64,000 nucleotides of DNA, from positions 80,879-144,878 of the forward strand of contig CAVQDH010000006.1 in NCBI GenBank assembly GCA_963711215.1, given 5' to 3'. Positions within the stretch are counted from its first letter, which is position 1. Each line of letters starts with the position of its first letter. Below, piece after piece: positions 1-64,000 of this stretch. Origin of the DNA: an uncultured Alphaproteobacteria bacterium. GTDB lineage: Bacteria > Pseudomonadota > Alphaproteobacteria > UBA8366. The notes below the pieces were generated by a model. That model was not told where the DNA came from. It made no database searches and saw only the letters and a list, made by a program, of their open reading frames with translations. The position numbers and the translations under genes are program-made.

Positions 1-48
1 CTGCTTCAGGCCATGGCGGAACGCGCTGAGGCCGCTTGAGGCGGCGCC

Positions 49-846
49 CTAGGGCACGGTCTCCGCGATCTCGGCGCAAGTGAGGAAGACGCTGCGCGGC
101 TGCTCCTTGATCAGGCGGAGGAAGCGATCGAGCATGCGCAGCCGCCCCGGATGGCCGATCAGCTGCACATGCAAGGTGAGATGGAAGAAGGCGCCGGGAC
201 GGTCCGCGTAGAGGCCGAGGAATTCCTCGCTCCAGACCTCGTAGGCGGCGGAAGCGGGGCGGGGCATCCGGCCCGCCAGCGCGCCGTCATAGAGAAAATA
301 GGGCGCGTCCGCGAGATGCCACTGCACCGGCAGCTCGACCACGGGCAGCGGCCGGCCGTCGCGGCTATGCCGGTACGGACGGCTCGCGTCGTGGTAGTTC
401 GCCGACACGGTCACGCCGGCCTCGATCAAGAGGTCGAGGGTGTTCTCCGAGAACTCCCAGGACGCCGAGCGCCATGTCGTCGGCCGCTCGCCGGTGATGC
501 GTTCCAGGGCGTCGATGCCGGCGACGAGGTCCTGCTTTTCCTCCGCGCGCGGCTTTCCGACCGCGCTCATATGGCTGTAGGTGTGGCTTGCGATCTCGTG
601 GCCGTGGCGGCGGATCTCCCGCACCGCGTCCGGGTAGCGCTCGGCGGTGACGCCCGGCAGAAAGAAGGTCGAGCGGATGCCGTGCTCGTCGAACAGTCCG
701 AGCAGCGGCGCCAGCCCTTCGCGGATGGCGTAGGCGCCGTTCGACAGCATGACGGGACGGTGCTCGCCCGGGCCGATCTTGTTGAACCAGATGGCCTCCG
801 CATCGAGGCAGGTGCCGATGACGATGGGGAACGGATCGGTGCTCAC
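49..846 (-). CDS. polysaccharide deacetylase family protein (NodB-homology domain)
   Basis: 265-aa ORF. GTG start preceded by GGGAG. FFLPG...RRHGHEIASHTYSH motifs are typical of NodB-type deacetylases. Confidence 0.8.
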   Translation of the reverse strand: MSTDPFPIVIGTCLDAEAIWFNKIGPGEHRPVMLSNGAYAIREGLAPLLGLFDEHGIRSTFFLPGVTAERYPDAVREIRRHGHEIASHTYSHMSAVGKPRAEEKQDLVAGIDALERITGERPTTWRSASWEFSENTLDLLIEAGVTVSANYHDASRPYRHSRDGRPLPVVELPVQWHLADAPYFLYDGALAGRMPRPASAAYEVWSEEFLGLYADRPGAFFHLTLHVQLIGHPGRLRMLDRFLRLIKEQPRSVFLTCAEIAETVP

Positions 847-975
847 AGGAATCTCCCAAGGCGGTGGCCAAAGCGGTGGAATGCCATCGATGATGGCGTG
901 CCCGGAATGCTATCACGGCTTCGCCGCGGCATGCGCGCCGGGCTATAGTCGCAGCCGGGCTTAGCGGGGAGCGGC

Positions 976-1692
976 ATGTACACGACACTGATCACCGGCG
1001 CGAGCAAGGGGATAGGGCTGGTGCTCGCCGAGCGCCTGGCGCGGCAGGGCCATGAGGTCGTCGGCGTCGCGCGCAGCGAGCCGGAGCGCGATTTCCCCGG
1101 CGCCTACTACCGCGTCGACCTGGAAGACAGGGATGCCGCGGTCGCGCGCCTGGGCGAGGTCACGCGGAAGCATGCGATCGACCACCTGGTGAACAACGCC
1201 GGCTATCTCAATCCGAAACCAGTCGAGCAGACCACGCTGCAGGACTTCGAGGACCAGATGACGATCAGCCTGCGCGGGTCGCTGATCTGCGCCAAGGCAT
1301 GCATTCCCAACATGCAGGCGCGCGGCCGCGGCCGCATCGTCAACATCTGCAGCCGCGCCATGCAGGGCCGGGAGGACCGCACGGCCTATGTCGCGGCGAA
1401 GGCCGGTCTCGTCGGCTTCACGCGGGTCTGGGCGCTGGAGCTGGTCGGCAATGGCATTACGGTGAACGTGGTCGCGCCGGGTCCCATCGAAACGGCGCTT
1501 TTCCTGCGCAACCATCCGCCGGGCTCGGAGATCCATCGCCGCATGACGGGCGCCACGCCGATGAAGCGCTTCGGCAAGCCGGAGGAGGTCGCGGCGGCCG
1601 TCGCCTTCTTCCTGTCGGACGAGGCGGCCTTCGTGACCGGGCAGGTGCTCTATGTCTGCGGCGGTCTCAGCCTGGGAAAGCAGCTCTTCTAG
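976..1692 (+). CDS. SDR family NAD(P)-dependent oxidoreductase
   Basis: TGASKGIG Rossmann motif at the N-terminus and a YVAAK catalytic Y-x3-K motif. Length of 238 aa is typical. Confidence 0.9.
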   Translation: MYTTLITGASKGIGLVLAERLARQGHEVVGVARSEPERDFPGAYYRVDLEDRDAAVARLGEVTRKHAIDHLVNNAGYLNPKPVEQTTLQDFEDQMTISLRGSLICAKACIPNMQARGRGRIVNICSRAMQGREDRTAYVAAKAGLVGFTRVWALELVGNGITVNVVAPGPIETALFLRNHPPGSEIHRRMTGATPMKRFGKPEEVAAAVAFFLSDEAAFVTGQVLYVCGGLSLGKQLF

Positions 1693-1773
1693 CGCATCGG
1701 TCTTGCGGTGCGACATGTCGGCGGACGCGTCGTCGAGCAGTATGCGCGCGGTCCGTAAGGAGACGGGCACAGG

Positions 1774-2652
1774 ATGTTCGAGAATTTCAAGAACCGGCAA
1801 GTCGATACCTCGGGCGCGCGGATCAATCTCGTGATCGGCGGCGACGGCCCGCCCTTGCTGCTCCTGCACGGCTATCCGGAAAGCCATGTGATGTGGCATC
1901 GGGTGGCGCCGGCGCTCGCCAAGCATTTCACCGTCGTGGCGCCGGACTTGCGCGGCTATGGCGACAGCTCGAAGCCGCCGTCGGGCGAGAATTTCTGCAA
2001 CTATTCCAAGCGCGCCATGGCGCAGGATCAGGTCGAGGTGATGGCGGCGCTCGGGTTCAAGCGCTTCCGGCTGGCGGGGCACGACCGCGGCGGGCGGGTC
2101 GCCTACCGCCTCGCGCTCGACCATCCGCAAGCGGTCGAGCGGCTGGCCGTGCTCGACATCGTCCCGACCTGGGAGCAGCTCGAGCAGGTGAACATGTCGG
2201 CAGCCTTCGGCAGCTTCCACTGGTACTTCATGGGGCAGGACCCCGGATTTCCGGAGAAGCTCATCGGCGCCGACCCGGAATTCTATCTCCGCTACATGAC
2301 GGACAAATGGGCGGGAGCTTCCAATGCCTTCGCGCCCGAGGCGATGGCGGAATACGTGCGCTGCTTCAAGGATCCGGAGACGATCCGGGCGACCTGCGAC
2401 TGCTACCGGAACAATGCCAGGGCGGATTACGAGAACGATGCCGCCGACCACGCCGCGGGCCGCAAGATCGAATGCCCGGTGCTCGTGCTCTGGGGCGGCG
2501 GCGGGCGGCCGCACAAGGCGCTCGGCGTGATGGATACCTGGCGGCGCTGGGCGTCGGACCTGCGCGGCAGCGGCCTTCCTTGCGGCCATTTCCTGGCCGA
2601 GGAAGCGCCGAAGGAGACGCTGGCCGAACTCATTCCGTTCTTTTCCGCATGA
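1774..2652 (+). CDS. alpha/beta hydrolase (haloacetate dehalogenase / epoxide hydrolase-like)
   Basis: LLLLHGYPESHVMW and GHDRGGRVAYR (Asp nucleophile elbow) motifs. AAGGAG RBS upstream of the ATG. Confidence 0.8.
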   Translation: MFENFKNRQVDTSGARINLVIGGDGPPLLLLHGYPESHVMWHRVAPALAKHFTVVAPDLRGYGDSSKPPSGENFCNYSKRAMAQDQVEVMAALGFKRFRLAGHDRGGRVAYRLALDHPQAVERLAVLDIVPTWEQLEQVNMSAAFGSFHWYFMGQDPGFPEKLIGADPEFYLRYMTDKWAGASNAFAPEAMAEYVRCFKDPETIRATCDCYRNNARADYENDAADHAAGRKIECPVLVLWGGGGRPHKALGVMDTWRRWASDLRGSGLPCGHFLAEEAPKETLAELIPFFSA

Positions 2653-2665
2653 GGCGCCGCGTATC

Positions 2666-3340
2666 ATGATCGCCAGGAAGCGCCGGGTGCGGCGCCGCAA
2701 CAGCGGGGGGGTCGATGTGTTCGGCATCCTCCGGGAGCGCATCTCCAGCCATGCGCTGCCGCCGGGCAGCCGTCTGCGCGAGCAGGATCTGGCGTCCGAG
2801 TTCGACGTGTCGCGCGCCCGTATCCGCGAGGCGTTCGGGGCGCTCGAACAGCGGGGCTTGATCGAGCGCATTCCCAACCGCGGCGCCGTCGTCGTCCGGC
2901 TCGATCCACGGCAGATGTTCGACCTCTACGACGTGCGCCAGGTGCTCGAGGCCTATGTCGCGCGGCTGGCGGCCGAGCGTGCGCCGAAGGGCGCCTGGGA
3001 CGAGCTGATCGCGCGATTTGACGAGCCGCTGGAGAAGGCGCTCGCGGCCGGTAATTTCGAGAGCTATCTCGACTGCCTGGAGGCGTTGCACGCGTGCATG
3101 CTCGAGCATGCGGGCAACAGCATTCTGGCCGACATGCTGGATCTCATCGGCGACAGGACACTGGTGATCTCACGGCGCGTGGTGATCCTGCCGGGCCGCG
3201 CCGAGATCGGGCTCAAGATGCATCGGCGGCTGCTCGCCGCGCTGGCGCGCCGCGACGCGGACGCGTCGGAGACTGAGATGCAGCGCATCCTCAGCAGCGC
3301 CCGCGAATATCTGGAGAAGTACCAGAATTACGTCATCTGA
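2666..3340 (+). CDS. GntR family transcriptional regulator (FadR/FCD subfamily)
   Basis: N-terminal winged HTH (EQDLASEFDVSRARIREAFGALEQRGLIERIPNRGAVV) followed by an all-helical C-terminal domain. Confidence 0.85.
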   Translation: MIARKRRVRRRNSGGVDVFGILRERISSHALPPGSRLREQDLASEFDVSRARIREAFGALEQRGLIERIPNRGAVVVRLDPRQMFDLYDVRQVLEAYVARLAAERAPKGAWDELIARFDEPLEKALAAGNFESYLDCLEALHACMLEHAGNSILADMLDLIGDRTLVISRRVVILPGRAEIGLKMHRRLLAALARRDADASETEMQRILSSAREYLEKYQNYVI

Positions 3341-3520
3341 CGCAGGGTAACAGGCCGCCGCGCATAGGTCGGCTGAAATAGTCTACACGATTGTTGACAA
3401 TATTTCGTGCGCCCGGCAAAGTCGAAGCCGTGCCTCAGCCTGTGTGCACCGAACCCCGCATCTGAACGCCAGAATCCGACAAGCGGGGAGAATTCAGGAA
3501 TCCGGAGGAAGACGTCCGCC

Positions 3521-4756
3521 ATGCCGGCTGCGACGACCGCTGAACCGCTAGAGAAATTCCGTGTCCTCGAGCTCGGGACCATGGTGGCCGGCCCCTTTTG
3601 CGGCCGCATGCTCGCCGATTTCGGCGCCGAGGTGATCAAGGTCGAGATGCCGGCCGGCGACCCGGTGCGCGGCATGGGCAAGCGCGTGGACGGCAAGTCG
3701 CTCTACGCCTCAAGCATTTTCCGCAACAAGCGGATGATCTCCATCGACCTCAGGACCGAGAAGGGGCGCGACCTGGTGCGCGACCTGGTCGGCAAGGTCG
3801 ACGTCCTGATCGAGAATTTCCGCCCCGGCACGATGGAGCGCTGGGGGCTGGGCTACGACGCGCTGGCGCGCCTCAACCCGCGCCTCGTCATGGTCCGGAT
3901 CAGCGGCTTCGGCCAGACCGGGCCTTACAGCATGCGCGCAGGGTATGGGATCATTGGCGAATCCATGAGCGGCCTTCGCCACATCACCGGCGATCCGGAC
4001 CGGCCGCCGACGCGCGTCGCCGTCTCGCTCACCGACTACATCACCGGGCTGCACGCCGCCTATGGCGCCGTCATGGCGCTGCTCAAGCGCCAGGAGACGG
4101 GCAAGGGCCAATGCGTCGACGCGGCGCTGTTCGAAAGCGCCTTCAACTTCATGGAGCCCTATGTCCCGGCCTATGAGAAGCTCGGCTTCATCGCCGGCCG
4201 GACCGGCTCCCGGCTGCCCGACAACACGCCCAACAACCTCTATACCGCGCGCGACGGCCGCCATATCCACATCGCCGCGGTCAGCGAGCCGACCTGGCAG
4301 CGCCTCATGAAGGCGATCGGGCGCGAGGATGCGCTCGCCGATCCGCGCTTCGCGACCCTGACCAGCCGGTCCCAGCATGAAGACGCGATCGACGCGATCA
4401 TCGGCGACTGGACCGCCCGGCACGACCTCGAGGAGATCGATGCGATCCTGCAGGAGGCGGGCGTGCCCGCGTCCCGCATCTTCACCATGGCCGACGTCTT
4501 TTCGGACCCGCATTACGCGGCGCGCGAGATGCTGGTCGACGTGCCGGACGCGGATCTCGGCACCGTTCGCCTCGCCAACGTCGTGCCCAAGCTCTCGGAC
4601 ACGCCGGGCCGGATCGACCATGCCGGCGGCCAGGTAGGGGTCGATACCCGAACTGTCCTTGCGGAAATCGCAGGCCTGACGGATGCCGAGATTTCCGCTC
4701 TCGCGGCCGAGGGTGTTATCTTCTGCGGCGCGCCGGGCCGGCCGGGAATGGAGTGA
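3521..4756 (+). CDS. CaiB/BaiF family III CoA-transferase
   Basis: FRVLELGTMVAGPFCGRMLADFGAEVIKVE N-terminal signature. ATG 3521 with a GGAGGAA RBS is preferred over the ORF-track start at 3407. Confidence 0.85.
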   Translation: MPAATTAEPLEKFRVLELGTMVAGPFCGRMLADFGAEVIKVEMPAGDPVRGMGKRVDGKSLYASSIFRNKRMISIDLRTEKGRDLVRDLVGKVDVLIENFRPGTMERWGLGYDALARLNPRLVMVRISGFGQTGPYSMRAGYGIIGESMSGLRHITGDPDRPPTRVAVSLTDYITGLHAAYGAVMALLKRQETGKGQCVDAALFESAFNFMEPYVPAYEKLGFIAGRTGSRLPDNTPNNLYTARDGRHIHIAAVSEPTWQRLMKAIGREDALADPRFATLTSRSQHEDAIDAIIGDWTARHDLEEIDAILQEAGVPASRIFTMADVFSDPHYAAREMLVDVPDADLGTVRLANVVPKLSDTPGRIDHAGGQVGVDTRTVLAEIAGLTDAEISALAAEGVIFCGAPGRPGME

Positions 4757-4757
4757 C

Positions 4758-6308
4758 ATGGGCTACGAGGATCTCTACCGCGAATATGAAGCGCACCGCG
4801 AGAAGGCGCTCGCCATGGGCGGCAAGGCGAAGCTCGAGCGCCGCCGGAATGCCGGGATTCTGAACGCCCGCGAGCGGCTCGACTACCTGGTGGACAAGGG
4901 GACGTTCCTTGAATCCGGCATGTTCGCGACCTCGGCCAAGCCTGAGGACCGAGCGTCGACGCCGGGCGACGGCAAGCTCTGCGGCTATGGCCGGATCGAC
5001 GGGCGCGAGGCGGTGGTGATTGCCAACGACTTCACGGTCAAGGGCGCGTCCTCGGCCGGAACCAACATGAAGAAGATCGGGCAGATGCAGCGCACAGCGA
5101 CCGAGCGTGGCCTGCCGCTGGTCTTCCTCGGCGAGAGCTCGGGCGCCCGCATTCCCGACAATATGGGCGCGCTCGGCATGGGCAATCTGCTGGCGAACAA
5201 CGCGACGCAGTACCGGCGACTGCGCGAATCGCCCTGGGCGTCGGCGGTGCTCGGCATGTGCTACGGCTCGTCCACCTGGTACACCTGCATGTCCGATTTC
5301 AGCGTCATGCGGAAAGGCGCGGTCATGGCGGTTTCCAGCGAGCGGCTGGTGTCCATGGCGATCGGCGAGAAGATCGACGGCGAGGCGCTCGGCGGCTGGA
5401 AGATGCATGCGGAAACGACCGGCCTGATCGACCAGTTCGTCGACACCGACGAAGAAGCGATCGACGCCGTCAAGACCTTCCTCGCCTACCTGCCGGGCCA
5501 TTGCAACGAAGCACCGCCGGTCGCAGCAGTGCCGAAAGGATCGGATGCGCCGGTGAAGAACGTCGCCGCGCTGGTGCCGGAAAGCCGCACGCAGGTCTAC
5601 GACATGCGCAAGGTGATCCAGGCCGTCGTCGATGCCGGCAGCTATTTCGAGCTGAAGCCCCGCTTCGGCCGCACCGCGGTCACCGCGCTGACCCGCGTTG
5701 GTGGGCGCAGCGTCGGCTTCATCGCCAACAATCCGCTGTTCAAGGCGGGCGCGATGGATGCGCAGGCCTGCGACAAGATCGTCAGCTTCATGGTGCTGTG
5801 CGATTCGTTCAACATCCCGCTCGTGTTCTTCGTCGACAACCCGGGCTTCGTGATCGGCATCGATGCCGAGCGGCAGCGCGCGCCGGGCAAGATCATCAAT
5901 TTCATGAATGCGCTGCAGCTGGTCACCGTGCCGAAGCTCACGGTGATGATCCGCAAGAATTACGGCCAGGCCTACATCAACATGGGCGGCGGCAAGAACG
6001 CCGACGACGTCTGCGCCTGGGTCAGCGCCGAGGTCAGCTTCATGGACCCGGCTTTCGCCGTGAACGTGGTGCACGGCCGGGAAGGGCAGCGCCTCGAAGT
6101 GGACGACCCGGCGCTCTTCAAGGCCGCCTATGAGAAGATCCAGCAGGAAAACAGCGTCTGGGACCTCGCCGCCTGCTACGCGGTGCAGCAGGTCATCAAG
6201 CCGGACGAAACCCGCGACTGGCTGTTGCGCATGTTGCAGGTGCACGAACGGCGCCTTACCGGCGGCGTCGGCCGGCACCTGCTCAGCAACTGGCCGACCA
6301 GCTACTGA
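4758..6308 (+). CDS. acyl-CoA carboxylase carboxyltransferase subunit (PccB/AccD-like), copy 1
   Basis: Full-length two-domain CT, 516 aa (ANDFTVKGASSAG, FFVDNPGFVIG motifs). The ATG overlaps the upstream stop (GTGACATG). Confidence 0.85.
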   Translation: MGYEDLYREYEAHREKALAMGGKAKLERRRNAGILNARERLDYLVDKGTFLESGMFATSAKPEDRASTPGDGKLCGYGRIDGREAVVIANDFTVKGASSAGTNMKKIGQMQRTATERGLPLVFLGESSGARIPDNMGALGMGNLLANNATQYRRLRESPWASAVLGMCYGSSTWYTCMSDFSVMRKGAVMAVSSERLVSMAIGEKIDGEALGGWKMHAETTGLIDQFVDTDEEAIDAVKTFLAYLPGHCNEAPPVAAVPKGSDAPVKNVAALVPESRTQVYDMRKVIQAVVDAGSYFELKPRFGRTAVTALTRVGGRSVGFIANNPLFKAGAMDAQACDKIVSFMVLCDSFNIPLVFFVDNPGFVIGIDAERQRAPGKIINFMNALQLVTVPKLTVMIRKNYGQAYINMGGGKNADDVCAWVSAEVSFMDPAFAVNVVHGREGQRLEVDDPALFKAAYEKIQQENSVWDLAACYAVQQVIKPDETRDWLLRMLQVHERRLTGGVGRHLLSNWPTSY

Positions 6309-6324
6309 ATACTGAAAGAGGAAA

Positions 6325-7665
6325 ATGTTCGACAAGGTTCTGATTGCCAATCGTGGCGCCGTCGCGGCGCGCGTTCTTCGCAGCCTGAAGGCGCTCGGCA
6401 TTCGCTCGGCCGCCGTCTATTCCGAGGCGGATGCCGCCGCGCCTTATCTCGAGGAGGCCGACGAGACCTACGCCATCGGCCCCGCCCATCCGCGCGAGAG
6501 CTATTTGAACCAGGATGTCCTGATCGACGTCCTGAAGAAATCCGGCGCCGATGCGGTGCATCCCGGCTATGGCTTCCTGGCGGAAAATCCCGATTTCGCC
6601 GAGCGCGTCGCAGCGGCGGGCGCAACCTTCATCGGGCCGTCGCCGCGCTGGATCTCGGCAATGGGGCACAAGACCCGGGCGCGCGACCTGGTCTCCCGGC
6701 ACGGGCTCAAGATCGGCGGCGGGTCGCGCGTACTGGCGATGGACGAGGACCCGGTCGCGGAGGCGCGCCAGCTGGGCTTCCCCGTGCTGATCAAGCCCGC
6801 GGCGGGCGGCGGCGGCATCGGCATGCTGCCGGCGCGCGACGAGGAAGAGCTGGTCAAGGCGATCAAGCGCGCCCGCTCGATGGCCGAGCGCGGCTTCGGC
6901 AACGGCGAGGTCTATCTCGAGCGGCTGATCGACCGGCCGCGGCACGTCGAGTTCCAGATCCTCGGCGACCAGCACGGCGACGCCTGCCACGTCTTCGAGC
7001 GCGACTGCTCGGTGCAGCGCCGCCACCAGAAGATCATCGAGGAAGCGCCCGCGCCCGGCCTGTCGCGCGACTTCGCCGAAGGCCTGGCCGATCAGATCGC
7101 CGGCACGATGAAGTCGCTCGGCTATGACAACATCGGCACGGTGGAGATGCTGATGGCGCCGGACGGCTCGGTCAGCTTCCTCGAGGTCAACACGCGGCTC
7201 CAGGTCGAGCACGGCGTTACCGAAGAAATCACCGGCGTCGATCTGGTCGCTTCGCAGATCCGTTCGGCGGCGGGGGAGAAGCTCGCCGACATCCTGCCGC
7301 AAAAGCCCGTCATCGACGGCCACGCGATCCAGGTCCGGGTCTACGCGGAGGACCCGAAAACCTTCTTCCCGTCACCCGGCAAGCTGGAGGTCTTCCGGCC
7401 GCCCTACGACAAATCGATCCGCATCGATACCGGCTACAAGGAAGGACAGGACGTAACGCCCTTCTACGATCCCATGCTGGCCAAGGTGATCGTCCAGGCG
7501 GGCTCGCGCGACAAGGCGATCGAGCGGCTGCTCGAAGCGCTTGCCGAATTCGACGTTCGCGGCGTAAAGACCAATATCCCGGCCCTCGTCGCGCTGCTCG
7601 GCTCCGAGCCGTTCCGCGCAGGCGACGTTCATACCGGGCTGACAAAATCCGTCATCGCGGGATAA
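6325..7665 (+). CDS. biotin carboxylase (stand-alone ATP-grasp subunit)
   Basis: MFDKVLIANRGAVAARVLRS start, GGGGIGM loop and EVNTRLQVEH motif. 446 aa with no fused BCCP. Confidence 0.9.
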   Translation: MFDKVLIANRGAVAARVLRSLKALGIRSAAVYSEADAAAPYLEEADETYAIGPAHPRESYLNQDVLIDVLKKSGADAVHPGYGFLAENPDFAERVAAAGATFIGPSPRWISAMGHKTRARDLVSRHGLKIGGGSRVLAMDEDPVAEARQLGFPVLIKPAAGGGGIGMLPARDEEELVKAIKRARSMAERGFGNGEVYLERLIDRPRHVEFQILGDQHGDACHVFERDCSVQRRHQKIIEEAPAPGLSRDFAEGLADQIAGTMKSLGYDNIGTVEMLMAPDGSVSFLEVNTRLQVEHGVTEEITGVDLVASQIRSAAGEKLADILPQKPVIDGHAIQVRVYAEDPKTFFPSPGKLEVFRPPYDKSIRIDTGYKEGQDVTPFYDPMLAKVIVQAGSRDKAIERLLEALAEFDVRGVKTNIPALVALLGSEPFRAGDVHTGLTKSVIAG

Positions 7666-7696
7666 CCGCAAATCATCAGGAGCTCGAAAGAAAACA

Positions 7697-7918
7697 ATGG
7701 CACGCGAAGAGATTCAGTCGGAAGTCACCGGCACGGTGTGGAAAATCGAAATGAAGGTCGGCGACGCGGTTTCCGACGGCGATACGATCATGATCCTCGA
7801 ATCGATGAAGATGGAGATTCCGGTGATCTCCACCGAGGACGGCACGCTGGTCGAGATCCTGGTGAAGGAAGAGCAGCCGGTTTCCGAGGGCCAGGCGGTC
7901 GCGGTCATCGAGACCTGA
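7697..7918 (+). CDS. biotin carboxyl carrier protein (minimal biotinyl domain)
   Basis: 73 aa with an ESMKMEIPV biotinyl-lysine motif. Confidence 0.85.
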   Translation: MAREEIQSEVTGTVWKIEMKVGDAVSDGDTIMILESMKMEIPVISTEDGTLVEILVKEEQPVSEGQAVAVIET

Positions 7919-7952
7919 TGAAGCGGCCGGCCGGTCCGCCGAGGCAATCCGC

Positions 7953-9515
7953 ATGAGCACCAAGACGCCGATCGAGGAGCTGGAGCAGCGCCGCCGCTGG
8001 GCGGAAGAGCAGGGTGGCGCGGACAACGTCGAGCGCCAGCACGGCCAGGGGCGCCTGACGGTCCGCGAGCGCATCGGCGGCCTCGTCGATACCGGCTCCT
8101 TCCAGGAAGTCGGCAAGCTGACCGGCAGCGAGAGCTATGACGGCCTGACGCTCAAGCACGTGACGCCGGCGCCCTATGTCATGGGGCTGGCGGAGATCGG
8201 CGGCCGTCCGGTTGCCGTGGGCGGCGAGGATTTTACCGTCCGCGGCGGTACCACGGCAGCCCTCGACAAGCGCAAAGGCGGGCAGGGCGGCTTCGTCGAG
8301 GACATGGCCCATCACTACCGCATCCCGCTGGTCAACCTGATCGACGGCGCGGGCGGCAGCGTCACTTCGGCCAAGCGCCGCGGCCACGCGGTCTTCCCGG
8401 GCGTCGACAGCTTCGATCGGTCGGTCGACCTGCTGGCCGAGGTGCCGGTGGTCAGCGCCGTGCTCGGCTCCGCGGCCGGCGGCCCGGCGGGGCGGGCGAT
8501 CCTGTCGCACTGGTCGGTCATGGTGAAGGACACGAGCCAGATCTTCGCCGCGGGGCCGGCGGTGGTCGAGCGTTCGCTGGGACAGAAGATCACGAAGGAA
8601 GACCTTGGCGGCCCGGCCGTCGCCGTGGACAAGGCCGGCGCGATCGACAATGTCGCGGAGTCCGAGGAGCACTGCTTCGCGCTGGTCCGGCAATTCCTGA
8701 GCTATATGCCGCAGAATGTCTGGGAGCTGCCGCCGGTGGCCGCTTGCTACGATCCGGCCGACCGTTGCGAGGACGCGCTGCTGTCGATCGTGCCGGAGCA
8801 GCGCCGCCGCGCTTACGACATGCGCCGGCTGATCGGCCTGATCGTCGACAAGGGCTCGATGTTCGAGATCCAGCCGACCTTCGGCAAGGCGCTGATCACC
8901 TGTCTCGCGCGGCTGAACGGGCATCCGGTCGGGATCGTCGCAAACAATCCGATGGTCTATGGCGGCGCGATGGACGGCCCGGCGGCACGCAAGCAGGTCC
9001 GCTTCGTCGAGCTGTGCGACATGTTCCATATCCCGCTCGTGTTCCTGGTCGACGTGCCGGGTTTCATGGTGGGGCTGCAGGCGGAGCAGGCGGGCGTGCT
9101 GCGTGACGGCATGCGCGCGGTCTATGTCGCGTCGCGGGCGACGGTGCCCGTGGTCACGGTGGTGATCCGCAAATGCTACGGCATGGCGGGTATGGCGACC
9201 TGCCACAAGCGCGGGCTCGAGTTTCGCGTCGCGTGGCCCTCGGCCGAGTGGGGCTCGCTGCCGGTCGAGGGCGGCGTTGCGGTCGCCTTCCGCCGCGAGA
9301 TCGCCAACGCGGCCGACCCGAAGAAGCGCGAGCAGGAGCTGGAGGAGGAGCTGCGCGCCTATGGCTCCCCCATGCGTACCGCGGCGGCCTTCGGCGTCGA
9401 GGACATGCTCGATCCCCGCGAGACGCGGCCCTATCTCTGCCGCTTCGTGGCGCTCGCGCAGTCGCGGCTCAAGACCGAGCTCGGACCGAAGTTCAAGGCA
9501 GGCGTTCGGCCGTAG
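7953..9515 (+). CDS. acyl-CoA carboxylase carboxyltransferase subunit (PccB/AccD-like), copy 2
   Basis: 520 aa, paralogous to but clearly divergent from copy 1 (GEDFTVRGGT, FLVDVPGFMVG motifs). Confidence 0.85.
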   Translation: MSTKTPIEELEQRRRWAEEQGGADNVERQHGQGRLTVRERIGGLVDTGSFQEVGKLTGSESYDGLTLKHVTPAPYVMGLAEIGGRPVAVGGEDFTVRGGTTAALDKRKGGQGGFVEDMAHHYRIPLVNLIDGAGGSVTSAKRRGHAVFPGVDSFDRSVDLLAEVPVVSAVLGSAAGGPAGRAILSHWSVMVKDTSQIFAAGPAVVERSLGQKITKEDLGGPAVAVDKAGAIDNVAESEEHCFALVRQFLSYMPQNVWELPPVAACYDPADRCEDALLSIVPEQRRRAYDMRRLIGLIVDKGSMFEIQPTFGKALITCLARLNGHPVGIVANNPMVYGGAMDGPAARKQVRFVELCDMFHIPLVFLVDVPGFMVGLQAEQAGVLRDGMRAVYVASRATVPVVTVVIRKCYGMAGMATCHKRGLEFRVAWPSAEWGSLPVEGGVAVAFRREIANAADPKKREQELEEELRAYGSPMRTAAAFGVEDMLDPRETRPYLCRFVALAQSRLKTELGPKFKAGVRP

Positions 9516-9664
9516 AATTTCGCCGCGCCCGATGGCAGTGTCGCGCGCGCTGCCTCCTGTTTCGACAGGCTCAACATGAGGCTTCTATGTTTGTGCCTCA
9601 TCCTTGTAACTTTGAATGCTCTGGATCGAGTAGTGTTTCCGGAGCGGTGATGGATGCGCGGCCG

Positions 9665-10639
9665 CTACTTGACCGCGGCCGTCTTGCCCGTTTCCGCCGA
9701 TTTGACGATCGCCTCGAACACCGCGATGCCGTGGATGGCCTCGTCGTTCGGCAGCGGGTAGGGCGCTTTCCCGGCAACCGCCGCGGCGAAGGCCTCAAGC
9801 TCCGCCCGCTCCTTGTCGAAGCGCGGATACTCGGTGTGCTCCGGATCGCCCTGGATCGGCCGGAAGGTGAAGGAGCGCTCGTTACGGATCTCGACCGTGC
9901 CCTTGGTGCCGAAGACCTCGATACGCTGCGTTGGCGTCGTTGCGGCAAGTGTGGCGAGATAGCCGGTCATCCCGTTCTGGAAGCGGAACAGCATCGAGGT
10001 GGTGTCGTCCAGGTCGATGGCGATCGCGCGGCGGATGCTGATCGCGCGGACGTCGGCCAGCGGGCCGAACAGGTTGATCGCCATGTCGACCATGTGGATG
10101 CCCATGGCGCCCATGCCGCCGGCCGGGCTCTCTTCGCGGTTGGCCCGCCAGTTGTCCGGCCGGAAGCTCAGCCCGCTGGAGCCCGAATGGTTCAATTCGG
10201 CGTGCAGGATCGTGCCGAGCGCGCCCGCCTTCAGCCGTGATTTGAGCTCGAGCACGGCCGGCAGGAAGCGCCGGTTGTGTCCGAGCGCGAGCACGACGCC
10301 CGCCTTGTCGGCGGCAGCGACCGATTTCGCGGCGCTGGCTTTCGTCAGGGTGAACGGCTTCTCCACGAAGATATGCTTGCCGGCCTTGGACGCCGCGACG
10401 ATCTGGTCCGCATGCTGCTGGTGCGGGGTCGCGAGGACGACCGCATCGATCGACGGGTCCTTCAGCATGGCGGCGTAGTCGCTGCCGAGCGAAAGCCCGT
10501 GCTTCTTGGTGAAATCGGCGGCTTTGGCCGGCGTGCGCGTAATCCCCGCGGTGAATTGGATCGCGTCGCTCTTTCCCTGAACGGACTCGACCAGGACCTG
10601 ACCCCAACGGCCGAGCCCGACAATGGCGGCTTTCAGCAT
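9665..10639 (-). CDS. Gfo/Idh/MocA family oxidoreductase
   Basis: MLKAAIVGLGRWG Rossmann N-terminus and an EKP motif (FVEKPFT). 324 aa. Confidence 0.85.
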   Translation of the reverse strand: MLKAAIVGLGRWGQVLVESVQGKSDAIQFTAGITRTPAKAADFTKKHGLSLGSDYAAMLKDPSIDAVVLATPHQQHADQIVAASKAGKHIFVEKPFTLTKASAAKSVAAADKAGVVLALGHNRRFLPAVLELKSRLKAGALGTILHAELNHSGSSGLSFRPDNWRANREESPAGGMGAMGIHMVDMAINLFGPLADVRAISIRRAIAIDLDDTTSMLFRFQNGMTGYLATLAATTPTQRIEVFGTKGTVEIRNERSFTFRPIQGDPEHTEYPRFDKERAELEAFAAAVAGKAPYPLPNDEAIHGIAVFEAIVKSAETGKTAAVK

Positions 10640-10784
10640 GCGCTTCCCCGTGATGATTGGTTCGGTGGCGGATGTGCCCTGAGGCGGGCCACACTATCGC
10701 GCGTAAGAAAACGGCCGGCAAGAGCGCCGGCCGCCGGAAAGATCTTCCCGCGCGTCGCGCGCGGCCTGTCGGTCGGGCGCGGCG

Positions 10785-11414
10785 TCAGCCTTCGGATGCG
10801 CTGGACAGCTTCGTCACCTTATCGCGAAGCATGCCGATCAGCCCGTCGACGCCATGGCGCCGGAGGATGGACTCGAACTCGGACCGCTGCGTGATCGCCA
10901 TGCTGACGCCCTCGACGTAGATGTCGATGATCTTGTAGCGGTCGCCTTCCTGCCGGACGCGCCAGTTGGCATCGAATCCGTCGCCGCCGGACTTGCTGAT
11001 CCGGGTATAGACGATGACGTCATGTTTTCCTGCCGGCGTGGATTTGAGCACATGGAATTGTTCGCCGGAATAGCCGCCGAGGCGCACCGAGTAGGTCTTC
11101 AACACCCATTCGCTGAACAGCTTCTGGTAGGTGTCCTTCTGGGCGGAATTCATCTGCCGCCAGTAGGAGCCGGCCACGAAGCGCGCGATCTGCTCCATCG
11201 CGAAATCGTTCCGCAGAAGATCGCGGAAACGCTCTTCGCGGTCACGCAGCGATCCGTTCGGCGAGGACAGAACCTGGATCGCCTGGGTCGCCAGATGCTC
11301 GATGAAATTGCCGGGGTCGCCAGGCGCGGCCTGCGACTGTGCGGTTGCGGTCTGAGCTAATGAAAGCCCGAGAACCAGCGCTACCGCATGAAAGATGCGA
11401 CGTTTGCTCATCAT
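10785..11414 (-). CDS. MlaC/Ttg2D family phospholipid-binding periplasmic protein
   Basis: Signal peptide MMSKRRIFHAVALVLGLSLAQTATA. Body resembles Ttg2D/MlaC (FVAGSYWRQ..., YKIIDIYVEGVSM). Start moved to the internal ATG. Confidence 0.7.
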   Translation of the reverse strand: MMSKRRIFHAVALVLGLSLAQTATAQSQAAPGDPGNFIEHLATQAIQVLSSPNGSLRDREERFRDLLRNDFAMEQIARFVAGSYWRQMNSAQKDTYQKLFSEWVLKTYSVRLGGYSGEQFHVLKSTPAGKHDVIVYTRISKSGGDGFDANWRVRQEGDRYKIIDIYVEGVSMAITQRSEFESILRRHGVDGLIGMLRDKVTKLSSASEG

Positions 11415-11580
11415 GAAACTTCTCTCGTGCCACCTGCTTACTCGGCCACCTATCCCTACCGGGTAGGTAACCCTCGCCCCTTTGTTTAGCTGTATACCCA
11501 AAATTTGCTAGGTGTTTAATTAAATTGCGACGCTATTTCGGATTATTATCTAAGCTATTGGAAAATATACATTAACCACT

Positions 11581-11601
11581 GAAACGCCCGGTATCCCGGG
11601 C
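11581..11601 (-). terminator. possible small intrinsic terminator after folB-like gene
   Basis: GCCCGG-TATC-CCGGGC hairpin followed on the minus strand by GTTTC. Short stem and weak U tract. Confidence 0.3.
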
Positions 11602-11623
11602 AAAATTGGGTAACGCGAAAGTA

Positions 11624-12100
11624 TTAGGGCTTCTCGGTGAGCCTGAACCGCTGCTGAGGCGCCTCCTTTGCTAAATCGCGCCGAAAACGCTTGATTTCCA
11701 CGCCGACGCTTGCCGCGTCATGGATGGCCTCGAGCTTTTCCACGCGAACCGTGACTTCTTCCGCATGCGGCTCCGAAAGGCACATCATCGCGATCTTATG
11801 GGCCACGGTTTCGGCCAGCTTGACATGACCGGCCGCAGCCATTTGGCGAATTTTCTCTATGATTCTCTCGTAACAGGTGACGTCGTGGTAATTGTCGGCG
11901 GACGGGTCAACCTGCTCCCGGACGATCAGGTCCAGGTTGATTCGCACCCGCTGCCGCCGGTCCTCCTCGTGACGGCGAACGCCAATTCGCCACGGCAGCA
12001 CCAGATCCCGCACGATGATCCGGTAGGTGGGGGCCGTCGCGCGGCCGTCTTCGGCGGCGGCGGGCGGCGGGGCCTCATTCTGGTGACGCGCTGTCCTCAA
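11624..12100 (-). CDS. folB: dihydroneopterin aldolase family protein
   Basis: FolB-like core (IIVRDLVL..IGV...E...QRVRINLDL). Divergent from folP-folK. Has an N-terminal extension. Confidence 0.6.
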   Translation of the reverse strand: MRTARHQNEAPPPAAAEDGRATAPTYRIIVRDLVLPWRIGVRRHEEDRRQRVRINLDLIVREQVDPSADNYHDVTCYERIIEKIRQMAAAGHVKLAETVAHKIAMMCLSEPHAEEVTVRVEKLEAIHDAASVGVEIKRFRRDLAKEAPQQRFRLTEKP

Positions 12101-12292
12101 TGGTGCTGCTCCAGGATCTGGCTTTTGGACTTAGATATATGTTCGTCGGTGAAGGCCGGGCAAGCCGCCGATGGCCATGACGCGGCGGCGAGAGGAAATT
12201 GTGAAGAGACGCGACATCTACCATATCCTGTGCGATGAAGCTTTTAAAAGCCTGCCGAAGCCGACGGGCGGAAACGTGAAGTAGGGCATTCG

Positions 12293-13195
12293 ATGCGTCT
12301 GGCCGATCGATTTTCCTGGGGCTCGCGCTGTTACGTCATGGGCATCGTCAACGTGACGCCGGATTCCTTTTCCGGCGATGGGCTCGGCGCTGTCGAAGGG
12401 CTGGTTGCCCGCGCCGTCGATCTGGCCGCGCGGTTCATCGACGCCGGCGCGGATATTCTCGACATCGGCGGCGAGAGCACGCGGCCGGGGGCTTCGCCCG
12501 TGGGCGAGGCGGCGGAAATCGCGCGTGTCGTGCCGGTGGTCGCCGCGCTGGCGGCGCGGTTCCCCGAGGCGGTTCTGTCGGTCGACACCAGCAAGGCCGC
12601 GGTCGCTGCGGCCGCGCTCGACGCAGGCGCCGCCTGGGTGAACGACGTATGGGCGCTGAAGGCGGACCCGGCGATGGCGCCGCTGGTCGCGGCGCGCAAG
12701 GCTCCCGTCGTCCTCATGCACAACCGCAGCCGTCCGAAGGCGGTGGAGTCGGACCCGCGATTGGGATCGCAGTATGCCGGTGCGCGGTATCGCCACCTGA
12801 TGGAGGAAGTGGCGGCGGAGCTTACGGCGCTCGCCGAAGACGCGATCGCGGCCGGTATCGAGCGCGGGCAGATCATCCTCGACCCGGGCATCGGATTCGG
12901 CAAGACGGTGGTCCAGAACATGGCCTTGCTCAATCACCTCGATCGCCTGAAAAGTCTCGGCTATCCGCTGCTGATCGGCCCGAGCCGGAAATCCTTCATC
13001 GGCCAGGTTCTCGATCTGGGGCCCGAGGCGCGCGACGAAGGCACCGCCGCGTGCGTCGCGATCGGCATCGCGCGCGGCGCGGATATCGTGCGGGTGCATG
13101 ACGTCGAAGGCTGCGTCCGAGTCGCGAAAATGGTCGACGCGATCATCCGCGCGCCGGCCGACGGCGCGCCCGGCGGAGGCCGGAGGCCGGCATGA
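12293..13195 (+). CDS. folP: dihydropteroate synthase
   Basis: VMGIVNVTPDSFSGDG, DIGGESTRPG and RVHDV motifs. Confidence 0.9.
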   Translation: MRLADRFSWGSRCYVMGIVNVTPDSFSGDGLGAVEGLVARAVDLAARFIDAGADILDIGGESTRPGASPVGEAAEIARVVPVVAALAARFPEAVLSVDTSKAAVAAAALDAGAAWVNDVWALKADPAMAPLVAARKAPVVLMHNRSRPKAVESDPRLGSQYAGARYRHLMEEVAAELTALAEDAIAAGIERGQIILDPGIGFGKTVVQNMALLNHLDRLKSLGYPLLIGPSRKSFIGQVLDLGPEARDEGTAACVAIGIARGADIVRVHDVEGCVRVAKMVDAIIRAPADGAPGGGRRPA

Positions 13196-13683
13196 TGGCG
13201 GAGGTCTTCATCGCGCTCGGCTCGAACCTCGGCGACCGCGCGGAAAATCTGGCGCGGGCCCAGTCGGCGCTGGCGGACGCGGTGGCGATCGGCGTCCGAT
13301 CGTCGGTGCTGGAGACCCGGCCGCAATATGTCACCGACCAGCCGGCGTTCCTCAACATGGTGCTGCGGGGAACGACCGATTTGGCGCCGAAAGCGCTTCT
13401 CGCGTTTTTGAAGAAAATTGAAAGGAATCTGGGACGTAAGCCGGCGCGCCGCTTCGGCCCCAGGCTAATAGACCTTGATATTCTGTATTACGAAGACAAA
13501 ATAGTTAACGAGGCCGATCTGGTCCTGCCGCATCCGCGCATCGCGGAACGTGACTTCGTGCTCGTGCCGTTGGCGGAAATCGCGGCAAATCACCGCCATC
13601 CGGTTACCGGTCAAACGACGGCCGAGATGCTCGATGTGCTTCGGTCGGACAATAATCGCAACGCGCCAAATTGTCGCGATTAA
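13192..13683 (+). CDS. folK: 2-amino-4-hydroxy-6-hydroxymethyldihydropteridine diphosphokinase
   Basis: FIALGSNLGD, RLIDLDIL and LVLPHPR motifs. ATGA overlap with folP. Confidence 0.9.
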   Translation: MMAEVFIALGSNLGDRAENLARAQSALADAVAIGVRSSVLETRPQYVTDQPAFLNMVLRGTTDLAPKALLAFLKKIERNLGRKPARRFGPRLIDLDILYYEDKIVNEADLVLPHPRIAERDFVLVPLAEIAANHRHPVTGQTTAEMLDVLRSDNNRNAPNCRD

Positions 13684-13699
13684 GAAAAACATAATAAAC

Positions 13700-13738
13700 T
13701 TGCAATAGAGTGGAAAATTGTCCCATAATTTTTATGGG
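13700..13738 (+). promoter_or_regulatory. candidate sigma70 promoter overlapped by a perfect inverted repeat, upstream of the XRE gene
   Basis: TTGCAA (13700-13705), 18-nt spacer, CATAAT (13724-13729). IR CCCATAA-TTT-TTATGGG at 13722-13738. Confidence 0.4.
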
Positions 13739-13767
13739 TGGATCCTTGAAGACTAGTGGGCAAGTCT

Positions 13768-14088
13768 ATGAACGCGATCAAGTGTGTAATTGACGAAAAT
13801 CGTATCCAACGCCTGCGCCCGCGCGAGGGGAAGTGGTTCCGCGGTTTGCGGCGGGCGGCGCAAGTAACGCCGCAAGAGCTCGCCGAGCAGGTTGACGTCG
13901 AGTTCGGGCTGATCGATTCGATCGAGCAGGGCACTGCTGAAGTTCCGGCCGCGTTGTATCCGGACTTTGCTGCGGTGTTCGGCATTGCTGCCCGCGAATT
14001 CGCGAAGACCTGCTTGATGTACGAGAACCCGAGCGCCTACGAAGCGCTGTTCGGGGCGTTGCCGCAGGAACTGCGCGTAGCGGCCTAA
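13768..14088 (+). CDS. XRE-family helix-turn-helix protein
   Basis: HTH-like segment GLRRAAQVTPQELAEQVDVEFGLIDSIEQG. ATG 13768 is preferred over GTG 13756. Confidence 0.55.
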   Translation: MNAIKCVIDENRIQRLRPREGKWFRGLRRAAQVTPQELAEQVDVEFGLIDSIEQGTAEVPAALYPDFAAVFGIAAREFAKTCLMYENPSAYEALFGALPQELRVAA

Positions 14089-14171
14089 ATCACCGCTGCG
14101 CCGGGCACCGTCCGGCGACGTATTCGCACATACAGCAAACCGGCATCCGCTCCGCGAGGGTGCGATGCCGG

Positions 14172-15931
14172 CTAGAAGTCCTCGTCGTCCAGATCGAGTA
14201 CGGTCGCGGCGCCGTTGATGACGGTGTCCGCCAAGGCCTGCGCCTGGGGCAGGATGTGCTCGCCGTAGAAGCCGGCGGTCGCACGTTTCGCGCCATAAAA
14301 TCGGTCATCCGCATTTTCGGAAAGACGCTCGGCGGCGACGCCGGCCGCTTTCGCCATCATGGCGCCGCCGGCAACCGTGCCGAACAGGCGCAAATAGGGC
14401 GAGGCGCCCGCCAGTGCGGCGGCCTGATTCCGGGCGCCGCTCTCGACCAGCCAATCCGTCGCTTTTTCCAGCGCGCCGATCGCCTGGCCCATGCGGCCGG
14501 GCAAACCCGCGGCGGGTCCGAGCGTGCCGGCGTCGAGGGCGGCGATATCCCGGCGCAGCGCGGCGATATAGGTCCGCGCCGCGGCGCCGCCGTCGCGCAG
14601 GATCTTCCGGGTGACGAGATCGATCGCCTGGATGCCGTTGGTGCCTTCATAGATCGGCGCGATCCGGGCGTCGCGATAGTGCTGCGCCGCGCCGGTCTCC
14701 TCGATATAGCCCATGCCGCCATGCACCTGGATGCCGAGCGAGGCGACCTCGACGCCGGAATCGGAGCACCACGCCTTGACCACCGGCGTCAACAGGTCGA
14801 TGCGGGACTTGGCGGCGTTGCGCACCGCTTTGTCCGGGTGGCGCTTGGCGATATCGAGCGATGCCGCCGCGTCATAAGCGAAGGCGCGCATCGCCTCGGT
14901 CTGCGCCTTCATGGTCATAAGAATGCGCCGGATGTCGGGATGCTTGATGATTGGGCCGAACTGCACGCGGCTGCGCGCATAGTCGAGCGCCTGCTGGTAG
15001 GCGCGCTCGGCGATCGCCAGGCCGGACAGGCCGATATTCATGCGCGCGTTGTTCATCATCGTGAACATGCAGCGCAGGCCTTCATTCTCCTCGCCGACGA
15101 GATAGCCGATCGCGCCGTCGTTGTCGCCATAGGACATGACGCAGGTCGGGCTGGCGTGGATGCCGAGCTTATGTTCGAGCGAGACGCAGCGCAGGTCGTT
15201 GCGCTGGCCCGGGCTGCCGTCCGCGTTGACCAGGAATTTCGGCACGATGAACAGCGAGATTCCCTTGCTGCCCGCCGGCGCGTTCGGCGTGCGGGCGAGC
15301 ACCATATGGATGATGTTGTCCGTGTAGTCGTGCTCGCCGTAGGTGATGAAGATCTTCTGCCCGGTGATCCGGTAGCGGTCGCCGTCCGGCACCGCGCGGC
15401 TCTTCAGCGCGCCGAGGTCGGAGCCGGCCTGCGGCTCGGTCAGGTTCATCGTGCCGGTCCATTCCCCGGACACCAGCTTCGGCAGGTAAGTGGCTTTCTG
15501 CCGGTCGCTGCCATGCGCGCTCAGCAGCTCGACCGCGCCCATCGTCAGGATCGGGCCGAGCGACCAGGCGGTGTTCGCCGCCGCCCAGCTTTCCATCGCC
15601 GCGGCGGTCACCAGCCATGGCAGGCCATGCCCGCCATACGCCGGATCGAAGGGAATGCTCGGCCAGCCGCCGTCGACGAAGGCGCGATAGGCGTCCTTGA
15701 ACCCGTCGGCGGTGCGCACGACGCCGTTCTCGACCGTGGCGCCCTGCTTGTCGCCGGACGCGTTGAGCGGCGCCAGGATGTCGCGCGCCAGCTTGCCGGC
15801 TTCCTCGACGATCGAGGCGGCGAGCTCTTCGTTCACTTCCTCGCAGCCGGGCAGCCGGCGACGCTGTCGAGCAGGCCGAGCTCGTTCAGGGTGAAGGCGA
15901 TGTCGCGGAGCGGTGCGCTGTAGGTCGTCAT
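14172..15931 (-). pseudogene. long-form acyl-CoA dehydrogenase (about 595 aa), frameshifted near the 5' end as sequenced
   Basis: True N-terminus MTTYSAPLRDIAFTLNELGLLDSVAG (ATG at 15931) is in a different frame from LPGCEEVNEEL.... Apparent 1-nt deletion near 15854. Confidence 0.85.
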
Positions 15932-16046
15932 GCTCGGCCGTTGCCTGCGTTATAGGGGACGCGCTCAGGGGCGTGTCCGAGGCTGCCATTCTGGACCGGC
16001 GGGGTTAACAAAGCGGAAACCCGCACAGCCCAATAAATTGTCGCGT

Positions 16047-17484
16047 TTACAACATTTTGCCGGGGTTCAGGATGCCCTTCGGGTCGAGCGCCGCCTTGAT
16101 CTGGCGCATCAGCCCGAGGTCGAGCGCCGGCTTGTAATGGCGCAGCTCTTCCCGCTTCAGTTGGCCGATGCCGTGCTCGGCGCTGATCGAGCCGCCCATC
16201 TCGACGACGATGTCGTGCACGATGCGGTTGACCTCGTCCCAATGCGCCAGGAACGCCTTGCGGTCCATCGGCTTCGGCTGCGAGAAGTTGAAATGGAGAT
16301 TGCCGTCGCCGACATGGCCGAAACTGCAGGGCCGTATGCCCGGCATGTAATCGATGACTGCCTGGGTCGCCCGGCGGAAGAAGGCCGGAATGGCGCTGAC
16401 CGGCACGGAGATGTCGTGCTTGATGCTGCCGCCCTCGATCGCCTGCGCTTCCGTGATGCCCTCGCGCAGCTTCCAGAAGCTGGCGCGCTGCGCTTCCGAC
16501 TGGGCGATCGTGGCGTCCAGCACGAGGCCGTCCTCGAAGGCGCTTTCGAGCAGCGCTTCCATGTTGGCCGCCATGCCGCTGTCGCCGCGCGCGCCGGAGA
16601 ACTCGATCAGGGCGTATAGGTCGTAGCGCTTCTCCAAAGGATCCACGACACCGGGGATATGCGCCGTCGCCAGATCGACGCCGAAGCGGCCGATCATCTC
16701 GAAGCTGGTGACCGCGTCGCCGCTCGCCTCGCGGGCGCGGGCGAGAAGCTCCAGCACCGCGTCGACGTCGCGCACGGCAGCGAAGCAGGTCTGCACGTCC
16801 TTCGGCAGCGGAAACAGCTTGAGCACAGCCGCCGTAATGACGCCGAGCGTGCCTTCGCTGCCGACGAACAGGTGCTTCATGTCGTAGCCGGTGTTGTCCT
16901 TGCGCAGGCGGCGCAGGCCGTTCCAGACCTCGCCGGACGCCAGCACGACCTCGAGACCCAGCACGAGCTCCCGCGTGTTGCCGTAGCGGAGCACATTGAC
17001 GCCGCCCGCGTTGGTCGAGAGGTTACCGCCGATCTGGCAGGAGCCCTGCGCCCCCAGGCTGAGCGGAAACAGCCGGTCCGCATCGGCCGCGGCGCGCTGG
17101 ATGTCCTGCAGGATGCATCCCGCGTCCGCCGTGATCGTGTAGTTCAGCGGGTCGAGGTCGCGGATGCGATTCATGCGGCCGAGATTGAGGATGATCTCGT
17201 TGCCGCTCGGATGCGGCGTCGCCGCGGCGCACATGCTGGTGTTTCCGCCCTGCGGCACGACGGCAATGCCGTAGTCGCTGCAAAGGGTCATGACCTGCGC
17301 GACCTCTTCGGTCGACGCGGGCCGCACCATCAGGGCGCATTTGCCTGTGTAATGGCCGCGGCGGTCGGTCAGCCAGGGTGCTAAGGTCGTCCGGCGCGTC
17401 GATCCATCCCTTGTCGCCGACGATCGATTTGATCCTCGCCAGTGCCTCGCCGCTGGGCGGGCCTGCGGATGCGTCGGGCGCCAT
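16047..17484 (-). pseudogene. FAD-linked oxidase (GlcD / D-2-hydroxyacid dehydrogenase-like), frameshifted as sequenced
   Basis: N-terminus MAPDAS...IKSIVGDKGWIDAPDD is in one frame. LAPWLTDRRGHYTGKCALMVRPASTEEV and the FAD-binding body are in another. Extra base near 17382. Confidence 0.8.
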
Positions 17485-17598
17485 GCCGTCTACCCCCTGG
17501 ATTGCCGAAAGCCAGTCGCTACAGGGATAAGGATGTAGAGCAACCCGCCGGACAGGTCAAAGGCCCGCCTTTTGAAATATATGATCCTCGTTGGAAGG

Positions 17599-18348
17599 TC
17601 ACGGGGTGTGCGATTCGCCCCCGTCGCCCTCCCAATAGGCCCGGCCGAAATTGAACGGGAATTTGGCGTTGCCGGTATCCGAGCCCGGCGTTCCCGTGGC
17701 GGCGGCAATGGCAGCCGGGTCTACGCTGGCCCGGGCGTCGACGGGAACCAGGTTCTCGACCGGCTCCTTGGAGAAGGTCACGCTCTTAAGCAGCGCGGCG
17801 ACGCTCGCAACGCTCAGTGATTTGCCTTCCTTTGGGCAAATATAACCGAAAAACACGCGCGACGGACGGTCGAAGGAGTCGCGAGGTTGATGGTCCCATT
17901 CCGAGTTGAAAGCGATACACTCGCGGTTATTCTCGACGATCCGGTAGGTCTGGTAATCGATTTCGCCATGCCACGCCGTAACGTGGCGTTCCGGTCCCCA
18001 GGTCAAGGACTTGCCCCCGTTCACGTTCCAGGTATCGGCCATCCGTGACATCCAGTAATCGTATTCCAGCACATAACTGATGCCGAGCGAGACGTCGTAC
18101 ACCGCTTCCATCGCCAAATCATCGGTTTCGTAACGCGCGTATTCGACATGCTCATAGCCGCCGAGATAGGACACGTGGAGCTGTCGCGCGTTCGCCAGCA
18201 TCGGATCGTTGAAACGAATCAGGCTCCGGTCCGCAGGGATTTCCTTCGCTATTGGATACTTCGCGTCGAACACGCCGGCGCAGGCGGACAAGGCGAGCGA
18301 AACGAAGATAACGGCGACGATCGCGCCGGATTTGCGAAACTGCGGCAT
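17599..18348 (-). CDS. hypothetical lipoprotein
   Basis: Lipobox VSLALSAC after a basic N-terminus. GAGGA RBS. Locally lower GC. No family recognised. Confidence 0.6.
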   Translation of the reverse strand: MPQFRKSGAIVAVIFVSLALSACAGVFDAKYPIAKEIPADRSLIRFNDPMLANARQLHVSYLGGYEHVEYARYETDDLAMEAVYDVSLGISYVLEYDYWMSRMADTWNVNGGKSLTWGPERHVTAWHGEIDYQTYRIVENNRECIAFNSEWDHQPRDSFDRPSRVFFGYICPKEGKSLSVASVAALLKSVTFSKEPVENLVPVDARASVDPAAIAAATGTPGSDTGNAKFPFNFGRAYWEGDGGESHTP

Positions 18349-18522
18349 GAAGGATAGTCCTCCCAGACCGGAAGCGGACGGCGACGGGCCGACCTGCTCA
18401 AATCGGTGGATACTGGCGCTCGATATATGCCAATTTACGCGTCCGTCGAGTCAAGAGAAACTACCTATCAGCGTCAAAACTGCGTGAAGTTCAGCGCAGG
18501 CGTTCCGGAGTGAGGCCCAGCC

Positions 18523-18867
18523 ATGCCGACCAAGAAGAACCCGCTCAAGCTCAACAACCTTCAGCTCAAGGCCCTGACGATCATGCAGGCCTATGCGGGG
18601 ACCGACTATGGCGTGCCGGAAGGCGACGCCGGCGAGATCACCGTTACGATGCCGCCGCCGCACGGCGACCATTTTCACGTCGGCGAGGCGGTCGTTTCGC
18701 TGCGGGACGCCACCGGCCTCGTGAATGAAGGGGTCTGGGCCGCGTTGCAGCGCAAAGGGCTGATCCGTCCGTTGATGTTCCCGACCGTCTGTACGCTGAC
18801 GGCTTCCGGGCTCGCCTACGACACGGGCGTGGGCGAGGCGATCCTCCATCGCGCGCATCACCACTGA
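18523..18867 (+). CDS. hypothetical protein (114 aa, C-terminal HRAHHH)
   Basis: ATG with a GGAGTGAGG RBS and GC3-rich codons. No family recognised. Confidence 0.45.
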   Translation: MPTKKNPLKLNNLQLKALTIMQAYAGTDYGVPEGDAGEITVTMPPPHGDHFHVGEAVVSLRDATGLVNEGVWAALQRKGLIRPLMFPTVCTLTASGLAYDTGVGEAILHRAHHH

Positions 18868-18901
18868 GCGGGAGGCGCCGCCGAAGGCGATCGAACGGGA
18901 G

Positions 18902-19786
18902 ATGATGACGATGCCGCACTATCGCTATCCCGATGCCGTGGTTTCCACGGATTGGCTGGAGGCCCACCTGGGCGATCCGTCGCTGCGGATTTTCGACTGC
19001 ACGATCTATCTGCACTACGAGACGGGGACGGGGCGTCCTTATACGGTGGTGAGCGGCCGCGCGGACTACGATGCGGGCCATATTCCCGGCTCCGCCTTCA
19101 TCGACCTCCAGGCCGAGCTTTCCGACGACGCCAGCCCGTATCGCTTTACGATGCTGCCTTGGGACCAGCTCGCCGATGCCTTCGGCCGCCGCGGCGTTGC
19201 CGATGGGACGCGCGTCATTCTCTACAGCCGCACGAACATGCAATGGGCGACGCGGATCTGGTGGATGCTGCGGTCTATCGGGTTCGACACTGCGGCCATC
19301 CTCGACGGCGGATGGGACAAATGGGCGATGGAGGGACGGCCGTCCTCCGCCGAGCCGCACGCCTATCCCCCGGCTAAGCTGCGGGCGCGGCCGCGGCCGG
19401 CGCTGTTCGTCGGCAAGGAAGCGGTGCGGGCCGCGATCGGCGATGCGCAGAGCTGCACCATCAACGCACTTTCGCCCGATCTGCACAGCGGCGAGAATCC
19501 GCGCTACGGCCGGCCCGGCCGGATACCCGGCAGCGTCAACGTGCCGGTGCGCGCCTTGCTCGACCCGAAGACCCAGGCCTTGAAGTCGCCCGAGGCGGCG
19601 ACCGCGGCCTTTGCCGCCGTCGGCGCCGATCCGTCGAAACGCATGATCGTCTACTGCGGCGGCGGCATCGCGGCCACGCTGGACGCCTTCCTGCTGCTGC
19701 AGCTCGGCTACGAGGACGTCGCCGTGTACGACAACTCGATGAGCGAGTGGGCGAAGGACGAGACCCTGCCGATCGAAACGGATTGA
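18902..19786 (+). CDS. rhodanese-domain sulfurtransferase (thiosulfate/3-mercaptopyruvate type)
   Basis: Two rhodanese domains. Active-site loop VYCGGGIAAT. Confidence 0.85.
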   Translation: MMTMPHYRYPDAVVSTDWLEAHLGDPSLRIFDCTIYLHYETGTGRPYTVVSGRADYDAGHIPGSAFIDLQAELSDDASPYRFTMLPWDQLADAFGRRGVADGTRVILYSRTNMQWATRIWWMLRSIGFDTAAILDGGWDKWAMEGRPSSAEPHAYPPAKLRARPRPALFVGKEAVRAAIGDAQSCTINALSPDLHSGENPRYGRPGRIPGSVNVPVRALLDPKTQALKSPEAATAAFAAVGADPSKRMIVYCGGGIAATLDAFLLLQLGYEDVAVYDNSMSEWAKDETLPIETD

Positions 19787-19809
19787 CGGCCCGGAATTTC
19801 CCGGGCCGT
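19786..19809. terminator. hairpin between convergent genes (possible bidirectional terminator)
   Basis: Perfect 9-bp stem ACGGCCCGG / CCGGGCCGT with loop AATTTC. No clear U tract. Confidence 0.35.
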
Positions 19810-19835
19810 CCATTCCGTCACGTCAGGCCGTCGCG

Positions 19836-21107
19836 TCAGGCGGCGCGACGCCGGTTGCGGCGCCGGGGCCTGCCGCTCTTGGCCGCGTTCGCGTTGGCGG
19901 GGCGCTGCCGGCCGCCGAAGCGTGGCGCCGCCCCGTTCCGGTGGTCCGGCTTCGCGCTTCCCTGCCGTTCCGGTTTCGGGCCTTCGCCGACGACGGTCAG
20001 TTGCCGCTTGATCAGCCGCTCGATGCTCTGCAGCTCCTTGCGCTCGCTCGGGTCGCAGAAGGAGATCGCGATGCCGCTGGCGCCGGCGCGGGCCGTCCGC
20101 CCGATCCGGTGGATGTAGCTCTCCGGATCCTTCGGCAGCTCGTAATTGATCACGTGGGTGACGTCATCGACGTCGATGCCACGGGACGCGATGTCGGTGG
20201 CGACCAGCACCCGCGACCGGCCGGCGCGGAAGCTGTTGAGCGCCTGCTCGCGCGAGGACTGGGATTTATCGCCGTGCAGCGCCGCGGTGCGCACGCCGTT
20301 GGCCGTCAGTTGCTTGGCCACGCGGTCGGCGCCGCGCTTGGTGCGGGTGAAGACGATGACGCGCGACAGGCTCGCATCGGCGAGCAGATCGGTCAGCAGC
20401 TTGCGCTTGGCGCCGCTGTCGGCATGGTGAACCCGCTGGTCGATGCGGTCGACGGCGACCGTCTTGGCGGCGATCTCGACCCGCACCGGATCGCGCAGGA
20501 TCTCGGCCGCGAGGCGCGCGATCTCCTTCGGCATGGTGGCCGAGAAGAGCGCCGTCTGGCGGCCTTCCGGCAGCAGCGCGGTCAGCTTGCGGACGTCGCG
20601 GATGAAGCCCATGTCGAGCATGCGGTCCGCTTCGTCGAGCACGAGATAGCTCGTCCGGCGGATATCGATTCGCCGCTGGTCGATCAGGTCGATCAGGCGG
20701 CCGGGCGTCGCGATCAGGATGTCGACGCCGCGCTCCGTCGCCTTGTACTGCGCGCGCTGGCTGACGCCGCCCATGATGACGGCATGCTTCAGGCCGGTAT
20801 GCCGGCCGTAGAGCTTGATGTTGTCGGCGATCTGCGTCGCCAGCTCCCGCGTCGGCGCCAGGATCAGCGCGCGGGTCGTGCGCGGCAGCGGCGGCCGACG
20901 GTCCTGCGCCAGCCTGTGGAGCAGGGGAAGGGCGAAAGCCGCCGTTTTCCCGGTGCCCGTCTGGGCAATGCCGAGCAGGTCCTTGCCCTGCAGCAGCGGG
21001 GGAATGGCCTTGGTCTGGATTGGAGTGGGGGTCTTGTAGTCCGTGCCGGCAAGGGCACGCAACAGGCTCTCGTTAAGGCCGAGAGCCGCGAATGTAGAGG
21101 TCGTCAA
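19836..21107 (-). CDS. DEAD-box ATP-dependent RNA helicase (RhlE-like)
   Basis: Q motif TPIQ, AQTGTGKT, DEAD (VLDEADRM), SAT and HRIGRTAR motifs. Arg-rich tail. TTG start 7 nt after AAGGAG. Confidence 0.9.
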   Translation of the reverse strand: MTTSTFAALGLNESLLRALAGTDYKTPTPIQTKAIPPLLQGKDLLGIAQTGTGKTAAFALPLLHRLAQDRRPPLPRTTRALILAPTRELATQIADNIKLYGRHTGLKHAVIMGGVSQRAQYKATERGVDILIATPGRLIDLIDQRRIDIRRTSYLVLDEADRMLDMGFIRDVRKLTALLPEGRQTALFSATMPKEIARLAAEILRDPVRVEIAAKTVAVDRIDQRVHHADSGAKRKLLTDLLADASLSRVIVFTRTKRGADRVAKQLTANGVRTAALHGDKSQSSREQALNSFRAGRSRVLVATDIASRGIDVDDVTHVINYELPKDPESYIHRIGRTARAGASGIAISFCDPSERKELQSIERLIKRQLTVVGEGPKPERQGSAKPDHRNGAAPRFGGRQRPANANAAKSGRPRRRNRRRAA

Positions 21108-21565
21108 ACAAAGTCTCCTTGTGCGCCGAATCCGGTCGGTTCGCTACGGAACACCGTGGGTTTCGGCCTGTCGCCTGTCCCCACGCGCACCTGGAGATAG
21201 CGGAAATTCAGAAAAACGTGTCTCGAAATGATAACGCCCGGGCAAGCCCGAGCGACCGCGCAATTGCGAGTTTCACGGCCCCTACATGGTCCCTCGCGAT
21301 CGATAAGTCAAGAATTTCCAAGGGCCTACGACCTGATCCGAGCCAAAAAGCGCCGAAAACCGCGCAATTTGGGGCGCTTGGATCGCGTCCGCGGGGTATG
21401 CCGGTGCCCCTCGGATTGCAAATTTTAACACTCTCGCACTTGTATGGCCGGTGTGGCTGTGCAATGAAAGTCTGCTCGTTGCACGGCACCACGGCGTATC
21501 TTGTTGCTCTGTTCGGCATATGACCAAGCTACTCTGGGAAAAATTGTGCACTTGTCAGTGAAGAT

Positions 21566-21586
21566 GGCCGGCATGGCGTGCCGGCC
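21566..21586 (+). promoter_or_regulatory. stable hairpin in the cspA leader
   Basis: GGCCGGCA-TGGCG-TGCCGGCC lies about 35 nt upstream of the cspA ATG, inside a 512-bp lower-GC intergenic region. Confidence 0.3.
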
Positions 21587-21619
21587 GATACTGAACGCAT
21601 CCAAGTGGAAGGAGTAGCG

Positions 21620-21829
21620 ATGGCTACCGGAACTGTTAAGTGGTTCAACCCGACAAAGGGTTATGGTTTTATTCAGCCGAGCGATGGCGGCAGCGACGCG
21701 TTCGTGCACATCTCGGCCGTGGAACGGGCGGGAATGCATACGCTCCGCGAAGGCCAGAAGGTCGAATACGAGCTGGTGGCGGGCCGCAACGGCAAGTCGT
21801 CGGCGGAAAACCTCGTCGCGATCGACTGA
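21620..21829 (+). CDS. cspA: cold-shock protein (CspA family)
   Basis: [20 protein letters not shown] with RNP1/RNP2 motifs. GGAG RBS. ATG 21620 is preferred over the ORF-track start. Confidence 0.92.
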
Positions 21830-21845
21830 GCGACGCCGGGTCCAG

Positions 21846-22794
21846 CTACCGTCCCGCCGCAGCGCGGCGGAGACGGTCGTTGATCGCGCGGCCGAGGCCC
21901 TGATCGGGGATCGGGGCCACGGCGATGCCGGTGAATTCCGGCCGATCCAATGCATGCAGGTAAGCGAACAGGTTGGCCGCGGCCTCGATGAGGTCGGCGG
22001 CCTCGCTTAGGTTGAGCGTGGCATCGGTTGCGCCGGGCCCGAAGCCCAGCAGCGCTTCGCCGGGCCGGGCATGCGCGGCATCGCGCCGCACGGGCAGGGA
22101 CGGGGCGTAATGGCTCGTCAGCATGCCGGGCGAGCGGGGCGCATGGTCGTCCGCGCCGGCGACGCTCACGGAGACGCCGAGCGCGGCTTCGATCTCTTCC
22201 TGCGGCAGGCCGCCCTGCCGGAGGATGGCCGGCGCCGCGCCGGAAACATCGAGCACCGTCGAATTCCAGGCCGATCGGACAGGGGCCGCCATCGAGGATG
22301 AGGGCGACCCGATCGCCCAGATCCTGCGCCACATGCCGGGCCGTCGTCGGGCTGAGGCGGCCCGACCGGTTGGCGCTGGGGGCGGCGACCGGCACGCCTG
22401 CGGCCCGCAGCAGCCACTGCGCGTCGGCATGGGCCGGGACGCGCACCGCGACGGTGTCGAGGCCGGCGCTCGCCAGAAGCGATAGCCGGCAATCCGGCCG
22501 CCGGGGCAGGACCAGCGTCAACGCGCCGGGCCAGAAGCGGTCGGCCAGCAATCCGGCCGTTTCATTGAAGGCGACGAAGGCCTCGGCCGCCGTGCGGTCG
22601 GGGACATGCACGATCAGCGGGTTGAAGCTGGGACGGCCCTTGGCGGCGAAGATTTCGGCCACCGCCCGGTCGTTCGTGGCGTCCCCGCCGAGGCCATAGA
22701 CCGTTTCGGTCGGAAAGGCGACGAGCTCGCCCCGGCGCAGCGCGGCGGCGGCCAATGCGATTGTTTCCCCGGAAATTGGCGAAATCTTTACCAT
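21846..22794 (-). pseudogene. sua5: L-threonylcarbamoyladenylate synthase (Sua5/TsaC2 type), frameshifted as sequenced
   Basis: YrdC domain (VAFPTETVYGLGGDA...SANRSG) runs to ...ILDGGPCPIGLE. The Sua5 C-domain (STVLDVSGAAPAILRQG...) continues in another frame. Extra T in GAATTC at 22261-22266. Confidence 0.85.
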
Positions 22795-22904
22795 TGCGGT
22801 GCCTTACATGGGTGTGCAGGCTGATGCAAGGCATCTCCGCAGCATGGGGATTGCCGGAATCGTCGCTGCACTGCACAATGCCGTGACGTGGATTGGGGGT
22901 GGCA

Positions 22905-23547
22905 ATGGCGGGAAAGATTATCAATGTCGCGCAGCAGAAAGGCGGCGCGGGCAAGACCACGGTGGCGGCGCATCTCGCGGTCGCCTGGGCGCAAAAGAAG
23001 GGCCGCAAGCGTCGCTATTCTGGATGTCGATCCGCAGGGCAGCCTGAGCGTCTGGTACGAGGCGCGACGAGCATTTCCTCGGCGAGGAAAATACCGGCCT
23101 TACCTTCAGCCGTGCGATGGGCATCCGCGCCCTGGCGGAAGCGCAAGCGCTTGGCGCGATCGAATGATCTACGTCGTCGTCGACATGCCGCCGCATGGCA
23201 CGACCTCGGCGAACGCGGCGATCCGGGCGGCGAGCCTCGTGGTTGCGCCGGTGCAGCCGACGCCGCTCGACTTCTGGGCCACCATGCCGACCCTCGAGGT
23301 CGCGGCGGCGGAGAAGAAGCCGGTACTGCTCGTGCTGAACCGGGTGCCGCCGCGGGCGCTGCTCACGGCCACGATGATCACGCGGCTCGGCGAATACAAG
23401 GTGCGGGTCGCGAAGTCCGTGCTCGGCAACCGGGTCGCCTTCGCGGAGAGCATCGGCGCCGGCCGGACCGTGATCGAGACCAAGCCGCACAGCGTGGCCG
23501 CCGCCGAGGTGCGTCACCTCGCCGCCGAGATCTTGCGCCGCCTCTGA
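22905..23547 (+). pseudogene. ParA/MinD-like ATPase (orphan), multiply frameshifted
   Basis: Walker A KGGAGKTT. The protein is only readable by switching frames about four times between 23008 and 23172 (VAILDVDPQGS / LGEENTGLTF / RSNDL / VVVDMPPHG). Confidence 0.8.
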
Positions 23548-23632
23548 CGCAACCGCTCGGCCCGTCATCCAGGCTTTGCACTTCTCGCGGCGCGCCGCTA
23601 GGCTTCCGCCGCTGGAACAAGGGAGCCCTGAG

Positions 23633-24709
23633 ATGAGCGAGAATACTGCCACTCTCCGTATTGCGAACGTGCCGGGCGACGGCATCGGCAACGAGGTCGT
23701 GCCCGAGGGCTTGCGTGTCCTCGAGGCGGTCGGCCGCAAATACGGTATCACTTACAAATACAGCGACTTCGACTGGAGCTGCGAGCGCTACGCCAAGACC
23801 GGCAGCATGATGCCCGAAGACGGCATCGAGCAGCTTCGCGGCCATGACGCGATCTTCCTCGGCGCGGTGGGCTTCCCGAACGTGCCGGACCATGTATCGC
23901 TCTGGGGCCTCCTGATCCCGATCCGCCGCGAGTTCCAGCAATACGTCAACCTGCGCCCCGTGCGGCTGCTGCCGGGCATCACGCCGCCGGTGCATGGCTA
24001 CAAGGCGGGCGACATCGACTTCTACGTCGTGCGCGAGAACTGCGAGGGTGAGTATTCCTCGATGGGCGGCCGCATTTATGGCGGGCTGCCAAACGAGACG
24101 GTCATCCAGGAATCCGTCTTCACGCGCATGGGCGTCGACCGCATCCTGAAATACGCCTTCGAGCTGGCGATGAAGCGCGAGGCGAAACACCTGACCTCGG
24201 CCACCAAGTCGAACGGCATCATTTACACGATGCCCTACTGGGACGAGCGCTTCGCCGCGATGAAGAAGAGCTATCCCGGCATCAAGACCGACCAGTACCA
24301 CATCGACATCCTGACGGCGCATTTCGTGCGGCACCCCGACTGGTTCGACGTGGTGGTCGGCAGCAACCTGTTCGGCGACATCCTCTCCGATCTCGGCCCG
24401 GCGGTGACCGGCACCATCGCGGTGGCGCCGTCGGCCAACATCAACCCGGAGCGCGAGCACCCCTCGATGTTCGAGCCGGTGCACGGCTCGGCGCCGGACA
24501 TCGCCGGCCAGCATATCGCCAATCCGATCGGCCAGATCTGGTCGGCGGCGATGATGCTGGATCATCTCGGCCAGCCGGAGGCAGGGGCGGCGATCGTCAA
24601 GGCGATCGAGACCGTGCTGTCCGAGAAGGGCGCGCCGCTGACCCCCGACATGGGCGGCAAGGCGAAGACGGAAGACCTCGGCAAGGCGATCGCGGACGCG
24701 GTGGCATGA
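23633..24709 (+). CDS. tartrate dehydrogenase/decarboxylase (D-malate dehydrogenase family)
   Basis: Isocitrate/isopropylmalate dehydrogenase fold. N-terminus LRIANVPGDGIGNEV...WSCERYAKTGSMMP is typical of the TtuC/DmlA group. AAGGGAG RBS. Confidence 0.8.
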   Translation: MSENTATLRIANVPGDGIGNEVVPEGLRVLEAVGRKYGITYKYSDFDWSCERYAKTGSMMPEDGIEQLRGHDAIFLGAVGFPNVPDHVSLWGLLIPIRREFQQYVNLRPVRLLPGITPPVHGYKAGDIDFYVVRENCEGEYSSMGGRIYGGLPNETVIQESVFTRMGVDRILKYAFELAMKREAKHLTSATKSNGIIYTMPYWDERFAAMKKSYPGIKTDQYHIDILTAHFVRHPDWFDVVVGSNLFGDILSDLGPAVTGTIAVAPSANINPEREHPSMFEPVHGSAPDIAGQHIANPIGQIWSAAMMLDHLGQPEAGAAIVKAIETVLSEKGAPLTPDMGGKAKTEDLGKAIADAVA

Positions 24710-25164
24710 GCAGCCGCTATTTCGAGGACTGGACCGAAGGCGAAGTCGTCGAAACGCGGGGCGCTACGGTTACGGAATCGCAGATCGTCGATTTCGCGAT
24801 GCTCTACGACCCGCAGCCGATGCATATCGACAAGAGCTTCGCCGAGGCCGGACCGTTCGAAGGCCTGATCGCGAGCGGCTTCCAGACGCTCTCTGTCAGC
24901 TTCCGGCTGTTCTACGACCTGGGCTATCTCACCCATTCCAACATCATCGGCATCGGGCTCGACGAGGTGCGCTGGACCGCGCCGGTGCGTCCCGGCGATA
25001 CGCTGCGCTGCCGGGCCGAGGTGCTGAGCCTGAAGGAATCCCGGTCGAGGCCGGATCGCGGCACGATGGTGTTCAAGCTCACCACCGCGAACCAGCACGG
25101 CACCGAGGTGCTGAACTTCCGCAGCACCTGCATGCTGAAGAAAAAAGCGGCGGCTTCCAGCTGA
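24706..25164 (+). CDS. MaoC-family (hot-dog) dehydratase
   Basis: 152 aa. FAMLYDPQPMHID...GLIASGF pattern. ATGA overlap with the upstream gene. Confidence 0.8.
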   Translation: MSSRYFEDWTEGEVVETRGATVTESQIVDFAMLYDPQPMHIDKSFAEAGPFEGLIASGFQTLSVSFRLFYDLGYLTHSNIIGIGLDEVRWTAPVRPGDTLRCRAEVLSLKESRSRPDRGTMVFKLTTANQHGTEVLNFRSTCMLKKKAAASS

Positions 25165-25197
25165 CGGCCTGACGGAAACGCGGGGAGGCCATGGGCG

Positions 25198-25889
25198 ATG
25201 ATGCATGACCGCGTCCCGGCCGGCCGCATGGATCGCCGCCGGTTCCTGGCCATGCTGGCGGCGGCGTCTTGCCTTCTCGCCCTTGGCGGCGCGGCACGGG
25301 CATCTGCAGGCCGCGCCGTGCCGCTTGCCGCAGAATTTACATCGCGGGGCATGTGCGCCATGCCAGCATCATCGTCGACCGGCGGGACTTCGACCCGGCG
25401 CAGAGCATCGGCTCACCGGAATTCACATCCAAGGACTGGCTGGAATTCGGCTGGGGCGATGCGGATTTCTACCAGGCGGACGGGGAAGGCATCCTGCTGG
25501 GGCTGAAGGCGCTGCTATGGCCGACGGCCGCGGTGATGCACGTATACGGATTCGACGGCGCACCGGCAGCGAGCTTCCCGAAAAGCGAGGTGCTGGCGCT
25601 CGATCTGACGGCGGATGGCTATGCGCGGCTGCTGGCCTTCCTCAGATCCGCCTTCACGCGCGATGCCGCGGGGCGCGTGAAGCGGCTCGGGCCCGGTCTT
25701 TACGGTCTCAGCTTCTTCTACGCGGGCGAGGGGCGCTATGACGCCTTCCACACCTGCAACACCTGGACGGCGGAGGCGCTCGCGGCGGCCGGCTTTCCGA
25801 TCGATCCGAGCGATATCGGAACGCTCGGCCAGTTCATGGATCGCGTGCGCGGCAAGATGCACGCGGCCTGCGGCGCCGGCGCGGCCTAA
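25198..25889 (+). pseudogene. DUF2459-like secreted protein, probable frameshift
   Basis: Tat-like signal (RRRFLAMLAAASCLLALGGAARA) is in one frame. The conserved body (IYIAGHVRHASIIV...HTCNTW) is in another. Junction near 25332. Confidence 0.5.
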
Positions 25890-25892
25890 GGC

Positions 25893-26651
25893 CTATTCTT
25901 GCACGCTGGCGATGAACGCTTTCCACTCGGCGGCGAGCGCCTCCAGCGACTTGCCGTACACCTTTTGCCAGCGCGCCGGGTCGCTCGGGATGCGCTCGTG
26001 CGGCACCATCGGCGTCATCGCGTACAGGGCGCGGAATTTGTCCATGCCGCGCGTCTCGATCAGGTAGCGGACGAAGGCGCCAGCGACGAGATAGGCCTTC
26101 AGCTGCTTCGGCCGGTCCGGGGTCATCAGTCCTTTCGGCGCGACGATCGAATTGAGCATCGGCAGATCGGCCTCGGCGGCATCGGGCTTCGCGGCTTTAT
26201 ACAGATCCCGGCCGAAATTCGGATAGGCGGGCTGGCCGCCCAGATGCTCGTGCGCGTAAACCGCCAGGCCTTCCGCCAGGAAACGGTTGGCGTTGGGCGC
26301 AAAGATATGCGTGACCTCGTGAAGGATGGGCGAACGCCCGCGGCGCGTCTTGCCGGAGCGGAACAGCATGGTGCCCCGATGCCCCCGCCAAGCGGGGATC
26401 ATGGCCATCGACGAGCCGAGGCTGTCCTCGATATTGACCGTATAGGGTCCGTCGAACGTATCGCCCCACCAGGCGCAGACCTTGCCGATCGCTGTACGGA
26501 GTTTTTGCTCGAAGATCCGGATGTCTTTATCCGACAAGGCTTCCGCGTGAATGGTCACCGCCGGCGCGCGGCAGGCCGCTTCGGCCGCGTGCGCGGTGCC
26601 GGACAGGGCGGCGATCGCCAACGCCGCGGCGGCTATCGACCTCACAATCAT
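25893..26651 (-). CDS. secreted HExxH-motif protein (putative zinc metallopeptidase-like)
   Basis: Signal peptide MIVRSIAAAALAIAALSGTAHA. ILHEVTHIF plus a downstream E (FLAEGLAVY). Confidence 0.55.
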   Translation of the reverse strand: MIVRSIAAAALAIAALSGTAHAAEAACRAPAVTIHAEALSDKDIRIFEQKLRTAIGKVCAWWGDTFDGPYTVNIEDSLGSSMAMIPAWRGHRGTMLFRSGKTRRGRSPILHEVTHIFAPNANRFLAEGLAVYAHEHLGGQPAYPNFGRDLYKAAKPDAAEADLPMLNSIVAPKGLMTPDRPKQLKAYLVAGAFVRYLIETRGMDKFRALYAMTPMVPHERIPSDPARWQKVYGKSLEALAAEWKAFIASVQE

Positions 26652-26689
26652 GAACCCACTGCCGGTGCGACCCGTCGGAGGATCGCCGG

Positions 26690-27586
26690 TTAGACCGGCA
26701 TCGCCCAGGCCATGTCCTGGTAGCCCGGCGCATAGATGTTGTTGGTGATCGCCGGGTTCCGGTTGATCATCGGCCGCGCATAGAGCGGATGCGTCATCGA
26801 GCGGATCTCATGCTCGATCCGGAACAGCATCTTGCCGTTCTTGGGGTCGCAGATGTCCAGGAAGCGGTACTGATGCTGGTTGCTCTCCTGCGTGATCATC
26901 TTTTTCTTGAGCAAGAACTTGTACGGCCCCGAGAAGTCGGAGACGTAAAGCTGCAGGTGGTGGCCGTCATAGTCCGGGATTTTCTTTTTCGTTTCGCGGA
27001 ATACGAGGCTTTGCTGCGGGCCGACCGAAATCCGGGCTGCGCTGCCGCCGTTGGCCTTCTCGACCTTGGTCATGGCGCCGAACACCTCGCTGTAGAAGCG
27101 TGCGATGCCGGCCGCCGTGCCGGTCGGCACGTCGAATTCGACATAGGGCATGCCGAGCACGATCGGGCCGAAGCGCTCGTCCGGCGCGTGGCAGCGGATC
27201 TGATTGCCCCACGGGCAGGTGACATCGACATAGCGATTGCTCTTGCCGTTGCCCGCCTTGTAGCCGAACTTTGTGCCGTGCAGCGGCTTGCGCACCATCT
27301 CCAGGCGCTGCACCAGCTGGTCGAGATTGGGCACGACCAGGCCGATGCGGCCGCGCAGCACCTGCGGCTCGCCGATCGGCAGGTGGAACTGGCTGCGGCC
27401 GATATTGACCCACATGTTGACGACGCCCGTTACCAGGTAGGGATCGCGCGTCATGCCGAGCCCGGTGATGTAAAACAGCGTCGCCAGCCGCTGATCGGGC
27501 ACCATGATGTTGACATGTTCGAGGCCGACGACTTTGCCGAGATCCTCGGCGGCGCGGTCATAGTGCTTCTTCTTCATGTTTTTCAT
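26690..27586 (-). CDS. hypothetical protein, possible two-domain VOC/glyoxalase-fold
   Basis: 298 aa. GLEHVNIMVPD start, resembling a VOC beta-alpha-beta3 module. GGGAGAG RBS. Function unknown. Confidence 0.45.
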   Translation of the reverse strand: MKNMKKKHYDRAAEDLGKVVGLEHVNIMVPDQRLATLFYITGLGMTRDPYLVTGVVNMWVNIGRSQFHLPIGEPQVLRGRIGLVVPNLDQLVQRLEMVRKPLHGTKFGYKAGNGKSNRYVDVTCPWGNQIRCHAPDERFGPIVLGMPYVEFDVPTGTAAGIARFYSEVFGAMTKVEKANGGSAARISVGPQQSLVFRETKKKIPDYDGHHLQLYVSDFSGPYKFLLKKKMITQESNQHQYRFLDICDPKNGKMLFRIEHEIRSMTHPLYARPMINRNPAITNNIYAPGYQDMAWAMPV

Positions 27587-27652
27587 GCGTCTCTCCCTGG
27601 GGCCTGGCTCCGTGATCCAAGTGGTTTCACGCAGCGGCAGTTGCTCCGCCGG

Positions 27653-28480
27653 TCAGGCTTTGGTCTTCGGCTGCATCTCGCGCGCCTTCTTCTCGATCGC
27701 GGGGAGCAGTGAGGCGATCAGCTCCTCGTCCAGCCCATCGGCGATGTCGGGATAGCCGGCCGCCGCAATCATCGGACGGAGCTTGCCGGCCTTGAGCACG
27801 CCGAGCGTCCATTCCAGCGGGTCGGGCACCACCGCCGTGTCCCAGTAGATGCGATGGTTCTTGTAGCGCGGGCCGTAGTGGTAATGCGGCGCCTTGCGGA
27901 AGCAGTCGAAGGCCAGGACCTCGGCTTCCGCGTGATAGGTGTCCGTCGGCGTGCCGGCCACGTCGGTCATGACGTGGATGGCGAGTCCGCCGTCGTCGCG
28001 CAGCGTGCGCATCTCCAGGCCGAAGCGGATGTTGCCGGCCTCGTAAATGTCGGTGCCGCGGTTATGCTTGACCGTCTGCCGGCCGTTGATCGCGCGCTCT
28101 TTCGCCAGCGCCTCAACCTCGCCGAGCTTCGCTGCGATCGCCTTCTTGTCGAGCTTGCCCGCCACCTGCTCGAAGCCTGCCTTGGTCAGCATTTGCGGCA
28201 GCTTCTCGCGGATTTGCCGGATGCTCCAGGTGATCGGGTTCGGGTCGATGATCGGATCGATGCGGCAGACCTTGGCCTTGCCTTCCGGCGCATAGACGTA
28301 GCTGCGCTCGACATCGAAGCAGTTGAACCGCAAGAGCTGGGTCATCTTACCGCCAACGTCGCTTTCGACCCAGATGACCACGCCCTGGTCGGCATGGCTG
28401 TGGATGTTGGCGTCCCATTGTTCCTGGCGAACGGCGAAAGTCACGTTGCCGGCGTCGACTCGAGTACTGCCGTCGTGCAT
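27653..28480 (-). CDS. hypothetical protein with an internal tandem duplication of a roughly 120-aa module
   Basis: ATG 28480 with an AGGAG RBS. The two halves align by eye (AGNVTF/AGNIRF, LLRFNCFD/VLAFDCFR, DPNPITW/VPDPLEW). Confidence 0.6.
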   Translation of the reverse strand: MHDGSTRVDAGNVTFAVRQEQWDANIHSHADQGVVIWVESDVGGKMTQLLRFNCFDVERSYVYAPEGKAKVCRIDPIIDPNPITWSIRQIREKLPQMLTKAGFEQVAGKLDKKAIAAKLGEVEALAKERAINGRQTVKHNRGTDIYEAGNIRFGLEMRTLRDDGGLAIHVMTDVAGTPTDTYHAEAEVLAFDCFRKAPHYHYGPRYKNHRIYWDTAVVPDPLEWTLGVLKAGKLRPMIAAAGYPDIADGLDEELIASLLPAIEKKAREMQPKTKA

Positions 28481-28639
28481 AGCGGACACTCCTAAAAGGG
28501 TCGGGGTGGCGAAAAAGCCGGAGAAAGAGTAGCAATTAGACCTATACCGATCAACTCGCGGCTGGGAAGGCGCCGAAAATGGCGGCCGGCCCCGGGACCG
28601 GCCGATCGGACGAATTTTTTTACACGGGAGAGAGGCACC

Positions 28640-28966
28640 ATGATCTACGAATTGCGCATCTATCACTGCGTTCCCGGGCGTCTGCCGGCGCTGCTCAAGC
28701 GGTTCGACACGATCACCCTGAAGATCTGGGAAAAGCACGGCATCAAGCAGGCCGGCTTCTGGACGGTCGGGATCGGGCAGTCGAACCAGGACCTGTACTA
28801 TCTGCTGGCCTGGGAGTTGCTGGCCGATCGGGAAAAGAAATGGGACGCCTTCCAGGCCGACCCGGCGTGGATCTCGGCGCGCGCCGAAACCGAGAAGGAC
28901 GGCCCGATCGTCGCCTCGGTCAACAACCAGATGCTGCTGCCGACGAGCTTCTCGGCCGTGAAATAG
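28640..28966 (+). CDS. NIPSNAP family protein
   Basis: MIYELRIYHCVPGRLPALLKRF... is a typical NIPSNAP start. 108 aa. Confidence 0.8.
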   Translation: MIYELRIYHCVPGRLPALLKRFDTITLKIWEKHGIKQAGFWTVGIGQSNQDLYYLLAWELLADREKKWDAFQADPAWISARAETEKDGPIVASVNNQMLLPTSFSAVK

Positions 28967-28990
28967 GAGGCGGCCGCCGTAATCCCGGCA

Positions 28991-30217
28991 TCAGCCTCGT
29001 CCGGCTTCGGGCGTCTCGATATGCTCGGGCCGGACGCCGAGGCCGATCAGCCGGCCGGGAATATTGCGCAGCAGGGGAAAGGCGTCGAACAGCCGCATGA
29101 ACAGCGGCGGCTTCGGCTCGTCCGTTTCGCTCAGAACTTCGGAGATCACCCGGTTCTGGATCATCAGCTGCAGGCGCTGGGTGACACGGGTGGGCCATTT
29201 GCGGCGGCGCTCCACGAAGCCGAGGTCCTCCACGTCGACACGGCCCTCGGCCAGCGGCGCGGCCAGCAGGTTGGCCGCGGCGACGGCATCCTGGACTGCG
29301 AGGTTGATGCCGACGCCGCCGACCGGCGACATGGCATGCGCCGCATCGCCGATGCAGAGGAAGCCGGGCCGGCACCATTCCTCCAGCCGGTTCACCTGCA
29401 CCGTCAGCAGGCTGACCGCATCCCAGCCCGACAGCTTCTGCAGGCCGTCCGCCAGGGCCGGGGCATGGCGGGCGATACGGCGGCGGAATTCGTCGAAGCC
29501 CTGGCGCCGGATCCTTTCATGCGTACCCTTGGGGATGACATAGCCGCACTGCCAATAGTCGCCGCGGTCGATCGCGATGAGGATGAAGCCGGAGCCGAAC
29601 CGGCCGAGCGGCTGATCGGGCTGCGCCGGGCCGCGCTCGACCCGGAACCAGAGGACGTCCATCGGCGCGCCCAGATCCCGGACCTGCAGTCCCGATTGCG
29701 GGCGCAGCGTCGAGTGCCGTCCGTCCGCGGCGACCGTGAGCGCGGCCGTGATCTCGATCGCGCCTTCGGCGGTCTTGGCGCGCACGCCGGTGACGATGCC
29801 GTCGCTTTCGATGAGCTCGGTCGCCTCGCAGCCCATCATGAGCCGGAAGGACGGGTAGGCCGCCGCGTGGCGCGCGAGAAAATTGAGGAAATCCCATTGC
29901 GGCATGAAGGCGATGAAGCCGCATTCGGTCGGCAGGTACTCGAAATCGGCGATGGTCAGCGTGCGCGACCCGAACACCGCCTGGATGCTGCGGAGCTTCT
30001 GATGCGGCAAGGCCAGCAGGTCCGGCAGAAGCCCCAGCTCATGGATCAGCTCCAGGGTCGACGGATGGATCGTGTCGCCGCGGAAATCCCGCAGGAAATC
30101 ACGGTGTTTCTCCAGCACCAGCACATCGACCCCCGCCCGCGCCAGCAGGAAGCCCAGCATCATGCCGGCGGGCCCGCCGCCGGCGATGCAGCATGTCGTG
30201 GAAATCGTCTCGGCCAT
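28991..30217 (-). CDS. FAD-dependent monooxygenase (UbiH/aromatic-ring hydroxylase-like)
   Basis: CCIAGGGPAGMMLGFLLARAG dinucleotide-binding motif and GDAAHAMSPVGGVGIN motif. Only the 3' 1.2 kb of the 790-aa ORF is real. Confidence 0.85.
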   Translation of the reverse strand: MAETISTTCCIAGGGPAGMMLGFLLARAGVDVLVLEKHRDFLRDFRGDTIHPSTLELIHELGLLPDLLALPHQKLRSIQAVFGSRTLTIADFEYLPTECGFIAFMPQWDFLNFLARHAAAYPSFRLMMGCEATELIESDGIVTGVRAKTAEGAIEITAALTVAADGRHSTLRPQSGLQVRDLGAPMDVLWFRVERGPAQPDQPLGRFGSGFILIAIDRGDYWQCGYVIPKGTHERIRRQGFDEFRRRIARHAPALADGLQKLSGWDAVSLLTVQVNRLEEWCRPGFLCIGDAAHAMSPVGGVGINLAVQDAVAAANLLAAPLAEGRVDVEDLGFVERRRKWPTRVTQRLQLMIQNRVISEVLSETDEPKPPLFMRLFDAFPLLRNIPGRLIGLGVRPEHIETPEAGRG

Positions 30218-30400
30218 GTCCGCCGCGTGTGAACCGCTTTCCGGTTCCGCTGACGATGCCCGCTGGCCCCAACATGGGCAAGGGGCTTCTGCGGGGCGAT
30301 GCAGGAAGCGCGTGACAAGCGCGAGTTGACGACGGATCATCGGCTTAACGAAAATCGGAGCCGAACGGTTCCGGAGATCCATTCCAGGAGGACCCTGCCC

Positions 30401-31465
30401 ATGGCGAACAATGTCATTCGGATCGGCTTGATCGGTGCCGGCGGCAACACGCGGTCGCGGCACATACCCGGCTTCAGGAAGCAGGAAGGCGTCGAGCTGG
30501 TCGCCGTCGCCAATCGCACCCCGGAATTGGCCAAGAAGGTGGCGGATGAATTCGGCATCCCGAAGATCGCCGCCGACTGGACCGAGATCCTGGCCGACGA
30601 CGGCGTCGACGCGGTGTGCATCGGGACCTGGCCCTATATGCATGAGCAGCTCACGATCGCCGCGCTCCAGGCCGGCAAGCATGTCCTGTGCGAGGCGCGC
30701 ATGGCGATGAACGTCGCCCAGGCGCGCGCCATGCTCAAGGAATCGCGCCGGCATCCCGGCCTGACAGCCCAGATCGTTCCGGCGCCCCATACCCTTGCCT
30801 TCGACAAGACGATCATCGGCATGATCGGATCGGGCTATATCGGCAATCTGATCACGCTCGACGTGCGGGTCACGGTGAACAGCGATTTCCCCAAATGGGA
30901 GTCGCCCGTGCACTGGCGCCACGACAAGGTGCTGTCGGGCAACAACATCATGGGCATGGGGATCTGGTACGAGGCGATGATGCGCTGGGTCGGCCAGGCC
31001 TCGACCGTGCACGCCATCGGGCAATCGGTGGTCGCCCACCGCACGGACAAGTCCGGCGCGCGCGTGGCGATGACGATCCCGGACCATGTCGACATTCTCA
31101 GCCGGATGGAGCAAGGCGGGCAGATGCGCTTCAACTTTTCGACCGTTCTCGGCCTCGCCCCGGCCGCGGCGGAGGCCTATATCTTTGGTACGGACGGCAC
31201 GATCGCGCTGCGCCAGGACAAGGAAGGCAAGATGAGCCTGTGGTCGGGCAAGCGCGGCGACGGCGACCTGAAGGAAGTCGCGATCGACCCGGCGAAGCGC
31301 GGCGGCTGGCGCGTCGAAGAGGAGTTCGTCAACGCGATCCGCGGCCGCGAGCCGGTCACCCATACGGATTTCGCGACGGGCGCGAAATATATGGAATGGA
31401 CCGATGCCGTCACTTTGTCACTTCGCAGTGGTAATTCTGTAAAACTGCCGCTGATGGAGGGGTGA
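30401..31465 (+). CDS. Gfo/Idh/MocA family oxidoreductase
   Basis: IRIGLIGAGGNTRSRHIPGF Rossmann start and a CEARMA motif. ATG 30401 after AGGAGG. Confidence 0.85.
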   Translation: MANNVIRIGLIGAGGNTRSRHIPGFRKQEGVELVAVANRTPELAKKVADEFGIPKIAADWTEILADDGVDAVCIGTWPYMHEQLTIAALQAGKHVLCEARMAMNVAQARAMLKESRRHPGLTAQIVPAPHTLAFDKTIIGMIGSGYIGNLITLDVRVTVNSDFPKWESPVHWRHDKVLSGNNIMGMGIWYEAMMRWVGQASTVHAIGQSVVAHRTDKSGARVAMTIPDHVDILSRMEQGGQMRFNFSTVLGLAPAAAEAYIFGTDGTIALRQDKEGKMSLWSGKRGDGDLKEVAIDPAKRGGWRVEEEFVNAIRGREPVTHTDFATGAKYMEWTDAVTLSLRSGNSVKLPLMEG

Positions 31466-31546
31466 GGGACCGGTACCGGGAACGTTCGTAATTCGAGGGG
31501 CGTTCATGGCGAAACGCCCGCGTGGCATTAATTTCGGAGGATTCTG

Positions 31547-31825
31547 ATGAAAGCTCGACTATCGGTGACGGCGGCTCTGGTTGCCTTTGCCATGAGTTCA
31601 CCTGTCTTTGCCCAAAGCGGCAACGATACCGTGGTCCAATCGAAACTGGCCCAGTGCCAGACCATTGCGGACCCGGGCCTCAAGGCGCAATGCATGGAAC
31701 AGGCGCGCAGCATGATGCACTCCGGCCAGCAAATGCAGCCGATGCAGCAGATGCCGGGTCAGGGCCAGTACCGGCCTGGGGTTAACTCCAATCTGCCGCC
31801 GCAGGATCGCCGGATGAATAGGTAG
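31547..31825 (+). CDS. small secreted Met/Gln-rich protein
   Basis: Signal peptide ...AMSSPVFA-QS, two Cys, MMHSGQQMQPMQQMPGQGQ tract. GGAGG RBS. Confidence 0.5.
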   Translation: MKARLSVTAALVAFAMSSPVFAQSGNDTVVQSKLAQCQTIADPGLKAQCMEQARSMMHSGQQMQPMQQMPGQGQYRPGVNSNLPPQDRRMNR

Positions 31826-31867
31826 GGTTTTCCGGCGCGGCGTCGCGGCCGGCCGGCGGCCGATGCA

Positions 31868-33034
31868 CTAAAGGTCGACCCGCAGGCGCGCGATGGTCGC
31901 TTCGTCGAGCGTCACGCCCAGTCCGGGACCGTTCGGGATCGGCATTTCCCCGTCGACCGGAATGATCGGATTTTCGACGATGTCGGTCGCCAGCGCGCCG
32001 CTGACGCCGACGGCGAAGACGCCGGCCATTACCGGCGACGGCCATGCCGCGCAGAGATGCGCGACGGACGCGGTGGCTACGCTCGTGCTCGGGTGATTGC
32101 CGGGATTGATGCCGAGCCCGGCGGCCGCGCCGAGGTGCCAAAGCCGTTGCATGTAATGCAGGCCGCCGTTCTTCGCGACCTTGCTTTGGAACGAGCTTGC
32201 CGCGCGCTTGCGGATGATCTCCAGCAGGGAATGGTCGGTGGAGACGGATTCGTCCGCCATGACCGGCATGCGAATGGCGCGCGCCAGGGCCGCCATGCCG
32301 TCGATGTCCCAGATCGGCAGCGGCTGCTCGGCGGTCTCGATGTCAAAGGGCTCGAGCTTGATCAGCAGGTTGAGCGCGCTGTCGTAATCGAGGCAGGCGT
32401 TGGCGTCGACCCGGATGATGATCTTGTCGCCGAACTCGCGGCGCAGCGCTTCCGCGTTGCGGAGGTCGAGCGCCGGGTCGTTGCCGATCTTGAGCACGAG
32501 GTGCCTGAAGCCGCGCTCGACGAAGCCCTGCGCCGACTCGATCACCGACGCGGTCGTTCCCTTCATGGCGAGCACGGCTGCGACGCGCACCCGGTCCCGG
32601 CACTTGCCGCCCAGCAGCTGATAGACCGGGACGCCCAGAATCTTGCCCATCAGGTCGTACATCGCGTCGCCGATGGCCGCCTGGGCATAGAAGGTGTTGT
32701 ACATCGCGTCGTTCAGCTCGTGCAGAAGGGCGGCGACGTCGAAGGGCGAGCGGCCGATCACCCGCGGTGCGAAATGGTCGTCGATCGTGCGCACCAGGTT
32801 GGGCAGCGTCTCGGCGCTGCCCTGCCGGCGCCAGGCCTGCGTCTCGCCGATGCCGACCGCGCCAAGGTCGGTGTGCAGGCGGACGATCAGTGTTTCCACC
32901 GTCTCGCGCGCGGCGCCGCTGGCGATCTTGAACGGGGATCGGAACGGCGTGCTCAAGGGAAGGCACTCGACCCGCGTGATCTTCACCGGGTCGTGCACAT
33001 GCGCCGTCATCGCAACCGAGGGGGCCTGGTTCAT
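31868..33034 (-). CDS. enolase-superfamily enzyme (mandelate racemase/muconate lactonizing family)
   Basis: Capping domain followed by a barrel with the metal-ligand pattern (RVDANA..., ETAEQPL..., MADES). Confidence 0.85.
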   Translation of the reverse strand: MNQAPSVAMTAHVHDPVKITRVECLPLSTPFRSPFKIASGAARETVETLIVRLHTDLGAVGIGETQAWRRQGSAETLPNLVRTIDDHFAPRVIGRSPFDVAALLHELNDAMYNTFYAQAAIGDAMYDLMGKILGVPVYQLLGGKCRDRVRVAAVLAMKGTTASVIESAQGFVERGFRHLVLKIGNDPALDLRNAEALRREFGDKIIIRVDANACLDYDSALNLLIKLEPFDIETAEQPLPIWDIDGMAALARAIRMPVMADESVSTDHSLLEIIRKRAASSFQSKVAKNGGLHYMQRLWHLGAAAGLGINPGNHPSTSVATASVAHLCAAWPSPVMAGVFAVGVSGALATDIVENPIIPVDGEMPIPNGPGLGVTLDEATIARLRVDL

Positions 33035-33109
33035 GGGATGGTTCCTCCGCTACCGGCAAGCTTATGCCAAACTTCCGTTTCGTGAAAATCCGGCGCGGCG
33101 AGACGGGCC

Positions 33110-33749
33110 TCAGACCTTGCTCGGGAATCGCTTCCGAAGCTCGGCGACCTGCTCGGGCGTGAGCGGGCGCGTCTTCATATCCTGCAGCAGCAGGTAGAGC
33201 TTCGCCGTCTCCTCCAGCTCCTCGGTCGCGTAGACGGCATCCTCCAAAGAGGTGCCGGCGACGACCGGCCCGTGGTTGGCGAGCAGGACGGCGTGATGCT
33301 TGGATGCCATCTCGCGCACCGCCCTGGCGAGGTCGAGATCGCCCGGCGGGAAATAGCGGATCAGCGGCAGCGTGCCGACGCGCATCACGTAATAGGCGGT
33401 CAGCGGCGGCAGCACGTCGGCCGGATCGAGGCCGGCCATGCAGCTCACCGCGACGGAGTGGACCGAATGCAGATGCACGACCGCGCCGGCCTTCGGGCCG
33501 CTGCTCGTACATCGCGACGTGCAGGAAGGATTCCTTGGTCGGCGCGTCGCCGCCGACATGCTTGCCCGCGTCGTCGAGCTTCGAGATCCGCGCCGGGTCG
33601 AGGTTGCCGAGCGACGACCCGGTCGGCGTCATCAGCCAGCCGTCGTCGACCCGGACGCTGATATTGCCGCTCGAGCCGGCGGTCAGGCCCCGGTCGAAGA
33701 TCGATTTGCCGAACCGGGCGATCTGGTCGCGAACCGCTGCATCACTCAT
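33110..33749 (-). pseudogene. class II aldolase/adducin-family protein (OtnC-like), frameshifted as sequenced
   Basis: N-terminal part MSDAAVRDQIARFGK...SGNISVRV...FLHVAMYEQRP and C-terminal part KAGAVVHLHS...LLANHG are in different frames. Extra C in the run at 33495-33497. Confidence 0.8.
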
Positions 33750-35011
33750 TGGAGCATCCCAATCGCTTTGGAGAAGAAATCTTCGCTCCCGAAGTTGCCG
33801 GATTTCAGCGCCAGCGCCAAGCGCAGGCCGCCGATCGTCTCGGTCCACGGAACGCCGGGATCGATCTCCGGACCGATGCGGAGCCCCGTCACGCCGAGCG
33901 CGGAGACGACCGCCCCGGAGGTCTCGCCGCCGGCGACGACGAGGCGGCGCGCCCCGGCGTCGACCAGGCCCTTGGCGATTTCGCCCAGCGCCGTCTCCAT
34001 CATGGCGCCGGCGCGGTCGCGGCCGTAGCGCGCCTGGATTGCGGCGACTTCCTCGGGATCGGCGGAGCTGTAGATCAGGACCGGCGCGTCCTTCGGCTGC
34101 GCCGCCGCCCAGTCCAGGACCTCGCGCACGACCGGCGCGCCCTCGGCGATACGGTCGGCGTCCAGCTTGCGGTGCGGCCAGCGGCGGCTTGCGTGCGCGA
34201 CCTGCTGCCGGGTCGCCTGCGAGCAGCTTCCGGCCAGCACCGCGGCGCGGCCTTCCACCGCCGGCAGCGCGGGAACGGACGCCGCGCCCATCAATCCCTG
34301 GCGGCGGAAATTATCGGGCAGGCCGAGCGCCACGCCGGAGCCGCCCGTGATCAGGACATGGCCGGCCGCGGCCGTGCCGATGACTTCCAGGTCATAGTCC
34401 GTGATCGCGTCGGCCACGCCATAGGCGACGCCCTTGGCGCGCAGCGCGTCGATGGCGCACGCGACCGGCTCTTCGCCCGCGGCGACGACCGGCCAGGGGA
34501 TGAGCCCGACCGGGCGTCGCGTCTGCGCCGCCATCAGCCGGACCAGGCTGGCGTCGCGCATCGGCGTCAGGGGATGGTCCTTCATCGGCGAGTCCGACAG
34601 GAGCTGGTCGCCGACGAACAGATGCCCCTGGTAGATGGTCCGCTTGTTGGTGGGGAAGGCGGGGCAGATCAGCGCGAAATCGGTCTCCAGCGCGTCCATC
34701 AGCGCGTCGGCGACGGGCCCGATATTGCCCTCGGCCGTCGAATCGAAGGTCGAGCAGTACTTGAAGAAGAATTGCTGGGCGCCCCGACGCTGCAGCCAGG
34801 CCAGCGCTTCCAGCGACTGGCCGACCGCCTGGCCGGGCGGCGCGGTGCGTGACTTGAGCGCGACGATCACGGCTTCCGCGTCGCCGGTGTCCATGCCGGC
34901 GTCGGGCACGCCGATGGTCTGGAGCGTACGCATGCCGCGCGTCACCAGCATGTTCGCCAGGTCGGTGGCGCCGGTGAAGTCGTCGGCAATCGCCCCAAGC
35001 AGGATGCCCAT
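33746..35011 (-). CDS. four-carbon acid-sugar kinase (DUF1537, OtnK-like)
   Basis: MGILLGAIADDFTGATDLANML N-terminal signature of the DUF1537 kinase family. 421 aa. Its stop overlaps the aldolase start. Confidence 0.85.
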   Translation of the reverse strand: MGILLGAIADDFTGATDLANMLVTRGMRTLQTIGVPDAGMDTGDAEAVIVALKSRTAPPGQAVGQSLEALAWLQRRGAQQFFFKYCSTFDSTAEGNIGPVADALMDALETDFALICPAFPTNKRTIYQGHLFVGDQLLSDSPMKDHPLTPMRDASLVRLMAAQTRRPVGLIPWPVVAAGEEPVACAIDALRAKGVAYGVADAITDYDLEVIGTAAAGHVLITGGSGVALGLPDNFRRQGLMGAASVPALPAVEGRAAVLAGSCSQATRQQVAHASRRWPHRKLDADRIAEGAPVVREVLDWAAAQPKDAPVLIYSSADPEEVAAIQARYGRDRAGAMMETALGEIAKGLVDAGARRLVVAGGETSGAVVSALGVTGLRIGPEIDPGVPWTETIGGLRLALALKSGNFGSEDFFSKAIGMLQ

Positions 35012-35188
35012 CGCGCCGCCTTTCCGGTGAGGGTTGTGCGGGTAGACTCGCGCGGCGCGGCGGCGGCGTCAACGGGGCGGCGCGCGCCGGTCCTCCCTGA
35101 AACCCGCTCGCATCGGCGCCCCCGATATGCAATAGATAAAGACCATCCCATCCGTCGCCCATTCCGGCCCGGAAAGCACCATCACCCG

Positions 35189-36256
35189 ATGCCGACCCTG
35201 CGCACGCTCCTTCCCGATTGGCCGCGCTGCCGCCGCTTCGCGACGGCATTGGTCGTGGGTGCGATCGGCGGCGCGCTGTTCAAATTTCTCACGGCGCCAA
35301 TCCCGTGGATGCTGGGCTCCATGTGCTTCACCGTCGCGCTCGCCTTCCTGCGGGTGCCGTTCGCGGTGCCGAAGCTCCTGCGCACGGCAAGCCTGATGAT
35401 GGTCGGCCTCCTGCTCGGCAGCGCGTTCACGCCGGAGATCCTCGACCGCATCGGCGCCTGGGCCGGCGCGGTGGCGCTCAACATCGTCTACCTGATCTGC
35501 GTCGTGACGACGGGCACCGTCTATTTCCGCAAGGTCGCGAAGCTCGATCCGGCGAGCGCCTATTTTGCGGCGACGCCCGGCGGCCTGGTCCAGATGCCTT
35601 TCATGGCGGAGGCTTTCGGCGGCAGCGCGCGCGACGTGTCGGTGGCGCAGGCGTTGCGCATCGTCGTCGTCGTCCTGGCGATCCCGATGTACCTGCGGTT
35701 TACCGAAGGCGCGCTGTTCCTGGCGAATGCCAGGATGCCGCATGCCGCCGTGCCGTTCGGCCCGCTCGACGCGCTGATCCTGATCGCGACGGCGCTCGCG
35801 GGATACTGGCTGGCGCGGCTCTGCCGCCTTCCCGCGCCGCCGCTGATCGGCACGATGATCGTGAGCATCGCCGTGCACCTCGCCGGGCTGACCGCGGCCC
35901 GGCCGCCGGCGGCGCTGTTCAGCGCGGCGCAGGTCGTACTCGGCGGCGCGGTCGGCACCTATTTCATCGGCCTCCGGCTCATGACCTTGGGCCGCATGGC
36001 GGTGATCTCGCTGGTCTGGACGGCCGTGCTGCTGCTGATCGCCGGCGCCTTCGCCTGGCTCGGCGAGCAGCTCGTCGGACTGCCGTTCTACGTCCTGCTG
36101 GTGGCGCTGTCGCCCGGCGGCCAGGCGGAGATGGGGCTGGTCGCGCTCGCGCTCGGGATCGAAGCCGCGATGGTGGCGACGATGCATTTCTTCCGCAGCT
36201 CGGCCTCCTTCCTGCTCGCCCCGGTCATGTTCCGCCTGCTGCGGCGATGGATGTGA
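35189..36256 (+). CDS. AbrB-family (AmoA-like) integral membrane protein
   Basis: 355 aa, polytopic, duplicated-half architecture typical of PF05145-type putative transporters. ATG 35189. Confidence 0.65.
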   Translation: MPTLRTLLPDWPRCRRFATALVVGAIGGALFKFLTAPIPWMLGSMCFTVALAFLRVPFAVPKLLRTASLMMVGLLLGSAFTPEILDRIGAWAGAVALNIVYLICVVTTGTVYFRKVAKLDPASAYFAATPGGLVQMPFMAEAFGGSARDVSVAQALRIVVVVLAIPMYLRFTEGALFLANARMPHAAVPFGPLDALILIATALAGYWLARLCRLPAPPLIGTMIVSIAVHLAGLTAARPPAALFSAAQVVLGGAVGTYFIGLRLMTLGRMAVISLVWTAVLLLIAGAFAWLGEQLVGLPFYVLLVALSPGGQAEMGLVALALGIEAAMVATMHFFRSSASFLLAPVMFRLLRRWM

Positions 36257-36265
36257 CGTACGAAG

Positions 36266-36580
36266 TTACCCACCGCGACCATCTCCCTCCGGGTCGAGCG
36301 CGTCGGCGACCGCTTCCTTCTCGCGCTGCGGCAGCAGCTTCATCGCGAGGATGAAGGCCGATAGCGCGAAGCAGAGGCTATTCGTGACGATGATCGGCCA
36401 TTGGCCGAGCAGGATGCCGTAAGCGGTCCACGAGGCAAAGCCGGCGACCGTGATCACATACATCCAGCGGGAGATGTCGCGCGTCTCCCGTGTCCGGATC
36501 ACTTTCCAGGCCTGCGGCACGAAGCTGACGGAGGAGCACAGGGTGGCGAACCACCCGAAGACGGCGGCAGGTTCAATCAA
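36266..36580 (-). CDS. SemiSWEET (PQ-loop) family transporter
   Basis: Three-TM core FGWFATLCSSVSFVPQAWKVIRTRETRDIS with a PQ motif. No ATG available, so a TTG at 36580 is proposed as the start. Confidence 0.6.
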   Translation of the reverse strand: MIEPAAVFGWFATLCSSVSFVPQAWKVIRTRETRDISRWMYVITVAGFASWTAYGILLGQWPIIVTNSLCFALSAFILAMKLLPQREKEAVADALDPEGDGRGG

Positions 36581-36925
36581 GGAGCGGGCGGTTTCCGTGT
36601 TGTGGGCGAAAAGGCGCTGGAAATAAACCGCCGATCGAGCGATCGGTTCCGCGCTAATCCGCCTGCTGCGGCGGTGGATGTAGGGGTGGGCAAATTCGTG
36701 GGGCGCTCGTGCGGACGGGGCACGGAATTTACGGTTGAAAGATCTCCGATGAACCATCAATGCGAGTAAGTAAATTCAATAACTTTGCAATTGCGTGCAT
36801 TGCGTTTTGTTTTTCACGCGATCATAGTCATCTATGGAGTGTGACGATTGGGCGTCGTTTCAGCTACGCCGGCACTGGACGCGAGGCGTTTGGGCGATGT
36901 CGTTGTCGACGCCAGGACGTTTCAC

Positions 36926-37462
36926 ATGTCGGCTGCCTTTCGTGACGCCATCGCCGATGAAATTCTGACGGCGCTCTACGATTACTGGCGCTCGCGAAAA
37001 TCGGGTGAAAAGCTTCCTGGGCGCGCTGATATCGACCCTGTCGACATGCCGCGCGCGGCGCTTCCCCATGTTGTCCTGATGGAGGTAGCCGACGGCGGAA
37101 ACCGGATCCGCTACCGGCTCGTCGGCACCGCCATCGTCGATGAATGGGGCGCCGATGTCACCGGCAAATACCTCGACGAGGTCATGGACGGTACCTATCT
37201 GGAGTTCGTGCGCGGCCTGTACATCGATGTCATGGAGCACCGTTGCGCCGTGTTGTCGGAAAGCACGTTCCGATGGGACGTGGGCAAGACCGTTGGCGCG
37301 CGCCGGCTCTACATGCCGCTTGCTTCGGACGGGGTGTCGGTCGACATGGTCCTGATCGGCCAGACTTTCAGCCGTTCCGAGGAACGGCGGGACGTTCCGT
37401 GGAAGCTGATCGAGGCAATCGACACCCACATCGAGCTGGATCGCCTTCACGACATTCCTTGA
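36926..37462 (+). CDS. PAS-like domain protein (DUF1457-type)
   Basis: LYDYWRSRKSGEKLPGRADIDPVDMPRAALPHVVLMEV...RYRLVGT pattern, common in alphaproteobacteria. Confidence 0.6.
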   Translation: MSAAFRDAIADEILTALYDYWRSRKSGEKLPGRADIDPVDMPRAALPHVVLMEVADGGNRIRYRLVGTAIVDEWGADVTGKYLDEVMDGTYLEFVRGLYIDVMEHRCAVLSESTFRWDVGKTVGARRLYMPLASDGVSVDMVLIGQTFSRSEERRDVPWKLIEAIDTHIELDRLHDIP

Positions 37463-37491
37463 CCCGGAATGCCGTCGCCGATTCACTCGGC

Positions 37492-38124
37492 TCACTCCTC
37501 CTGTTTGGCGGCCAGCTCCGCGTCCATCGCCTTCACCCGTGCGACGGCGGGGCGGGCGTTGAAGCGCTCGATATAGGCTTTGATCGCCGGGCGTTCGGGG
37601 ATCAGGCCGAACATCGTCGTCCAGGACAGCCCGCTGCCCCAAAGCGCATCGGCGGCCGTGAAGCGCTCGCCCAGCATCCAGGGCCCTTTGGCGAGCTGCT
37701 CCGCAATGGCGTTCAGCATCGTGTCGAAATCGCCGTAGGGCAGCATCGATTGCGGCCCGGGCTCGTGCTTCATCGCGCGGTCGCAGACGGCGGGTTCGAA
37801 ACAGGCGGCGTAGAAGACCATCCAGCGGAGATAAGGCCCGCGCAGCGGGTCGCCCGGCGGCGGCGCCAGGCCGGCCTCGGGGAACAGGTCCGCGAGATAG
37901 AGAAAGATCGCCACTTGCTCCGTGATCAGCGCGTCGCCGTGTTTCACGGCGGGCACCTTGCCCATGGGATTGACCGCGAGGTAGGCAGGCTGCCGCTGCT
38001 CGCCCGCCTTGATGTTGAGCACCTCGAGCTCATAGGGAGCGCCGAGCTCTTCGAGCAAGGTCAGCACGATCGAGGACCGCGTGTTCGGCGCGTGATAAAG
38101 AACGATCTTGTCGCTGGGGCTCAA
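37492..38124 (-). CDS. glutathione S-transferase
   Basis: Thioredoxin-like N-domain (KIVLYHAPNTRS) and a helical C-domain. TTG start 7 nt after AGGAG. Confidence 0.8.
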   Translation of the reverse strand: MSPSDKIVLYHAPNTRSSIVLTLLEELGAPYELEVLNIKAGEQRQPAYLAVNPMGKVPAVKHGDALITEQVAIFLYLADLFPEAGLAPPPGDPLRGPYLRWMVFYAACFEPAVCDRAMKHEPGPQSMLPYGDFDTMLNAIAEQLAKGPWMLGERFTAADALWGSGLSWTTMFGLIPERPAIKAYIERFNARPAVARVKAMDAELAAKQEE

Positions 38125-38225
38125 GTCGTGTCTCCTGCTGGCATGTCGTTTGCTGTATTTCTCATAATGGCGCGTACTCTATACGCCGATTGTGGCAACC
38201 GCATGCCGTTCATGGGGTGAGGCGA

Positions 38226-39286
38226 ATGTCTTTCGACAACGAGGAAAGCGGCGCGTTCGACATCACCCCCTTGCCGGGGGCGTCGTTCGGGAAACGGGGG
38301 CGGCTCCGGTCCGGCGGCGGCGCGGCGGATGCGCAGGCTTTCGTGGCGGCGGCGGAGGCCGATCCCGAGGCGCTGCCGCGCGCCCTGTACGCGGGCGACG
38401 GCCTGCTGCTGCTCCCGGGCTTGCAGAACATCGCCGGCGACGCGGGCCTGCTGCTGCGGCTCAGCCGGCTGTTCGGCCCCGAGATCGAGGATTACACCGA
38501 GATGCTCACCCTGAAGAACCGGGTGCATGAGACGGTGCCCCAGATCCTCGTCCTCTCCAACCTGCCGCCCTATACCCGCCAGCCGCCGCCGCAGCCAAGC
38601 CCGCCGCGCCGGGCGGACGGCGGCCTGCCGACACAGTTCCCGCACCGCCGCGGCTGGCACACGGACCAGAGCTACCGCCGGCCGCCGCCGGATATCACGC
38701 TCTTCTTCGCCGTGCTGCCGACACCGAAAGGACAGGGACAGACCCTGTTCGCCAACGGTATTGCCGCCTATGCGGCTTTGCCCGACGCGCTGAAAAGGCG
38801 CGTGGACGGGCTGATCGGTATCCACGTCAAGGGCGGCACCGGCCGGTCGGAGCAGGCGGTGCGGGCCGGCGAAGCGCCGCAGCCACTGCTGCCGCACGAG
38901 CGGCCGCAGCGCCAGCCCGTGGTGCGCATCCATCCGGTGACCGGCAAGCGGTCGCTCTATCTCTGCGAGGGCGGGCAGATGGACTGGGCGGACGGGCCCT
39001 TCGTCGGGATGCAGCCCGGCCCGGACGGCGACGGCGCCAGGCCCTGCTGTACGAGATCATGACCCACCTGACGCAGCCGCGCTTCACCTATGCGCACGAG
39101 TGGGAGCAGGGCGACCTCGTCATCTGGGACAACCGAAACCTGGTGCACGCGGCGACTTGGTACGACGCCGCGGCGCAGAAGCGGCTGATGTGGCGGACCA
39201 CCGTGCGCGGCAATCCGGGCGCGGCCTATGCCGGCGAGCGAAAAAGCTGGATCCCGGCGGATGACGCGCCGGCGATGGCGGGCTGA
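38226..39286 (+). pseudogene. TauD/TfdA-family Fe(II)/2-oxoglutarate dioxygenase, frameshifted as sequenced
   Basis: HTDQSY iron motif in the main ORF. The C-terminal LLYEIMTHLTQPRFTYAHEWEQGDLVIWDNRNLVH is in the next frame. Junction near 39036-39041. Confidence 0.8.
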
Positions 39287-39293
39287 CGCGAAA

Positions 39294-39328
39294 AGAGGCC
39301 GCGGGGATGCCGCGGCCTCTTCCGTTTT
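39294..39328 (+). terminator. Rho-independent terminator after the TauD-like gene
   Basis: AGAGGCCGCGG-GGATG-CCGCGGCCTCT followed by TCCGTTTTGG. An A-run upstream could allow bidirectional use. Confidence 0.7.
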
Positions 39329-39343
39329 GGGTAGCCTTCGCGT

Positions 39344-41518
39344 TTACGCCTTGAGCGCCTCGAGCACGCGCTCCGGCGTGAACGGCATGTGGTAGAGCCG
39401 TTTCCCGGTCAGCGCGAAGAAGGCATTCGCCACCGCGGCCGAGATGAACGGATTGCCCATCTCGCCGATGCCTTTCGGCTTGGCGTCGCTCTCCGCGAAG
39501 GCGACGTGGATCTCCTCCGGCGCTTCCGACATGCGCAGCACCTCGTAATCGCTGAAGTTGCTCTGCTCCACGGCGCCGCCCTTGATCGTCGCGCGCTCCT
39601 TGAGCACGCTCGAGATCCCGTAGATGACGCCGCTCTCGACGTTGCGGCGCGCCATCTCGGGCTGCACCACGGTGCCGGCGTCGATCGCGATCCACGCCTT
39701 GTGCACCCGGATCTTGCCGGACGTGCGGTCGAGCGAGATCTCGACCACGCCGGCGCCGAGCGAACCTGAGCGTTCCGAGATCGAGAGCCCGAGCGCACGG
39801 CCTTCCGGCCGCTTCGTCTTCCAGTCGGACATGGTCTCGACCATCTCGAAGACGCGCGCCGCCTTCCGGGTCATGCCCAGCCGCTGGCGGCGGAACGCGA
39901 ACGGGTCGAGGCCTTCCGCCGTGGCCATCTCGTCGACCATCGCTTCGATGGCGAACAGATTGAAGGGGTGCGCCACCGCCCGCCAATGCTTGAGGCGGAT
40001 GCCGTGCGAGGCCCCGCGCAACTCGATGTCCTGATTGGGGACGCGGTAGTAGCTGTCGAGCTTGATGCCGGAATAGGTCAGGCTTCCGCCGTCGCCCACG
40101 ACGCAGTGCCGCCATCCCGATACCTTGCCGTCCTTGTCCATCGCCGCTTCGACGGATTGGAAGGTCTGCGGCCGGAACATGCCGTAGGCGATGTCTTCCT
40201 CGCGGGTCCAGATCATCTTCACCGGTTTCTTCACCGCGCGGGCGATCAGCGCCGCCTCGATGGTGTAGTCGGTGATGGTCCGCCGGCCGAAGCCGCCGCC
40301 CATGTATTGCTGATGGTGGATGACCTGCGACGGCTCCAAGCCGAGCGCTTGGGCGATCTTATGGCGCGAGGAGTCGGGCGCTTGCGTGCCTTCCCAGACC
40401 TCGACCCGGTCGCCGGCTTCGTTGAAGCGGGCGACGCCGTTCAGCGGCTCCATCTGGGCATGATATCCGTAGTCGCTCTTGAAGCGCGCCTTGAACACCT
40501 TGGCCGCGTTCCGGAAGGCGGCGTCGGTGTCGCCGGACTGCTTGACCTTTTTCACCTCGACCGATTTATCGTCGAGCATCGCCTCGTAGGTCTTGTTCAG
40601 CGCGATCTCGGAATCGTATCCCTCGGCGAGGACATCCTGGGTCCATTGGATCGCGAGCTTGCTGCGCGCGGCGATCACATGCTCGTAGGTGTCGGCGACG
40701 ACGGCGACGCCCTGGTCGAGCTTGACCACGTCGGACACGCCCTTCATCGCGCGCACCTCGGCGTCGTTCCAGCTGACCGGCTTGGAAAGCTGCACCGGCC
40801 CGTGCACCGTCGACGCATAGACCAGACCCGGCAGCTGCACGTCGATGGAATACTGCGCGGCGCCGTTGACCTTGAGCGGGATGTCCCGGCGGCCGACCGG
40901 CTTGCCGATGAGGCGGAACGCGCCCGGCTTCTTGAGCTCGTCCTTGCCGATGTCGGGCATGGTCGCGGGCGGCTCGGCGAAGGCCGCGATCTCGCCGTAG
41001 GTCATCCGCCGGCCGGAGGCGGCATGCAGGACGACGCTGGGCTCGGTCGTCAGCTCGGCCGCGCTGACCTTCCACTTTTCCGCCGCCGCCTGCAGCAGGA
41101 CCTTGCGGACCTGCGCGCCGGCGATGCGCATGTCGTCATAGTAGCTCTGGACCGCGCGGCTGCCGGCGATCACCATCGAGCGGCGGCCGCGGACCTCGTA
41201 GCCAAAGACCGCGGCGTCGGCCGGCGCCCATTCGAGCACGACCTTGTCCCAGTCGGCGTCCAGCTCTTCGGCGAGCGCGATCGGCACGCCGGTCATCGAG
41301 CCCTGGCCCATCTCCGCGCCGGGCGTCAGGATGACGATGCGGTCGTCCGCGGTGATGCGCACCCAGGCGCCGATGGTGCGGCCCTCGGCCATGGCCTGAG
41401 CGGGCGAAATCAGCGACAGGCCCTTGGGCCCGGCGGCGAGAACGAAGGAGAGGCCGGCCGCGCCGGCGAGGAAGCCGCGGCGGCTGACGCTCGGTCCTTT
41501 GGGTCGGATGTGGGTCAT
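39344..41518 (-). CDS. molybdopterin-binding oxidoreductase large subunit (IorB / aldehyde oxidase family)
   Basis: Tat signal SRRGFLAGAAGLSF. 724 aa with xanthine-dehydrogenase-family MoCo domains. Confidence 0.85.
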   Translation of the reverse strand: MTHIRPKGPSVSRRGFLAGAAGLSFVLAAGPKGLSLISPAQAMAEGRTIGAWVRITADDRIVILTPGAEMGQGSMTGVPIALAEELDADWDKVVLEWAPADAAVFGYEVRGRRSMVIAGSRAVQSYYDDMRIAGAQVRKVLLQAAAEKWKVSAAELTTEPSVVLHAASGRRMTYGEIAAFAEPPATMPDIGKDELKKPGAFRLIGKPVGRRDIPLKVNGAAQYSIDVQLPGLVYASTVHGPVQLSKPVSWNDAEVRAMKGVSDVVKLDQGVAVVADTYEHVIAARSKLAIQWTQDVLAEGYDSEIALNKTYEAMLDDKSVEVKKVKQSGDTDAAFRNAAKVFKARFKSDYGYHAQMEPLNGVARFNEAGDRVEVWEGTQAPDSSRHKIAQALGLEPSQVIHHQQYMGGGFGRRTITDYTIEAALIARAVKKPVKMIWTREEDIAYGMFRPQTFQSVEAAMDKDGKVSGWRHCVVGDGGSLTYSGIKLDSYYRVPNQDIELRGASHGIRLKHWRAVAHPFNLFAIEAMVDEMATAEGLDPFAFRRQRLGMTRKAARVFEMVETMSDWKTKRPEGRALGLSISERSGSLGAGVVEISLDRTSGKIRVHKAWIAIDAGTVVQPEMARRNVESGVIYGISSVLKERATIKGGAVEQSNFSDYEVLRMSEAPEEIHVAFAESDAKPKGIGEMGNPFISAAVANAFFALTGKRLYHMPFTPERVLEALKA

Positions 41519-41521
41519 GGC

Positions 41522-41977
41522 TTAGCCCTCCGCCGACGCGCGCTGGATCGCCGCGACGATCCGCGTGTAGGTGCCGCAGCGGCAGATGTTGCCGTTCATG
41601 TGGCGCACGATCTCGTCGCGCGACGGGCGCTTGTTCTGCGCCAGCAGCTCCGCCGCCTTCATGATCTGGCCCGACTGGCAGTAGCCGCACTGCGGTACCT
41701 GCTCGGCGATCCAGGCCGTTCTGCAGCGGATGGCTGGACGATCGGGCGACAGGCCTTCGATGGTCGTGACCGAGGCGCCCGATACTTCGGCCAGCGTCGT
41801 CTGGCACGACCGGACCGCTTTGCCGTCGACATGCACCGTGCACGCGCCGCACAGCCCGGCGCCGCAACCGAATTTGGTCCCCGTGAGCTTGAGATGCTCC
41901 CGGATCGCCCAGAGCAGCGGCGTATCGGCTTCCGCGTCCACCGATACCCGCTTGCCATTCACGTTGAATGCAACCAT
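41522..41977 (-). CDS. (2Fe-2S)-binding small subunit (IorA-like)
   Basis: CGAGLCGACTV and CGYCQSG cluster motifs. 151 aa. AAGGAG RBS. Confidence 0.9.
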   Translation of the reverse strand: MVAFNVNGKRVSVDAEADTPLLWAIREHLKLTGTKFGCGAGLCGACTVHVDGKAVRSCQTTLAEVSGASVTTIEGLSPDRPAIRCRTAWIAEQVPQCGYCQSGQIMKAAELLAQNKRPSRDEIVRHMNGNICRCGTYTRIVAAIQRASAEG

Positions 41978-41990
41978 GGAATTACGCTCC

Positions 41991-42003
41991 TTGCGTTACG
42001 CAA
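41991..42003. promoter_or_regulatory. 13-bp perfect palindrome TTGCGTAACGCAA abutting the iorA-like RBS
   Basis: Read directly from the sequence. Lies between the divergent iorA-like and MBL genes. Confidence 0.3.
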
Positions 42004-42309
42004 AGTTTCGGCTACCCCACGATGAATTTTGGAAAATGCGCAGCGTTCATCTCGCGCCGCTTCTCGAGGGTGATCTTGATCCAGATTGCAAAACCGGCAA
42101 TCGCAATCCCCCGGTGTCGAGGCCGGCCGACGGCCGTCACACGTGAATTTGATCGGGGCGGGCAGCGCGATACCGCGGCCCGTCCCGTGAATGTGACCGC
42201 GGTGCCATCCTCACGTGCGACGAAATCCTGGGAAACCGCCGGAAAAGCGGCAATACTGTTTCCCTGTTGGGACGTGAAAACTTCAAAAAACACAATTCGG
42301 GGTAAACGC

Positions 42310-43284
42310 ATGGGAAGGAATTCTGTGATGTGGGCGGCGGCCGCGACCGGCCTGACCGCCTTGCTGGCGCAGCCGGTCTGGGCGGCCAATGTGAAGGTCA
42401 CGCCGTTGGGCGGCCAGGCAGGCGAGTTCTGCCGTCAGGATCGCGCGCTGATCTTCGAGGATCCGAACGGCACGCGCATCCTCTATGATGCCGGGCGCAC
42501 GGTCGCCGGGCCGGAAGATCCGCGGCTCGGCAAGATCGACATCATCCTGGTGAGCCACATGCACGGCGACCATTTGGGCAACGCGCATAACAAGGCGCCC
42601 AACTCGGGCACCTGCGACAAGCCGGACGTTTCGGTATCGGCGCTGCCGAACTCGAATAGCGTGAACATCGCGCTGGCCAAGAAGTCGAAGATCGTGACCG
42701 GCAGCGAGATGCCGCCCTTCTTCGCCGCCAAGCTGAAGGCGAATGGCGGCAATCCCAAGGATTCGATCCTGGCCCGCTTCGGCGGCAGCGTGAAAATCGG
42801 CGGCGTGACGATCGCGACCGTCCCGGCGCTGCACAGCAACGGCCTAGACCCGGATTACATCGGCGGCGATCTCGGCAAGGCGATGAAGGCAGCGGGGATC
42901 GCCGGCGACGTCGGCCTCGCGACCGGCTACATCCTGACCTTCAGCAACGGCCTCGTCGTCTATCTGTCGGGTGACACCGGCATGATCGCGGACCAGGACA
43001 AGGTCGTGCACGGCTATTACAAGGCGAAGCTGGCGGTGATGAATATCGGCGACACCTTCACCACCGGGCCGAAGGAAGCGGCCTACGTGATCAACGACAT
43101 GGTCAGGCCGGTCTCGGTCATCGCGTCGCACGCCAACGAGGTCGCGACGAAGGACGGGAAGGTGATTCCGGGAACCAGGACGGCGATCTTCAAGAAAGCG
43201 GTCAAGGTGCCGGTCTATATTCCGCTCAGCGGCAAGACGATGGAGTTCGACAAGGGCGGCAAATGCGTCGCCGGGTGCGCATAA
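42310..43284 (+). CDS. secreted MBL-fold metallo-hydrolase
   Basis: Signal peptide ...LLAQPVWA-AN and an HMHGDH motif. ATG 42310 is preferred over the long ORF-track start. Confidence 0.75.
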   Translation: MGRNSVMWAAAATGLTALLAQPVWAANVKVTPLGGQAGEFCRQDRALIFEDPNGTRILYDAGRTVAGPEDPRLGKIDIILVSHMHGDHLGNAHNKAPNSGTCDKPDVSVSALPNSNSVNIALAKKSKIVTGSEMPPFFAAKLKANGGNPKDSILARFGGSVKIGGVTIATVPALHSNGLDPDYIGGDLGKAMKAAGIAGDVGLATGYILTFSNGLVVYLSGDTGMIADQDKVVHGYYKAKLAVMNIGDTFTTGPKEAAYVINDMVRPVSVIASHANEVATKDGKVIPGTRTAIFKKAVKVPVYIPLSGKTMEFDKGGKCVAGCA

Positions 43285-43308
43285 GCGTCGTTTCACGGTA
43301 ACAACCTT

Positions 43309-43346
43309 ACGGGGCGATGCGGGTTTCCGTGTCGCCCCGTTTGCTT
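43309..43346 (+). terminator. probable intrinsic terminator
   Basis: ACGGGGCGA / TCGCCCCGT 9-bp stem with a 14-nt loop, followed by TTGCTT. Confidence 0.45.
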
Positions 43347-43359
43347 CGACATGACGTGG

Positions 43360-44292
43360 CTAAGGCCCCTCGACGCCGACCCGGCCGCCGCCGTCGACCA
43401 CGACCGTCTGGAAATGCAGCGGAACGACGACCTTGCTGTCGGGCGCGGCGGCGCGCACCTCGTCGACGAAGGCGCCGGTCTGCGCCAGCGCCTTGTCCTG
43501 CGGCGCGCCGAAGGGCAGGCCCTGATCGTCCCAATGCGTAGCGACGACGATCGGCGGGTTGCCGAGGCAGCGCATCAGCCGGGCGGTATAGTCGCGGATC
43601 TCGAGCCGCGGCGGCGCGGATGCGACGAAGACGATGTCCGGGCGCAGCCCCTCGATCTCGCGCTCGATATAGTTCATCGACCCGAACAGCAGGATCTCGC
43701 GCCCGGCGAAGCGCAGCAGATAGGCGAGAGTGCCGCCCTCGACATACTCGTCCAGGCTGAGCGGCCGGGTCGTGGCGGGGATGGTGCCGAAATCGCGATA
43801 GAGCTTGCAGGACAGCGCCGAATGGAGGCTCGGCACGATGCGAAGCGAGAAGCGCTCGAAGGCGTAGTCCTCGCCGCCCTTGACCGCCAGCGTCTGCTCC
43901 AGCGGCACGCCGTTGTTGAGCGCCACGTTCACCGTGCTCTCGGTGCCGATGACGACCGCGCCGGTCTTCTTGGCGATATAGGGCACGTCCATGCAGTGGT
44001 TGAAGTGCGAATGCGACAGCATGACGTAATCCGCGCGCGGCACATGCGTATCGACGGTGGCGGTGTCCGTCGTGGGCGCTTCGTCCATCCGGATGACCGG
44101 CCGCGGATCGTTCGGCACCGCGGTCGCGTCGGTCGGCCCGAAGCGGCGCCCCTTGAAGCGGACGCGCGACAGATAGGGGTCGAGCAGGAAGACCATCTCG
44201 CCGTCCGTGATCGACCAGCCGGCCGCGCCGAAATGCGTCATCCGCAAGGTCGGCCGGTTTCCTTGGCCCCGGCTGTCCTGCTTCCCGTCCAT
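43360..44292 (-). CDS. MBL-fold metallo-hydrolase
   Basis: HSHFNHCMD (HxHxDH-like) motif. ATG 44292 after AGGGGA. Confidence 0.75.
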   Translation of the reverse strand: MDGKQDSRGQGNRPTLRMTHFGAAGWSITDGEMVFLLDPYLSRVRFKGRRFGPTDATAVPNDPRPVIRMDEAPTTDTATVDTHVPRADYVMLSHSHFNHCMDVPYIAKKTGAVVIGTESTVNVALNNGVPLEQTLAVKGGEDYAFERFSLRIVPSLHSALSCKLYRDFGTIPATTRPLSLDEYVEGGTLAYLLRFAGREILLFGSMNYIEREIEGLRPDIVFVASAPPRLEIRDYTARLMRCLGNPPIVVATHWDDQGLPFGAPQDKALAQTGAFVDEVRAAAPDSKVVVPLHFQTVVVDGGGRVGVEGP

Positions 44293-44475
44293 GCGATTCC
44301 CCTGTCGCCGTTCCGCCGCCGCCGAGCGTATTCGGTTTCGCAGCCGCAGGAACACTTCCCGGCGCCTGTCCGTCGCCCATCGCCCGCTCCTGTCGTGTCC
44401 CGCGATCCGCAGAAGCCTATGCAATCGCCGCGATCCGGGCAATTTCAAACGGCGGCTACGGAATTTCGAAATCGA

Positions 44476-44772
44476 TCAACGGCCGTATTGCTGGCAGCCG
44501 AGCACGTCCCAGTCGCCGGGACTGCCGTTCGGGCGGCTGCGGTAGATCGTGAACTTGATCGCGTTGGCGACGTCGAAGGTGACGAAGTCGGAGATGCGCG
44601 CCTCGGGAATACTGAACAGCCGGGCCATGCTCTCGCGGGTGATTGCGCCGCTCTCGACGGTGCGCCGGTAGGCCGCCGCGTCAGGGAAGATGATGTCGAA
44701 GGTGATTTGGTTGACGCCCGCGTTCTTGCTGCGGATCGTCGAGGCAAGCTCGCTCAGCCTGGTCATCGTCAT
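44476..44772 (-). CDS. DUF4387 domain protein
   Basis: RSKNAGVNQITFDIIF...FDVANAIKFTI pattern. ATGA overlap with the AtuA-like gene. Confidence 0.7.
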   Translation of the reverse strand: MTMTRLSELASTIRSKNAGVNQITFDIIFPDAAAYRRTVESGAITRESMARLFSIPEARISDFVTFDVANAIKFTIYRSRPNGSPGDWDVLGCQQYGR

Positions 44773-46136
44773 ACGCCTGCTTCGATAAGGTGCACGGGGA
44801 ACAGCTCCATCGGGTCGTCGATCGGCATCGTGTGGTTGACGTTCCAGACATAGCCGGGCGAGGAGCGCATCGTCTGCTTCGTGGTCGCCGCGGTGCCGGC
44901 GGTGCCTTTCACGCCGGGAATGCGGGCGAGGAAGAACATGCGGACCGCGAAGTCGGTGATCTTTGCCGCCAGCGCGTCGGTGTCCGCCAGCCCCTCGACG
45001 ACGATGCCGAGCTCATGTGTCTGCGTCTGCTTGACCGGTTCCAGCTCCTTCAGAACGCCGTTGCGGCCGAAGACGTGGAAGAACAGCTCGTATTTTTCGT
45101 TACCGAAGCGCTTCGCGACCGCGCTCTTGCACCACTCGATCGCGTCATCGATGCGGCGCACGACATGCGGGTCGCGCACGCCGACGACGCCCATGTAGCG
45201 CTCGCCGACCTTCTTCGCACCCTCGATCTTGACGCGCAGCTCCTTGGCCGGGATCCATTCCGCGCCCGCGATCCGGCAGGACCGCGCGTCGAACTGCTCG
45301 TATCTGCAGTGGCGCATGTCGAGCAGCCCGCCGAGGGTATGCTCATAGAACGGGTTCTCCCGCTCGTACATCGAATGGCCGGCAGCCGATGCGACGGTGC
45401 AGCGCTGCGCCGGATGGTAAGGCGTGATCTTGATGTCGTCCTGCGAGATCGTGCCGATGATCGTCTCCTTGCCCATGAAGGGCTCGGCCACCAGCGAGGC
45501 GCATTCGATCATCTTGCCCATGTGATAGGCCAGCGCCTCGGGGAAGCCTGCGCGGATGCAGGGCGCTGCCGTGAAATTGATGTCGCCGCAGCGCCCGCCG
45601 ATGATCACATCGGCGCCCATGTTCAAGAGCTCGACGAAGGGATGGATGCCGGCCACCGCGACGATGCGTGCCGCCTGGTCGATCTCGTCGGCGGTGAGCG
45701 CGGGAAAGCCGCCGAGGCCGGTGATCGCCTTGCCCGCGTCGAGCTTCGCCTTGAGATAGGCCTTTGGGACTTCGAGTAGAAATAGCCGATCTTGAACTTC
45801 GGAATCCGGTGCTCGGCCGCAGCTCCCTGATCATCGAAACGAAGTGATCGACACCGTGGTTGCTTCCGGTGTCGCCGGCTGAGCCGATGATCAGCGGGAT
45901 GCCGCGCTTGCGGGATTCGGTCAGGAACAGCTCCAGCTCGTCCCGGGCGAAATGGCCGAGCGTGATGTTCTCGCCGAGATACACCGGGCCCGGGTCGAAC
46001 TGCCGCCGTCCGCGACGACATAGTCGGGATTAGTCGCCATGCCGGCGTGAAAGCTCTCGGGGCTCGAGGGCGCCGTGCCGAGATGGCCGGTCGAGATCAG
46101 CACCCGGAGGGTTTTTGTCCGTGACGTGTCAGCCAT
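44769..46136 (-). pseudogene. AtuA-family (DUF1446) protein, three frameshifts as sequenced
   Basis: The protein is readable only across four frames: MADTSRTKTLRVLISTGHLG... / FDPGPVYLGENITLG... / AAEHRIPKFKIGYFYS / EVPKAYLKAKLDAG...IHPFVELLNMGADVIIGG.... Junctions near 46000, 45819 and 45773. Confidence 0.75.
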
Positions 46137-46149
46137 GGAAGGCATCCTT

Positions 46150-48042
46150 TCAGGGTAGGCTTCGTCGGCGATATCCTGCCGCCGTCGTTTCGACAGCAGG
46201 GTCTCGGCGGTCATGCCGGCCAGCGCGAGCGCACCGCCGGCGAGGAAAAGACGGTTGTCGGGCGCGAGCAGCAGCCCGCCCGCGATCAGGTAGAGCGCGC
46301 GCAGCAGCCAGTTGAGCGGGCCCAGCAGGTAGCCGAAGAAGCCGGCGGCGAGGAGGATGGCGCCGAAAACGCCGCTGATCGCCGCCGTGACCACGTCGAA
46401 AGCCGGTCCGCGCGCGATGAGCGCGGGATCGAGCACGAAGAAGAACGGCACCAGGAAGGCGACGACGCCGAGCCGCATGCCGACCAGCGACGCCTTGAAC
46501 CAGTTGCCTCCGGACAGGTTGGCGCCGATCACGCAGGCGGTGCAGGTGGGCGGCGTGACGGAGGCCAACGTCGCCCAGTAGAGCAGGAACATGTGGACAG
46601 CGACGACGTCCAGGTGCAGCCGCACCAGGGCCGGGGCGATCAGCGAGGCCGACAGGATGTAGGTCGCCGTCACCGGGAGCGGCGCGCCGAGCACGAGCGG
46701 GATGATCGCCGCGACCAGCAGCGAGGCGATCAGGGATTGGCCGCCCATCTCGAGGATCAGGCTGCTGACCTTGGGTGCCACGCCGGTCAGCCCGAGCAGG
46801 CTGGTGAACATGGCGACCGCGACGAGGATCGGCGCCACTTGCGCGACCGACACGCCGCCATGCGCCAATGCGTCGACCAGCTCGCGCGCCCGGGTCCTCA
46901 TGCCCGCGGGCGAGAGATCGGACAGGAGATAGAGCACGATGACCGTCACGCAGGCGAAGAAGCCGGACGCGGTGAGATTGTACCCGCGGAAAAGCAGACC
47001 CAGCAGCACGGCCACCGGCAGGAAAAGGGGCATGATCTTGGCCCAGGTGAAGACATCGCGGGCGCGCGGCAGCTCGGTGACGGGAACCGCGGCGAGGCCG
47101 GCGCGCCGCGCCTCGAAATGCACGCCCGCGATGATGCCGATATAGAACAACAGGCAGGGGATCGTCGCGTAGCCGATGATGTTGAGATAGGGGATGTTCA
47201 GCAGGTCGGCCATGATGAAGGCCGCGATGCCCATCACGGGCGGCGTGATGCCGCCGCCGGTCGACGACATCGCCTCCACCCCGGCCGCGAAGTTGCGGTC
47301 GTAGCCGAGCCGGCGCATCAGCGGGATGGTGTAGTTGCCGGTCACCGAGACGTTGGCGACGGCGCTGCCGGAAATCATGCCGAACAGCGCGCTGGCCACG
47401 ACCCCGACCTTGGCGGGGCCGCCCTTGAAGCGGCCGGCGATCAACAGCGCGAGGTCGATGAAGGTCTGGCCGCCGCCGGTCGCCTGCAGCAGCGCGCCGA
47501 ACAGGATGAACATCGCGATGAAGGTGGCGGATGTGCCGGTGAGCGAGCCGTAGATGCCGGAGGCGGAGGAAATAGAGCGAGTCGATGACGTAGGCGAGCG
47601 GGAAGCCGGGATGGATCCAGATGCCCGGCATGTAGGGACCGACGAAGACATAGGCGAAGATCAGGATGACGCAGATCGGGATCGCCCATCCGGCGGCGCG
47701 GCGCGCGGCGTCGAGGATGACCACCGCGATCGCTATGCCCAGCACGTGGTCGAGCGGGCCCGCCTCGCTGGTGAAGGTGATGATGTTCTCCCAATCGACG
47801 AAGATCAGGAGGTTGGCCGCGGCGGCAACCGCTATCAGCACGACGTCGACCCCGAGCGAGAGGCCGGGCACGCGTTTACGGAACAGCGGCACGGCGAGCA
47901 GGATCGTGCAGAGCGCCAGAAAGACGTGCAATGCGCGAAGCTGCATGTCGTAGAGGGGAACTCATGTGGGCACGATCAGCTGGAAGACCGCGAAGGCAAG
48001 GCCGGTCCAGTAGGTCGCATGGGTGCGCGCGCGCTCGAACAT
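46150..48042 (-). pseudogene. TRAP transporter fused 4TM/12TM permease (TAXI-type), with an in-frame stop and a frameshift
   Basis: MFERARTHATYWTGLAFAVFQLIVPT-TGA(47962-47964)-VPLYDMQLRALH.... Frame switch near 47568 (DSLYF|SASGIYG). No stop separates its frame from the AtuA start, so the 3' end is uncertain. Confidence 0.8.
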
Positions 48043-48081
48043 GATGGACTGCTCCGGAAAAGGGCGGCCTGCAGGCGCTCG

Positions 48082-49128
48082 TTATCTCGGCGCTTTGTAT
48101 TCCGGCGGGATCAGCTGCTCGGGCACGTGGATCCCCTTCTCCTTGGCGAACTGGATGACGCCGGCATGGAACAGGATGCTCTTCACGTCAGGCGTCTGCT
48201 TGAACGCGTCTGCGATCGGGTCGAGCCCTTTGGTGGGCGGGTAGGCCTCGTTGATCTCGGCCCAACCTTCGTAGACGCTTTGACGATGCGGTAACCGACT
48301 TCCTGCGACATGCGCGCGCTAGACATGACCATCACGGCGGAGCTCATTTCGAGGAACGGGCGGGCGTCGGAAGCTCCCGGATGCCGCCCTTGGGCGTCAG
48401 CGTGAAGGTGTTCATCGGGTCCTGTGCCATCAGCTTGTCGGCTTCCTCTTTGGAGAAGCCGATGACGGTGAGCGGATTGCCGTAGTGGACGGCAAGCATG
48501 GCCGTATCGAAGCGGTCGTAAGGGCTGCCCTTCAGCATGCCCGCGAGCTTGCCTTCCTTGAGCTTGTCGGTCGCATCCTCGAGCGAGCCCGGCGTCATGC
48601 GGATCCCGGTGCCGAGCAGCTTGTTGGCCGCGATGGCGCGCGCCATGTCGCGGGTGCCGGGGACGCCCGGCGCAAAGGACTTGCCTTTGAGGTCGGCCCA
48701 GCTCTTGATCCCATCCTGCTTCGCCATCGCCGCCGGAACGTAGATGCGGGTGACGTTGACGTTGCGCATGAACATCAGGCGGATCGGCTCCCACGGCCCT
48801 TCTTCTTGAAGTTGGCGGTGCCGGTGCGCACCGCATTGACCACCGCCGGGCTGCCGCTGACCGACCAGTCGAGCACGCCTTGCTTCATCAGCTTCGCGTG
48901 GTCGAAGCCCCCGCCGCCCTCGACGGCTGTGACGTTGATGGCGGGGTCGTGCTTGTGCACGGCATTCGCCAGCCCGACCGAGAAAGCATAGACGCCCGAG
49001 GACGAGCTCACGCTTCCCAACGACAGGTTTACCGGCTTCTTCGCGTCCGCGGCGTTTTGTGCCGCGGCGGAGGCGACGGAAAGCGTGCTCATCAGCAACG
49101 CCAGGAACGTTCCTCTTAACCTGTGCAT
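48082..49128 (-). pseudogene. TAXI-family TRAP solute-binding protein, three frameshifts as sequenced
   Basis: Signal peptide followed by a TAXI body, readable across frames with junctions near 48797 (KKKGP|WEPIRLMFM), 48369 (IRELP|DARPFLEM) and 48276 (VKA|YEGWAEINEAYPP). Confidence 0.8.
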
Positions 49129-49145
49129 GGCAGGACTCCCTTGCC

Positions 49146-50000
49146 CTATTCCCTGTGGAAATATCCCTCGTTATCGGCGAGGGCTTCGAAGCGGTTCAGC
49201 GCGTCCAGCGTCCGCTCCCTGTCGACGAGGCTCAGCGCGTTCAGCAAGGCGTTGATGAGGATCATCGGCGCGCAATGGAAGGCGACGAAGGACGCGGACT
49301 CCGCCGGCGCATAGAGGCTGACATCGCCCTGCAGCGGCGAGAAAGGACTGTCCGTGATCGTCACGGTCTTGATCTTCCGCTCGCGCGCGTGGCCGAGCAG
49401 GTCGACCAGCTCCTGCAGATAGCGCGGAAAGCCGATGACGATCAGGCAGGCGGCCGCGTCCATCCTGTTCAGCCGGTCGTAAGTATCGGTGGAGACGGCA
49501 AGCGCGCGTGCGGCGTCGAGGGCGATCTTGTTGAGCCCGAACCACAGATGATTGGCGAGCGACGCGGTGCTCCGGGACCCGACGATCAGGATGCCGGAGG
49601 CGTGATGAATGGTCTCGATCGCGGCGTTGAAGGCATTCGGATCATAGCCTTCTTCCAGGCTCGCGATGTTTTCCATCTCCTTCGCGATCACCGCCTTCAG
49701 CGGACTGTCATCCCGCCCCTTGTGCGTATAGGTCAGGCGGAAGCGGTCGGTGCCCCGGAGGTCGGCGCGCACGAGGCGTCGGATCTCGCGCTGGAAGGCC
49801 GGATAGCCGCTGAAGTCGAGCGCCTTGGCGAAGCGCACGATCGTGGCCTCGCTAACGCCCGAAAGCCCGGCAAGCTGCGTGATGGTCGAAAAGGCGACCG
49901 TCTGGTAGTTGGCGGAAATGTACTTCGCCAACACGCGCTGAATTGCGCGAAAGGTCGTCCGCCTGCTCCCGGAGCCGGGTGATGAGCGTTGCTTCGGCAT
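49146..50000 (-). CDS. MurR/RpiR family transcriptional regulator
   Basis: HTH_6 N-domain (ITQLAGLSGVSEATIVRFAKALDFSGY) plus a SIS domain. 284 aa. Confidence 0.85.
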   Translation of the reverse strand: MPKQRSSPGSGSRRTTFRAIQRVLAKYISANYQTVAFSTITQLAGLSGVSEATIVRFAKALDFSGYPAFQREIRRLVRADLRGTDRFRLTYTHKGRDDSPLKAVIAKEMENIASLEEGYDPNAFNAAIETIHHASGILIVGSRSTASLANHLWFGLNKIALDAARALAVSTDTYDRLNRMDAAACLIVIGFPRYLQELVDLLGHARERKIKTVTITDSPFSPLQGDVSLYAPAESASFVAFHCAPMILINALLNALSLVDRERTLDALNRFEALADNEGYFHRE

Positions 50001-50045
50001 TGATCGGCTAGCTGTTCCATCTGCCGCGAGATCGAGGCGTCAAAA

Positions 50046-50061
50046 TGAAAAATAATTTTCA
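50046..50061. promoter_or_regulatory. inverted repeat TGAAAA-ATAA-TTTTCA in the AT-rich divergent control region
   Basis: Read directly. Lies in the most AT-rich stretch of the window (about 50030-50100), between the rpiR-like and aminotransferase genes. Confidence 0.3.
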
Positions 50062-50249
50062 TGATGCTATATTATGCAAAATTATATGTCAATTGCGCCT
50101 TTGCCTGCCGGTGCCGGTGCGCTTCGCCTCGATTGCCTTCCGCGCCAGCCCGCATTTTCGATTTCTTTAATTGACGACCCTTCGTCCGGCTTGGCACTCT
50201 CTCTGAAAGCGGCAATGCGCCCGCACACCCCAATCGAAAGAGCCAGCCG

Positions 50250-51533
50250 ATGTCCGCAACGCCGAAGCCCCATGATCCCGTCTATGAGCATGCCCGGGAG
50301 GTGCTGCCCGGCGGCACCTTCGGCAATACCGGGGCGGACCTGATCATCCGCGAAGGGCGGGGCAGCCGTGTCTGGGACGAGGACGGCAACGAATATGTCG
50401 ACTATCTGATCGGCTCCGGTCCGATGATCGTCGGCCACAACCACCCCGAGGTGACGGCCGCGGTTGTCGAGCAGCTTCAGCACGGCACCACCTTCTTCGC
50501 CAACAACCGGAAGGGCGTGGAGCTGGCGCAGGCGATCATCGACGCGGTGCCCTGCGCGGAGAAGGTGCGCTACGCCAGCACTGGCTCGGAAGCGGACGCC
50601 TTCGCCATGCGGCTCGTGCGCGCCTATACCGGCCGCGACAAGATCCTGAAGTTCGAGGGCGGCTACCACGGCTACAGCGATTACGGGCTGATGAGCCTGG
50701 CCCCGAAGAACCCCGGCAACATGGTGCACGCGATCCCGGATTCCGCCGGCATTCCGCGCAACGTGGCGGAAAACATGGTGGTCGCGCCCTACAACGATTC
50801 GGCGGCCGTCGAGAGCCTGATCCGCGAGCACAAGGGGCAGATCGCCGCCGTCTTCCTCGAGCCCTTCCAGCGCATCATTCCGCCGCGTCCCGGCTTCCTC
50901 GAGGACATGCGCGCGCTCACCGAGAAGAACGACATGCTGCTGGTGTTCGACGAGGTGGTGACCGGCTTCCGCTTCGGCTATGGCGGGGCGCAGGAATATT
51001 ACGGCGTCACGCCGGACGTCTGCACGCTCGGCAAGACGATCGGCGGCGGGTTTCCGCTCTCGGCGATCGCCGGGCGGGACGAGGTCATGGCGATGTTCGA
51101 CCGCGAGCGCGCCGAGCCCGAGCGCTTCGTGCCGCAGATCGGCACGTTGTCCGGCAACCCGGTCGCCGCGGCCGCGGGCATCGCGACGCTCAACATCCTC
51201 AAGCGGCCGGACAGCTACAAGAAGATCTTCGCGACCGGCGAGCGGCTGATGAAGGGGCTGTCCGAGCGCCTGGCGAAGCACGGCGTCGAGGCGCAGGTCA
51301 CGGGCGTGCCGCCGCTGTTCGACCTGGTCTTCACCAGCGGCGAGATCCGCAACTACCGCGATACGCTGCGCGGCGACGCCAAGAAAATGGCAAAGTTCAA
51401 CGCCCTGCTGAAGGAGCGCGGCATCCTGAAGGGCGAGAGCAAATACTACATCTCGCTTACCCTGACCGAGGCGGATATCCAGCAGACGCTGGATGCGTGG
51501 GACGACGCGCTCGCCGTCCTGGCGCGCGGGTGA
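50250..51533 (+). CDS. class III aminotransferase (glutamate-1-semialdehyde aminomutase-like)
   Basis: 427 aa. DEVVTGFR and TLGKTIGGG (PLP-lysine) motifs. Confidence 0.85.
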   Translation: MSATPKPHDPVYEHAREVLPGGTFGNTGADLIIREGRGSRVWDEDGNEYVDYLIGSGPMIVGHNHPEVTAAVVEQLQHGTTFFANNRKGVELAQAIIDAVPCAEKVRYASTGSEADAFAMRLVRAYTGRDKILKFEGGYHGYSDYGLMSLAPKNPGNMVHAIPDSAGIPRNVAENMVVAPYNDSAAVESLIREHKGQIAAVFLEPFQRIIPPRPGFLEDMRALTEKNDMLLVFDEVVTGFRFGYGGAQEYYGVTPDVCTLGKTIGGGFPLSAIAGRDEVMAMFDRERAEPERFVPQIGTLSGNPVAAAAGIATLNILKRPDSYKKIFATGERLMKGLSERLAKHGVEAQVTGVPPLFDLVFTSGEIRNYRDTLRGDAKKMAKFNALLKERGILKGESKYYISLTLTEADIQQTLDAWDDALAVLARG

Positions 51534-51568
51534 CGCCGCCGGCATGACCTGGGGAGCAAAGCGTTCGG

Positions 51569-52295
51569 ATGGCGGAGACGGCGGCTCAGCGGCATTCGGA
51601 AACCCTGGCGCACTGCGCGGTCCTGGCTGACCTGCCCGCGGGCGAGATCAACCGCCTCGACACGCAATGCGTCTGGCGGCGGTTCGAGGCCGGCACCGAG
51701 ATCCTGAGCCATCAGGACGACACGACGGATGTCTACTTCGTCGCCACCGGTACGGTGCGGGTGATCATCGCGTCGATCCAGGGCAAGGACACCGTCTTCC
51801 GCGACATCGAAGCCGGCGACTATTTCGGCGAGATGTCGGCGATCGACGGCAAGGGCCGGTCGGCGAGCGTCGTGGCGCGCACCAACGCCACGGTCGCCAA
51901 GATGCCGGCGGCCGTGTTCCGCGATCTGGCGATGGCCCATCCGGCCGTCTGCTTCCGAATCCTCGAGCGCGCGGTCCGCCAGATCCGCTATCTCTCCGAG
52001 CGCATCAACGAGTTCCGCACCCTCGACGTCCGCCATCGCATCTATGTCGAGCTGCTGCGTCTCGCCCGGCGCGCCGGCGGCCGGGAGCGGCGAGGCCGTC
52101 ATCTCGCCGCCGCCGACCCATCAGGAGATCGCCGACCGGGTCAGCACGCGGCGCGAGGCCGTGGCCCGCGAGCTGAAACAGCTCGAGCGCGACGGCCATC
52201 TTCGCCGCCGGCGCGGCGCGCTGGTGATCGCGGACGCCGCCGCGCTTGCCGAGATGGTCGAGAAGGCCCGCCAGGGCCTCGACGAAGATGATTGA
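51569..52295 (+). pseudogene. Crp/Fnr family transcriptional regulator, frameshifted as sequenced
   Basis: The cNMP-binding domain (GDYFGEMSAIDG) is in the first frame. The HTH (THQEIADRVSTRREAVARELKQLERDG) is in a second frame. Junction within about 52055-52090. Confidence 0.8.
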
Positions 52296-52449
52296 AATCA
52301 ATCGATAATTCGATCCGCCACCGGTTCCGGTTCGGGTATTCCGGCCGCGCCGTTTCGCTGTGTGCGAAATCGCACGCTCGCTCCTTCCCGTTTCGCCGAT
52401 GATCCCCTCCATCGGCAAGTCAACGAACGGACTTGGAAGGAGATTAGAA

Positions 52450-52670
52450 ATGTCAGCCATCATGCATCACAAGGCCACTGACGATTGCTCTCACGATCGG
52501 CCTGGTCGCGGCCTCGGCGGGCGCGTATCCGCTCGAGCGGATCGTCAGCCGGCAAGCTGCCGATTTTCCAGAGCGCGTCGGTCACCGACACGGCGACCGA
52601 CGATCAGGGGCCGGCCTATGTCGGGACGACCCCGCTGATCGGAAACGGCGACTTGGAAGACGACTTCTAG
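52450..52670 (+). pseudogene. possible small secreted protein readable only through two frame shifts
   Basis: GGAAGGAG RBS and ATG 52450. The signal-like LTIALTIGLVAASAGA is in frame +1. The GC3-rich tail GKLPIFQSASVTDTATDDQGPAYVGTTPLIGNGDLEDDF is in frame +2. Confidence 0.3.
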
Positions 52671-52738
52671 AAACGCCAATGCGTTCCTGGTCCGATCGTC
52701 TTCCGAAGCTTCAATGCCGATAAATCCGGCGGCCCCGC

Positions 52739-54770
52739 TCACAGCCCCACGACGTGGCGCGGGCGGCCCCAGTCTTGCGCTTCCTTCGCCGCGCGGGGCA
52801 CGTCCTCTTCCAGCATGAGCCGTTCCGCGACCAGCCGCTTCGCGGCCGCGACGATCGCCGCGACGTAGCCCTCCGGCGATCCGTACCGCTCCAGCACCGA
52901 CTTGCGCGGGTCTTCCGTGAACGCACGCTCCTCGGCTGAGTCCGGGAAGGGGATGTAGCTGCCGTTGAACTCGTATCCCGCGCGCGTGCCGTAACCGCGC
53001 GCCCGCAGGCTCCAGCCGGTATAGGTGCCGAGCGGCGCCTGCACCATCGGCGCACGGACGCCCGCGATATCGTTGCCGTCGGCATCCGTCGCCGGGATCT
53101 GCACGACATAGCCATCCGGGTTCAGCACTGCCGGCGGCTCCTTCGACAGGATGCCGCGCTCGACGTCGGGGCCATGGTCGAGCAGCGGCAGCGCCGCCGG
53201 GCCGGCCGAGATCATCTGCCCGGGGATGCGCGGGATATTTCTCGCGCCATTCGATGTAGGTCGCGAGCGTGCCGTCCTTGCGCATCGGGATGCGGGAGTC
53301 GGGCGGCGGCGTGCCGTCGGTGATCCAGGCGTCCATGGCGTCGAGCAAGCGCGCGGAACAGCATCGAGGTGCTGACGATGTTGCTGAAGTTCTGGCAGAT
53401 GCCCTTGTTCGGCACGGTCCGCAGCGGGCTCGACATGTGCTGCGAGCTGGACCAGAGATAGCAGCGCACGTTTGCCGGCTGGGGCAGATCGTTGCCCTGG
53501 GTGTCGGTGTGCACGAGCGAGCCGCGCCGCTGCCAGTATTCCGTCGCGCTCTGGCTGTGCAGGACATGCGGATCGGTCTCCGGCCGCTTCAGGATGGCGT
53601 CCGTCTTGCCGGTCAGGTGGTCGGTCGACTCCGCATAGGAGAAGGGGAAGCGGTCGGCGAGGATGTAGTGGTCCTCGTACTGCTGCCCGGCCATCGAGAC
53701 GGCATTGGCGAAGCGGTGATTGAGCCACATCTGCCCGCACCGGCGACATGCGGCATCACGCCGTCGAACACCTTGCGGCCTGCCGCGTCCGCGTTGAAGC
53801 CGAGATAGACGAAGTCACGGATGCAGCGGCCCGTCTGCGAGCGGCCCCAGCCGTAGGCCTTCTCGACCGGCGCCAGCGGGTTGGCGTTGCCGGCCGCGTC
53901 CTTGCCGCCGTATTTGAGGAAGCTGACGAGGTCGCGCACCGCGACATGGCCGAGCCCCATGACCAGCGGGTCGCGGCCTTCGTAGACCAGCTCGTAGATC
54001 CAGCCCGGCTGGAAGCCCTTCGCCATGTAGACGAAGCTGTCGGACGGCATGATCGCCGTTTCGTCGGCGCCGCGGTTATGGCTCTCGCCCGTCACCGCCG
54101 CGCCGCTCAGCACCTGCGCGAACTGCCACTCGGTCCGGCGGGATCGGGGATGCGCGTCGTTGTGCGGGTAGCGACGCTTGGTCAGCCGCGCCTTCGTGGT
54201 GTCGAGCGAGACGGCGGGGTGGCTGCGCGTGCCGGCGCGGCCCGAGAGCGGGAAGCAGAGCGTCGGCGCCACGGGCGTGAACTCCTGGCGCACCGGGCCG
54301 GTAATCGGCTTGCCGTTGTCGGTCGCGACGGGAAGCTTCATCGTCACGCGGTTGTTGCCCGGCAGCAGGTCGCCCTGCCAGGCGCCCCAGACGAAGCTGT
54401 AGCCGCGGCGGAACAGGAAGCCGTTGCCCGCATGCTCCAGCGCCTTCGGATCGTTCGAGGCGCGCGCGTCGTTGAAGAACTGTAGCGCGCGCAGGTTGCC
54501 GCGGTTGCCATAGTCGAAGAAGACGCGGCGGTTGCCCTTGGCCTTGTCCGCCGGGCGCAGCATCAGGAAGTCGGCAGTGAACTCGACCAGGCCGTCCTTG
54601 TTGACGGGCGCCTTGTCGATATCGGTGACGGCGGCCTGGGCGGCGGCCTTCGGGTCGACCGCGTAAAGCGCGCGGCCGCGCAGGCGCTCATAGGCGCCGG
54701 TGTCGCCGAACGCATGGCCGTCGGCGAAGGATGTGCATTCTGCGATTTCGAGAGTGATCTTGCTGGGCAC
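52739..54770 (-). pseudogene. alpha/beta-hydrolase-domain protein (Abhydrolase_10-like), three frameshifts as sequenced
   Basis: Readable across four frames: ...GRKVFDGVMPHVAGAG | QMWLNHRFANAV...MLFRAL | LDAMDAWITDGTPPP...EKYPA | IPGQMISAGP...HVVGL. Junctions near 53733, 53347 and 53229. GTG start at 54770 after GAAGGA. Confidence 0.6.
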
Positions 54771-54902
54771 GGCATCGGTCCTTCGTGCGAGGGGGCGGGA
54801 TCGGGGCAGCCCAGTATGGCACATTCTTCGCGGCGGTCAGCCTTCGCAGCGGACAGCCGGTCCGGTTATCATGATCGGATAAGGAACCGCAGCGAGGCAG
54901 GC

Positions 54903-55352
54903 ATGGTAACGGGCAAAGACATCATCGGGTCGTGGCTCATGGTCGACCGGGGTACCGACAGCGAGGCGGACCGGCAGCAGGCGCGCGTCCGCTACGGCGA
55001 CGATCCGAAGGGGTTCATGATCTTCGCGCCCGACGGCTGGATGAACGCCATCGTCTGCTGGGGCGGGCGGCCCGCGCTCTCCGGGTCGCCGGACTGGCAT
55101 TCCGATGCCCCGGATAACGAAAAGATCCGCGCGTTCGACACCTACCTATCCTATGGCGGCCGCTGGACGGTCGAGGACAGCGTGCTGACTACGCAGGTGG
55201 AATTCGCGCTCAACCCCGGCTGGGTCGGCGGCAAGCAGGTTCGCCGGCTCGAGATGACGGACGACGGCTATCTCATCCTCAAGCTGTCGCGCGCCTGGCC
55301 GGACGGCCGCGTCATGAACGGCTGGGTGCGCTGGAAGCGGGTGCCGGCGTAA
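54903..55352 (+). CDS. lipocalin-like domain protein
   Basis: 149 aa. The IIGSWLMV...FDTYLSYGGRWTV pattern resembles the bacterial lipocalin-like family. ATG 54903. Confidence 0.5.
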   Translation: MVTGKDIIGSWLMVDRGTDSEADRQQARVRYGDDPKGFMIFAPDGWMNAIVCWGGRPALSGSPDWHSDAPDNEKIRAFDTYLSYGGRWTVEDSVLTTQVEFALNPGWVGGKQVRRLEMTDDGYLILKLSRAWPDGRVMNGWVRWKRVPA

Positions 55353-55360
55353 GACTTGGC

Positions 55361-55804
55361 CTAGGATTCAGCCGGTTTCGTCGGCCGCCACCAGTCGGGA
55401 AGCGCGTCGAATTTCGGAATGTCGTCCTCGACGCAGGACCACGACGCGCGGGACGCCCAGAAGATCCGCGCTTGCGGCGCCATGTCGGGCGGCTGATCGA
55501 GGGAACCGGCCGGGATGACGATCTCGAGCCCGCTGCGCGTGTGGTGCGGCAACGGCGCTCCGCAATGCCGGCAGAAGGTCGTCGAAAAGCTCTTCGCCGA
55601 CGGAAGGTCGTAGCGCACCGTGGCGTCCTTTCCCGACGTCCATTCAAAACGATCGGGCAGGACATAGAGGTTCGTCGCGTAGTCCGCGCCGGTCGCTTTG
55701 CGGCATCGCGAGCAATGGCAGTGGGCGAAGCGCAGGTACGGCTTCTTCACCCGGTAGGTCACGGCGCCGCAGAGGCAACTGCCGTCGAGGTGGTTCGCGG
55801 TCAT
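55361..55804 (-). CDS. GFA-family (CENP-V/glutathione-dependent formaldehyde-activating-like) protein
   Basis: GSCLCGAV...CHCSRCRK zinc-cysteine motifs. Confidence 0.8.
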   Translation of the reverse strand: MTANHLDGSCLCGAVTYRVKKPYLRFAHCHCSRCRKATGADYATNLYVLPDRFEWTSGKDATVRYDLPSAKSFSTTFCRHCGAPLPHHTRSGLEIVIPAGSLDQPPDMAPQARIFWASRASWSCVEDDIPKFDALPDWWRPTKPAES

Positions 55805-55817
55805 CGTCAATGCGCCT

Positions 55818-56435
55818 TCATCCGAATAGCTTGCCGAACTCTTCCGGTCCGCCGACCGTCACGTTCAGGTCTTTCACCAATCCGTTGGCGAGCGAATAGA
55901 CCCAGCCGTGAACGCGCAGGTCCTGGCCGCGCGCCCAGGCTTCGTGCACGAAGACGTCGGACGCGACGTTCCGGACCTGGCGGATGACGTTGAGCTCGCA
56001 GAGCCGGTCGAGACGGGCGCGCTGTTCCGGGATCGCGTCGAGCTCGTGGCGGTGCATATCGCAGACTTCGCGGATCGGGTGCAGCCAGTGATCGACCAGG
56101 CCGCGCCGCACGCCGTCGACGGCCGCGGCCACGCCGCCGCATCCGTAATGTCCGACCACCAGGATGTGTTTCACCTTCAGCACGTCGACCGCGAACTGCA
56201 GCACGGAGAGGTAGTTGGCGTCCTGCGGCGGCGCGAGGTTCGCGACGTTGCGGTGGACGAACAGCTCGCCGGGGTCGAGGTCGACGATCTCGTTCGCCGG
56301 CACCCGGCTGTCGGAGCAGCCGATCCAGAGATATTCCGGCGCCTGCTGGCTCTCGAGGCGTTTGAAAAAACCCGCGTCCGCGTGGACCTTTCGCTCGGCC
56401 CAGGCACGGTTCTTCGATTTCAGATGTTCCAGCAT
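55818..56435 (-). CDS. beta-class carbonic anhydrase
   Basis: CSDSRV and HYGCGG zinc-ligand motifs. 205 aa. Confidence 0.9.
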   Translation of the reverse strand: MLEHLKSKNRAWAERKVHADAGFFKRLESQQAPEYLWIGCSDSRVPANEIVDLDPGELFVHRNVANLAPPQDANYLSVLQFAVDVLKVKHILVVGHYGCGGVAAAVDGVRRGLVDHWLHPIREVCDMHRHELDAIPEQRARLDRLCELNVIRQVRNVASDVFVHEAWARGQDLRVHGWVYSLANGLVKDLNVTVGGPEEFGKLFG

Positions 56436-56615
56436 TCGGCAAATCCAGACTGTGATAAGCCCGAGCGACTATAGGGACGGCAGGCCCAGGTCAAGATCAT
56501 TGAGGGAATCGGCCCATTTCGGCCAATGACAGATTGTTGAACGAGTGTATTTTAACACAGCTGGGTTCTTGGCCGCCTGAACGGGCGTGCTGTCGAGCCT
56601 TTGAAAGGCCGGGCC

Positions 56616-57146
56616 ATGACGAAGCCGTTGATATGCGAAGCCTACCGCGCGCAGCAGGAGAAGCTGCACGAGAACCCGAATTACGGCGTGGCCTCGCTGG
56701 AATTCGCGCCGCTGGTGGCGAAGATCGTGACCGAGAACGGGATCCGCGAGGTTCTCGATTACGGCGCGGGCAAGGGCCGTCTCGGCATGCGGCTCGGGGA
56801 GCTGCTCAAGCCGCCGCCCGCGATGCACCATTACGACCCGGCGATCCCGAAATGGGCCGCGGCGCCGGAGCCGTGCGAATTCGTGGCCTGCATCGATGTG
56901 CTCGAGCATATCGAGCCCAACCTGCTGGACAACGTGCTCGACGACCTGGAGCGGGTCACGCGGGAGGTCGGCTTCTTCACGGTGCATACGGGAGCCGCCG
57001 CCAAGGTGCTCGACGACGGACGTAACGCACATTTGATCCAGAAGCCCTATGACTGGTGGCTGCCGAAGCTGATGGCGCGGTTCGACCTGTTCGTTTTCCA
57101 GCGCATTCCCGGCGGCTTTTTCGTCGGCGTTACGCGCAAGGAATAG
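56616..57146 (+). CDS. class I SAM-dependent methyltransferase
   Basis: VLDYGAGKG motif I and a VLEHI motif. ATG 56616 is preferred over the TTG at 56601. Confidence 0.7.
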   Translation: MTKPLICEAYRAQQEKLHENPNYGVASLEFAPLVAKIVTENGIREVLDYGAGKGRLGMRLGELLKPPPAMHHYDPAIPKWAAAPEPCEFVACIDVLEHIEPNLLDNVLDDLERVTREVGFFTVHTGAAAKVLDDGRNAHLIQKPYDWWLPKLMARFDLFVFQRIPGGFFVGVTRKE

Positions 57147-57225
57147 CGCCGGCGGGGCGACCCCTGGCAACCGGGCTGGGGCGACCCATATTACGGTCCT
57201 CACCGGACAAATCGCGTGAACTCCA

Positions 57226-58431
57226 ATGCTCGATACCTCTCTCAGCTATCTCACCGATCCCGACGCTGAAAATGCGTCGCCCTCGCAGCGCCGCGCGGTC
57301 GACGAACGCGCGCTCATGGACGCCTATTCGGAGGCCGTATCGTCGGTCGTCGATGCGGTCGGGCCCGCCGTCCTGCGCGTGGACTCCCGCACGGGCGAGG
57401 GCAAGACGGCGCGTGGCGGCGTCGGCTCCGGCGTCGTCATTTCGCCCGACGGCCTCGTGCTGACCAACGCGCATGTCGTCGGCGGCGCGCGGGAGATCCA
57501 GCTCACGGATATCGAGGGCCGGAGCGGCAAGGCGCGCCTCCTCGGCATCGATCCCGACACCGATCTGGCGCTCCTGCGTACGGACGCCGACCGCGGCCTC
57601 GCCTTCGCGCCGCTCGGCGATTCGAAGGAGCTGCGCCGCGGCCAGCTCGCGATCGCGATCGGCAATCCGCTCGGCTTCGAATCGACCGTCACCGCGGGCG
57701 TCGTCTCCGCGCTCGGGCGCTCGCTGCGCTCTTTCTCCGGGCGAATGATCGAGGACGTGATCCAGACCGACGCGGCGTTGAACCCGGGCAACTCGGGCGG
57801 CCCGCTCGTCTCCTCGCGCGGCGAGGTGATCGGCATCAATACCGCGGTGATCGTCGGCGCGCAGGGCATCTGTTTCGCGGTGGCGAGCAACACCGCCAAC
57901 CACGTGCTGAGCGAGATCATCCGGCACGGCCGCGTGCGGCGCTCCTATATCGGCGTCGCGGCGCAGACCGCGCCGGTGCCGCGCCGCAGCGCGCTGGCGG
58001 CCGACCTCGACAACCGCTTCGGCGCGATGCTGACCTCGGTCGAGCCGGGCGGACCGGCCGACGCGGCCGGGCTGATGTCCTATGACCTGATCGTGCGCCT
58101 CGACGGCGAGAGCGTGACCGGCGTCGACGACCTCATCCGTCTGCTCGACCACAGCCGCATCGGCAAGCGGCTTCGGATCGACGCGCTGCATCTCGGGAAG
58201 TTGCGGCGCTTCGAGGTCGATCCCGACCGAGCGGCCGCAGACCGGCGGCTAAGCCCGCCGCACGCGCGGCGCGATTGGACGGCTTCCGCCATTCTGGTCA
58301 GAATGCAGGACGGCAGATCGTTGCGCCCGGCGTCGGACATGCCGGTGCGGACGCGGCCGGGCTTTCCGCGCGTCGCGACCTGCCTCCCGCCGTCTCTGTG
58401 CCGCCATCGCAAAAAGGACTTACCGGAATGA
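57226..58431 (+). CDS. S1C (HtrA/DegP-like) serine protease with a PDZ domain; the 3' end is possibly extended by a frameshift
   Basis: TNAHVV / DLALL / GNSGGPL catalytic triad plus PDZ. After ...RRFEVD, the +1 frame reads PTERPQTGG-stop (58250-58252), whereas the open frame adds about 60 Arg/Pro-rich residues. Confidence 0.85.
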   Translation: MLDTSLSYLTDPDAENASPSQRRAVDERALMDAYSEAVSSVVDAVGPAVLRVDSRTGEGKTARGGVGSGVVISPDGLVLTNAHVVGGAREIQLTDIEGRSGKARLLGIDPDTDLALLRTDADRGLAFAPLGDSKELRRGQLAIAIGNPLGFESTVTAGVVSALGRSLRSFSGRMIEDVIQTDAALNPGNSGGPLVSSRGEVIGINTAVIVGAQGICFAVASNTANHVLSEIIRHGRVRRSYIGVAAQTAPVPRRSALAADLDNRFGAMLTSVEPGGPADAAGLMSYDLIVRLDGESVTGVDDLIRLLDHSRIGKRLRIDALHLGKLRRFEVDPDRAAADRRLSPPHARRDWTASAILVRMQDGRSLRPASDMPVRTRPGFPRVATCLPPSLCRHRKKDLPE

Positions 58432-59075
58432 AGCTCTATTGGACGCCCGCGTCGCCCTTCACGCGCAAGGTCTCGGTCAGCGCCCGCGAGCTCGGGCTTT
58501 GGGAGCGGATCGAGGTCGTGCCCACGAAATGGCCGCTGGTCTGGGCCTTTGCGACGATCGACTTCACGCCGGGGCTGGCGGAGTCCAACCCGGTCGCGCG
58601 CATTCCGACCCTGGTGACCGACGCGGGCGACGAGCTGGGCAATTCGACCTTGATCTGCCAGTACCTGGACAGCGTCGCAGGCGGCGGCCGGCTGGTCCCG
58701 CCGGGCGCGGATGCCTGGCGGATGTGGTCGCTCTACGCCGTCGCCGACGGGCTCATCGAAGCGCAGGTCGCCATGCGGGCGGAGAAGCTGCGGCCGGCTT
58801 CGAACCAGTCGGAAGGCTTCCTCACCAAGCAGCGCGACCGTATCGAGCGCTGCTTCGACCGGCTGGAGCAGCGGGCGGAGGAACTGGCCTGCGCGCCCGA
58901 CGCGACGCCGAACCTGGCGATGATCACGGCGGGCTGCGCCTGCGGCTATCAGGACTGGCGCGACTGGCTGCCCGACTTCCGCCCCGGCCGCCCCGGGCTC
59001 GCGGCCTGGGCCGACGCTTTCGCCGAGCGGCCATCGATGCGCGTGACGCGGCCCTCGGAAACGCCCGAGCACTGA
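58428..59075 (+). CDS. glutathione S-transferase family protein
   Basis: MKLYWTPASPFTRKV... N-domain and a helical C-domain. 215 aa. Confidence 0.75.
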   Translation: MKLYWTPASPFTRKVSVSARELGLWERIEVVPTKWPLVWAFATIDFTPGLAESNPVARIPTLVTDAGDELGNSTLICQYLDSVAGGGRLVPPGADAWRMWSLYAVADGLIEAQVAMRAEKLRPASNQSEGFLTKQRDRIERCFDRLEQRAEELACAPDATPNLAMITAGCACGYQDWRDWLPDFRPGRPGLAAWADAFAERPSMRVTRPSETPEH

Positions 59076-59211
59076 CCGCCGTCCGGCCGCGGCCGCGTGA
59101 CAGGCGGCATTTTGGCAGTTTCACCCCTTATTGTTGGCATGCATGCCGTCTCGTGCGCGAGAATGGGCCGGCTTATGGTCGCGCGGCTAACGGCAACCAG
59201 GAGTGAGACCA

Positions 59212-59487
59212 ATGAAACGTTTTCTGATCGAACGCGATATCCCCGGCGTAGGCGGCATGAACGGCGAGCAGCTCAAGCAGGCCGCCGCGACGTCGAACGA
59301 GGCCCTCGCGCAGCTCAAGGGCAAGGCGCAGTGGGTGGAATCCTTCGTCGCCGACGACAAGACCTTCTGCGTCTATCTCGCCGAGGACGAGGCCGCCGTT
59401 CACGAGCACGCGCGGCTGAGCGGCTTTCCGGCCAGCAAGGTCACCGAGGTGCGTGGCCGCATCGATCCCCTGACCGGCGCAAAATGA
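59212..59487 (+). CDS. DUF4242 domain protein
   Basis: MKRFLIERDIPG...WVESFVADDKTFCVY pattern. AGGAG RBS. ATG 59212. Confidence 0.65.
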   Translation: MKRFLIERDIPGVGGMNGEQLKQAAATSNEALAQLKGKAQWVESFVADDKTFCVYLAEDEAAVHEHARLSGFPASKVTEVRGRIDPLTGAK

Positions 59488-59598
59488 CGGGCGAGAAATG
59501 ATCGGCGTTGCCGCCGCCCGGCGGAATGTATCCGTCGGGCGGCGCGCCGCAACGGAAGGGCGAGACAACGAATGCCGCCGGCGAAGGCAGGCATCGCC

Positions 59599-60631
59599 AT
59601 GCTGAATGTCACCGTGCTTCTGCTCGACGACAATTTCGCATCGACGGCGCTCGGGCCGATCGAGGTGTTTCATGCGGCCGGTCTGCTATGGAACCAGCTC
59701 ACGGGCGTCGAGGCGCAGCCGCGATTTCGCGTGACCGTCGCGTCGGTCGATGGCGCCGGCGTGACGAGCCCCTATGCCGTCGCTTGTCGCCTCAGGCCGC
59801 GATCAGCCGACATCGAGCATGCGGACCTCATCGTCGTGCCTGCCTCCGGGCTCGACTTCGACAATCAGTTCGCCCGCAACGCGGCGCTCCTGCCGTGGCT
59901 GCGGGAATGGTACGGCAAGGGCGCCCACATCGCGGGCATCTGCTCCGGCGCGGCCTTTCTGGCGGAAGCGGGCTTGCTGGACGGGCGGCAGGCAACGACG
60001 CATTGGGCCGTCGCCCGAGGAGCTTGCGCGCCGCTATCCGCAGGTGGACTGGCGGCCCGACATGTTCATCACGGAAGACGAGCGGCTCCTGTGCAGCGGT
60101 GGCGTCTATTCCGCGATCGATCTCAGCATCTATCTCGTCGAGAAGTTCTGCGGCCACGAAATCGCGGTGAACTGCGCGAAGTCGCTGCTCGTCAACATGC
60201 CGCGGTCGCACCAGTCGGGCTATGCGGTGCTGCCGCTGTCCCGGCCGCACACGGATGAGCGGATCCGCGCGGTCGAGGCCTTCATCGACGAAAACTACGC
60301 GCAGGACCTGTCGTCCGAGGCGCTGGCCGCCCGCGCGAACATGAGCCCGCGCAACTTCATCCGCCGCTTCAAGGCCGCGACCGGCCGCCTTCCCGGCAAC
60401 TACCTGCAGACGCTGCGGATCACGGTGGCGAAGCGGATGCTGGAAGAGGGCGACCGCAACGTGCAATCCGTCAGCCTGGCGGTCGGCTACGGGGATCTCG
60501 CTTTCTTCCGCTCGCTCTTCCGGCGCTACACCGGCATGACGCCGGGGGAATATCGCAGCCGGTTCGGCCGCGCCGCCGAGGCGGCCTTTACCGATCCCTC
60601 CAGGCGGGCGCGCGGGCCAGGCGCCGCCTGA
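59599..60631 (+). pseudogene. GlxA-type AraC family regulator (DJ-1/PfpI domain + HTH), frameshifted as sequenced
   Basis: DJ-1-like domain (GICSGAAFLAEAGLLDGRQATTHWAVA) is in the first frame. EELARRYPQVDW... and the AraC HTH are in a second frame. Junction near 60014-60017 (GCCC run). Confidence 0.8.
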
Positions 60632-60645
60632 GCGCGGGTCGGTGC

Positions 60646-61119
60646 TCACGCCAGCGCCTTCTCCATCACGAAATTGGGGATCGGGACGCCGCCGCGCGAG
60701 ACGGTCTGCGCTTTCACCACGCGCCAGCCCTGGCGCTCGAAGAAGGCGCGGGCGAGATGGCTTGCTTCCGCGTGAAGCCGCGTGAGGCCGAGGCGAGCCG
60801 CTTCTTCCAAGATCGCATCATAGAGCGCCTTGGCGACGCCTTGGCCGATGACATCGGGCGCGACATAGGCGAGGTCGATGCATCCGTCGGCCGTCAAGGT
60901 CATGAAGCCGACGACGCTGCCGTTCCGCTCCGCGACGAACACGGTCTGGGACGCAAGCCGCGCGCGCCAGCCGGCCAGCGCGGGCGGCGACGGCGCCCAG
61001 GCGCGCCGTTGCGCTTCATCGTAGAAGCCTTGCGTTCCGCGGCGCACGGACTCGAAGAAGACCTGCGCGGTGGCGGCGGCATCGTCGTCCCGGAAGCGGC
61101 GTATGCGCGTCGTCGTCAT
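60646..61119 (-). CDS. GNAT family N-acetyltransferase
   Basis: IRRFRDDD start and an acetyl-CoA-binding QGVAKALY motif. ATG 61119 is preferred. Confidence 0.75.
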   Translation of the reverse strand: MTTTRIRRFRDDDAAATAQVFFESVRRGTQGFYDEAQRRAWAPSPPALAGWRARLASQTVFVAERNGSVVGFMTLTADGCIDLAYVAPDVIGQGVAKALYDAILEEAARLGLTRLHAEASHLARAFFERQGWRVVKAQTVSRGGVPIPNFVMEKALA

Positions 61120-61150
61120 GGCGTCCGGTATCGCTGCGGGACCGCCGGCC

Positions 61151-62344
61151 CTAGTCCGCCGCATCCATCTTCCCGCCGGCGAGGAAGGAGAGCGCGAAGG
61201 TGAGCGTGATCGCGGCGACGAAGAGGAAGCCCGCGGCGCTGTTGCCGGTCAAGCTGTTCAAAGCGCTGAACGCGCCCGGGCCGATCACCGCGGCGAAGAA
61301 GGTGATCGACATGCTGCCGGCCGTCGCGTCGGCCACGCGATCCTTGGGCGCGAGATGCGCCACTTCCGCGAGATAGACGCCTTGCCAGGCGGTGGCGCTG
61401 GAGCCGAAACCAATCGCCAGCGCGACAATGCCGGCATAGGGCCAGGCGGGTCCGAGCATCGACGCCATGATTGCGGAGGCCGACATGCCGAGCCCGAGCG
61501 CGGCCAGCACGTAGCGCGGCGGGAAGCGGTCCGCGGCCCAGCCCCAGAGCATGCGCGCGAAGACGCTGACGACCAGCCCGCTCGAGAAGGCCGAGCCCAC
61601 CGCCACCAGGCTCAGGCCGGTGCGCTCGACCGTGAAGGTGACGAACAGCGACATGAAGCAGAACTGCATCGCCGCGAAGGCGCCCGACGTGGCGGCCAGG
61701 CGGCGCAGGCCGCGATGGCGCAGGACGAGGCCGAGCGCGGTGACGATGCCGCCCGCGATGAGCGGCGCGTGGGGCGAACGGTCGGCGTCCATCTGGCGCC
61801 GCAAGGGCTGCAGCGCGAGCGTCAGCGCGACGCAGACCGCGAAGGCGGCGAGCGCGGCGCCCTGCCAGCCGAAATGCGCGTCGATGAGCGGCAGCGAGAA
61901 GCCGCCGAGCGCGCTGCCGATCGGGATGCTGGTCTGCTTGATCGAGAAGATGCGGCCGCGCAGGTGATCCGGCGTGACCCGCGCCAGCAGGTGCGAGCTC
62001 GCCGGGTTGGCGGGGCCGTAGGCGAAGCCCATCAGGATCGCGCTCGCGACCAGGAAGGGCAGCGCGATGCCCGTGACCACCGCGAGCGGCAGGGCGGCGA
62101 GGCCGAGCCCGCCGAAGACCAGCGTCATCTGGCTGACCCGCATCGCGCCGAAGCGGCGCACGAAACCGGCCGTGATCACCGTCGAGCCCATCGCGCCGAC
62201 CAGCATCACCGTGGTGTAGTAGCCGATCATGCCCGCCGGCACGCCGAGCGATGCCGCCGCCTTCGGCGCGACGACGGGGAGGGTGAAGGCGGCCAGCGCG
62301 ACACTCGCCTGGCTGGCCAGCATGGCGAACAGAACTCGATACAT
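61151..62344 (-). CDS. MFS transporter
   Basis: 397 aa with about 12 hydrophobic segments. Confidence 0.8.
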   Translation of the reverse strand: MYRVLFAMLASQASVALAAFTLPVVAPKAAASLGVPAGMIGYYTTVMLVGAMGSTVITAGFVRRFGAMRVSQMTLVFGGLGLAALPLAVVTGIALPFLVASAILMGFAYGPANPASSHLLARVTPDHLRGRIFSIKQTSIPIGSALGGFSLPLIDAHFGWQGAALAAFAVCVALTLALQPLRRQMDADRSPHAPLIAGGIVTALGLVLRHRGLRRLAATSGAFAAMQFCFMSLFVTFTVERTGLSLVAVGSAFSSGLVVSVFARMLWGWAADRFPPRYVLAALGLGMSASAIMASMLGPAWPYAGIVALAIGFGSSATAWQGVYLAEVAHLAPKDRVADATAGSMSITFFAAVIGPGAFSALNSLTGNSAAGFLFVAAITLTFALSFLAGGKMDAAD

Positions 62345-62429
62345 GGGACGGGAGATTAGAGGAAATCAGGGCGCGCGGTAATGCGCCGCGAAACGGCGAG
62401 GCGGGGAAGGCCCAAAGGCCCGTTCGTGG

Positions 62430-62452
62430 ATGCCACGCATAAAGCGTGGCAT
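62430..62452. repeat. hairpin ATGCCACGC-ATAAA-GCGTGGCAT
   Basis: Perfect 9-bp stem. Shares the CCACG-N-ATAAA/TTTAT-N-CGTGG core with the hairpin at 62487-62507. Confidence 0.5.
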
Positions 62453-62486
62453 GACGTTTCCTATTGAACATAAATAACGAGCGTCA

Positions 62487-62507
62487 CCCCACGGTTTATC
62501 CGTGGGG
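62487..62507. repeat. hairpin CCCCACGG-TTTAT-CCGTGGGG
   Basis: Perfect 8-bp stem. Related to the hairpin at 62430-62452 in the opposite loop orientation. Confidence 0.5.
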
Positions 62508-62605
62508 TCCATGCGTACATTGCCGACGCGCTGAGTACCGTGGAGCGTCGAGACGATTGTGGCGGTTGGTATCTCTTGCCGTCGCCATGACAATCCCCCC
62601 TCACA

Positions 62606-62634
62606 CCAAAACGGAGGCGCTTTGCTGCGCCCCC
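62606..62634 (-). terminator. Rho-independent terminator downstream of thiC
   Basis: On the minus strand: GGGGGCGC-AGCAAA-GCGCCTCC followed by GTTTTGG. Confidence 0.65.
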
Positions 62635-62739
62635 GCTTGGTTGCCCTGTAAGGCACGGTGCTCCGGTCTTTGCCGGATCAGTGTGGATACCGTGACATCG
62701 TAGCAGACATTCTCCGAGTCCCGGAAATCCGGCGTTCGC

Positions 62740-64000
<1,261 letters not shown>

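Follow-up and report, generated by a model that had tools for sequence, protein, structure and literature searches.

A widely conserved bacterial operon for a probable biotin-dependent carboxylase with two divergent carboxyltransferases

Introduction

What does a biotin-dependent carboxylase with two different carboxyltransferases do, when it is encoded beside a CoA-transferase? This question is raised by six genes on the + strand of a 64-kb stretch of DNA, hereafter the window. Open reading frames and domain searches give, in order, a GntR/FCD regulator, a CoA-transferase, a first carboxyltransferase (CT1), a stand-alone biotin carboxylase (BC), a 73-aa biotinyl carrier (BCCP), and a second carboxyltransferase (CT2). 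We find that the cluster is genuine, that its genes are intact, and that it represents an operon, widely conserved among bacteria, whose biotin-dependent carboxylase lacks a characterised counterpart. As the preliminary description of this DNA had anticipated, database and literature searches turned up no characterised pathway with the same gene set; within the literature covered, LCC of mycobacteria was the one carboxylase with two CT types.

Results

Organization of the cluster

ORFs and Pfam domains bear out the six gene identities proposed earlier, as well as the odd subunit make-up: BC is separate, the BCCP is minimal, and there are two full-length PCC-beta-like CTs that diverge from each other. 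The six genes are also intact, as described, but the broken genes reported elsewhere in the window are not evident: a rough GC3-based map indicates dense, apparently intact coding over the whole 64 kb. Two details of spacing have to be corrected. The stop/start overlap placed at 4754-4760 does not exist, since the CoA-transferase stop codon (TGA, 4754-4756) and the CT1 start codon (ATG, 4758) are 1 nt apart; a GGAG is found within the 3' end of the CoA-transferase gene, ahead of the CT1 start. The other gaps, given as 16-35 nt, are indeed 16 nt (CT1-BC), 31 nt (BC-BCCP), and 34 nt (BCCP-CT2), but gntR and the CoA-transferase gene are separated by a regulatory gap of 180 nt. The latter value follows from the CoA-transferase start, the ATG at 3521, which is set by an identical database protein (P0241, beginning MPAATT). 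Downstream of CT2, a GC-rich terminator-like hairpin with an 8-bp stem (5 GC pairs) and a T-rich tail (9534..9563, + strand), recognised by consensus match only, likely marks the end of the operon. The next gene, encoding a GFO/IDH/MocA oxidoreductase, lies on the opposite strand (9665-10639), and no transporter or downstream enzyme adjoins the operon in this window. Synteny suggests that the six genes are co-transcribed.

The first gene (2666..3340, + strand) encodes a regulator of the GntR family that has an FCD effector domain and belongs to the FadR subfamily (Pfam GntR 1.3e-15, FCD 3.2e-21). This protein reaches no NCBIfam equivalog cut-off and is likely the repressor of the operon. A putative operator/promoter region occurs at 3379..3400, more specifically a core palindrome, TTGTTGACAA, at 3391-3400 that doubles as a TTGACA -35 box, and a degenerate second site, TAGTCTACAC, 12 bp upstream of it. 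The site fits TNGTNNNACNA, the consensus of the FadR subfamily. The 10-mer is present in a single copy in the window, and in 30 copies, versus 0.7 expected, in 1.32 Mb of related loci (about 40-fold enrichment), nearly all of them in the interval from gntR to the CoA-transferase gene or immediately 5' of gntR, and often paired, 12 bp apart. The core is kept beside gntR in 23 related loci, which supports the operator candidate previously proposed at 3390-3401.

The second gene (3521..4756, + strand) encodes a family III (CaiB/BaiF) CoA-transferase of 411 aa. It shares the full-length CoA_transf_3 fold (Pfam 1.2e-127, profile positions 1-365 of 366) with succinyl-CoA:mesaconate, succinate-glutarate, and formyl-CoA:oxalate transferases, and inspection of the sequence by eye places a DYITG motif at the expected position of the catalytic Asp. 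Nevertheless, it differs from these enzymes in falling well below every NCBIfam equivalog cut-off (at most 267 bits vs 413-750), the best matches being succinate-glutarate (267 bits) and succinyl-CoA:mesaconate (242 bits) CoA-transferases. The nearest solved structure, 4ed9, is that of an uncharacterised protein.

The stand-alone BC (446 aa; 6325..7665, + strand) consists solely of the Biotin_carb_N, CPSase_L_D2, and Biotin_carb_C domains; the Pfam search shows neither a BT nor a BCCP domain in it. Its translation contains the catalytic motifs RRHQKIIEEAP, EVNTRLQVEHGVTE, and QVRVYAEDP. The minimal free BCCP (73 aa; 7697..7918, + strand; Pfam Biotin_lipoyl 6.1e-16) carries the biotinylation motif ESMKMEIPV and passes NCBIfam NF004547 (76.9 vs a cut-off of 75). 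Its length of 73 aa and its motif are constant in related loci, with or without BC.

Two distinct carboxyltransferases

CT1 (516 aa; 4758..6308, + strand) and CT2 (520 aa; 7953..9515, + strand) are full-length PCC-beta-like CTs of two distinct subfamilies, matching Pfam Carboxyl_trans over residues 30-497 (3.3e-97) and 29-507 (2.2e-101), respectively. They are clearly divergent, as had been claimed, with 34% identity to each other, which is not above the identity of either to canonical PCC-beta: CT1 is 34-35% and CT2 35-36% identical to S. coelicolor PccB and T. maritima 1vrg. For both, the PCC-beta/MmdA/12S group gives better scores (240-326 bits) than MCC/GCC beta (135-190) or GcdA (70-94), and both remain far under the NCBIfam mmdA/PCC-type cut-off (336 and 365 bits vs 999).

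The active-site loops are invariant within each family and differ between the two. CT1 shows G-S at PccB G182-G183 and Y-G-Q-A-Y-(L/I)-N-M at PccB 417-424 (87 sequences), and CT2 shows A-G-G-P-A-G-R at PccB 181-187 and C-Y-G-M-A-G-M at 416-422 (70 sequences). At the position of the second glycine in the biotin oxyanion loop, G419 of PccB, CT1 thus has Gln and CT2 has Met; the equivalent of G183 is Ser in CT1, and the specificity residue D422 is Leu or Ile in CT1 and Met in CT2. Because G419 is replaced in both CTs, and G183 also in CT1, their catalytic competence is an assumption. Nevertheless, oxyanion holes use backbone amides, so that side-chain changes in these loops need not be inactivating. 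The overall identity of the orthologues is 60-94%, and loop invariance against this background indicates selection on the active-site region itself. Neither CT resembles the decayed copy that the preliminary description had considered, since each family keeps its own loops. CT1 and CT2 belong to distinct subfamilies that form an ancient pair, inherited together, and both are probably catalytic. Synteny suggests that the two proteins associate.

Conservation of the gene set

CT1 relatives are found in at least 578 species genomes or loci. A survey of genomic context, as proposed earlier, showed that the cluster is conserved: among 44 loci with full flanks, CT2 and BCCP are each found in 39, the CoA-transferase in 37, GntR in 34 (where it adjoins the CoA-transferase), BC in 27, and all partners together in 24. 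The arrangement is far beyond chance, and the same gene set, GntR-CoA-transferase-CT1-(BC)-BCCP-CT2, recurs across Alpha- and Betaproteobacteria. CT1 is present without CT2 at some loci. BC is missing within 10 kb in 17 of the 44 loci (about 40%), and one AcnA-carrying lineage is without BCCP as well. The paralogous clusters of Cupriavidus necator N-1 pBB2 and of a Variovorax plasmid again pair one CT1-type with one CT2-type gene.

Uptake genes elsewhere lie directly 3' of CT2, encoding a NitT/TauT-type ABC transporter (about 29 loci) or TctC (about 18). Marine Rhodospirillaceae loci without the CoA-transferase carry an ADP-forming acyl-CoA synthetase, which is consistent with the order acid, acyl-CoA, carboxylation. 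Hints at di- or tricarboxylates come from other lineages: CT1 and CT2 may be separated by genes for AcnA and a PrpB-like lyase, PrpD-family genes may adjoin the cluster, and a MaoC hydratase and a CoA-ester lyase occur with paralogues. The contextual hints are lineage-specific and do not all agree, as tricarboxylate, propionate, and sulfonate-like genes all occur.

Discussion

Proposed function and alternatives

We favour, with moderate confidence, an operon that is induced by its substrate and encodes an acyl-CoA carboxylase, dependent on ATP and biotin and built of four separate proteins. The GntR/FCD repressor would bind the TTGTTGACAA operator before the CoA-transferase gene and be released by an organic-acid effector. 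The CoA-transferase would activate the carboxylic acid entering the pathway as a CoA thioester, with succinyl-CoA, acetyl-CoA, or the pathway's own product as donor; conserved synteny suggests that it supplies the carboxylase. BC would carboxylate biotin on the free BCCP, and carboxy-BCCP would deliver CO2 to the CTs, most likely for carboxylation of the acyl-CoA alpha-carbon, as in PCC. Homodimers of CT1 and of CT2 may assemble into a mixed hexamer, like AccD4/AccD5 in LCC, or each CT may form a hexamer by itself, both drawing on a common pool of carboxy-BCCP; under both models each CT would handle its own acyl-CoA. Given the neighbouring genes in other lineages, the substrate might be a propionate-type acid or a short acid related to di- or tricarboxylates (C5 mesaconate/citraconate/itaconate group), both of which are weak suggestions.

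Ordinary propionate or acetate assimilation, in which the CoA-transferase and a succinyl-CoA donor yield propionyl-CoA (or acetyl-CoA) and a divergent PCC/ACC then yields (methyl)malonyl-CoA for central metabolism, would fit CTs that are nearest PCC-beta-type enzymes, a cluster without a conserved pathway-specific downstream enzyme, and the methylcitrate-cycle-type families (PrpB-like, AcnA, PrpD) recurring nearby. It would also fit the Leu or Ile of CT1 at the D422 position, as an L/I-type residue there goes with acetyl-CoA acceptance in PccB/AccB. We nevertheless consider it unlikely: neither CT comes near the mmdA/PCC-type cut-off, their loops differ from those of canonical PCC/ACC and are invariant per family, and the paired CTs, the dedicated GntR, and the TctC or sulfonate-type transporter are left unexplained. 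Far less probable still is a physiological decarboxylation, MmdA/GcdA-like, in which the CoA-transferase activates a di- or tricarboxylic acid taken up by the cell and the resulting carboxy-acyl-CoA is decarboxylated. One betaproteobacterial lineage combines the CoA-transferase, CT1, and CT2 with TctC, AcnA, and a PrpB-like lyase, and is without BC and BCCP, but both are intact in the window, and a membrane decarboxylase beta subunit occurs in none of the loci examined.

Since BC is missing from about 40% of the clusters, an acyl-CoA:acyl-CoA transcarboxylase is conceivable, in which BCCP moves the carboxyl group from a donor on one CT to an acceptor on the other and BC is optional, for net carboxylation. 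The most conserved core is indeed CT1, BCCP, and CT2, and two CT active sites with a small free carrier recall the 12S/5S/1.3S enzyme of Propionibacterium. However, the window and the commonest arrangement hold an intact BC between CT1 and BCCP, genomes without a cluster BC could draw on housekeeping AccC, and we know of no transcarboxylase with two Carboxyl_trans-type CTs, which makes this mode improbable. We give equally little weight to a mixed hexamer with a single catalytic CT and a structural or regulatory partner. The canonical glycine pairs are altered, at two positions in CT1 and one in CT2, and loci with CT1 but without CT2 suggest that CT1 can work alone; yet the substituted loops are invariant among orthologues, and backbone-amide oxyanion holes may tolerate such changes.

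Comparison with known systems

The four-protein carboxylase belongs to the same chemistry class as bacterial PCC, MCC, and GCC, with an ATP-grasp BC, a biotinyl carrier, and double-crotonase CTs, which are nearest PCC-beta. The canonical enzymes are alpha6beta6 assemblies with a fused BC-BT-BCCP alpha chain and one beta type, whereas here there is neither a fused alpha chain nor a BT domain, two beta-type subunits are present, and both differ from PCC at G419 and D422. The crenarchaeal acetyl/propionyl-CoA carboxylase, with AccC, AccB, and PccB as separate proteins, is similar in its separate BC and BCCP and its unsplit, PCC-beta-like CT. Nevertheless, it has a single CT type and a BCCP of about 165 aa and serves autotrophic CO2 fixation, whereas the present operon has two CTs and a 73-aa BCCP, is GntR-controlled, and is linked to a CoA-transferase. 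In the Propionibacterium transcarboxylase (12S, 5S, 1.3S), two CT components pass CO2 via a small free biotin carrier. Its 12S subunit (PDB 1on3) is homologous to CT1 and CT2, but its 5S subunit is of the pyruvate-carboxylase type rather than Carboxyl_trans, and it has no BC, which the window operon has.

The closest parallel in subunit types is LCC, as noted in the preliminary description, and it holds for the two CT types but is one of architecture only. AccD4/AccD5 are not nearer to CT1 and CT2 than other PCC-beta proteins are: the two CTs score 219-254 bits against AccD4/AccD5 (9t97), below the 292-326 bits against 1vrg, and are thus not specific AccD4/AccD5 relatives. BC and BCCP are separate here and fused in AccA3 of LCC, and the intergenic gaps are too small to hold a gene for a tether like AccE. 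The window operon comes from a proteobacterial host and additionally encodes a CoA-transferase and a GntR regulator. Within the AccD4(2)AccD5(4) core of LCC, acyl-CoAs are bound at the homodimer interfaces, and each CT type has an acyl-CoA of its own, a precedent for BC modules common to two CT types with separate substrates. The window operon likewise has one biotin carboxylase system for two different full-length PCC-beta-like CTs.

Organization of the putative operon

Translation and domain searches of the window reveal six ORFs on the + strand between positions 2666 and 9515, which bear out the six gene identities assigned from sequence in the preliminary description. The first encodes a GntR regulator (2666-3340) whose N-terminal winged HTH and C-terminal FCD domains both score above the Pfam cut-offs. 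It is followed by a full-length family III CoA-transferase (ATG at 3521 to TGA 4754-4756) with a CoA_transf_3 fold (Pfam, 1.2e-127, profile positions 1-365 of 366), a first carboxyltransferase, CT1 (4758-6308, 516 aa, Carboxyl_trans over residues 30-497), a stand-alone biotin carboxylase, BC (6325-7665, 446 aa), containing only the three BC Pfam domains (residues 1-439), a biotin carrier, BCCP (7697-7918, 73 aa), recognized by Biotin_lipoyl and, above its cut-off, by NF004547, and a second carboxyltransferase, CT2 (7953-9515, 520 aa, Carboxyl_trans over residues 29-507). 3' of CT2, the sequence and a consensus match point to a GC-rich hairpin followed by a T-rich tail (9534-9563), and the next gene lies on the opposite strand. 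We infer that the six genes are co-transcribed.

BC is an ATP-grasp biotin carboxylase with intact catalytic motifs (507 bits against NF006367), more specifically RRHQK, EVNTRLQVEH, and the Arg of QVRVYAEDP in its translation. The M-K-M biotinylation site of BCCP, ESMKMEIPV, is conserved in about 60 related loci, where the carrier is also 73 aa long, with BC nearby or not. The CoA-transferase reaches no cut-off of characterized specificity, since all seven matched NCBIfam models stay below threshold (best 266.6 bits vs 750).

Some details of the layout have to be revised. The gap between gntR and the CoA-transferase gene, previously given as 16-35 nt, is 180 nt, because the identical database protein P0241 begins with MPAATT, which places the start at ATG 3521. 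The stop/start overlap described between the CoA-transferase and CT1 genes is in fact a spacing of 1 nt (TGA 4754-4756, ATG 4758), with a GGAG ahead of the CT1 start within the 3' part of the CoA-transferase gene. The other intergenic gaps are 16, 31, and 34 nt, and purine-rich, Shine-Dalgarno-like stretches precede the starts. We did not observe the claimed contrast with broken genes elsewhere, because coding in a rough GC3-based map is dense over the whole window and seems intact; widespread pseudogenization is not obvious. This map contains few gaps above 400 nt (about 22430-22888, 29543-30072, 52670-53613, and 54824-55361). An Rfam search of 800-10800 gave no RNA family match, and a promoter consensus scan was uninformative (1 match vs 1.4 expected).

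The upstream SDR (976-1692) and alpha/beta-hydrolase (1774-2652) genes were rejected as members of the module, as only the closest clade has kept them and even the 91% identical relative (locus L001) lacks both. In five close relatives (L002-L006:3200-7900, compared with window 976-2652), an ADP-forming acyl-CoA synthetase gene lies between these two genes and an RmlA-like nucleotidyltransferase gene precedes gntR. Both additional genes are missing in the window, which suggests local deletions or rearrangement upstream of the operon.

Conservation of the gene set

In a species scan with one genome per species, at least 578 loci encode a CT1 relative. The best 80 of these belong to Alpha- and Betaproteobacteria, including Xanthobacter tagetidis, Paraburkholderia phymatum, Burkholderia sp. 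S171, Polynucleobacter nymphae, Ottowia, Parapusillimonas granuli, and marine Rhodospirillaceae, and the closest species-level relative is an alphaproteobacterial MAG (91% identical). In tblastn searches with the window proteins, the arrangement GntR-CoA-transferase-CT1-(BC)-BCCP-CT2 was found in most related loci. Partners were counted in the 44 loci whose flanks extend 5 kb or more upstream and 6 kb or more downstream: CT1 is accompanied by CT2 in 39/44, by BCCP in 39/44, by the CoA-transferase in 37/44, by GntR in 34/44, and by BC in only 27/44, with all five partners present in 24/44. Judged by these counts, the gene set is conserved and is not a chance neighborhood.

Some loci (Polynucleobacter nymphae L083:8025-14883, L056, and L062) show the order GntR-CoA-transferase-CT1-BC-BCCP-TctC and no CT2 within 10 kb; in Polynucleobacter, TctC is followed by a 243-aa protein that neither Pfam nor NCBIfam recognizes. 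Three further loci, titled Leptospira interrogans LS0056 (L047), uncultured Streptomycetaceae (L033), and uncultured Firmicutes (L034), share the gene order of betaproteobacterial loci and a CT1 63-65% identical, and it seems likely that these assemblies are contaminated or mis-binned.

The two carboxyltransferase families

CT1 and CT2 are 34% identical over their full length, about the same distance as separates each of them from Streptomyces coelicolor PccB and the Thermotoga maritima structure 1vrg (34-36%). Both contain both crotonase-like halves, as judged from Carboxyl_trans coverage. Against solved structures, both are closest to the PCC-beta/MmdA/12S group (240-326 bits); MCC/GCC beta (135-190 bits) and GcdA (70-94 bits) give weaker scores. 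Among NCBIfam models, TIGR01117 alone matches, with 336 and 365 bits vs a cut-off of 998.8, and NCBIfam provides no equivalog for either protein.

Paralogous clusters on Cupriavidus necator N-1 pBB2 and on a Variovorax plasmid each contain one CT1-type (58%) and one CT2-type (67% or 45%) gene, and because they repeat the pair, the sequences indicate that the CT1/CT2 pairing is old and was co-inherited through duplication of the whole module. Plasmid 3 of Variovorax sp. PBL-E5 (L085:1-14800) contains two tandem paralogous sets of two CTs, CoA-transferase, TctC, and BCCP; the module can therefore duplicate as a unit.

We aligned the active-site loops of 87 CT1-type and 70 CT2-type sequences with PccB. 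The acyl oxyanion loop (G182-G183 in PccB) is G-S in the CT1 family (87/87) and G-G in the CT2 family (68/70), and the biotin loop (G418-G419-A420-Y421-D422) is G-Q-A-Y-(L/I) and G-M-A-G-M, respectively, D422 being replaced by I in CT1 and by M in CT2 of the window. S187 corresponds to Y in CT1 and to an invariant R in CT2, and D192 to D in CT1 and to an invariant H in CT2. The oxyanion-hole pairs (G182-G183 and G419-A420) thus read G-S and Q-A in CT1, and G-G and M-A in CT2. Oxyanion-hole contacts are made by backbone amides, so activity is not readable from these residues. Neither CT shows the relaxed pattern of a dead paralogue, a case raised earlier, as the loop residues are essentially invariant within each family (87 and 70 sequences). 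As the canonical glycine pair is altered in both, catalytic activity of the two CTs is a presumption.

The extreme C-terminus of CT1 (residues 499-516 of the protein encoded at 4758-6308) has the consensus ...GGxGxHLLxNWPTSY and lies beyond the Pfam domain. Its H507, W512, P513, and T514 are invariant in 11/11 diverse orthologues, and this stretch could be a docking motif.

Regulator and candidate operator

The regulator shows the traits of the FadR/FCD subfamily, with a winged HTH, an FCD domain, and a palindromic candidate operator of T-GT-N-AC-A type near the genes; it matched no NCBIfam equivalog, and no publication was found for the closest GntR structure in the PDB. The operator candidate proposed at 3390-3401 gains comparative support, as it holds TTGTTGACAA (3391-3400), which occurs as a single copy in the 64-kb window and is conserved beside gntR in related loci. 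Against an expectation of 0.7, 1.32 Mb of related loci contain 30 exact copies of the 10-mer, which are spread over 23 loci. The six closest relatives have diverged in the surrounding 5' region but keep ATTGTTGACAAT together with a second site 12 bp upstream. In more distant loci, where gntR abuts the CoA-transferase gene, the 10-mer is found upstream of gntR in either orientation, frequently as two copies 12 bp apart. The loose T-GT-N-AC-A pattern is found in 29/53 upstream regions vs 4% of background windows. These comparisons are good evidence for a family-specific candidate operator of GntR/FadR type, which together with its predicted repressor provides a direct experimental handle on the inducing substrate. 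Extra copies of the 10-mer occur away from gntR, inside or downstream of the carboxylase genes (L029:5445, L030:13346, L068:11162, and L077:12762), and may be additional regulatory sites before transporter genes.

Gene context and possible substrates

Beyond the core, uptake systems are the only frequent neighbors in related loci. Directly 3' of CT2, about 29 betaproteobacterial loci encode a NitT/TauT-type ABC transporter that includes an NMT1/SsuA-like binding protein, and TctC receptors occur in about 18 loci. The binding protein matches sulfonate/nitrate-binding families only weakly in PDB and NCBIfam searches, so the transporter does not reveal the substrate.

In some loci of marine Rhodospirillaceae, an ADP-forming acyl-CoA synthetase is present and a CoA-transferase is lacking nearby, which supports the order acid, acyl-CoA, carboxylation; in one of these loci, two divergent CoA-transferase genes also follow about 3.5 kb downstream. 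One betaproteobacterial lineage (L020, L026, L033, L038, and L088; e.g. L038:7850-17620) carries a true AcnA aconitase (1213 bits vs a cut-off of 945), one or two PrpB/ICL-family lyases, and TctC between CT1 and CT2, together with extra PEP-mutase/ICL-family genes and a MaoC-like hydratase, and lacks both BC and BCCP within 10 kb. In two marine lineages, the cluster is flanked by PrpD-family genes, a Sulfitobacter plasmid paralogue is accompanied by MaoC, CoA-ester lyase, BioY, BC, and BCCP, and Xanthobacter and some other loci have added an Xsc-like ThDP enzyme, a GarD/UxaA-family dehydratase, and a GMC oxidoreductase. The operon of the window has no such accessory gene beside it. These lineage-specific insertions are our only chemical hints, and they weakly suggest a short di- or tricarboxylate (mesaconate/citraconate/itaconate/aconitate group) or propionate-type metabolism; a sulfonated acid is a more remote candidate. 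In the marine alphaproteobacterial contig L087, hydantoinase A/B-type genes (1211-4962) occur a few kb upstream of a CT1-BCCP-CT2 core, and an arylsulfotransferase/PQQ_2-like gene (13410-14498) follows CT2.

Proposed function

We infer as most likely a pathway in which an organic acid would release the GntR repressor and be converted into its acyl-CoA by the CoA-transferase, BC would load CO2 onto the free BCCP, and CT1 and CT2 would transfer it from BCCP to acyl-CoA. Recent structures of LCC, the long-chain acyl-CoA carboxylase of mycobacteria, combine homodimers of two CT types, each type with a substrate of its own, in a single core, and LCC CT cores can share BC modules. By analogy, CT1 and CT2 probably each possess separate active sites and act on separate substrates, whether in a single mixed hexamer or in two. 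Hybrid CT1:CT2 active sites were dropped, as those of LCC lie at homodimer interfaces. A single complex is not dictated by any feature of the sequence, given the free 73-aa carrier and the lack of a BT domain and, within the operon, of an AccE-like gene.

The same genes may be read in other ways. The substrate may simply be propionate or acetate. The CT1-BCCP-CT2 core may be a transcarboxylase for which BC is optional, given that BC is missing from 17/44 clusters; against a 12S/5S/1.3S type, BC of the window is intact and both transferases are of the Carboxyl_trans type. One of the two CTs may be a noncatalytic partner. In the BC-less lineage, the enzyme may run as a decarboxylase. We consider it rather improbable that the CT1/CT2/free-BCCP core represents an unrecognized kind of biotin enzyme, either an acyl-CoA:acyl-CoA transcarboxylase with optional BC or a C5-dicarboxylyl-CoA carboxylase. 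The latter would add CO2 to a branched unsaturated dicarboxylyl-CoA (mesaconyl- or citraconyl-CoA type) to form aconityl-CoA, and the family III transferase would hand the CoA back to the next substrate molecule. Such an enzyme would lead C5-dicarboxylates into the TCA cycle by a CO2-fixing route and would account for the AcnA, PrpB/ICL-like lyase, and PrpD-family genes in or beside related clusters.

Comparison with known systems

Biotin-dependent carboxylases are a small, well-mapped enzyme class and, to our knowledge, use a single CT type outside mycolic-acid bacteria. The possibility that this gene set belongs to an already characterized pathway, mentioned in the preliminary description, found no match in the literature or in database names: our search of published literature, largely outside the subscription journals, returned no characterized equivalent, only LCC, and a published characterization may exist. 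The source names of 360 CT1, CT2, and CoA-transferase homologues are all generic, and a Variovorax isoprene paper was rejected as a match, its PCC cluster being unrelated.

The system is widespread: hundreds of species of Alpha- and Betaproteobacteria carry it, among them abundant freshwater and marine lineages. It is also experimentally tractable, since genetic work is feasible in carriers that have been cultured, such as Paraburkholderia phymatum, Xanthobacter tagetidis, Polynucleobacter nymphae, Ottowia, and Parapusillimonas granuli. If it is as it appears, it would represent an uncharacterized branch of the class and an unassigned, possibly CO2-consuming, step in environmental organic-acid turnover.

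By its domains, the system is a predicted biotin-dependent acyl-CoA carboxylase; it lacks the defining features of LCC, canonical PCC, and the Propionibacterium transcarboxylase. In LCC, two different CT beta subunits act with one BC system; here, the genes for two CTs are encoded and inherited jointly with those for a single BC and a single BCCP, and their products may likewise associate. AccA3 of LCC is a fused BC-BCCP, whereas BC (446 aa) and BCCP (73 aa) are separate genes in the window, the gaps of 1, 16, 31, and 34 nt leave no room within the operon for a gene such as that of the AccE tether, which may be encoded elsewhere, and the CTs score lower against AccD4/AccD5 (9t97, 219-254 bits) than against 1vrg, PccB, and 12S. 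Canonical PCC has an alpha chain with a BT domain and a single beta type, whereas here the BT domain is absent, two CT types are present, both far below the TIGR01117 cut-off, and neither retains D422. The Propionibacterium transcarboxylase has no BC, and its 5S partner is of the pyruvate-carboxylase (HMGL-like) type, unlike either CT. The system thus combines two ancient, co-inherited CT subfamilies with a minimal, free BCCP and a dedicated CoA-transferase, BC being an optional part.

Follow-up and report, generated by a model that had tools for sequence, protein, structure and literature searches.

Assemblies and metagenome-assembled genomes (MAGs) built from long reads (Nanopore or PacBio CLR) carry indel errors that fragment gene calls, and the damage is gauged by IDEEL-type scores of full-length proteins (PMC9262707; PMC12313526 for the MFD-LR catalogue). 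The 64,000-nt stretch of an uncultured Alphaproteobacteria contig analysed here, hereafter the window, resembles such sequences in that single-base indels split conserved genes and strike coding and non-coding DNA alike, in that these indels are missing from independent assemblies (presumably short-read), in that a sister contig is affected at other places, and in that lesion density is uneven. It differs from the long-read literature, which stresses homopolymer indels, in being insertion-biased (18 of 20) and mostly hit outside homopolymers. Many frameshifted genes, accessory metabolic and transport genes included, are likewise found in Mycobacterium leprae, Sodalis, Shigella and host-restricted Salmonella; unlike those pseudogene-rich genomes, however, the window shows no IS expansion or large deletions, only one nonsense codon and no raised dN/dS, and its lesions are not common to conspecific populations, occur several per gene and strike core genes. 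A third likeness is to Nanopore basecalling errors at methylation motifs, as GANTC, which is the CcrM motif in Alphaproteobacteria, coincides exactly with three lesions: two in the window, at 22262 (GAATC to GAATTC) and 41743 (GATTC to GATCGTC), and one at window-equivalent 32535 in the sister contig (GAGTC to GAATTC). With 2 of 30 window lesions against 0.33 expected, this effect is marginal, and, unlike methylation-motif errors, most window lesions lack a GANTC-type motif. Collectively, sequence comparison makes it highly likely that the broken frames stem from consensus errors in the deposited sequence while the genes of the organism are intact, and the result is a data-quality flag on that sequence.

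Frame changes were traced by codon-usage Viterbi segmentation, by Pfam matches split between frames, and by frameshift-aware protein-to-DNA alignment to orthologues. The approximately 25 frame changes in 15 genes reported in the initial annotation were all reproduced, every coordinate lying within 15 nt of its original position, and the comparison with relatives that it had proposed found the orthologues intact and in frame, GlxA, which has no close orthologue, being judged from domain architecture and local sequence. Five additional coding indels, which restore the frame, were located at 41717, 41743, 54133, 54144 and 54155. The resulting 30 coding events confirmed the spatial clustering described earlier (index of dispersion 2.0–3.1, p ~1.5e-4), with 11 of the 29 gaps between events being no longer than 250 nt, where 3.2 were expected. 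The zones said to read cleanly held up in part: no indels were found in 29.9–33.05 kb by comparison with near-identical contigs, whereas 39.3–44.7 kb holds the frame-restoring pair at 41717 and 41743.

The window was then compared over 13.9 kb with five JGI metagenome contigs (samples 3300082225 and 3300082211) that are 96.9–99.9% identical to it and, at 0.1–3.1% divergence, strictly represent other strains. All 12 coding lesions covered (17385, 22262, 33494, 52071, 52476, 52545, 53231, 53350, 53733, 54133, 54144 and 54155) are without counterpart in these contigs, and the corresponding JGI genes are intact, the calls being 478 aa for the FAD oxidase, 212 for the aldolase, 388 for MR_MLE, 72 for a small ORF and 675 for the hydrolase. 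The FAD-linked oxidase (minus strand) carries one extra C at 17385 (coding strand GGACGAC[C]TTAGC; Viterbi ~17370, alignment 17385, initially 17382), which is missing from L165 (99.1% identical), and L003 is intact too. Sua5/TsaC (minus strand), a protein essential in most bacteria, carries one extra T at 22262, at a GANTC site (coding strand GGAAT[T]CGACGG; Viterbi 22257, alignment 22263, initially 22261–22266), and Pfam places Sua5_yciO_yrdC (HMM 2–160 of 178) and Sua5_C in different frames on its two sides; this base is the sole indel across 3,049 bp against L004 (99.5% identical), which reads G-L-E-S-T-V-L-D, and L003 has an intact orthologue of 315 aa. In the OtnC-like class II aldolase (minus strand), one extra G at 33494 (coding strand CGGCCC[G]AAGG; Viterbi 33498, alignment 33497, initially 33496) divides Aldolase_II into 2–83 and 82–183; it is missing from L170 (98.6% identical), and L002 and L168 are in frame. 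In the Crp/Fnr regulator (plus strand), one extra G at 52071 (CCCGGC[G]CGCC; Viterbi 52056, alignment 52070, initially 52055–52090) puts cNMP_binding and HTH_Crp_2 in different frames and is missing from L169 and from L001, which encodes an intact protein of 241 aa. The 72-aa small ORF (plus strand) has gained a C at 52476 and a T at 52545 (alignment 52480 and 52547, initially 52477 and 52550), neither of which is present in L169, and L001 is intact too. Six lesions fall in the Abhydrolase_10 hydrolase (minus strand), which is 675 aa and intact in both L169 and L001. Extra bases at 53231 and 53350 together with the loss of one at 53733 (Viterbi 53234/53349/53731, alignment 53234, 53349 and 53738, initially 53229, 53347 and 53733) distinguish it from L169 and leave Abhydrolase_10 segments 149–211 and 329–426 in different frames, and three +1 insertions within 22 nt, at 54133, 54144 and 54155, regain the frame after ~7 scrambled codons, as judged against L169, L001 and L167.

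The other 18 coding lesions, in the acyl-CoA dehydrogenase, ParA (four), DUF2459, TauD, Fer2 (two), AtuA (three), TRAP, TAXI (three), S1C and GlxA, were compared only with 70–90%-identical relatives or Pfam models. In the acyl-CoA dehydrogenase (minus strand), a 1-nt deletion at 15856, seen as a DNA gap (Viterbi 15852, alignment 15856, initially 15854), cuts off the first ~25 codons, the Pfam domains lying on the main fragment; L003 carries an undamaged orthologue of 586 aa. The ParA-like ATPase (plus strand), whose Walker-A fragment matches CbiA/MipZ/ParA, has four separate +1 insertions at 23010, 23068, 23150 and 23172 (initially 23010, 23075, 23157 and 23170), which appear as four 1-nt gaps against the intact 213-aa L003 orthologue, with 92.5% identity after repair; Viterbi switches at 23060 and 23162 and a three-frame reading agree. 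A single frame change (+2 or -1) at 25318..25332 in the DUF2459 protein (plus strand; Viterbi 25335, initially 25332) falls between signal peptide and domain, the latter lying entirely in the downstream frame, and the 226-aa P0299 aligns full-length at 84% identity with one frame change at ~25318. The TauD-family dioxygenase (plus strand) changes frame (+2 or -1) at 39042..39043 (Viterbi 39036, alignment 39042, initially 39038), with TauD 19–198 followed by 211–267 in another frame, and L002 has an unbroken 348-aa orthologue. The pair in the [2Fe-2S] small subunit (Fer2, minus strand), 41717 (+1) and 41743 (+2), turns the conserved SSHPLQKA motif into RPAIRCRT, with 8 scrambled codons and one codon more than in relatives; L001 and L002 both read SSHPLQKAW. 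In the S1C (DegP-like) protease (plus strand), one +1 insertion at 58213..58223 (initially 58223), probably CC to CCC, replaces the last ~8 residues by a 60-aa read-through: 10 of 10 homologues end in FEV.P.ER plus 3–8 residues, whereas the window reads FEVDP and then TERPQTGG and a stop in the next frame, and the L001 orthologue has 312 aa. The GlxA-type AraC regulator (plus strand) carries one extra C at 60016 (GTCGCC[C]GAGGAG; Viterbi 60014) between DJ-1_PfpI 27–125 and HTH_18 1–80, the latter in the next frame; domain architecture and local three-frame reading are the basis here.

Across the 13.9 kb compared with the JGI contigs, 20 indel events were found, comprising 18 extra and 2 missing window bases. 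Eight of the 20 are intergenic, indicating that the process making them is indifferent to coding sequence: an extra base at 16041 (not in L165 or L003), an extra T at 18453 (not in L165 or L166, from two samples, or in L003), an extra G at 33053 and TC at 33100–33101 (not in L170), and, against L169, +A at 52338, -C at 52675, +T at 52688 and +A at 52707, L001 siding with L169 at the last three. With ENA ERZ25039539 contig_48684 (L001/L003) as outgroup, substitutions were symmetric (72 window-unique versus 102 JGI-unique), but the indels were not: at least 18 arose in the window and none in the JGI contigs (binomial probability ~1e-7); the extra bases are thus derived on the window's branch. 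The lesions are overwhelmingly single-base insertions (18 of the 20 exactly located), mostly in non-repetitive GC-rich sequence. This contradicts the earlier statement that they lie mostly at short homopolymers, on which the original argument for error was built: eight of 20 touch a run of 1–2 nt (six copy the adjacent base, turning a run of 1 into 2, and two shorten a 2-nt run), 12 have no clear run context, and runs of 3 nt or longer are not touched at all. Among the contexts proposed earlier, GAATCG to GAATTCG at 22262 and GCC to GCCC at 60016 were correct, whereas at 33494 a G was added after CCC and the C run was not lengthened. The preference for error over gene decay nevertheless gained strong support, because the extra bases are missing from independent assemblies, no near-identical contig carrying any lesion that it covers.

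The region from 44.4 to 50.2 kb, a strain-specific 5.8-kb RpiR-TAXI-TRAP-AtuA island missing from L001 and L002, differs from the rest of the window, with six deletions, one insertion and the window's only nonsense codon. The AtuA-family protein (minus strand) shifts frame by -1 three times, at 45775, 45819 and 45998 (Viterbi 45764/45818/46000, initially 45773/45819/46000); tblastn against L012 and L013 spreads the HSPs over three frames, frameshift-aware alignment gives 81% identity to the L005 protein, and AtuA 139–420 lies on the main fragment. In the fused TRAP permease (minus strand; Pfam DctM), one +1 insertion at 47568 (Viterbi 47557) makes the 626-aa permease of L005, L006 and L007 align in two frames, and an in-frame TGA at 47962–47964 in the N-terminal part occupies a position that is W in L013 and F or Y in other homologues, so that the codon probably arose from TGG. 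The TAXI solute-binding protein (minus strand) is shifted by -1 at three places, 48278, 48364 and 48804 (Viterbi 48274/48371/48793, initially 48276, 48369 and 48797), giving four alternating-frame HSPs against the 354-aa protein of L005, L006 and L007, and NMT1_3 5–76 followed by 73–212 in another frame. The deviating spectrum, the absence from L001 and L002, and the finding of no near-identical independent contig for the island (best match 74–76%) would fit a mixed case in which a transporter operon, recently acquired and not used, is truly decaying through its seven frameshifts and the TGA, most other lesions being artefacts. We regard this as unlikely: every island fragment keeps fully gene-like codon usage and GC3, the repaired proteins match homologues over their whole length at 70–81% identity and are otherwise undamaged, and eight lesions in 3 kb without a large deletion better suit a locally poor consensus, such as that of a shallow minor-strain insertion. 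Deletions are also the commoner raw Nanopore error, which the island's bias matches.

Genuine, very recent pseudogenes throughout, in a strain under massive inactivation (e.g. a mutator or reductive lineage) whose sister strains supplied the intact JGI copies, would accommodate the divergence of those contigs from the window, the true-looking nonsense codon at 47962–47964, and the accessory nature of several affected genes, TauD, AtuA, TAXI-TRAP and DUF2459 not being in the nearest relative. The one-sided polarity of the indels, set against balanced substitutions, makes this very improbable, as do the same single-base insertions in intergenic DNA. After repair, the broken genes bear no evolutionary trace of relaxed selection, their dN/dS being 0.09–0.23 against an 85–89%-identical relative and that of intact neighbours 0.01–0.32. 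Lesions come several to a gene without a build-up of substitutions, and it is biologically implausible that ParA would take four insertions within 162 nt, a single hydrolase six lesions, and Sua5/TsaC a hit as well. The decay alternative had been framed for accessory loci, but core genes (Sua5, ParA, FAD oxidase, acyl-CoA dehydrogenase and Crp) are affected too; moreover, roughly one gene in three would have to be dead across 44 kb, IS elements and large deletions are absent, the similarly named sister contig has like lesions elsewhere, and single-base insertions outside homopolymers are an unusual class of spontaneous mutation. Functional recoding or switching, by programmed ribosomal frameshifts, transcriptional slippage or phase-variable contingency loci, has nothing but the existence of frame changes in its favour and a negligible probability, being already refuted by orthologues and near-identical contigs that are plainly in frame at every site; the sites are also heterogeneous and lack simple-sequence tracts or slippery heptamers, and like indels lie between genes.

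Under the preferred reading of consensus errors, the consensus would have gained spurious single bases in some stretches and less often lost one, each error shifting the frame and so causing gene callers to break the gene up or prolong it, and clustering would reflect uneven consensus quality along the contig. Opposing it are an insertion-biased, mostly non-homopolymer spectrum unlike textbook Nanopore homopolymer deletions, a deletion-biased island with a nonsense codon, unlike the rest of the window, the divergence of the JGI contigs, which as other strains could have whole genes where this strain has broken ones, and the comparison of 18 coding lesions with more distant relatives or Pfam models only. 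Window indels adjoin strain-variable positions (2.05 mismatches within 25 nt versus 0.70 at random, p = 2e-4), which suggests mixed-strain polishing over pure homopolymer miscalling. Errors would thus favour sites where co-occurring strains differ, together with the strain-specific island, and lower haplotype read depth or the mixing of strains' reads in polishing may underlie the clustering. The 387-kb source contig, present in both NCBI and ENA, very probably belongs to a long-read MAG of a soil Hyphomicrobiales/Xanthobacteraceae-like alphaproteobacterium, the inferred platform being Nanopore alone in the manner of Flye plus Medaka. Within GTDB, the nearest genomes are MFD-LR MAGs, whose records follow the same 'contig_N' naming; that catalogue is Nanopore-only, with Flye assembly and one Medaka polishing round, and its authors describe Nanopore-associated errors in lower-coverage MAGs (PMC12313526), and R10.4 bins below ~40x require short-read polishing (PMC9262707). 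Supportively, the sister contig, ERZ25039539 contig_48684, has ~9 separate lesions in genes that the window keeps intact, namely MR_MLE, Lactamase_B_3 (three), Iso_dh, OtnK (a pair) and the aldolase.

A codon-usage model was trained on the long ORFs of the window and applied in a Viterbi segmentation with six coding frames and a non-coding state, and this homology-free segmentation recovered nearly all of the frame junctions listed in the initial annotation. Pfam scans of single frame fragments showed that the family resumes at consecutive HMM positions in another frame in Sua5, the class II aldolase, TauD, the TAXI binding protein, Crp, the Abhydrolase_10 hydrolase and GlxA. Furthermore, a frameshift-aware protein-to-DNA aligner was written for this analysis, using as references orthologues from the contig of a relative (ENA ERZ25039539 contig_48684, here L001/L003, with 85–89% DNA identity to the window) and from a second relative (L002), as well as metagenome homologues of the TRAP operon, protease homologues and one DUF2459 homologue. 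Once frame changes were permitted, 13 genes aligned over essentially their whole length. The alignments placed the frame changes at 15856 in the acyl-CoA dehydrogenase, 17385 in the FAD oxidase, 22263 in Sua5 (22262 by comparison with near-identical JGI metagenome contigs), 23010, 23068, 23150 and 23172 in ParA, 33497 in the aldolase (33494 by the JGI comparison), 39042 in TauD, 45775, 45819 and 45998 in AtuA, 47568 in the TRAP permease, which also carries a TGA at 47962–47964, and 48278, 48364 and 48804 in the TAXI protein. Downstream, they lay at 52070 in Crp (52071 by the JGI comparison), 52480 and 52547 in a small ORF (52476 and 52545), 53234, 53349 and 53738 in the hydrolase (53231, 53350 and 53733), and 58213–58223 in the S1C protease, for whose C-terminus the protease homologues were useful. 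Full-length alignment to the 226-aa homologue P0299 gave one frame change at ~25318 in DUF2459, and domain architecture with the local sequence gave 60016 in GlxA.

All junctions of the initial annotation were therefore real by segmentation, Pfam and alignment, every coordinate lying within 15 nt, but two frame-restoring sets on the minus strand had been missed. The first, a +1 at 41717 paired with a +2 at 41743, lies in the small [2Fe-2S] subunit of an IorAB-like oxidoreductase; the pair swaps the conserved motif SSHPLQKA for RPAIRCRT and is overlooked by frame-based screens because the ORF appears intact; one of the zones described as reading cleanly is thus not clean, since the pair sits inside it. 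The second, in the Abhydrolase_10 gene, consists of three +1 insertions spaced over 22 nt (54133, 54144 and 54155), which scramble ~7 codons before the frame is restored.

JGI proteins identical or 99% identical to those of the window were found by cluster look-ups, and their contigs were then fetched. Sample 3300082225 supplied contigs matching window positions 15872–18519 (L165, 99.1% identity), 19243–22292 (L004, 99.5%), 29924–34052 (L170, 98.6%) and 52006–55539 (L169, 96.9%), and sample 3300082211 supplied one matching 17438–19037 (L166, 99.9%). The five contigs are independent and of the same species-level population as the window. Across 13.9 kb, the window differed from them by 20 indel events, 18 of which are extra window bases (one a dinucleotide) and two missing window bases. 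All were window-specific, 12 being coding (17385, 22262, 33494, 52071, 52476, 52545, 53231, 53350, 53733, 54133, 54144 and 54155) and 8 intergenic, including an extra base at 18453 that is found neither in the two JGI samples nor in L003. The lesions covered by this conspecific material were absent from both samples: the FAD oxidase (478 aa), aldolase (212 aa), small ORF (72 aa) and hydrolase (675 aa) are called intact there, and the Sua5 site reads as the conserved G-L-E-S-T-V-L-D. Eighteen coding lesions, in the acyl-CoA dehydrogenase, ParA, DUF2459, TauD, the [2Fe-2S] subunit, AtuA, TRAP, TAXI, S1C and GlxA, were compared with more distant references only. Extra single bases relative to L003 were also seen at 22841 and 22849 in the Sua5–ParA intergenic region and at 23545 at the ParA stop; these may be real divergence, because no near-identical contig spans them.

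With L001/L003 as the outgroup, the substitutions separating the window from the JGI contigs divided into 72 window-unique and 102 JGI-unique ones, which is ordinary strain divergence spread over both branches. The indels, by the same polarity, were at least 18 window-derived versus none JGI-derived, and the probability of this outcome given the substitution split is ~1e-7. The relative's contig L001/L003 has about nine private lesions at places where the window itself is unbroken (L001 16100–17140 and 8690–8850; L003 3360–3660), comprising an MR_MLE gene split into 184 + 209 aa, a Lactamase_B_3 gene split by three indels, an Iso_dh gene of 307 + 52 aa, a compensating pair in OtnK and two insertions in the aldolase, one of which is independent of the window's insertion because it is a different base, though 5 nt away. 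L002, whose ENA assembly accession is near that of the relative, looks clean over 22 kb. The absence of indels from independent assemblies, their excess over substitutions on the window branch, their presence in both coding and non-coding sequence and the breakage of other sites in the relative's contig argue that the frame disruptions are very probably errors of the assembly consensus, and neither gene decay nor homopolymer error of the classical kind.

The initial annotation had placed the disruptions mostly at short homopolymers, and this did not hold. Just 8 of the 20 exactly located indels touch a run of 1–2 nt, six by doubling a neighbouring base (run 1 to 2) and two by cutting a 2-nt run; 12 have no clear run context, and none of the 20 falls within a run of at least 3 nt. 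Homopolymer concentration, which is typical of long-read consensus indel artefacts and not obligatory, was thus not found. Several insertions fall in a GCG context and create CGCG, and the spectrum outside a 5.8-kb island (window 44360–50160) is strongly insertion-biased. The spatial clustering noticed earlier was confirmed, with an index of dispersion of 2.0–3.1 for the coding events (p ~1.5e-4) and 11 of 29 inter-event gaps at or below 250 nt versus 3.2 expected. Over 15872–22292, 29924–34052 and 52006–55539, mismatches separating the window from the JGI strain within 25 nt of indels numbered 2.05 versus 0.70 at random (p = 2e-4). The indel density was highest, at 3.7 per kb, where strain divergence was highest (L169, 3.1%), and was 0.3 per kb where it was lowest (L004, 0.5%).

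Consensus quality would drop wherever the assembly collapses reads from co-occurring strains, and alternatively a strain-specific segment such as the island could degrade the consensus through lower depth. A mixed-strain or low-depth consensus probably underlies the clustering, because the indels adjoin strain-variable positions and cluster in the island, and both patterns fit it; the insertion bias, the non-homopolymer contexts and the grouping of errors in the island and at strain-variable segments point to mixed-strain consensus over classical homopolymer miscalls. In the small-ORF region, the JGI allele is highly divergent, with 17 JGI-unique substitutions in 52492–52611, and the window has five indels exactly at this allele. 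Lesions at GANTC, the CcrM methylation motif of Alphaproteobacteria, were seen at 22262 and 41743 in the window and in L001 at the window equivalent of 32535, changing GAATC to GAATTC twice and GATTC to GATCGTC once. Methylation-linked basecalling error is possible at these sites; with 2 of 30 window lesions at GANTC versus 0.33 expected, the excess is marginal and no association is claimed.

The island is missing from both relatives, L001 and L002, and encodes an RpiR regulator, a TAXI binding protein, a fused TRAP permease, AtuA and DUF4387. It holds the densest lesion cluster lacking a close reference, and its spectrum is unlike that of the rest of the window in being deletion-biased, with six deletions, one insertion and the TGA at 47962–47964 (minus strand), which alone of all the lesions is an in-frame stop. 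Given this distinct spectrum and the nonsense codon, the lesions of the island could be real, although we regard this as improbable. A metagenome search seeded with the TRAP permease gave homologues of at most 76% identity, which served as protein references and offered no same-population test of the island. The TGA position is W in the homologue L013 and F or Y in other homologues, so that the codon is consistent with a single TGG-to-TGA change, whether error or real mutation. At 46150–46195 (minus strand), the TRAP permease frame stays open as far as the start of AtuA, lacking a stop codon near 46185, whereas in the homologue L005 a stop ends the permease and AtuA is read in another frame; the missing stop may reflect a further indel or a natural fusion. 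TauD (38.1–39.3 kb) and DUF2459 (25.2–25.9 kb) are likewise missing from the nearest relative.

If the assembly were right throughout, 16 of ~50 genes, Sua5/TsaC and ParA included, would have just acquired ~30 small indels in total while sister strains in other samples remained intact, and the lineage would be at the very onset of explosive decay driven by indels or would be an indel-specific mutator. We consider this highly improbable, as the covered lesions were not reproduced in the two JGI samples and the spectrum is not a mixed one, with 30 small indels versus one nonsense codon and no large deletions or insertions in genes, since the repaired genes align end to end with their homologues. 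Relaxed purifying selection in the broken genes was looked for by dN/dS against the 85–89% relative and was not found: the repaired genes gave 0.09–0.23, indistinguishable from the 0.01–0.32 of intact neighbours, and therefore the lesions left no evolutionary footprint. The t6A pathway, to which Sua5/TsaC belongs, is essential in most bacteria, and this gene was not spared. Its lesion, the four insertions in 162 nt of ParA and the six lesions in one hydrolase are readily explained by a consensus of locally poor quality and hard to square with biology. Phase-variable contingency loci and programmed frameshifting were rejected, as the contexts are heterogeneous, no tracts occur and the relatives are in frame. 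The preference of the initial annotation for sequencing or assembly error over decay is thus upheld by the JGI contigs, the polarity and dN/dS.

As consensus errors, the disruptions matter as a data-quality flag for this MAG and the sister contig and not as biology. Between 15.8 and 60 kb, about one third of the genes are mis-annotated as split, truncated or extended in the public contig, and some intact-looking genes, such as the [2Fe-2S] subunit, hold scrambled motifs. Such errors pass into pseudogene counts, metabolic reconstruction, protein-family clustering and training sets that use the MAG, and sister contigs with the same kind of error are inherited from in the same way. The insertion-biased, non-homopolymer spectrum is mildly useful to polishers of Nanopore-only MAGs. 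The nearest GTDB genomes are long-read MAGs of the Microflora Danica catalogue, which is Nanopore-only, was assembled with Flye and received one round of Medaka polishing, and whose authors point to Nanopore-associated errors in MAGs of lower coverage (PMC12313526). The same group reported that R10.4 bins below ~40x still need short-read polishing, since indels fragment gene calls (PMC9262707). The nearest MAGs and the catalogue suggest that the window was likewise sequenced with long reads only (PMC12313526). The 'contig_N' naming of its record is the single pointer that the relative's contig probably came from the same pipeline.

The 64-kb window has a GC content of 66%, and no tRNA or Rfam features were found in it. 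A megablast of a 25-kb query against PLSDB plasmids gave best matches of ~74–75% identity covering ~4% of the query, so weak and short that the window is not a known plasmid. For one window gene, the nearest named genomes are Hyphomicrobiales/Xanthobacteraceae-like, including Pseudolabrys and Bradyrhizobium, and the same set includes many MAGs named 'uncultured Alphaproteobacteria bacterium isolate MFDxxxxx.bin ... contig_N'; a genome scan with the S1C protease returned relatives at genus or family level without synteny. Two candidate frame changes were rejected: one at 12253 at the FolP N-terminus lies in the 5′ leader, the conserved start being the ATG at 12293; one at 7659 between biotin carboxylase and BCCP is a normal boundary with a stop, RBS and ATG. 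In the OtnK-like gene, it is L001 and not the window that carries the compensating pair at 33887/34015. The carboxylase cluster at 3400–9515 is intact and comprises a family III CoA-transferase, two carboxyltransferase genes, an AccC-like biotin carboxylase and a 70-aa biotinyl carrier protein, which is a separate gene with its own RBS and ATG.
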